NCBI GenBank assembly: GCA_008632985.1
Contig: QPGO01000283.1
Span: 54,631-74,630, forward strand
Source: Psammoneis japonica
Lineage: Eukaryota
Direction: 5' to 3'
DNA length: 20,000 nucleotides
How positions within the stretch are numbered: the stretch's first letter is position 1; the number at the start of each line of letters is the position of its first letter. This document shows, one piece after another, positions 1-20,000 of this stretch. A model generated the notes under the pieces. That model ran no database searches and was not told the origin of the DNA. It was given only the letters and a program-made list of their open reading frames with translations. The translations under genes were made by a program, and so were the position numbers.

Positions 1-145
1 GGGAAACAGAGTGCTCCAGCTGGCAGCAGTCACTTGGAAAACACCAATTCCAGGAAAACAACTTCCCATTGAACAGCTTTGAACAGGCATGGACAGAAGA
101 GGAAAAGACATTCCAACACATTGCAAGGTGGATCATTGGCAGGCA

Positions 146-208
146 GATGCTTCTCAAAATGACAAAGCTGTTTCCCAAAGTGACGACCCTGCTTCTCAAA
201 ATAACAAC
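146..208 (+). repeat. Degenerate 21-bp tandem repeat, 3 copies
   Basis: Units gatgcttctcaaaatgacaaa / gctgtttcccaaagtgacgac / cctgcttctcaaaataacaac (DASQNDK-AVSQSDD-PASQNNN in the 89..418 frame). Confidence 0.6.
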
Positions 209-849
209 ACAGCTTTGACACCCAGCACCTTTCCTTTCAGGAAAAATTTACACACTGTGCCACAGACCATGACACAAGTGATGCATTCAACAGAAAACCT
301 GCTGCCGTGCAATTTGTCATCAAGCAACTCAAGCTGCATGGCTTCGCCTTTTTGTTGCAAGATGATTTTGATGATTTCCAAATGGACCAGCTCTTCGTGG
401 AATCTTGGAAGACAATGAAGGCCACACATGGCAAGCATTCTGTCTCCTGCCCCTCACACCAATCTGTCAAATCCCTCAAGTGTCCAATCCTTCTGGACCG
501 GTGCCAAGGCCCACTAAATGAAGAGTTTGAGACTGATGTTGAGAAGTGTGTGGAATGCAGGTTGAGAAAAAATGTTGCAAAGAAGAAGGTTGATTTGCCT
601 CCTCCCTCTTCTGTGAATGTCATGGAGGAAGACACCAACCACCCACACCAGTTTTCTCACCCAATGCACAATTGTTTGGAGAAGCATCATCACAAAAAGC
701 CACAGATGAAGGGCAATGGGCACACCGGATCAACACTTTCCAACATGTCCACACCTTTGCTTCCTTCCTTGAACACATTCTCTGTTGTCATGCGCATTGT
801 CACTGTTCCCACTTGCTTCCCAAGGAAATGCAGACAGACAACAAAGCCC

Positions 850-1895
850 TTGCATTTGGGGCAAAGAGGGTCATGGTGTGCATGGACACAATGATTTATT
901 GTGGCGACTCTGCCATTGACAATGACACAGGGAAAAATCATTCACAGCTTCACACACTGTTAAATTGATTGTTTGTGGGTGAGCCAATGCAAATGTGCAC
1001 GTCAACGGGTGAGAGGCTTTTGAAAACAAAAGCCAAAAAAATGTTAAAGACAGCCCAGAAGCAAGGAGAGGAAACCTTTGTGCACCAAACTTGTGAAAGG
1101 GTGTGTGTGAGTCCATGCTCTTTGATCATCATGTTGACACCCTGGACAGCACAAGCACAGGTGATGCGAGTGATGACATGGACAACTCCTCTGCAATGCT
1201 GGCCACGACCACCACACAAAAGATGCCTCATTTTGTGTTTGAACAGGATCAATTTGACAATGTCCTGTCAATGGATTGTTTTGGAAAGATGCACAAACCA
1301 AACAAAGAATCCGGCAAACCATGCAGGGCTTTCATTAAAGCAGTGCAAGAATTGGAGCCAAACCAGAGTCAATTCGAAACATGGAAGAAAGTGAAGCTCT
1401 CTGATGGGGAACATGTGTGTGCCCATCCACAACACGGCTCCAAGGAGGGCACCTCGTGTGATTGGGCAGCTGTTGACTTTGACATGGACAACGACTCAAA
1501 CGAGACATGCCCAGCGAGAGTTGTTGGCCTTTACAAGGACAATGCAGGCACTGTGAAGGCCGTTGTCCATTCAGCTGATTGCAAGCATGCAAGTCCACCT
1601 GCAGAGACACCAGGCTGTTCATGCATTGCCAACAAGAATTCCAAAGCAACGACAAGCCCTCCATGAGAAACGTTCCTGTCTCATCTGTAGAAAGCGTGGA
1701 TGCCTGTGCTTCCAAATGAAACACCACAAAGACCCAGTCCCACCTCAGATGTTGTCAGCCAACGCAAGGAAAGCACACACCATCATGGCAGTTTGTCCCA
1801 GAGTGGAGTGGGCTGAGACATTTGTCCAATGGACAAGGGAGATGATGATGCAAGAGGCCACCAAGACCAACTCAGCACACAGGTGCAGATTTTAG
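850..1895 (+). pseudogene. Decayed, frameshifted transposase-like C-terminal region (Plavaka/CMC-like DNA transposon, tentative)
   Basis: Fragments in changing frames: KNHSQLHTLLN*LFVGEPMQMCTSTGERLLKTKAKKMLKTAQKQGEETFVHQTCERV and VCAHPQHG...SCDWAAVDFD...CPARVVGLY. With C/H read back as Y they resemble the K.H..LH...FG.P...TG.E..K..AK...TQKR and Y.AHP.Y...YDWA.V.F...YPAR motifs I recall from such transposases. Pattern recognition only; boundaries approximate. Confidence 0.4.
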
Positions 1896-2891
1896 GTGTG
1901 ACAGGAGGCAGCTCCTAAACAACAGTTAAAGAACTGTTGGTCAGAGATGTGGCTGCGCAATTTTGACACAACCATCACAGATTTCCATGCGTCTTGCTCA
2001 TCATGCAGAATGACAAAACCAGGGCACCAATGCATTGTCCAATCAGCATGAATTGACATCAGAATGCCCACCACCCCCCGTTTTGGCAAGGAAATTGTGG
2101 ATTCCTTGGGAACAATCAGTGGCAAGTTGTTGAGAACATCCAGCTGGTTGCAATTTTCAAGATGCTGCCACACCATTTTAAAGTTTCCACACAACAACAG
2201 GCACATGATGAAGTGGGTGTGTTTGCATGTTGGATGCAAATTGCTTCTGTATTGCCTCAATTTGAAATGCTGCTGCAGCTTCCCATCCACCTTTGGTGCA
2301 TCAATGGTGTTGAATGGCCGATGGCTTTGATGGTGCAGTTGTCCATCCTCTCCTTGAAAAAAAAGTCTTTGATGTCCAGCTCCATGTGCCAGCCTTCTGC
2401 TTTCTTGAACAGGTGGGCATTGATGAAGCAGCAGCAGCAAGTCATTGTGGCTTGCATGCTGGGAACATCTCCTCAAATGCATTGCCCCAGGCAATCAGCC
2501 AGGCCAATGCAGTGTCAGCACATTTGTTGGCTTGGACCAATGCAACGGCAATTGATGCAGTTCCCCTTGGTTGGCAAAAGAGTGTCAATTTTATTTTGTG
2601 TCATTCCAAAGTTGCTCAAAAGGCAAATTATGTTCTTTTGCAAAAGTGCCACTTGTCATTCTGCAGCACTTGCCTCACCTCCATCAGCTGTGCAAGTGTG
2701 CAATCCTCAACAGGATTGGGAAACCACAGTGGAAAATCAACACCATCTGACATGGTGATCACGGAACTTTGACTGGGGGAACAGATTTGGGAAAATGAAC
2801 GACAGAAACCCAGCGACACATGTCAACCATTTGCTTGGTCGTGCATTGTTGCTCTGGAATTGTTCGACCAATCCGAGTGAGCAATTGTCAA
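1892..2891 (-). pseudogene. Decayed coding-like sequence of unknown product, interrupted by element A
   Basis: Protein-like fragments in several minus frames (DFPLWFPNPVEDCTLAQLMEVRQVLQNDKWHF; FINAHLFKKAEGWHMELDIKDFFFKERMD; VWQHLENCNQLDVLNNLPLIVPK). No family recognised. Confidence 0.25.
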
Positions 2892-3138
2892 TGACAGAAA
2901 TTGAAAATGACTGGGTGGAAGAAAACAATGACTCCTGACTGCTGTCTAAACAGCAGATGAGTCTACGTGCAGAGACCATCACAGGAGCCGAAAGACTGGT
3001 GTTGTGATGTTGGCACTGCTGTCATTGTTCTTTTGAGCTGAGTGGCTTGAAAGCAATGTGCATCATGCACATCACATGCGGAACTAAGAGGACATGCAAT
3101 TGTGTGTGACAAACTAAAATCTTGTTCAAATCCTGTCA
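2892..3138 (-). repeat. 3' LTR of element A (247 bp)
   Basis: Aligns end to end with 16620-16863; TG...CA termini; preceded on the minus strand by the PPT-position motif and the RNase H end. Confidence 0.92.
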
Positions 3139-3150
3139 CTTCCCAGTTTG
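3139..3150 (-). other. Putative plus-strand priming site (short PPT) of element A, CAAACTGGGAAG
   Basis: Abuts the 3' LTR; same motif in B and C (CAAACTGGGGAG). Confidence 0.6.
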
Positions 3151-6100
3151 ATTGAGGAGTCCACAGCAACAGATTCAAAATTGGATTGATCAAAGGCCTC
3201 GGGATCAAAGTTCCAAAACACAAGAGGATGGAGGAGGTTCCAAACCTGGGAGCAACCCCAGTGTTTGCTGAGGATGTCAGCATGATTGCGGGAACCTTCA
3301 ATGAAGTGGAACTCAAAGAAACCAGAGGCAATTGCCTCATGCACATGATGGAACAAGAGGACAGTGTGTTGCTTGTGTAACTTGGAGTGTGGCATGGGGC
3401 ACTGTCCACAACCAACTTGTTGTCCCCAAACATGCAACAGGTGTCACAGATTGGGACACCAAGGCAATGCAATGCAGTGCACAGATCAATGATCTGTTCA
3501 ATGCTTGTCCTTGCAACAACAAACTCAAATCCATGCATCACAGTCTTGACTGTTGCTGGTTTCTTGGAGAATCAATCAGCCAAGAACTTGTTGAGGAAAT
3601 GAGTGATGCCCGTGACTGAGCATCCGGTGAGCATGCAATGGAGAAAGTTTGCATCAACATGATGGGTTGTGGTGATGAACTTGCCAAGTGGCTTGGGCGC
3701 ATCTTGTGGGAGCAGCTCTTCTGCCTCCCCACACACAGATTGGGCCCAGTTGTGCATGGGCTTGGGGAGGTCCAAACTGTTGGGTTCCTTCATGCACACT
3801 TGGAGGGCACCATGTGGCAATGGACAAGAATCCACACACATGTTTGGCATGGTCCAGGTGGCCTTGATGGGGTGTGGCATGGAAACTGCACAGGGACATT
3901 ACGGCTGCAGCAACATCAATGTGACTGAGGGACACAGCCCATTGCAGGGAACCAATCAGGGATTGGAGTTGGTGGATGCCATCAGCTCTAAGTAATTCAG
4001 AGGTGATGAGCTCAGGGTGGTCTCCCTTCTCAAGAGGGGAAAGCACGCACAGTTGTTGACCATGTGCTCAATGCAATTGCAAGGAGCAAGGCACAGGGTG
4101 CCATTGGAATCATGGGTGAAGTTGCAACCAAGGTGGAACTCCAGTGGTCTAGTGCCCTTGAGCTTGAACTTGCATTTCTCTGTGAGAGTGTCTGCAAAAG
4201 CTTGGGGGTCCTTCATGGCAAAGGCCAGGTCGTCCACATGCACTGCCATGTGTTTGCAGTGGTCACCATCCAGATGTCGGGTTTGGCATGGCATGGGGAG
4301 AAACCTTCTGCATGCAAACAATTGGCAAAGCATTCATGCCACCTGAGGCCAGAGCTGTGGAATCCATGTGACGCCTTGTGGATGAAAAGGATGTGTCCTT
4401 CCAGCTTGCCACATTTGGGGCCTGCCACAATGTGCAGTTTCTCCTTGGTCGTGGCTTCAAGACAGGCATTCCCAATGTCGGTCAACCAAGTCTCTAGTTC
4501 ATTGAGTTTGGCCAGGAAGGTCATCAACCAAAGGCCGCAGAGGGACACTGCTCCAGAGCAGACACTGTCAATGGGTGTGTCTGTGAGGTGTCCATCAGCA
4601 ACAAGTCGTGCTTTGTGCCTTCCATCATGTTTGATGTCACAGACAAGATCCACCCTAATCTTCTTGTGTCCTGCTGGGGCACTGGAGTCCTTGCAGTGTC
4701 TGCAATCATGAAAGACCTCACACTCACCAAGCTGAGTCATCTCAAGGTCCATTGCATCTCCCCACTTGTGGTTGCCATTGCGCTCCTCAAGGGCCAAGGC
4801 ATGCTTGCAATCCTGGGGCACTTCACACCCATGCTTGCATCGTGATGCAGTGCAGAACGAGCACAGCTTGGCTTGGTTGGCTGTGCAGAATGGCTTTTTC
4901 TGGTGCAGAGCCACACTTTGGAAGCATTTTCATCCATCAGTTTTGAGCAAACCATGCTCACATGCATGGATGGCACAAGTGATGGATTGTCTTTGGCAAT
5001 GATGGCAAGAGGTTCCAACGTGATCTTCCCATTCTCCCATTCAAGCATGATGTTGTAGCTTGAGCCTTTCCAGGAGGGGTGATGAGGTCTCAATGGTCCT
5101 TTGTGTGAGACGATGTGTCAGAACTTCCAGAGAGCAGAGTCCTTGTCTTCCTGCTCAATGTGGTGCATGATGTCATTGCAGGCAAGGATTTCCTCACATT
5201 CATCATTGTCAATGGTGCAAATGAATTTGACTGGTTCTGGGTTGTTGCCAATTTCCCAGTCATGGTCTTCAACAGCCTTGATGATGCGGGCTCTGCAGTG
5301 TTGTCCGTCTTCTTGTGGCTTCAAGAGGAAGGTGCATCCAATGATGTCCTCGGGGTCAAAGACCGGCATTTTGGGCATCCTGATCACCTCCACATCTGGT
5401 GAATCTGGTGAATCCTTGGAGTCTTGTTGAGTTTTGATGATGGGTTTGGCAAATTTTTCATCGGGAGGGTCAAGATGCAGGTTGGAAGCAGACGGGTCAT
5501 GGGCGGAATGCACGTTGGAGTGGCAAAGAATCTTCTGAGCATTGTCAGAAAGAATTTTGAACGTCATTTGATGACCCACCGGTTCAGCAATGCCGATGAA
5601 GGGACCACACAACTTGCGGGATTCAGACGGCCAGTCAGAATCATCAAGGTGGTGGCACACAGGTTCCCACGATTAAAAGCGGAGGAGGGGGCTGATGTCG
5701 GGGGTGGATCTGGACAGCACTTTGGTGGGAGCATGCCAGTGAAGCTTGGCAGATGCTGCATGGTCAAGCACAAAGCACATGCACATGAGGGCCACAAGCC
5801 AGGTGCAGGCCGGGGATCCAAGCAATCCATGATGGTGTTGGCCATGTTCTTCACAGTTTGGTGGCAGCGCTCAGCAAAATTCTGGTGTTGTTGGTGGGGC
5901 TGGCTTTGCTGACTGGAGATGAAGAGGGCACGAAGGATGCTGAGAACCTTGTCACTGATCTCAACCTGAGCACGGTCACTGATGAGCTTGGACGGAGCAC
6001 CACGGTTGTGAATGTTGTCTTTGAGCATGTTGATGAATTCCTTGTCAGTCTTGGTGCTGCACACATCCATGATGTTGGATTCCATGCCAAGGAAGAGCTG

Positions 6101-8138
6101 AGTGCTGACACATCTAGAGTCAATGGCAGGGGTGTCAAAGTGCACCACATCAGTGGCAACGGGTTCATTACGTTGGTGGACATTGAGAGCCGGGTTGGGC
6201 AACTTGCATGCCTTTTTCAGGTGCATGCTGATGGGCATGTGAGCATGCTGTGTCATGCAATCAAAAGTCCTGCAAACAGTGTCCTTTGGGAGGAAGCCAT
6301 GGCAGTGGCGGAGGGACTCACAATGGTTGGGATCCTTGGGGTTGATCTCACTCTCATGGCAATCATAGAAAAAATCAGATGTTGGGATGATGTGGTCATC
6401 AAGGATGGAGTTCACAAGCATGGCATTGTGGATGACATGTTGGTGGCGATGGTTGCCAAACTCATCAAAGAGGTTGGTGGTTGGGTTGTCTTTGAGGTCT
6501 GACATGGTGCCATGCCACGTCTCATTGTCTGTGAACTGTTGGTCGAGGATGGATGGGTCCCAGGTGTCATCACCAGTGAGGATGACATCAGGCAGAGTGT
6601 CCCATTCCGCATTGGTGTGCAGTCATGTTGCAATGTGTGGCAGGCTGCCTTTGATGTCAATGGGGATGACGTGCCTGTCAATGGTGGTGATGTGCTGCAG
6701 ACCATTGGGGACCTTGATCGACCGATCGTTGATGTCATGTTTGCACAACTTGAGTTGGCCGCACAAGTGCATGGTCTTGCCCTTTCCAGTGCAGGTGCAC
6801 CAGTGAAGGATGGCAACAATGGGTCCACATTGTGTGTGGATTGCACCACAGGCAGTGACAATGGGAATGTTGACAAGCTGATGGTTGTCCATGTGTCAAC
6901 CTGGTGATCAGTGTGGGTGATGACATGAACATCATCACCAGCGATGCCACAATTTGTGCCAAGATCTATGAGAGCACCCTTGTGAGTTGAGTTGTGTGTT
7001 GAGGCGGAGTCCACAACATTGTGGTCATTGGCACAACGGCAAGTGTGACTGTTGATCTCAATGTTGGTGGCAGCATCACAGGAGAATGTTGATCCAGGGA
7101 GTTTGTCACTAGAGCGGGCCAAGGGTGGCCTGTTGGGTGCAAGGAGATGTTGCAAGTCACTGGGTGACAGAGGCTTGTGCTTGGTGAGGTGCACCAGGAT
7201 GGGGTTAGCATCAGTTGCATCGGCTGCAGTGTCAGGTGGTTTGGGGGCCGACGCAAGATCATGGGCATTGGCAAACAAGTTGACATTGCCATTGCTGCCC
7301 AGATGGAAGGGTCATGCAGGTTCACAGCCATTGAGTCATGGCAGTTGCTGGCACGGGCAGTGCGCAAGCCAAGGATGATGGCCTTGGTGGACTGAGGCAA
7401 GGTGTCCCAGATGCGCTGGTGATCTGGTGGATTGCAATGCCATTGTTCCCTGGTGAGGGAGGAGGCACCACGAGTCTGTGCAACATGAGCCTGGATGACA
7501 TCAATGTCACTGTCAATGTCGAAGAACACATCATCATCAGGGTCATCGGGGGCCAGGTCATGGGCACTGACAGTGTGGCACAGAGTGCATGAGGCCGTCT
7601 TGGGGATGAACGTGCTGTCCTGCTGTGCTGCCATGGAAAGCAGGAGCCCACAACATTGCTCATGTGAAAGGCTTGTGCCATTCAGTGTGCAATGCTGATT
7701 GGCTTGGTTCCACATCTGAATGGAGTTTGTTGCCAGGGTGAATGGCATTCTCATGCATGACACGTTTCTGGCCAGCAGAGAAGCAGTCTGCAGTCAGGAT
7801 CAGAGCTTTGCACTTGCAAAGTTGGTCATGCCAGTGAAGTGTGAAGGCATGGGTGGTGTCTTTCCAGGTGCCATCACCAAGGCGAGCAGTGCTGAGATGT
7901 GCAACAAGGGTCGATGACTCCAGGATGCACAGGCAGATGCAAGGGCACACTTGGACAGTTCACGGTGCACTGCTTGAGCATCAGACATGTTCACAAATGA
8001 GAGCCTTGCCCTTGTCATTTTGCAAGATGTGCTCAAACACAGCAAACATGCATTTCTGTTGTTCAGCAAACAGGGCTTTGTCCTCAGCCACAGAGGGCTT
8101 GCATGTCAGATCAAGGATGCGGTCAATGTCCTGAGAGT

Positions 8139-8143
8139 GGGCC
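8139..8143 (+). repeat. Left target-site duplication of element B (GGGCC)
   Basis: Identical 5-mer at 15252-15256 immediately after the 3' LTR. Confidence 0.95.
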
Positions 8144-8419
8144 TGACAGGATTTGAACAGGATTTAGGTGCGCGCGAAATGTCGCGCGCTGTTTAGTTTA
8201 CCGCGCACAGTTTTGTGTGCTTTGGTTCCGCGCGTTCGCGCGCGATGTAGTTTGCTTTCGAGCCACAAGGCTCACAAGAATAATGACAGTAGCCCGATTA
8301 TACCGACTTACACGTCTTTCGGCTCCTGCAACGGTCTCTGAGCGGAGACTCATCTGCCATGTAGACAGCAGCAAGGAGTTGTTGTTTGAATTCTTGCCAT
8401 TTGCCTTCAATTTCTGTCA
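8144..8419 (+). repeat. 5' LTR of element B (276 bp)
   Basis: TGACAGGATTTGAA...TTCAATTTCTGTCA; 15 substitutions and no indels versus 14976-15251 (manual alignment). Confidence 0.97.
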
Positions 8420-8430
8420 GATTAACAGTC
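8420..8430 (+). other. Putative primer-binding site complementary to a tRNA-Asn(GUU) anticodon arm (GATTAACAGTC)
   Basis: Directly follows the 5' LTR; reverse complement GACTGTTAATC reads as stem GA + loop CT-GTT-AA + stem TC; conserved in A at 16609-16619. Confidence 0.6.
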
Positions 8431-9249
8431 TTGCTCATTGTCAACCCATTGAGCAACCGCCATCGTCGTCGTTGATTTACCGACGACGCTATTTCAATTC
8501 TGCGTGGACCTCCGTGTGTGTTCTACATACATCGGCAAGTTTACGTGCGTTCAACACCAGGCATCGGCAGGAATTTAACGTCACCGTCAAGTCTCCTTAC
8601 CGCTGGATGTCTGGATTGATTGTGCCACCTTTGATCGCTGAAGACATGCATCAACGGTCATATCCAAGTCTATCCTTGATCCTCATCCCTTGACACACCC
8701 ATTCAATGGTTAACGGTCAAGAACCCTACATATTCAAGGATCTTCGTCGCTGAAGACACACATGTGTACATGTCTTCACGGCCAAGGACTTGAACCCACC
8801 CTTTGGACTGCGGCTTTGCCACCACTCTACAAGCACGCCGAGTCTATTGTACCTGATCTACCCCGGACCACTGGTGCTCTACAGTTCTACTAGGTCCACG
8901 AGGACAACTGTGAGAGCAAGCAGCCGTGATTGCAGCCTACGTTGGGGCGAGGGTGTTTTCCCGCGTTTGTTCGTTCGTCCACAGCGCCTAACGCCTACGT
9001 CAACTGGCCAGCCTGATCGGGAAATCCAACCGACATAAAATAAGAACGGTTCGGGGGTCTTGTCCACCTCTAGTCAGCTTACCTGCAGGGGGTTTACAAC
9101 CCGCTACTCCGCTCATAAGCAACCCAAAGCGCCACTGGCTGCGGGTGCGGACGTGCCGGCACAACTCTACGGACCGGATAGGAAGTTTAGCACTTGACAA
9201 CGAACGGGATAGCAAAGCCCAGCGACTTCTGATTTTAAGGTAGTTCAAG

Positions 9250-9304
9250 ATTTCAAGTCAAGTCTATTTCAAGTCAAGTCTATTCTCACCCAAGTTTCAA
9301 GTCT
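9250..9304 (+). repeat. TTTCAAGTCAAGTCT-type tandem repeats in the 5' leader of B
   Basis: 16-bp unit atttcaagtcaagtct x2 (9250-9281) plus caagtttcaagtct; homologous array in A at 15807-15867. Confidence 0.8.
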
Positions 9305-9364
9305 ACCTTCACCACCTTCGCTTCCCAACAAGAATTGCTTGTCCTGACACCACTTTTGTCTGCC

Positions 9365-12300
9365 ATGGTTCTCACTTGTCAGCAACAAACCGATGGTTTC
9401 GAGCACGTTGTTGGAACCGTGCTTGCCCAAGGTGCTGGGAGCCCTCTTCGTTTGGCTTTGACCCAAGACGGCACAGACTCGCACCAAGAACTGTTCACGT
9501 TCATACCGTCCCAAATCGACTCGCTTGAGTACGACAACGGCACTAGTGTGATCCCTTTGCCCCGCAGTTATAAGAACATGTTAGCAGCTCTAATTAGTCT
9601 GTACATTGTCAAAGCACATGAAGGTCTTGACGTTGCCAATGACTCCTCGTTGTTCACGCATGACGAGTTCCTTGCCTGCCGCCTCAGCCCCGACTACATG
9701 TCTTCTGTGTCCGTCGGCAGCTCACCCCTCGCACCTCCGCATGTCACCAACCCGACCAAGGCACGCGACCCGGTACGAGACTTCAAGCGAGGCATCAAAC
9801 GTGACCCCACCGCTTTCACGGCTCTCAAATCCGACAAGCAGTGGCACACTTGGCACACCTCACTTGTGGCACAAGCCCGTGCCCAAGACGTCGAGTGCAT
9901 TCTAGTCTCGTCGTACAAACCGACCAGCCCCGAAGACAAACTGCTCTTTGCTGAACAGCAAAAGTACATGTTTGCCGTCTTCGAACGCATTCTTCTCACC
10001 GACAAGGGCAAGGCTCTCATTCGCGAAAATGTGGGGTCTTCTGATGCCCAGACCGTCTACCGCGCCTTGTCTGAGCATGCGCTCGCCTCCACCCGCGCAT
10101 CCATTGAGTCCTCCACCTTGCTCACGCACCTTGCCACCGCACGTCTTGGTGATGGCACTTGGAAAGGTCCGACCCACGGGTTCATCCTTCATTGGCAGGA
10201 TCAGTTGCGCAAGTGCGAGGCACTCATCCCGGCCAGTGACCACTTCTCTGAAGGACAGAAGCGCGTCATGCTCGAGAATGCCGCACACCCTGTCGAGGAA
10301 CTCCGTGCTGTCAAGAACCAAGCTGATCAGCATCGTACGCAGAGTGGCAAGAGCCTCACATGCGATCAATGCTGTGGCTTGCTCCTCTCCGCGGCGGCTC
10401 AATACGACAGTGCGTTTCAACCCAAGACGACACCTCAAGCTCCCCGACGTGCCACACACACACACGATGTCCACTCCGAGGAACCGTCCGACGATGTGTT
10501 CTACGACATTGACAGCGACATTGACGTCCTTCAGGCTAATGCTGCCTACACCCGTGGTCCCAGCCTCACCGGTGACCAATGGAAACGTCTCCCTCCCGAC
10601 CACCAACGGATTTGGGATTCGTTGCCCCATTTCTCCAAGGCGATCATCCTTGAGCATTCTCGTCCGCCTCCCCGCAACCCGCGAGCCAGCAACTGCCATG
10701 AGTCTGTTATGGCCAACCTTCATGACCAACGCCTTGGGAGTGACGGTGATGTCAACTTGTCCAACACGACTCCTGCTGACTCTGGTGACCCCGCTCCAAA
10801 TGTGGGTGCCACTTTGGATAATCCCATCCTGGCGCACCTCACCAAGCACAAGCCACTGCCACCCGGTGATCTGCAATGTCTGTTGTCTCCTAACCAAGCC
10901 CCCAACGCCAGTCGACCAGGGCCATCCGCCGCTCCCTCTACTCCGCCAGCTCCTGCCGATGACATGGAACTTAACGGCCACACTTGCCGCCGCGTTAACA
11001 ACCACAAATGCTCTGCCTCTGCTCATTGCTCCACACGCACTGGTGCTCTAGTCAATCGTGGGGCCAACAGCGGCATTGCTGGCGACGACGTCCGCGTCAT
11101 TGCACGCACCTCTCGCCAAGTCGACGTTCAGGGCATTGACGACCACCAATTGGTGGACATCCCCATTGTCACCGCTGGTGCCGTCATTGAGACCCAGCGT
11201 GGTCCCGTCATCGCCATCCTCCATCAGCACGCACACACGGGCAAGGGCAAGACCATTCATTCCTGTGGCCAGCTCGAATGGTACAAACAGGATGTCAACG
11301 ATCGCTCTGTCAAGGTGCCCAACGGCTTGCAACGTATTGCCACCCCTGATGGCTATGTCATCCCCATTGACATCAAGGGCGGCCTGCCTTGTGTTGCCAT
11401 GCGACCTTACACTGATGCCGAATGGGACACCCTGCCCCATGTCATCCTCACCGGTGATGACACATGGGATCCTTCCGTCCTCGATCACTCTGTCACTGAC
11501 GATGACCAGTGGTACGACGCGATCTCTGACCCACAGGACGATCCCACTGCCAACCTGTTTGACGAATGCGGCAACTGCCGTCATCGTGTCGTTGTCAACG
11601 AGACCATCATGTCCGCTTCCTTGTCTGCCGATCATGCGTCAGCCCTCGATGATCACCTCATTCCGAACGACGACGTGTTCTGCGCGTGTCATCTACACGC
11701 GGTTGACCCCAAGGACGCCGACGTCCCGCCCCCGGAGCGCACTGTGCAACCCAAGGACCCCCCCTTCGAGTCTCTTCGGCCTAACTTTGGCTTCCTGCCT
11801 GCCGATGCGGTCCGTCGCACTTTTGACTGCACCACGCAGTACGCCCGCATGCCCACCGGTACACACCTCAGGAAGGCCTGCAAATCACCCAACCCCGCCC
11901 TTAATGTGCACCGCCGCAACGAGCCTATCGCCACTGACACAGTTTATGCCGACACCCCGGCCGTCGACTCTGGTTGCACCAGCGCCCAACTGTTTGTTGG
12001 CACCAAGTCTACCGTCACTGACGTCTGCGGCACCAAGACGGACAAGGAGTTTGTCAACACACTTGAGGATCAGATCCATGAGCATGGTGCCCCATCCAAA
12101 CTCACAAGTGACCGTGCTCAAGTTGAGATCAGCAACAAGGTGCTCGGGATTCTACAAGCCCTCTTCATCTCCAGCTGGCAAAGTGAGCCTCACCAGCAAC
12201 ACCAGAACTTTGCCGAGCGTCGACACCAGACCGTGAAGCGCATGGCGAACACTGTCATGGACCGTTTCGGTTCGCCTGCCCACACATGGCTGCTGGTGCT

Positions 12301-15028
12301 CATGTACATGTGCTTCACACTCAACCATGCAGCGTCCCCACGTCTCCACTGGCGCGCGCCCCTCGAGACTCTCACTGGCTCCACCCCGGACATCAGCCCA
12401 TTGCTTCGCTTTCACTGGTGGGAACCCGTGTGCTTCCACCTCGATGACTCCGATTGGCCGTCCGAATCCCGTGAGTTGCGTGGACGCTTTGTTGGCATTG
12501 CTGAGCACGTCGGCCACCAGATGACCTTCAAGATTCTCTCTGACGAGACTCAGAAGATCCTCTGCCGGTCCAACGTACGCTCCGCCACCACCGATCCTGC
12601 CGTTTGAAACCTGCGTCTTGATCCTCCTGATGGGGAGCCACCTGAACCCATCATCAAATCTCGCCATGACAACAACCCCATCGATTCTCCTGATGGGGAG
12701 ATCAGGACACCCAAGATGCCAGTTTTCGATCCGCAAGACATCATTGGACGCACCTTCCTCATGCAGCCACAAGAGAACGGACAACGCCACAGAGCTCACA
12801 TCGTCAAGGCCGTCGAAGACCATGAATGGAAAGTGAACGGCAATCCCGAGCTCACTAAGTTTGTCTGCTCTGTCAACAATGACGAACACGAGGAAGTCCT
12901 TGCCTGCAACGACATCATGAATCACATTGAGCAAGAAGACGAAGACACTGCTGTTTGGAAATTTCGACGCATTGTGTCACACGAAGGACCTCTGAAGCCT
13001 CATGACCCAACCTGGAAAGGCTCAAGCTACAACATCATGCTTGAATGGGAAAGTGGGGAGATCACGTCCGAGCCTCTTGCCATCATCGCCAAGGACGACC
13101 CCGTCACCTGCACCATCTATGCACGAGAGAACGGACTTCTCGACACTGATGGCTGGAAGCGGTTCCGCACCATCGCGAGGCGCCAAAAGAAGCTATTTCG
13201 CATGGCCAACCAAGCCAAGCTTCGCTCCTTCCACACTGCACCTCGCTACAAGTACGGATGCGAAGTTCCCCGGAACTACAAACACGCCATGTCACTAGAC
13301 GAACGCAACGGCAACCGCAAATGGGGAGACGCAACTAACCTCGAGATGGACCAACTCGAGGAATACGAAGTCTTTCATGACTGCGGGCCCTCCGAGTCTT
13401 CCACTCCTCCTGCGGGACACAAGAAGATCCGAGTGCACCCAGTGTACGACGTGAAACACGACGGACGCCACAAGGCACGACTCGTAGCCGATGGGCACCT
13501 CACGGATGTACCTGTCGACAGTGTCCACTCCGGAGTAGTCTCCCTCCGTGGCCTTCGGCTGATGATTTTCCTGGCCGAACTCAACGAGTTAGAGACATGG
13601 GCCACCGACATTGGCAATGCCCACCTTGAAGCCACCACCAAGGAGAAGCTCTACATTGTGGCCGGACCCGAATTTGGCAAACTCGAAGGACACATCCTTG
13701 TCATCCACAAGGCCCTGTATGGACTGCGCAGCTCTGGTCTCCGCTGGCACGAGCGCTTCGCCGACTGCCTGCGAGCTGAAGGATTCTTCCCCTGCCGTGC
13801 CGAACCTGACATTTGGATGTGCAGGAACGGCGACCACTGTGAATACATTGCCGTTTGTGTGGATGACCTCGCCATTGCTGTGAAGGACCCTCAATCTTTC
13901 GTCGACACTCTCACGGAAAAGTACAAGTTCAAGCTCAAGGGCACGGGACCCATTGAGTTCCATCTGGGTTGCGACTTTTCCCGGGATCCCGACGGAACCT
14001 TGTGCCTGTCTCCGCGCAAGTGCATCGAGCGCATGGTTGACAGCTACGCCCGACTGTTTGGGGAGAAACCTGCCACCAATGCCCTGTCACCTCTGGAGAA
14101 GGGTGACCACCCCGAACTGGACACTTCCGAACTGCTGGGGCCCGATGGCATTCACAAGTTCCAGTCTCTTGTTGGTTCACTCCAGTGGGCAGTGTCCCTT
14201 GGCCGAATTGACATCACCACGGCCGTCATGTCACTCTCTAGCTTCCGAGCTGCGCCCCGTCAAGGCCACTTGGACCGTGCCAAACGCGTCTGTGGTTGCC
14301 TCTCCAAGATGCGACACGGCGCTCTCCGCGTTCGTACGGAAGAGCCCGACTGTTCGGATCTCCCTGCTCCGGCCCATGAATGGATGCATTCCGTGTACGG
14401 CAAAGCAGAAGAGATGATCCCGAAGGATGCTCCACCGCCCCTTGGCAAGTTCGTCACTACCACCCACTACGTCGATGCAAACTTGTACCATTGCATGCTC
14501 ACCGGACGCTCTGTCATGGGAATGCTCCACTTCCTCAACAAATTCCCAGCTGATTGGTTCTCTAAGAAGCAAGCTACCGTGGAGACTGCGACCTGCGGGT
14601 CTGAATTTGTTGCCGCAAGGACTTGTGTCGAACAGATTGTCGACCTGTGCATCACCCTGCGCTACCTTGGCGTCCCGATCCGCAATGTCAGTTACATGTT
14701 CGGTGACAACAAGTCGGTTGTAGACAGTGCCACCATCCCGCACTCCAAGTTACACAAGCGACACACCGCACTATCGTTCCACCATGTGCGTGAGGCGATT
14801 GCCTCTGGTTACCTTGAGTTCCACTTCATCGAAGGTTCCCGCAACCCTGCTGACATTCTCAGCAAGCATTGGGGTCACTCCCAAATCTGGGACCTTCTCT
14901 GCCCCCTCATGTTCTGGAACTTCATTCCATCCGAAGTCGAATCTGTTTCTGTGACTCCTCAAGCAAACTGGGGAGTGACAGGATTTGAGTGGGATTTAGG
15001 TGCGCGCGAAATGTCGCGCACTGTTTAG
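9365..15028 (+). pseudogene. gag-pol polyprotein of element B (about 1887 codons, one frame; nonsense at 12605-12607 and mutated catalytic motifs)
   Basis: ORFs 9335..12607 and 12716..15028 are in the same frame. ATG at 9365 (MVLTCQQQTDG) matches A (MVLTRQQQTDG). PR GALVNRGANSG (~11045), IN core ATD...SDRAQVE...QNFAERR (~11930-12230), RT KARLVADG/KALYGL/CVDDL (~13470-13870), RNase H YVDAN/SEF/FGDNKS/NPADILSK (~14465-14865). Confidence 0.95.
14964..14975 (+). other. Putative short PPT of element B (CAAACTGGGGAG), inside the pol frame
   Basis: Abuts the 3' LTR TGACA; identical in C at 17517-17528 (minus strand). Confidence 0.6.
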
Positions 15029-15251
15029 TTTGCCACGCACAGTTTTGTGTGCTTTAGTTCCGCGCGTTCGCGCGCGATGTAGTTTGCTTTCGAGCCACAA
15101 GGCTCACAAGAATAACAACAGTGGCCCGATTATACCGACTTACACGTCTTTCGGCTCCTGCAACAGTCTCTGAGTGGAGACTCATCTGCTGTTTAGACAG
15201 CAGCAAGGAGTTGTTGTTTGAATTCTTGCCATTTGCCTTCAATTTCTGTCA
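14976..15251 (+). repeat. 3' LTR of element B (276 bp)
   Basis: Direct repeat of 8144-8419, followed by TSD GGGCC. Confidence 0.97.
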
Positions 15252-15256
15252 GGGCC
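15252..15256 (+). repeat. Right target-site duplication of element B (GGGCC)
   Basis: Matches 8139-8143. Confidence 0.95.
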
Positions 15257-15755
15257 TGTGCGATGATTGAGGTGTGCCACATGTGCCACTGTTTGTTGGA
15301 CTTAAGAGTTGCGAGTGTGAGTGGGTCATGTTTGATGCCTTGTTTAAAGTCACACATGGGGTCATGTGGTTTTGGGGGCAATGAGCCAGGCATGGGAGCA
15401 GATGGCACGGCACCCATGGAGAGGGATGCTGTGCACTCAGGACTAAGACAACAGTCAGTGAATTCTTCATGTGTGAAAAAGGTGGGATGTCAGCACCTTC
15501 GCACACTTTTGCCATGCACAGACTAATTGACACAGCCATCTGTGCTTTGCAGCCACATGGCAAGGGCGTTTGATTGGCGCCGTTGTTGTTAACTGGGGCA
15601 CAGAGTTGAGTCGGAGTAAAAGTGAAGACATCCTGGCATGAGTCTGTGCTGTCAATGCTGAGGGCTGAGTGCAATGGACTGTCTGTGGCTTGATTCAGAA
15701 CAGTGCCTAAGATGTGCTCAAGGCCATCAGTTTGTTGCTGTCTGGTGAGGACCAT
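15252..15755 (-). pseudogene. gag N-terminus of element A, cut off by insertion of B
   Basis: MVLTRQQQTDGLEHILGTVL... and DFKQGIKHDP...KSNKQWHMWHTSIIAQA align to B gag; one frameshift. Confidence 0.9.
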
Positions 15756-15806
15756 GGTGCAACTGAGTGGGTGCCGGAACTGGAGTTGGAGGGTGAGCTT
15801 AAAACA

Positions 15807-15867
15807 ACTTGAAACTTGACTTGAAACTTGACTTGAAACTTGACTTGAAACTTGACTTGAAAACTTG
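15807..15867 (-). repeat. 12-bp tandem array (CAAGTTTCAAGT)x5 in the 5' leader of A
   Basis: acttgaaacttg x4 perfect plus one copy with an extra A on the + strand. Confidence 0.92.
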
Positions 15868-16608
15868 AACCATCTTACAAATCAGAAGCCGCCAGGCTGT
15901 GACATCCCGTTTGTAGTTAAATGCCAAGCTTCCCATCCGGTCTGCAGAGTTGTGCCGGCACATCTGAACCCATGCTGGCGATGCTTTGGGTTGCCCGAGA
16001 GCAGAGTGATGGGTTAAAAACCACTGCTGACAAGCCAACTAGAGGCAGACAAGACCTCGGAACCTTTGTCATTTTACGTTGGTTGGATAACCCAATCAGG
16101 CGGGCCAAGAAAGGCTCTGTGGAGGGACGAGCAAATGTGGGAAAGGCACCCTCGCCCTAACCCAGACTGCAATCATGGCCACTTCCCCTCACAGTTGTCC
16201 TGGTGGACCTTGTAGAACTGTAGAAGACCAGCAGTCTGGGGTGGATGTGGAGCAATGAACTTGGCGTGCACGCAACAAGGCCAGAGTCGGAGTGCATCGC
16301 ATGTGTGCGTGCGTGCAGAGATCAGTGGAGCCTGAGTGGGACAGGTTGGTCTGTCTGTCAACCTGGGTGGGATCCACTGTGGGAACTCAGAATCTCAGGT
16401 GTTGGAGAGTGTGAGAATTTCTGACAGAATGAATGTCTGTTGAATGGACATGTCCAGCGATTGGACACCTTGAACAGGTCCAAACACACTGATCCTGTCC
16501 AATGTTCATCAATGAGGAAGTTAGGTGCATGCTTCCACCGCCAAAAATGTGCGTCATCAAAAATTTCTTGACAATGATGATGAAGGCTCAATGGATTAAA
16601 ATGAGCAA

Positions 16609-16619
16609 GACTGTCAATC
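16609..16619 (-). other. Putative primer-binding site of element A (GATTGACAGTC)
   Basis: Same position and sequence as in B except one TA>TG change. Confidence 0.55.
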
Positions 16620-16863
16620 TGACAGAAATTGAAGATGACTGGGTGGAAGAAAACAGTGACTCCTTGCTGTCTGAACAGCAGATGAGTCTCTGTGTAGAGA
16701 CCATCACAGGAGCTGAAAGACTGGTGCAGTGACACCGGTGCTGCTGTCATTGTTCTTGTGAGCCAAGTGGCTTGAAAGCAAACTACATCATGCACGTTGC
16801 GCACAGAACCAAGAGAACACACAATTGTGTGTGACAAACTAAAATCTTGATCAAATCCTGTCA
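16620..16863 (-). repeat. 5' LTR of element A (244 bp)
   Basis: Homologous to 2892-3138; followed on the minus strand by the PBS-like motif, leader and gag. Confidence 0.92.
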
Positions 16864-16923
16864 ACCGACATCATTGCACGCAGCTGCATCACCTTCAGTT
16901 CAGTCTTCAAGTTCCCAATTGCA

Positions 16924-16946
16924 GCATGCATGCATGCATGCATGCA
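16924..16946. repeat. (GCAT)5 self-complementary microsatellite
   Basis: gcatgcatgcatgcatgcatgca seen directly. Confidence 0.85.
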
Positions 16947-17199
16947 AAAGGTTATTTTAGTCATGACCTCTGTGACTTTTAAAGGCTGCAACACGTCGCC
17001 GTGATACATTGACTCTTACAAGCAGCTGGACATTGCACTCCTCCCCATGTGTCACGCGACCACACGGCTCTTGCTGACGTGACACGACACTGAACGTGTT
17101 TGGCGGAACAGTGTGGGTGCATACGAAGGAACACACAGAACTTGTGTAGAGTTTTTACGCGTTTGACAGTGTTCAACATTGCTGCAGACAACTCACACT

Positions 17200-17236
17200 C
17201 AGGGTTTCGAACCCCTGGCCTTCTGCCCACTCCGCT
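17200..17236 (-). other. tRNA T-arm / Pol III B-box-like motif next to the end of element C
   Basis: Minus strand AGCGGAGTGGGCAGAAGGCCAGGGGTTCGAAACCCTG contains GTTCGAAAC (B-box consensus GTTCRANNC) inside a CAGGG/CCCTG stem; no complete cloverleaf. Confidence 0.3.
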
Positions 17237-17516
17237 TGACAGAAATTGAAGGCAAATGGCAAGAATTCAAACAACAACTCCTCACTGCTGTCTAAACAGC
17301 AGATGAGTCTCTGCTCAGAGACCGTCACAGGAGCCGAAAGACGTGCAAGTCGGTATAATCGGGCTGCTGTCATTGTTCTTGTGAGCCGAGTAGCTCGAAA
17401 GCAAACTACATCTCGCACGCGCACGCGCGGAACTAAAGAGCACACAAAACTGTGCGCGGTAAACTAAACAGCGCGCGACATTTCGCGCACACCTAAATCC
17501 TGTTCAAATCCTGTCA
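17237..17516 (-). repeat. 3' LTR of element C (280 bp)
   Basis: Reverse complement of the B LTR with two 2-bp insertions; TGACAG...CTGTCA termini. Confidence 0.95.
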
Positions 17517-20000
17517 CTCCCCAGTTTGCTTGAGGAGTCACAGAAACAGATTCGACTTCGGATGGAATGAAGTTCCAAAACATGAGGGGACGGAGAAGGT
17601 CCCAGACTTGGGAGCAACCCCAATGCTTGCTGAGAATGTCAGCAGGGTTGCGGGAGCCTTCGATGATGTGGAACTCAAGGTGGCCAGAGGCAATCGCCTC
17701 ACGCACACGGTGGAGCGATAGTGCGGTGTGTCGCTTGTGTAACTTGGAGTGCGGGATGGTGGCACTGTCCACAACCGACTTGTTGTCACCGAACATGTAA
17801 CTGATGTCACGTGTCGGGACACCGAGGCAACGCAGGGTGATGCGCAGGTCGATGATCTGCTCGACACAAGTCCTTGTGGCAACAAATTCAGACCCGCAGG
17901 TCGCAGTCTCCACGGTGGCTTGCTTCTTAGAGAACCAATCAGCCGGGAATTTGTTGAGGAAGTGGAGCATTCCCATGACAGAGCGTCCGGTGAGCATGCA
18001 ACAATGCAAGTTTGCATCGACGCAGTGGGTGGCAGTGACAAACTTGCCAAGGGGCAGTGGAACGTCCTTCGGGATCATCTCCTCTGCTTTGCCACACACG
18101 GAATGCATCCATTCACAGGTCGGTGCAGGGAGATCCAAACAGTTGGGCTCTTCCGTGCGAACGTGGAGAGCGCCGTGTCGCATCTTGGAGAGGCACCCAC
18201 AGACGCGTTTGGCACGATCCAAGTGGCCTTGACGGGGTGCAGCTCGGAAGCCAGAGAGTGACATGACGGCCGTGGCAATGTCAATTCGACCAAGAGACAC
18301 TGCCCATTGGAGGGAACCAACAAGAGACTGGAACTGTTGAATGCCATCGGGCTCCAGCAGTTCGGAAGTGTCCAGTTCGGGGTGGTCACCCTTTTCCAGA
18401 GGGGGACAGGACGTTGGTGGCAGGTTTCTCCCCAAACAGTCATGTGCAGCTGTCGACCATGTGTTCGATGTGCTTGCGCGGAGACAGACACAAGGTGCCG
18501 TCAGGATCCCGGGAGAAGTCGCAGCCTAGATGGAACTCAATCAGTCCCGCACCCTTGAGCTTGAACTTGTGCTTTTCCGTGAGAGCATTGACGAAAGATT
18601 GAGGATCCTTCATGGCAATGGCGAGGTCATCCACATAAACGGCAACACATTCGCAGTGGTCGCCGTTCCTGCGCATCCAAATGTCGGGTTCGGCGCGGCA
18701 GGGAGAGAAACCTTCAGCTCACAGGCAATCGGCGAAGCGCTCGTGCCAGTGGAGGCCGGAGCTGCGCAGTCCATGCAGGGCCTTGTAGATGACGAGAATG
18801 TGGCCTTTCGAGTTTGCCAAACTCGGGTCCAGCTACAATGTACAGCTTCTCCTTGGTGGTGGCTTCAAGGTGGGCATTGCCAATGTTGGTGGCCCATGTC
18901 TCCAACTCGTTGAGTTCAGCCAGGAAAATCATCAGCCGAAGGCCACGAAGGGACACTGCTCCAGAGTAGACACTGTCGATGGGTACGTCCGTGAGGTGTC
19001 CATCGGCTGCGAGTCGTGCCTTGTGGCGTCCGTCGTGTTTCACGTCGTACACTGGGTGCACTCGGATCTTCTTGTGTCCCGCAGGAGGAGTGGAAGACTC
19101 GGAGGGCCCGCAGTCATGAAAGACTTCGTATTCCTCGAGTTGGTCCATCTCGAGGTTAGTTGCGTCTCCCCATTTGCGGTTGCCGTTGCGTTCGTCTAGT
19201 GACATGGCGTGTTTGTAGTTCCGGGGAACTTCGCATCCGTACTTGCAGCGAGGTGCAGTGTGGAAGGAGCGAAGCTTGGCTTGGTTGGCCATGCGAAATA
19301 GCTTCTTTTGGCGCCTCGCGATGGTGCGGAACCGCTTCCAGCCATCAGTGTCGAGAAGTCCGTTCTCTCGTGCATAGATGGTGCAGGTGACGGGGTCGTC
19401 CTTGGCGATGATGGCAAGAGGCTCGGACGTGATCTCCCCACTTTCCCATTCAAGCATGATGTTGTAGCTTGAGCCTTTCCAGGTTGGGTCATGAGGCTTC
19501 AGAGGTCCTTCGTGTGACACAATGCGTCGAAATTTCCAAACAGCAGTGTCTTCGTCTTCTTGCTCAATGTGATTCATGATGTCGTTGCAGGCAAGGACTT
19601 CCTCGTATTCGTCGTTGTTGACAGAGCAGACAAACTTAGTGAGCTCGGGGTTGCCGTTCACTTTCCAGTTGTGATCTTTGATGGCCTTGACAATGCGAGC
19701 TCTGTGGTGTTGTCTGTCCTCTTGTGGCTGCATGAAGAAGGTGCATCCGATGATGTCTTGCGGATCGAAAACTGGCATCTTGGGTGTCCTGATCTCCCCA
19801 TCAGTTGAATCGACGGGGTCATTGTCATGGCGAGATTTGATGATGGGTTCAGGTGGCTCCCCATCAGGAGGATCAAGACGCAGGTTTCGAACGGAGGGAT
19901 CGGTGGTAGCGGATCGTACATTAGACCGGTGGAGGATCTTCTGAGTGTTGTCAGAAAGAATCTTAAAGGTCATCTGGTGGCCGATGTGTTCAGCAATGCC
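17464..20000 (-). pseudogene. pol of element C (integrase C-terminal region, RT, RNase H), disrupted
   Basis: ORFs 18714..19973, 18440..18676 (YVDDL), 17464..18435; +1 frameshift at 18806-18808, CGA>TGA stop at 18440-18442, +1 frameshift in the G run at 18401-18405. Confidence 0.93.

Follow-up and report, generated by a model that had tools for sequence, protein, structure and literature searches.

Three homologous retrotransposon copies lie in the 20-kb stretch of DNA analysed here, referred to as the window, and tyrosine codons (TAY) kept in one copy read as cysteine (TGY) or histidine (CAY) in another. Which process removes TpA dinucleotides from this DNA, and is it distinct from the decay of CpG that accompanies it? 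An initial annotation, drawn from the letters of the window, had proposed a second, TpA-specific A:T>G:C process that acts on both strands beside CpG decay. The window proved to be a nest of Ty1/copia LTR retrotransposons, in which an old element A is interrupted by a younger element B, with an element C beside them. The features are as follows, with O/E denoting the observed to expected ratio of a dinucleotide.

1..2891, unstranded: left flank, low-copy and strongly decayed DNA (by composition, TA O/E 0.08 and CG 0.22 in 1-2877)
2892..3138, minus strand: 3' LTR of element A (self-BLAST of 2878-3138 against 16602-16863, 84.5% over 265 bp)
3139..8143, minus strand: internal part 1 of element A, the IN-RT-RNase H side (aligns with B at 71% identity, 3703/5207; contains the HVDD codon, 4238-4240)
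8139..8143 and 15252..15256, unstranded: left and right copies of the target-site duplication of B, the same five bases GGGCC
8144..8420, plus strand: 5' LTR of element B (94.6% identical to 14976-15252 in self-BLAST)
9239..15028, plus strand: polyprotein frame of element B in the order gag-PR-IN-RT-RNase H (CVDD codon at 13856-13858)
14976..15251, plus strand: 3' LTR of element B (self-BLAST and LTR alignment)
15257..16585, minus strand: internal part 2 of element A, the leader and gag side (15252-16269 against B 9878-8833 at 75-76%)
16586..16863, minus strand: 5' LTR of element A (LTR proper from about 16606; 39 sites differ from the 3' LTR)
16864..17236, unstranded: short stretch between A and C that probably belongs to another repeat (TA O/E 0.35, CG 0.74)
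17237..20000, minus strand: element C, cut by the end of the window (3' LTR at 17237-17516, then the RNase H-RT side; YVDD codon at 18635-18637)

The elements have LTRs of the form TG...CA, a 5-bp target duplication, an RVT_2-type reverse transcriptase and an integrase side ahead of the reverse transcriptase side, as in Ty1/copia. The segments 2892-8143 and 15257-16863, previously listed as separate relics, belong to a single element, A, which B divided when it inserted. The open reading frames 9239-12607 and 12608-15028 of B share a common frame with a single in-frame stop, TGA at 12605-12607, where C has CGA. Pfam recognised the reverse transcriptase in the second half of this frame (RVT_2, PF07727, E 1.4e-24) and recognised neither the integrase nor gag. 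Elements B and C are 92.9% identical (2562/2758), and the copy number of the copia family is roughly 2,000-3,500. No Pfam family was found in 12 ORFs of the left flank, where positions 894-1103 show 43% identity over 70 aa to a stretch located directly behind a Plavaka-transposase ORF at a metagenome locus (L050); the flank is probably, judging from its sequence, the relic of a DNA transposon. Self-BLAST, Pfam and the flank comparison gave no evidence of non-transposon DNA within the window, in which 16864-17236 is assigned to a repeat only tentatively. One contig spanning 16985-17229 comes from the low-coverage run X2, whose coverage otherwise hardly extends past the high-copy B/C family.

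The old DNA is nearly without TpA, as had been noted from a manual count of about 16 at the left end; 1-2877 contains 16. The TA O/E ratio is 0.07 in 1-8143 (35 seen) and 0.22 in 15252-16980, and on the element A side (2878-8143) it is 0.06 with a CG ratio of 0.23. For comparison, 47 unaffected metagenomic relatives have TA ratios of 0.51-1.02. The remaining ratios in 1-8143 are 0.23 for CG, 1.97 for CA and 1.76 for TG, at a GC of 0.50, and AA (1.09), TT (1.11), AT (1.03) and TC (1.03) are not depleted. GC-biased gene conversion was rejected on these figures, since AT, AA and TT are undepleted and the loss of CpG is a strong-to-weak change. The pattern resembles fungal RIP in that transitions ruin repeated or mobile DNA and leave a dinucleotide footprint. 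However, RIP turns CpA into TpA, lowers the GC content and leaves AT-rich relics, whereas here TpA is destroyed and CpA and TpG rise to 1.8-2.0; the exclusion of RIP in the initial annotation was thus borne out.

To quantify the effect on proteins, we used positions at which 80% or more of 60 outside homologues carry the same residue. Of 21 conserved tyrosines, 10 survive in B, 6 in C and 1 in A. Cysteine has replaced 6 and histidine 3 of them in B; the corresponding numbers are 10 and 3 in C and 11 and 6 in A, so that 9, 13 and 17 of the 21, respectively, have changed to one of these two residues. Other conserved residues, arginine set aside, were retained at 341/363 positions in B, 328/363 in C and 292/359 in A (94%, 90% and 81%). 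The loss of tyrosine is far beyond chance (Fisher p 7e-8, 2e-10 and 4e-13 for B, C and A). Conserved arginines were likewise hit in A, where 6/32 are kept and the replacements are mostly His or Cys. The motif differences first reported were all recovered: CVDD in B (TGT), YVDD in C (TAT, minus strand) and HVDD in A (CAT) in the reverse transcriptase; HYVDAN in B, HCVDAN in C and HHVDAN in A in RNase H; and RKCIE and IHKALYG in B against RKHIE and IYKALHG in C. The codon pair TGC in B (12563-12565) and CAC in C (19929-19931) is also as described, but the ancestral TAC deduced from it does not follow: relatives vary at this position (H in 6, L in 4, Y and F in 3 each, and others besides), and the ancestor could therefore have been TAC or CGC.

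The changes between B and C are concentrated at TpA. Per-site differences amount to 28.2% at TA (31/110), 13.6% at CG (55/404), 7.6% at TG/CA and 3.3% at all other sites (46/1404; Fisher p 1.7e-17 for TA against other sites), and the loss of TpA after the divergence of B and C amounts by our estimate to about 40%. TpA was lost rather than gained: 42 polarised non-synonymous changes between B and C destroyed it 12 times and created it twice, and the base preceding a polarised A>G change was T in 7 cases, C in 4, G in 1 and A in none. Differences of the double type TG<>CA between B and C number 22, more than the roughly 10 that would arise if ancestral TA and CG had decayed independently, and the simple model is therefore incomplete.

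Both strands are affected, and the changes arose after integration. TA>TG and TA>CA occur in nearly equal numbers, 15:16 in the comparison of B with C and 12:13 in that of two metagenomic relatives, L033 and L036. Of 73 aligned TpA sites of B, A has kept 7 and carries CA at 33 and TG at 15; in part 2 of A, 54 such sites comprise 8 kept, 18 TG and 13 CA. At the time of its insertion, an element carries two identical LTRs. In the LTR pair of B, 13 of 15 differing sites are accounted for by TA<>TG/CA (3 steps), CG<>TG/CA (4) and TG<>CA double differences (3), and the LTR pair of A differs mainly at TA, CG and TG/CA steps; since these LTRs differ at TpA-derived sites, the changes arose in integrated DNA. 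These observations bear on RNA editing before integration, in which transcripts edited from A to I by an ADAR- or ADAT-like enzyme would be reverse-transcribed and inserted. RNA adenosine deaminases favour a U or T preceding the edited A, which suits this explanation (10.64898/2026.01.13.699255). Under it, A>G would be restricted to the sense strand, which is contradicted by sense TA>CA to TA>TG ratios of 16:15 (B-C) and 33:15 (B to A) as well as by the LTR pairs, and the flank, probably derived from a DNA transposon, is depleted likewise. We rejected it as most improbable. Because the flank is depleted to the same degree as the elements, the process is not special to RNA intermediates.

TpA decay and CpG decay are separate processes. 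L033 has TA and CG ratios of 0.27 and 0.80 and keeps 1 of 16 conserved tyrosines, and L036 has ratios of 0.13 and 0.74 and keeps 2 of 15; no conserved arginine of either has changed to Cys, His, Gln or Trp. The two differ from each other at 45.5% of TA sites, 5.1% of CG sites and 1.5% of other sites. In all, three metagenomic relatives carry the TpA signature with CpG decay near nil, and the relatives L029, L032 and L046-L049 have lost CpG without loss of TpA. Deamination of 5mC would account for the CpG>TpG/CpA component in the window, that is, the CG ratio of 0.23 in old DNA, the arginine losses of A and the fate in A of 352 aligned CpG sites of B (146 TG, 106 CA, 36 kept). It cannot yield A>G at TpA, which is not a cytosine change, and L033 and L036 lose TpA without CpG; it was rejected as the source of the TpA loss, in line with the initial annotation.

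That annotation had also suggested error-prone patch repair, in which T:G mismatches left by deaminated 5mC attract the mismatch repair machinery together with a polymerase-eta-like enzyme, and the latter makes WA>WG errors nearby. Polymerase eta does prefer WA, and the two kinds of decay co-occur in the window. The suggestion nevertheless fits poorly and we consider it very unlikely: AA (1.09) and TT (1.11) stand against 0.07 for TA in old DNA, no polarised A>G change follows an A, and in L033 and L036 the loss of TpA is nearly saturated while CpG has hardly decayed.

Some long-read assemblies contain systematic consensus errors at methylated motifs, and errors of assembly or base calling where bases are modified could in principle mimic the signature. 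Logan contigs of X1 showed 0 differences over the eight exact-match single-copy pieces listed, including 1-2441 and five shorter ones inside A, at a depth of about 35 on single-copy old DNA; X1 is possibly the sample from which the window itself was assembled and hence not independent. The copies also differ from one another at TpA in both directions, and the same signature occurs in four independent metagenome or ENA sequences. An artefact is scarcely credible.

The initial annotation had suggested that the process may be undescribed. In fact, a preprint on Bigelowiella natans has reported that integrated NCLDV and virophage DNA undergoes TpA>TpG/CpA hypermutation (Mettrop et al., bioRxiv 10.64898/2026.01.13.699255), and the process in the window is a real instance of this very recently described phenomenon. 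The decay type is rare, so far reported only in this 2026 preprint on one marine alga. According to the preprint, the signature in mutation-accumulation lines is restricted to integrated viral DNA, TpA-poor coding sequences are enriched in reverse transcriptase and DDE transposase domains, and an ADAT2-like deaminase is proposed (10.64898/2026.01.13.699255). Both cases, as far as the preprint describes its own, involve A:T>G:C changes only at TpA, giving TpG or CpA depending on the strand, in integrated foreign or mobile DNA, with TpA depletion and a gain of CpA and TpG as the long-term trace. They differ in that the process was seen directly in B. natans, in mutation-accumulation lines and single-copy viral inserts, whereas here it is deduced from decayed copia copies of a family with thousands of members, and strong CpG decay runs alongside in the window. 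The B. natans type is further characterised by episodic activity that is limited to some lineages. The words copia, LTR and CpG are absent from the main text of the preprint (10.64898/2026.01.13.699255).

With moderate confidence, we favour a DNA-level process of the same kind as in B. natans that acts after integration, with CpG decay as a separate process beside it, in agreement with the second process proposed in the initial annotation. TpA in integrated transposon DNA is converted to TpG or CpA, an A on one or the other strand of the palindromic TpA step becoming G. The data above show the direction of the change, its specificity for TpA, its action on both strands, its timing and its independence of CpG decay. 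In young copies, the per-site rate of TpA decay exceeds that of CpG decay severalfold, and the classical CpG>TpG/CpA decay proceeds alongside.

Is this process aimed at transposons, or is TpA hypermutable everywhere, such that old neutral DNA drifts towards TpA poverty without any targeting or defence? Older copies have lower TA ratios (0.38 in B, 0.24 in C and 0.06-0.22 in A), as expected under a genome-wide bias and with targeting alike. In favour of such a bias, the low-copy left flank is depleted as much as the repeats, but this flank is itself probably transposon-derived. TpA across synonymous codon boundaries in B has a ratio of 0.18 (unaffected relatives, 0.77) and is reduced more strongly than tyrosine codons are (2.23 vs 4.56 per 100 codons), which weakly suggests pressure on a still-active lineage, as a general bias would give. 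On the other hand, the leader of B (8421-9238, upstream of the long ORF and taken as non-coding) still has a ratio of 0.76 and its LTRs 0.51-0.59, after the estimated loss of about 40% that followed the divergence of B and C. The leader value is unexpected for a lineage long under genome-wide TpA pressure and thereby hints at targeting. In B. natans, the preprint finds the signature only in integrated foreign DNA, the remaining genome being AT-biased (10.64898/2026.01.13.699255). Genome-wide bias appears unlikely, if deserving of serious weight, and it is somewhat more likely than not that the process is directed at transposon or foreign chromatin and not at the whole genome.

As for the agent, TadA, ADAT2/ADAT3 and ADAR convert A to I with U or T directly before the target A, as in the U33-A34 context of adenosine-34 deamination in tRNA. 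For ADAR, the preference for U is stated in the Discussion of the preprint (10.64898/2026.01.13.699255). Their known natural substrates are RNA, whereas the changes in the window affected both strands of DNA that was already integrated. We tentatively suggest that the agent could be a DNA-acting adenine deaminase of the ADAT2/TadA type that requires T before the target A. A lesion on the thymine would explain the symmetric outcome at the palindromic TpA step equally well. Oxidised thymine mispairs with G, and 5-hydroxymethyl- or formyl-uracil, if formed by a TET/JBP-type enzyme from the T of TpA steps within silenced repeats, would give T>C on either strand. There is a precedent in dinoflagellates, where 5hmU is described as residing mostly in repeats, aiding transposon silencing and overlapping 5mC, with a preference for TA and TC in earlier work (PMC11572971). 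A mutational footprint is not part of the description drawn on here (PMC11572971), TpC is not depleted in the window (TC O/E 1.03 in 1-8143), and the base-resolution map of Breviolum is reported to show no motif (PMC11071213). We favour the adenine deaminase over thymine modification, to which we assign a minor share of the probability; a deaminase and a modified base at TpA had both been among the candidates of the initial annotation. Contigs of X1 total about 141 Mb, which together with the depth of about 35 on single-copy stretches of the window suggests a genome well below the 1-250 Gb quoted for most dinoflagellates (PMC11453091).

The signature was found in five distinct copia families, namely those of B/C and of A in the window, L033/L036, L014 and P0085. 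It is conceivable, though on balance doubtful, that they reflect a chromatin-targeted TpA-editing defence present in several protist lineages, the organism of the window being other than B. natans, which would act independently of cytosine methylation through an adenine deaminase (or a thymine oxidase). If so, this defence would have the power to destroy a copia family whose copies number in the thousands, and the five affected families would be its first environmental footprint.

The 20-kb window is a nest of Ty1/copia LTR retrotransposons, and its oldest sequence is almost devoid of TpA. The nest comprises an old copy (A), a younger copy that splits it (B) and a neighbouring copy (C).

Features of the window and of one related metagenome locus (coordinates, strand, description)
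8144-15251, plus strand: element B, LTRs of 277 bp, 94.6% identical
8139-8143 and 15252-15256: target duplication of B, GGGCC, exact, 5 bp
9239-15028, plus strand: long frame of B, RVT_2 reverse transcriptase, E = 1.4e-24
2892-8143 and 15257-16863, minus strand: element A, older, holds B inside
2892-3138 and about 16606-16863, minus strand: LTRs of A, 84.5% identical
17237-20000, minus strand: copy C, truncated by the window end, 92.9% identical to B (2562/2758)
252-3476 of metagenome locus L050, minus strand: region of the Plavaka-transposase ORF (1007 aa)

Because B sits inside A, the two blocks of old DNA at 2892-8143 and 15257-16863 are one element, which is 71% identical to B (3703/5207). 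Around A, no intact 5-bp target duplication was detected (GTCAA at 2887-2891, ACCGA at 16864-16868), and 14 bases beyond its 3' LTR resemble the bases inside its 5' LTR junction. The frame of B is interrupted by a single TGA at 12605-12607, where C has CGA. Its N-terminal half of 1122 aa on the gag/protease/integrase side (9239-12604, plus strand) had no Pfam match when scanned in three pieces at E values up to 1; the copia clade of B is poorly covered by Pfam. Twelve ORFs from the left flank (1-2891) likewise matched no Pfam family. A segment of the flank (894-1103, plus strand) was 43% identical over 70 aa (E = 3e-11 in a comparison against the 2.9-kb flank) to the region directly behind the Plavaka-transposase ORF of L050, and by this similarity the flank is probably what remains of a DNA transposon. 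Nothing in the window pointed to non-transposon DNA; 16864-17236 is a short unassigned repeat. The stretch is present in four sequencing runs from one sample and one study, none of them an RNA run; a search of viral_contigs gave no match, and genome_contigs yielded two loci in bacterial MAG records with observed/expected (O/E) TpA ratios of 0.48 and 0.61.

In the old DNA (1-8143) the O/E ratio for TpA was 0.07 (35 seen), with values of 0.23 for CpG, 1.97 for CpA and 1.76 for TpG, and it was 0.08 in the left flank, 0.24 in C and 0.38 in B, the last with a CpG ratio of 0.91. As a baseline we used 50 metagenome loci encoding relatives of the B polymerase, of which 47 had TpA ratios of 0.51-1.02, so that the depletion of old DNA described in the initial annotation is borne out. 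Contigs from one sequencing run (X1, Logan assembly) covered eight single-copy stretches of old DNA (1-675, 656-1421, 1403-2441 and five pieces inside A) at a depth of about 35 with 0 differences, so that the TpA-poor sequence is not a consensus artefact, although X1 may be the source sample of the window. The summed X1 depth was 52,000-128,000 over B, corresponding to about 1,500-3,700 copy-equivalents of at least 85% likeness, and 1,300-11,000 over A. Set against the single-copy depth of about 35, the summed depth over B and C (about 24,000-128,000) indicates a family of roughly 700-3,700 members at this likeness; summed depth also gave an estimate of about 2,000-3,500 copies for the B/C family.

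The other steps of the old DNA that are made of A and T alone were not depleted (AA 1.09, TT 1.11, AT 1.03). GC-biased conversion, which predicts loss of all A:T pairs, is therefore not compatible with these values. Polymerase eta prefers WA, and the patch repair of this type that the initial annotation had listed as a candidate agent fits poorly, since it predicts loss of AA and TT. We agree with its argument that neither 5-methylcytosine deamination nor RIP explains the loss of TpA, as the former cannot change A and the latter makes TpA rather than destroying it.

The direction of change was scored on an alignment of the B polymerase to 60 outside homologues (P0003-P0062, out of 120 listed), restricted to positions with at least 80% agreement among the homologues. 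Conserved tyrosines were kept at 10/21 positions in B, 6/21 in C and 1/21 in A, as compared to 341/363, 328/363 and 292/359 for other residues except arginine (Fisher's exact test, p = 7e-8, 2e-10 and 4e-13, respectively). The lost tyrosines had mostly become Cys (6 in B, 10 in C, 11 in A) or His (3, 3 and 6), the remainder being one Trp and one Phe in each copy and one Leu in A. Arginine was retained at 30/33, 29/33 and 6/32 positions in B, C and A, and its losses to His, Cys, Trp and Gln are the trace of CpG decay. The retention of Tyr versus Arg shows that loss at TpA codons outpaces loss at CpG codons several-fold in the young copies; the old copy is close to saturation for both. All codons and motifs quoted in the initial annotation are present in the sequence at the positions given there, including TGC at 12563 in B and its CAC counterpart in C. 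The ancestral TAC deduced from this pair is not implied, since the position is not conserved among relatives and CGC is as good an ancestor.

The same specificity was seen at the nucleotide level. Differences between B and C affected 28.2% of TpA sites (31/110), 13.6% of CpG sites (55/404), 7.6% of TpG/CpA sites and 3.3% of others (46/1404). Among 42 polarised non-synonymous changes, 12 destroyed TpA (7 A>G after T and 5 T>C before A), 2 created it and 14 destroyed CpG, while A>G changes elsewhere numbered 4 after C, 1 after G and 0 after A. For the 73 TpA steps of B that could be aligned to A, 7 were kept, 33 were CA and 15 were TG; 36 of 352 CpG steps were kept. No clear next-base preference of mutated TpA was found in the B-C and L033-L036 (a pair of metagenome loci) comparisons, with values of 0.08-0.13 that are unusable as absolute rates because B-only columns were counted as opportunities. 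TpA within ATA/TAT accounted for 49% of the total in the unaffected relatives, as against 26% for B and 14% for the old DNA (a comparison based on 136 and 58 sites), and TTAA, CTAA and GTAA predominate among the TpA left in the old DNA. Judging from these shares, the process may have a context preference by which ATA/TAT goes first. In the overlap of B and C (12494-15251) there were 22 double differences of the type TG versus CA, where ancestral TA and CG decaying independently would give about 10. Unequal rates among TpA sites, some of them much more mutable than the rest, are the likely cause of this excess.

The two LTRs of a retrotransposon are copied from one template at insertion. The LTRs of B nevertheless differ at 15 sites, 13 of which fall in TA, CG, TG or CA steps (three TA versus TG/CA, four CG versus TG/CA and three TG versus CA double steps), and those of A differ at 39 sites, including 4 TA-type, 6 CG-type and 6 double steps. 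Since each pair started out identical, the changes postdate integration and were made in chromosomal DNA. Both strands were hit, in line with the initial annotation, the outcomes between B and C on the coding strand being 15 TG versus 16 CA. A hand count gave no strand-coordinated runs of TG or CA (13 runs in C against about 11 expected, 5 in B against about 6). RNA editing followed by reverse transcription predicts A>G on the sense strand only and common to both LTRs, and is contradicted by these data; the equally depleted left flank agrees with this, provided that it derives from a DNA transposon. A dual A/C deaminase converting CA to TG in one tandem event is unnecessary, as the LTRs of B and C, taken as outgroup, have CG or TA at the positions of 3 of the 6 double steps in A.

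This set of conserved Tyr and Arg positions was then applied to 49 metagenome loci, 46 of which carried no more than one Tyr-to-Cys/His change. The three exceptions were L014 (10 Tyr kept, 6 Cys and 3 His of 19; TpA O/E 0.31), L033 (1 kept, 7 Cys and 7 His of 16; 0.27) and L036 (2 kept, 7 Cys and 5 His of 15; 0.13), all with CpG ratios of 0.74-0.80 and 0 or 1 CpG-type Arg losses. L033 and L036 are 94.5% identical, with 99 differences of which 87 are transitions, among them 25 single changes between TA and TG/CA, 20 TG versus CA doubles and only 8 CpG-type changes. The per-site differences were 45.5% for TA, 5.1% for CG and 1.5% for others. The doubles match the number expected from independent decay, so that a tandem event is not needed here either, and they represent parallel decay of ancestral TA. 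Six other loci (L029, L032 and L046-L049) had the reverse pattern, with CpG-type Arg loss and at most one Tyr-to-Cys/His change. TpA loss and CpG decay are two independent processes. Among 145 stored homologous proteins, a single one (P0085, from ENA) carried the TpA trace, with 6 Cys and 3 His at 21 Tyr positions, and it represents a further copia family. The affected sequences are mutually at most about 70% identical, and the trace occurs in at least five copia families. L014, L033, L036 and P0085 are four public sequences from three further copia families, TpA-poor but lacking CpG decay.

To our knowledge, targeted DNA hypermutation against mobile DNA is almost unknown beyond cytosine deaminases and RIP. 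A literature search for TpA-specific hypermutation returned a preprint on Bigelowiella natans as the sole relevant description (10.64898/2026.01.13.699255), and a search on cytosine methylation in this species gave nothing useful. According to the accessible part of the preprint, two integrated viral regions received 231 of 302 new single-nucleotide mutations in mutation-accumulation lines, and with a single exception these 231 changed A to G or T to C, every such change being at TpA and only some lines being affected; reverse transcriptase and DDE domains were over-represented among coding sequences poor in TpA, and an ADAT2 homologue was put forward as the agent (10.64898/2026.01.13.699255). 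Its main text, as accessible, does not contain the words copia, LTR or CpG, whereas the window holds copia LTR elements with CpG decay. The process in the window is a further instance of this hypermutation. The "reverse RIP" of the initial annotation is hence a real process but not an undescribed one; its observation is confirmed and its interpretation partly supported.

The process acts on DNA after integration, converting A:T to G:C at TpA on either strand independently of CpG decay. We lean towards targeting of transposon or foreign DNA rather than a general bias, for which the B. natans precedent speaks (10.64898/2026.01.13.699255, accessible part). Within B, the leader upstream of the long ORF (8421-9238) had a TpA ratio of 0.76 and the LTRs 0.51-0.59, compared to 0.26-0.37 in the coding part, and the first two values are this high despite an estimated loss of about 40% of TpA in B since its divergence from C. 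Against targeting, the unaffected relatives had a ratio of 0.77 at codon boundaries and B one of 0.18, so that these steps were hit harder than Tyr codons; as the sites are few (7 observed where about 15 were expected), this is a weak hint of pressure on a still active lineage.

As the agent we tentatively favour an adenine deaminase that would require T before the target A. ADARs have a preference for T/U before A, as stated in the accessible part of the preprint (10.64898/2026.01.13.699255). The main rival, modification of thymine at TpA, seems rather unlikely to us; it draws on 5hmU, which marks repeats in dinoflagellates and for which older work indicated a TA/TC preference (PMC11572971, accessible part). 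TpA is palindromic, and sequence alone therefore cannot separate the two agents. Among known adenine deaminases, those of tRNA A34 also have a T/U before the target A, with U33 preceding A34 in tRNA.

A TpA-specific A:T>G:C system has so far been the subject of one report in one species. New here is that its signature ruins LTR retrotransposons, including the catalytic tyrosine of the YVDD motif, and that it acts after integration, on both strands and separably from CpG decay. The replacement of conserved Tyr by Cys or His provides a simple read-out from metagenome contigs, and a natural enzyme editing A at TpA in double-stranded chromosomal DNA would interest base-editing work.

Two further observations concern the sequence itself. 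A 600-bp tract of B (12894-13493) differs from C (about 19001-19600) at 2 positions, as compared to 9.0% in the rest of the overlap (194/2158), which looks like gene conversion between inverted neighbours or homogenisation during assembly. The six frames of 1-8143 contain 431 TGA, 31 TAA and 22 TAG stops, and the in-frame stops in the polymerase regions of A, B and C, aligned in the B frame, are all TGA derived from CGA or TGG. With TAA and TAG lost and TGA left, decayed copies acquire long spurious ORFs in all six frames, a side effect for annotation; the window holds 31 ORFs of at least 150 aa.

What the first reader, a model, noticed from the sequence alone, without database searches (positions are those of the whole stretch)
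8144..15251. LTR pair of B shows the TpA and CpG mutations arose on integrated DNA
LTRs are identical at integration (established). Manual alignment of 8144-8419 with 14976-15251 gives 15 substitutions in 276 bp: 3 TA/TG, 4 CG/CA or CG/TG, and 3 double CA/TG sites (6 differences, each best explained by TA or CG mutating in opposite directions in the two LTRs). Only 2 fall outside these contexts. Both LTRs carry derived changes. Inference: this argues against RNA editing or RT error, which would be strand-biased and mostly copied to both LTRs. It also means LTR-divergence dating would greatly overestimate age here.
Basis: partly seen in the sequence, partly recalled or inferred. Interest (0 to 1): 0.75.

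Follow-up and report, generated by a model that had tools for sequence, protein, structure and literature searches.

The report
TpA hypermutation recorded in retrotransposon ends
The two end-repeats of this jumping gene, identical when it inserted, were later rewritten separately at TA (and CG) steps in the chromosome of a diatom-like alga, a TA-specific mutation process I found reported only in one unrelated alga, and it makes standard dating of this transposon family roughly ten times too old.

Summary
Observation exact: B (8144-15251) is a Ty1/copia element with intact GGGCC target-site duplication whose LTRs differ at 15 of 276 sites, 13 in TA/CG context. In 34 TSD-matched LTR pairs of the family, 524 of 561 substitutions are TA/TG (84), TA/CA (85), CG/TG, CG/CA or CA/TG doublets. 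Partner LTRs are kin at other sites but no more alike than strangers at TA sites, so TA sites changed after insertion, on both strands. Direction is TA->TG/CA (conserved Tyr->Cys/His), opposite to RIP; DNA-transposon copies show it too, host genes do not; independent k-mer contigs match the eroded DNA. Family LTR divergence is inflated 10.6-fold (7.7-16.6); B alone about 3-fold. Corrections: one of B's three doublets arose in the 3' LTR alone, and one subfamily inherited about 21 changes. Best mechanism: adenine deamination in silenced repeat domains (enzyme not identified); near-pure transitions and no ApA preference argue against a Pol-eta-like polymerase. Closest known: TpA hypermutation of integrated viruses in Bigelowiella natans (2026 preprint). 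This scan noted the same process many times on other DNA of this genome.

The parts
8139..8143 (+). Left target-site duplication GGGCC
8144..8419 (+). 5' LTR of element B (TG...CA, 276 bp); 4 derived changes
8420..8433 (+). Conserved site after the 5' LTR (primer-binding-site position; priming tRNA not tested); its own TA varies as TA/TG/CA among copies
9365..12607 (+). gag-protease-integrase part of the polyprotein frame (protease-like NRGA at 11054, integrase D/D/E motifs at 11930, 12104, 12206; motif labels recalled), ending in an in-frame stop at 12605-12607
   Evidence: no Pfam hit
12608..15028 (+). Same frame after the stop: reverse transcriptase (RVT_2, E=1e-24; CVDD in place of the usual Tyr motif at 13856) and RNase H; 8 of 25 conserved Tyr columns read Cys or His
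14966..14975 (+). Purine-rich tract before the 3' LTR (AACTGGGGAG)
14976..15251 (+). 3' LTR of element B; 11 derived changes
15252..15256 (+). Right target-site duplication GGGCC
2892..8138 (-). Older related copia element A, 3' part, into which B inserted; TA o/e 0.03-0.09, CG 0.12-0.36
15257..16863 (-). Element A, 5' part with its other LTR (16620-16863); no matching TSD found for A
17237..20000 (-). Element C, another copy of B's family (88-96% identical to B), cut by the contig end

Best explanation
After a transposon copy integrates, the adenine of TpA steps is converted to guanine in chromosomal DNA, on either strand, independently site by site (shown, about 0.95). It acts in domains hundreds of bases to kilobases wide that cover repeats of several classes and spare genes (shown), and these domains also lose CpG about ten times more slowly, as expected from decay of methylated CpG (co-location shown; methylation inferred). 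The most likely chemistry is enzymatic deamination of adenine to hypoxanthine by a TadA/ADAT-like or other deaminase directed to silenced chromatin, fixed as A->G at the next replication (inferred, about 0.55-0.6). The effect is loss of Tyr codons and other TA steps, which disables copies; a defensive role is inferred. The LTR pair is a recorder of this process, not a clock.
For: Both strands equally, 84 vs 85, and 118 opposite doublets in 34 pairs. Partners kin at non-target sites, strangers at TA sites; pair-state table near independence, TG/TG 86 vs 80 expected, CA/CA 63 vs 62. All 16 TA-centred LTR sites show TA, TG and CA, with CG in only 3 of 1086 states. At 25 Tyr columns conserved in 120 outside homologs, 27 copies read Cys 283, His 122, Tyr 187. 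Two TSDs, DNA that never passes through RNA, differ at a single TA/TG or TG/CG step (n=2). Copies around piggyBac-like and Harbinger-like transposases differ 83-92% in context in six alignments; 16 of 28 transposase cores have TA o/e below 0.2. 69 of 160 1-kb bins from 20 fixed-position stretches have TA o/e below 0.2, correlated with CG loss (r=0.84), while Pfam-annotated host genes lie at 0.37-0.71. Outcomes at TA columns are 3755 TG/CA against 15 transversion-type states; A->G at ApA (2.6 per 1000) equals CpA/GpA (2.8 per 1000). An engineered TadA deaminase leaves A->G at TA sites genome-wide (PMC13225742, passages).
Against: No enzyme is identified: the genome's TadA-like and ADAT2-like genes look ordinary and are expected in any alga. 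No strand coordination between neighbouring changes (1187 vs 1166+-16 same-direction within 30 bp), whereas a processive single-strand deaminase acting once would give runs. Methylation was not measured; TA-site load does not track local CpG density (rho=-0.03). Some close duplicates are barely touched (piggyBac-like cores L131/L132 TA o/e 0.45; duplicated dCMP deaminase genes L111/L112), so repetition alone is not the trigger. A partly mutated parent still transposed, so the defence is leaky. Only one genome and mainly one family were tested for LTR pairs.
Confidence: 0.6

Rival explanations
1. Same post-insertion, both-strand process, but through a modified base: adenine (or thymine) of TpA in repeats carries a mark that then deaminates or mispairs, as 5mC does at CpG.
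For: Would give near-pure transitions, strict dinucleotide specificity, no strand runs and slow saturation, all seen; TA and CG loads co-vary among copies (rho=0.72) and locally.
Against: No TpA base mark is known to me (recalled; eukaryotic 6mA is usually at ApT, and AT o/e in element A is 1.0-1.3). Rate exceeds CpG decay tenfold. I ran no adenine-methyltransferase search.
Confidence: 0.2
2. Error-prone repair synthesis (Pol-eta-like) in methylated repeats makes A->G at weak-base contexts.
For: WA is the known A:T hotspot of somatic hypermutation (PMC6423074, passages); TA changes are slightly more frequent next to a changed CpG in the same copy (+0.047, p=0.006).
Against: No ApA preference (2.6 vs 2.8 per 1000, p=0.77) and 15 transversion-type against 3755 transition states at TA columns; direction of TA change is unrelated to the direction of the neighbouring CpG change (p=0.85).
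Confidence: 0.1
3. RNA editing (ADAR-like) or reverse-transcriptase error before integration.
For: Mild excess of TG over CA on the sense strand inside the element (2259 vs 1496); background A->G exceeds C->T among private changes.
Against: The TG excess is mostly flanking context (palindromic sites 0.53, p=0.25; strand term 0.11); LTR partners are independent at TA sites; inherited changes go both ways, TG 12 and CA 9; DNA-transposon copies carry the signature.
Confidence: 0.02
4. B's two LTRs come from different parents by recombination, so their differences say nothing about time of origin.
For: Unrelated copies also differ mainly at TA/CG; B's LTRs share no minority non-target variant and have a three-base cluster in the 3' LTR; 8 of 44 candidate pairs had TSDs with 2 or more mismatches.
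Against: Matching 5-bp TSD; element A continues on both sides; family-wide kinship at non-target sites. Partial gene conversion in B alone is not excluded.
Confidence: 0.05
5. Fungal-type RIP (CpA->TpA), or a base-calling artefact of long reads at modified bases.
For: The same dinucleotide pairs are involved in RIP; some diatoms encode RID-related DNMT4 (PMC9998398 section 7).
Against: TA falls with age (o/e 0.03-0.09 in A vs 0.38 in B); Tyr->Cys/His polarity; eight listed contig pieces of run X1 (62-344 bp laid, depth 21-37) match the TA-erased element A and the A-B junction with 0 differences (possibly the assembly's own sample).
Confidence: 0.02

Closest known systems
TpA hypermutation of integrated NCLDV and virophage DNA in Bigelowiella natans (Mettrop et al., bioRxiv 10.64898/2026.01.13.699255; parts 1-3 of 5 read, supplements closed)
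   Same: TpA->TpG/CpA on both strands of chromosomal DNA, almost pure transitions, confined to regions of foreign DNA, TpA-depleted clusters enriched in transposon domains; deaminase proposed, not shown.
   Different: There measured directly in mutation-accumulation lines in two viral regions of a rhizarian, with NCLDV Rho 0.45 and 124 depleted clusters; here an ochrophyte, copia, gypsy and DNA-transposon copies driven to o/e below 0.1 over about 43% of sampled bins, with CpG co-depletion. That text holds no mention of diatoms, LTRs or CpG.
Repeat-induced point mutation (RIP) of ascomycete fungi
   Same: Repeat-confined, both-strand, dinucleotide-specific transitions on integrated DNA; two-compartment genome; spoils LTR dating.
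   Different: Opposite polarity (RIP makes TpA from CpA; recalled); here A:T->G:C. No strand-coordinated runs here; link to a sexual stage and to homology pairing untested, and some close duplicates are spared.
CpG decay of methylated transposons (DNMT5 in Phaeodactylum, PMC9998398 abstract)
   Same: CG->TG/CA on both strands in transposons; accounts for 119 of 561 LTR differences as single changes.
   Different: Cannot produce TA->TG/CA, which is about ten times faster here.
APOBEC editing of retroviral cDNA and ADAR editing of RNA (recalled)
   Same: Host-made hypermutation of retroelements by deamination.
   Different: Those act before integration, are strand-biased and are copied to both LTRs; here partners are independent and DNA transposons are hit.
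TadA-8e adenine base editor off-targets (PMC13225742, passages)
   Same: Genome-wide A->G / T->C at TA sites from a TadA-family deaminase.
   Different: Engineered and untargeted; shows chemical plausibility only.

Membership tests
Ty1/copia LTR retrotransposon (element B) | TG...CA LTRs with 5-bp target-site duplication | tested here: met
Ty1/copia LTR retrotransposon (element B) | Integrase before an RVT_2 reverse transcriptase and RNase H | tested here: met
   RVT_2 hit; integrase and RNase H placed by recalled motifs only
CoDi (diatom copia lineages) | RT clusters with named CoDi references | not tested
   The 120 listed homologs (52-71% identity) carry no informative names; label recalled
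Bigelowiella-type TpA hypermutation | A->G / T->C restricted to TpA, both strands | tested here: met
Bigelowiella-type TpA hypermutation | Acts on integrated chromosomal DNA of foreign or mobile origin, sparing genes | tested here: met
Bigelowiella-type TpA hypermutation | About 1000-fold raised per-generation rate, on in only some lines | not testable with these tools
   Needs mutation-accumulation lines; relative excess over other adenines is about 200-fold
Bigelowiella-type TpA hypermutation | Same enzyme | not testable with these tools
   Enzyme unknown in both; TadA-like and ADAT2-like genes present
Fungal RIP | C->T polarity creating TpA | tested here: not met
Fungal RIP | Triggered by duplication as such, in a premeiotic stage | tested here: inconclusive
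   Some near-identical duplicates spared; life stage untestable
Pre-integration editing (APOBEC/ADAR/RT error) | Strand-biased changes shared by both LTRs | tested here: not met
Pol-eta-type WA mutagenesis | Raised mutation at ApA as well as TpA, with transversions | tested here: not met

The most novel reading that the evidence does not exclude
Diatom-like stramenopiles and chlorarachniophytes share an old genome-defence pathway in which a natural DNA adenine deaminase, guided by silent (CpG-methylated) chromatin, edits TpA in every class of integrated mobile DNA until about 85-95% of TpA is gone: an A:T-side counterpart of RIP and a natural chromosomal adenine base editor.
Probability: 0.35. 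Interest if true: 0.92.

Novelty: new variant of a known kind. Interest (0 to 1): 0.72.

Why it matters
It extends a mutation process measured so far in one rhizarian alga to a stramenopile and from integrated viruses to the transposon compartment, with internal proof that it acts on integrated DNA. It gives enzyme hunters a sharp signature (TpA only, near-pure transitions, A followed by C/T preferred, no strand runs). It also undermines constant-clock transposon dating wherever it operates: a recent comparison of diatoms dated LTR elements with the Phaeodactylum rate and read older peaks in two araphid species as ancient bursts (bioRxiv 10.1101/2025.10.24.684338, passages; the text holds no 'TpA'); whether such peaks survive masking of TpA and CpG sites is now directly testable. 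Loss of Tyr also hides such elements from profile searches (no Pfam hit for B's 1080-aa gag-integrase frame).

Tried and rejected
Strand-coordinated runs: none at 30, 100 or 300 bp. Dependence of TA load on nearby CpG density: none. ApA preference: none; an apparent xAT preference did not hold for private changes (p=0.21). TSD-matched LTR pairs of other families: 0 found in 85 held stretches, so LTR-pair evidence is for one family; element A's LTRs (84.5% alike) have no matching TSD and were not counted. 10 of 44 candidate pairs were dropped for TSD mismatch (2 with one mismatch, 8 with more, several being three-LTR nests). A protected zone at the 5' end in the younger subfamily (TA 0.21 vs 0.50-0.67; CG 0.025 vs 0.06-0.11; 20 of 28 assignable top LTR hits were 5' LTRs, p=0.04) is confounded by selecting those copies on LTR likeness; it is absent in the 11 gag-selected pairs (20 vs 16) and an unbiased test is still open. 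Runs X2-X4 covered only the multicopy LTR and add nothing. Deaminase candidates do not discriminate. Look-up for look-alike stretches in other genomes of the scan gave none. The Seminavis genome paper has no hit for TpA, dinucleotide, RIP, LTR or hypermutation.
Full report
Observation. The window holds three related Ty1/copia elements: B (8144-15251, +), nested in an older element A (2892-16863, -), and a further copy C cut by the contig end. B has 276-bp TG...CA LTRs, a GGGCC duplication on both sides and an RVT_2 domain behind integrase-like motifs, in one frame with a stop at 12605-12607. About half of LTR positions would count as in-context for a random transition; 13 of B's 14 transitions do (p=0.0017). 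Allele counts in 66 other LTRs put 4 changes in the 5' LTR and 11 in the 3' LTR. Two doublets are true opposite-direction splits of a TA; the third (positions 15-16) is CA in 67 of 68 LTRs and changed in B's 3' LTR alone, next to the A/G at position 14.

Host. Fixed-position stretches carry an aureochrome-type bZIP-PAS gene and ordinary eukaryotic genes, which points to an ochrophyte; a diatom is likely from the element type (CoDi label recalled, not tested). The genome is cited as G000.

The family test. From the top 40 hits of a search with B's 5' LTR (957 candidates) and 20 of the top 40 of a gag search, fetched stretches gave 44 same-orientation LTR pairs, 34 with a perfect 5-bp TSD including B. 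Of their 561 substitutions 524 are in context: TA/TG 84, TA/CA 85, CG/TG 66, CG/CA 53 and 118 CA/TG doublets; 22 other transitions and 15 transversions remain. The 11 pairs chosen by gag, free of selection on the LTR, give 223 of 242 (summed). Spectrum alone cannot show when changes arose, since unrelated copies differ the same way. The decisive contrast: partners differ by 1.18 non-target sites against 2.6 between unrelated LTRs (0 of 5000 permutations as low), but by 11.5 against 11.95 at TA columns (p=0.17). The LTRs were born alike and their TA sites were then randomised separately. Two further pairs have TSDs differing at one TA/TG or TG/CG step.

Direction. All 16 TA-centred LTR sites show TA, TG and CA, CG in 3 of 1086 states; the 23 CG-centred sites never show TA. 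At 25 Tyr columns conserved among 120 outside homologs, 27 full-length copies read Cys 283, His 122, Tyr 187. TA o/e is 0.38 in B and 0.03-0.09 in the older A. So TA is consumed, opposite to RIP.

Scope. 69 of 160 1-kb bins have TA o/e below 0.2, with CG loss alongside (r=0.84). Of 32 long frames sent to Pfam (of 47 listed), host-gene hits lie at TA o/e 0.37-0.71 and two gypsy pol frames at 0.03-0.08. 16 of 28 DDE-transposase cores (two rows overlap one locus) are below 0.2, and six alignments among piggyBac-like and Harbinger-like copies differ 83-92% in context (element ends not mapped). These never pass through reverse transcription. Against a simple repeat trigger, some close duplicates are nearly untouched. 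Eight listed contig pieces of run X1 match A and the A-B junction without a difference, which argues against a base-calling artefact, though X1 may be the assembly's own sample.

Signature. In 27 copies, 202 internal TA-centred columns hold 3755 TG/CA states, 1636 TA and 15 transversion-type states; elsewhere private A->G runs at 2.8 per 1000, equal after A, C or G: about 200-fold specificity per adenine. An A followed by C or T is hit more often (0.45, 0.37) than one followed by A or G (0.21, 0.25); this explains most of the sense-strand TG excess. Neighbouring changes share no strand, but changed and unchanged sites cluster over up to about 500 bp (part of this is shared descent). TA hazard is about 10 times CpG hazard; the loads co-vary among copies (rho=0.72). 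Loads range from 0.26 to 0.85, many copies near 0.8. An 11-copy subfamily defined by 15 shared non-target variants inherited about 21 TA changes, 12 TG and 9 CA, 11 in the synonymous direction: a partly mutated parent still transposed, and its changes too were two-stranded.

Dating. Pooled K2P is 0.064 over all LTR columns and 0.0060 over 196 non-target columns, ratio 10.6 (bootstrap 7.7-16.6); 16 of 34 pairs have no non-target difference. With the Phaeodactylum rate of 4.77e-10 per generation (PMC6604790, passages) that is 67 against 6 million generations; for B 60 against about 22, driven by one three-base cluster. Even the non-target class is A->G-rich (23 of 40), the reverse of the Phaeodactylum spectrum, so it may still overstate age. 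Absolute ages rest on a borrowed rate.

Mechanism. Shown: post-insertion, both strands, TpA, near-pure transitions, repeat domains. Inferred: deamination of adenine by an enzyme guided to silent chromatin (about 0.55-0.6), supported by purity, lack of ApA preference and the TA bias of TadA-8e off-targets (PMC13225742, passages). A modified-base route (0.2) fits the lack of strand runs as well; an error-prone polymerase (0.1) fits poorly. The genome has TadA-like and ADAT2-like genes and several C5 methyltransferases, none diagnostic.

Prior knowledge. Mettrop et al. (bioRxiv 10.64898/2026.01.13.699255; parts 1-3 of 5 read; supplements closed and may list transposon cases) measured TpA->TpG/CpA hypermutation in integrated viruses of Bigelowiella natans. 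Searches found no paper reporting it in diatoms or from LTR pairs; the library lacks most subscription journals. Other papers seen: 10.1101/2025.10.24.684338 and PMC8147415 (passages), PMC9998398 (abstract and section 7), PMC6423074 (passages), PMC7335047 (term search, no hits). The scan's own notes report the same process on many other pieces of this genome; they are unchecked AI notes seen after my reading was formed and are not counted as support.

Verdict. Real, supported and bigger than one LTR pair: a new variant of a barely described process. Enzyme, rate, trigger and spread among diatoms remain open.

Noticed in passing
L125, L126, L127 (G000 C301, C297); L158-L162: Several copies of a C5 DNA methyltransferase gene lie in TA-erased blocks (TA o/e about 0.1, CG 0.5-0.9), some with stops, among copia and endonuclease remnants; possibly a mobile element or viral insert carrying its own methyltransferase.
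   Followed up: partly
P0113: An unnamed ENA homolog, at most 70% identical to anything held from G000, has Cys/His at 10 of 25 conserved Tyr columns; 1 of 120 homologs. It may come from another organism with the same process.
   Followed up: partly
window 8420-8800 and equivalent in 11 younger copies: The 5' untranslated zone shows much lower TA and CG change in the younger subfamily, as if the promoter end were shielded; confounded by how the copies were chosen.
   Followed up: partly
L115:313-1785 (-): One open frame holds a deaminase-like domain followed by a 2OG-Fe(II) dioxygenase; fusion or adjacent exons not resolved.
   Followed up: no
L058, L060, L061: Stretches with three LTRs of the family within 8 kb, one with a PPT before an internal LTR: internally duplicated or recombined elements.
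   Followed up: no
window 15810-15870: Short tandem run of an 11-bp unit (ACTTGAAACTT-like) in element A's leader; B has two related copies near 9255-9280.
   Followed up: no
L131, L132, L137: Near-identical piggyBac-like copies (97.9-99.3%) with intact TA content in the transposase core next to an erased flank; L137 differs from the others mainly by TA changes, an early stage of the process.
   Followed up: partly

Follow-up and report, generated by a model that had tools for sequence, protein, structure and literature searches.

Half-tRNA priming, in which the site beside the 5′ LTR is complementary to the anticodon stem-loop of a tRNA instead of its CCA end, is established for two Ty1/copia-type elements, Drosophila copia and yeast Ty5. 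Both use tRNA-iMet, and their primer must end on the 3′ side of the anticodon stem, 1–2 nt in, in a loop context of ..U36 A37 A38 N39 C40. A review attributes the primer end of Ty5 to an internal cleavage of the RNase P type. Other tRNAs have been predicted for further lineages. In plants, half tRNA-Met is reported for Osser, Bryco and Gymco-II and half tRNA-Ile for Bianca, and in fungi an internal tRNA-Lys site, ATTAAGAGTCT, is given for FunCo1. For rust fungi, a study of Helenus TRIMs and the Copia families that partner them (Kojima 2024, PMC10886601) lists anticodon-loop primers from tRNA-iMet, tRNA-Tyr, tRNA-Ile and tRNA-Asp, together with the remark “tRNA-Asn-GTT chosen once”; its text calls one and the same primer tRNA-Asp in one place and tRNA-Asn-GTT in another. 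Eight Helenus consensus internal regions in its supplement have ATTAACAGTC at or near their start, six of them as (c)GATTAACAGTC, and the other two begin with cAATTAACAGTC or carry AATTAACAGTC.

Here, we analysed a stretch of 20,000 nt (the window) that is a nest of copia-type LTR retrotransposons, one of which, element B, carries a site of this kind. Like copia and Ty5, element B is of the Ty1/copia type and its site lies beside the 5′ LTR, matches an anticodon stem-loop and not a CCA end, and shares the geometry of the primer end and the loop. It differs in that the matching tRNA is Asn(GUU) and not iMet(CAU), in that its host is probably a diatom, in that a hairpin abuts the site, and in that its proteins are so divergent that Pfam recognises RVT_2 only. 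The iMet anticodon (CAU), which delimits the narrow copia/Ty5 group, is therefore not what the element B site matches. With Osser, Bryco, Gymco-II, Bianca and FunCo1, element B shares a class of site that is predicted from sequence and characteristic of a lineage, with another tRNA and other hosts in each case; the published FunCo1 site is essentially one letter away from that of element B, opposite anticodon position 34. The Helenus TRIMs of PMC10886601 have the identical 11-mer (six consensus regions), 5-bp duplications and, as that study reports, anticodon-loop priming. Unlike element B, these are fungal and non-autonomous, have tRNA-like LTRs and mostly an extra C before the site, and extend it with GAA, not TTG.

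In the literature searched, we found no element of a diatom or another protist that is described as primed by half tRNA-Asn, the only precedent found in print being fungal, and the searched passages of the paper on CoDi, the diatom copia elements, contain no discussion of primer sites. An earlier note on this DNA had called the primer unusual. The tRNA-Asn anticodon arm on which that view was based is supported by the present analysis, but the primer is less novel than the note suggested, since anticodon-arm priming beyond iMet is already in print (Ile, Lys, Tyr and Asp/Asn).

Element B and the copies around it

As an LTR retrotransposon of the Ty1/copia type, element B is complete, with TG..CA LTRs, a 5-bp target-site duplication, a polypurine tract and an RVT_2 reverse transcriptase (Table 1). 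Its two LTRs differ at 15 positions over 276 nt, 14 of them transitions, and the 5′ LTR terminates in ...TTTCTGTCA at 8419. The LTR ends are fixed by the repeat pair, by the GGGCC duplication and by contigs of host sequencing runs: in a DNA run rich in family copies, contigs have loose ends or diverge exactly at 8144 and 8419, and host-run contigs that end before 8144 finish in GGGGAG. Contigs of four DNA runs contain the LTR edges of element B together with transition-rich variation.

Table 1. Features of element B, of the older copy A and of the third copy C in the window (strand given relative to the sequence as presented)
Feature	Position	Strand	Evidence or remark
Target-site duplication GGGCC, left copy, element B	8139..8143	+	identical 5 letters at 15252-15256
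5′ LTR, element B, 276 nt, TGACAG...CTGTCA	8144..8419	+	94.6% identity to 14976-15251
Putative primer-binding site core GATTAACAGTC	8420..8430	+	complementary to tRNA-Asn(GUU) positions 30-40
Variable 3-nt extension (TTG), also first 3 nt of hairpin	8431..8433	+	possibly pairs with tRNA positions 27-29
Hairpin TTGCTCA / TGAGCAA, 12-nt loop, abutting primer site	8431..8456	+	fold energy and family junctions
Polyprotein part 1: gag-like, protease, integrase; open frame 9239-12607	9365..12604	+	homologue alignment, family profile
Polyprotein part 2: RVT_2 reverse transcriptase and C-terminal part	12608..15025, frame to 15028	+	RVT_2 match
Polypurine tract GGGGAG	14970..14975	+	immediately 5′ of 3′ LTR
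3′ LTR, element B	14976..15251	+	repeat pair with 8144-8419
Target-site duplication GGGCC, right copy, element B	15252..15256	+	identical to 8139-8143
Putative primer-binding site of copy A, GATTGACAGTC, one TA-to-TG change	16609..16619	-	sequence match
5′ LTR of older copy A	16620..16863	-	74% identity to LTR of B
3′ LTR of older copy A	2892..3138	-	GGGAAG tract adjoining at 3139-3144
3′ LTR of third copy C, body beyond window edge	17237..17516	-	92% identity to LTR of B; GGGGAG tract 17517-17522

The second frame of element B matches RVT_2 (PF07727) with an E-value of 1.4e-24 and 87.5 bits against a cut-off of 31.6. RVT_2 was the only Pfam family found in single sequences of the lineage, in which no gag, protease, integrase or RNase H family was detected, and single polyprotein pieces gave zero Pfam matches even at an E-value of 10. 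The integrase was located by comparing a family profile with retroviral integrase cores, which match at profile positions 910–1009 (E-values 1.2e-4 to 4.5e-4). An integrase upstream of RVT_2 is the gene order of Ty1/copia. The polyprotein is split by one in-frame stop (12605-12607), where relatives have a single frame of 1834–1937 aa (n = 18); this stop and the LTR divergence of 5.4% indicate that element B is probably dead.

Where the protease active site is expected (approximately 11040-11075), the consensus of the family is VDRGANGGIAG, with D-R-G in place of the customary D-S/T-G. The leader of element B is long, with approximately 945 untranslated nt (8420-9364) before the methionine to which the polyprotein start of relatives aligns; in some relatives, similarity continues upstream of this methionine (query residues 17–20).

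Element B is inserted in the gag gene of the older copy A, in the opposite orientation, and the protein match of copy A breaks between residues 211 and 216. Copy A lies on the minus strand, with gag at 15244-15770 and pol at 3113-8148, and no matching target-site duplication was found at its ends (GTCAA versus ACCGA). Beside its 3′ LTR, 2870-2891 (minus strand) resembles a decayed primer site with a hairpin arm (TTGACAATTGCTCAC, compared with GATTGACAGTCTTGCTCA in copy A), and this flank may be the remnant of a tandem or recombined element. TpA is strongly depleted, with observed/expected ratios of 0.21 for the whole window, 0.06–0.08 for its older parts (strongest in 1-8138) and 0.38 for element B. 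TG and CA are in excess (1.3–2.1), and CpG stands at 0.22 in the older parts. The sole change in the primer site of copy A, TA to TG, is seen alongside this depletion of TpA.

Conservation of the primer site and the adjoining hairpin

Positions 8420-8439 read GATTAACAGTCTTGCTCATT and begin at the first base past the 5′ LTR of element B, and TGG is absent from 8420-8500; on both counts the earlier note had described the site correctly. The window holds three matches to the 11-mer GATTAACAGTC with at most one mismatch, against 0.19 expected, and none of 200 shuffles attained three. One of these is the site of copy A, which the note had taken as conserved: the site is indeed present at 16609-16619 on the minus strand, but just 10 of its 11 letters match. 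The third, at 7047-7057 on the minus strand, falls within the coding part of the older copy and is probably due to chance. An antisense open frame that starts from an ATG at 8437-8435 was considered and rejected; it has approximately 45 codons and lies in sequence that is unconserved among relatives.

We aligned the first frame of element B with 24 full-length homologues and used the alignment to fetch related loci, which gave 79 loci from metagenome contigs with 32–67% identity to the window. GATTAACAGTC occurs exactly on the element strand of 35 of these loci (37 matches, 0.2 expected) and on the other strand of none, and two further loci have GATTAACAGTT instead. Over the 79 loci the commonest 11-mers are AGATTAACAGT (37 loci) and GATTAACAGTC itself (35 loci), both above any coding word; these are followed by a coding word that had served as a pattern in the search (33 loci) and by GGGGAGTGACA (30 loci). 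The last consists of the polypurine tract and the first five letters of the LTR (14970-14980), and its presence in 30/79 loci nearly matches that of the primer site.

The conservation is confined to a short segment. To the left of the motif only the final letters of the LTR are kept in the family, as ..tCA or ..tTA, and to the right there are 0.4–0.8 bit over three letters, then background, with nothing conserved past 14 nt; the 2 bits of the motif itself in this profile arise by construction, since the rows were selected for the motif. In three loci with both LTRs present (L016, L046 and L063) the repeat ends at the base that precedes the motif, and for 13 more loci LTRs of 244–793 nt follow from the spacing between the polypurine word and the motif. 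The earlier note had proposed conservation of the motif in intact family members as a check, and the outcome is favourable: besides the 35/79 exact occurrences, an uninterrupted frame of at least 1700 aa is found in 18 of the 37 loci that bear the motif exactly or with one mismatch. The motif is absent from 42 of the 79 loci, most of which apparently cannot be scored, as they seem to be fragments or to finish in the 3′ LTR followed by flank. Among the copies in the host, the variant rows listed for contigs of DNA runs contain no common variant in 8362-8481, and because neighbouring bases are equally free of variants in these rows, the host copies do not single out the primer site.

The nearest Atlas clusters are labelled Eukaryota, most commonly Bacillariophyta, with the phylum known for two members only; a cluster look-up of seven homologues yielded no names, and a marine plankton metagenome is among the sequencing runs with a weak match. 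The lineage of element B is a divergent Ty1/copia lineage that is abundant in aquatic metagenomes and probably comes from diatoms.

The three letters that follow the 11-mer form a limited set, namely GTA, ACA, GCA, TCG, TTG and seven rarer triplets, with a purine in third place at 31 of 33 distinct junctions. When the triplet labels are mapped onto an integrase tree of 37 rows, they need 19 changes (minimum 11, shuffled mean 26.3), and TTG requires at least four origins and GCA at least five. In retroviruses, the plus strand re-copies the primer site from the primer. The recurrence of a few triplets in separate branches fits such re-copying, although the triplet is also made up of the first three bases of a hairpin and the two readings of it are thereby not separated.

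This hairpin begins where the 11-mer ends. In 21 of 34 distinct junctions, the 40 nt that follow the 11-mer are paired from their first base in the minimum-energy fold, and a contiguous helix of at least 5 bp starts exactly after the 11-mer in 19/34, compared with a mean of 5.8 and a maximum of 13 in 500 shuffles, a count that is not to be read as a probability because the rows are related. A start one base earlier is found in 5/34 junctions and starts from three bases further on in 1 to 10/34. When a start 0–2 nt past the motif is allowed, 23/34 junctions have such a helix, with 21 different arm words. The real evidence for the hairpin is this sharp step at the edge of the motif together with the differing sequences of the arms. 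In the family the commonest stem is 6–7 bp and many loops are 12–14 nt, both lengths being variable; the hairpin of the window has a fold energy of −9.7 kcal/mol (z −2.6). Another candidate, in which CTGT at the LTR end would pair with ACAG in the site, was rejected, as the LTR ends vary among relatives. In the parts of the half-tRNA copia literature that were available, we found no description of a hairpin abutting the site.

Proposed pairing with tRNA-Asn and competing explanations

The complement of the site, GACUGUUAAUC, equals positions 30–40 of a printed tRNA-Asn of the E. coli type, the row of which is labelled Asn/GUC, yet the sequence bears the anticodon GUU. The stem pairs G30-C40 and A31-U39 enclose the loop CUGUUAA. 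The earlier note's reading of a GUU anticodon loop that ends at tRNA position 40, flush with the LTR, thus agrees with the printed tRNA. In this register the partner anticodon must be GUU, since the A, A and C of the site opposite positions 36, 35 and 34 cannot wobble.

Real tRNA-Asn genes commonly have this arm, as seen in a count that is partly circular. Among 118 stretches of viral contigs that contain the word followed by a T-arm, ARAGORN found a tRNA in 105, with 106 calls of tRNA-Asn(gtt) and one each of Gln and Tyr. The full arm predicted for the window, CAAGA/UCUUG, occurs in 33 prokaryotic stretches, 30 of which were called tRNA-Asn, and in these stretches the stem is always preceded by AGAGC and one purine. 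Measured against this arrangement, in which GAGC lies 2 nt closer to the 5′ end, the GAGC of the window is 2 nt out of register and the match to the tRNA ends at position 27. The GAGC that had been taken as D-stem-like is therefore present in its letters only, and its identification as a D-stem is rejected. ARAGORN found no tRNA in the window and none in the 79 related loci.

In eukaryotes the arm differs between groups. Animal and plant tRNA-Asn reads GGCUGUUAACC at positions 30–40, and the 11-mer is hence not universal among eukaryotes; yeast tRNA-Asn carries the same anticodon arm as the complement of the site. The partner tRNA-Asn(GUU) of element B would be expected to read GACTGTTAATC, not GGCTGTTAACC, at these positions. 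The arm of the tRNA-Lys(CUU) type, GACUCUUAAUC, is one base away from the element B site, and a switch of primer between Lys-CUU and Asn-GUU would need a single change because the arms differ by one base. Overall, the complementarity supports a pairing of the site with the anticodon arm of tRNA-Asn(GUU) in the half-tRNA register, with position 40 flush with the LTR.

Four other explanations were weighed. In the first, the primer would be a pre-made, stress-induced 5′ half of tRNA-Asn, released by a host anticodon nuclease, and transposition would be coupled to this cleavage, a link that the earlier note had raised. Such a link has some appeal, as the site needs a tRNA that is cut near the anticodon and a diatom small-RNA study describes abundant tRNA fragments, some of which span the D-loop to the anticodon. 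In the small-RNA table for P. tricornutum, tRNA-Asn reads are mostly 19 nt with no pattern flagged, and CTGTTAA was not found in the small-RNA supplements for T. pseudonana. The geometry speaks against it: the pairing reaches C40 flush with the LTR, which places the required cut in the stem, beyond position 40. Stress nucleases of the RNase A/T2 type cut within the anticodon loop, and the resulting 5′ halves stop short of position 40, with a terminal 2′,3′-cyclic phosphate that prevents extension. Such a cut would cost the duplex 2 to 7 of its 11 pairing bases. For the primer end of Ty5, the review names RNase P-type cleavage. Loop-cutting stress nucleases are thus unlikely as the source of the primer, and we regard the explanation as a whole as improbable.

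Slightly less credit still goes to the proposal that the 11-mer is a cis signal with another role (packaging, dimerisation or recognition of the LTR edge by integrase) and that priming occurs otherwise. The covarying hairpin that abuts the 11-mer would suit such a signal, and in fungal GalEa copia elements a conserved hairpin site replaces the primer-binding site. However, the motif shows the full set of anticodon-arm features: C32, U33, a GUU anticodon, A37, A38 and two mutually complementary closing pairs. The motif is non-palindromic and lies exactly at the position required of a primer-binding site, no other candidate site and no TGG follow the LTR, and the identical word is the site of unrelated fungal TRIMs.

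It is very improbable that the primer is some other small host RNA ending in ...GACUGUUAAUC. In a tRNA context, the motif belongs to tRNA-Asn in 106 of 108 ARAGORN calls. We know of no small host RNA with this end other than tRNA-Asn. Moreover, a very conserved partner is required, since the site is invariant over a deep lineage (integrase identity down to 32%) and recurs in rust fungi.

Self-priming of the Tf1 type, in which the 5′ end of the element transcript would fold onto the site and which is predicted for other copia lineages, has next to no chance of applying here, since the complement of the site is absent from the LTR of element B at up to three mismatches, the element strand of the 79 loci contains no exact complement and a one-mismatch match in two loci only, and the LTRs vary around a constant site, the reverse of what self-priming predicts.

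A proposed priming mechanism and its significance

We consider it likely that element B uses a half of the cytoplasmic tRNA-Asn(GUU) as its primer, with a site of 11 nt, perhaps 14 nt, and a hairpin that bounds the duplex. The 11 nt after the 5′ LTR would pair with tRNA positions 30–40, or perhaps 14 nt with positions 27–40, in a duplex that takes in the loop CUGUUAA together with the two pairs that close it, G30-C40 and A31-U39, and possibly the remaining 5′ side of the stem. As described for copia and Ty5 with tRNA-iMet, cleavage would fall on the 3′ side of the anticodon stem and separate positions 40 and 41, and the 3′-OH at C40 would prime minus-strand strong-stop DNA; if reverse transcription starts from this 3′-OH, the cut must fall there. 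The hairpin that starts right after the 11-mer would fix the length of the primer–template duplex. The sequences show the anatomy of the element, the invariant site, the hairpin and the match of the motif to a tRNA-Asn arm, and from this arrangement we infer the host tRNA-Asn as the partner, the place of the cut and the cutting agent.

How the cut would be made can be approached through Tf1 of S. pombe, in which an RNA duplex of 11 bp, flanked by structure, is cleaved by RNase H where the primer strand ends on its 3′ side. Element B would share with Tf1 the 11-bp duplex, the flanking structure and the geometry of the cut. It differs in that the primer strand of Tf1 is the 5′ end of its own transcript, for which no counterpart was found in element B. 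A more speculative and rather doubtful extension of half-tRNA-Asn priming is that the 11-bp duplex between the LTR edge and the covarying hairpin acts as a ruler, that the RNase H of the element cuts intact tRNA-Asn in place as in Tf1, that half-tRNA priming and self-priming are thus one cleavage mechanism, and that the 3-nt extension reports the tRNA-Asn isodecoder. If true, this would explain how lineages switch between half-tRNA priming and self-priming and between tRNAs with similar arms, and the extension, re-copied in each cycle, would be usable to assign metagenomic elements to hosts.

The primer type itself is already known; the new details are that a hairpin abuts the site and that the site is invariant throughout the lineage. 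Standard LTR annotation reports “no PBS” for such elements because its tools seek tRNA 3′ ends, and CA followed directly by GATTAACAGTC offers a simple marker word for half-tRNA-Asn elements. How the primer acquires its 3′ end is unsettled for copia and Ty5, and the hairpin beside the site offers a concrete clue that can be tested. A whole abundant copia lineage of protists keeps one invariant 11-nt site that matches an anticodon arm, and half-tRNA priming of this lineage, which we consider likely, would widen the range of the mechanism beyond iMet and beyond fungi, plants and insects.
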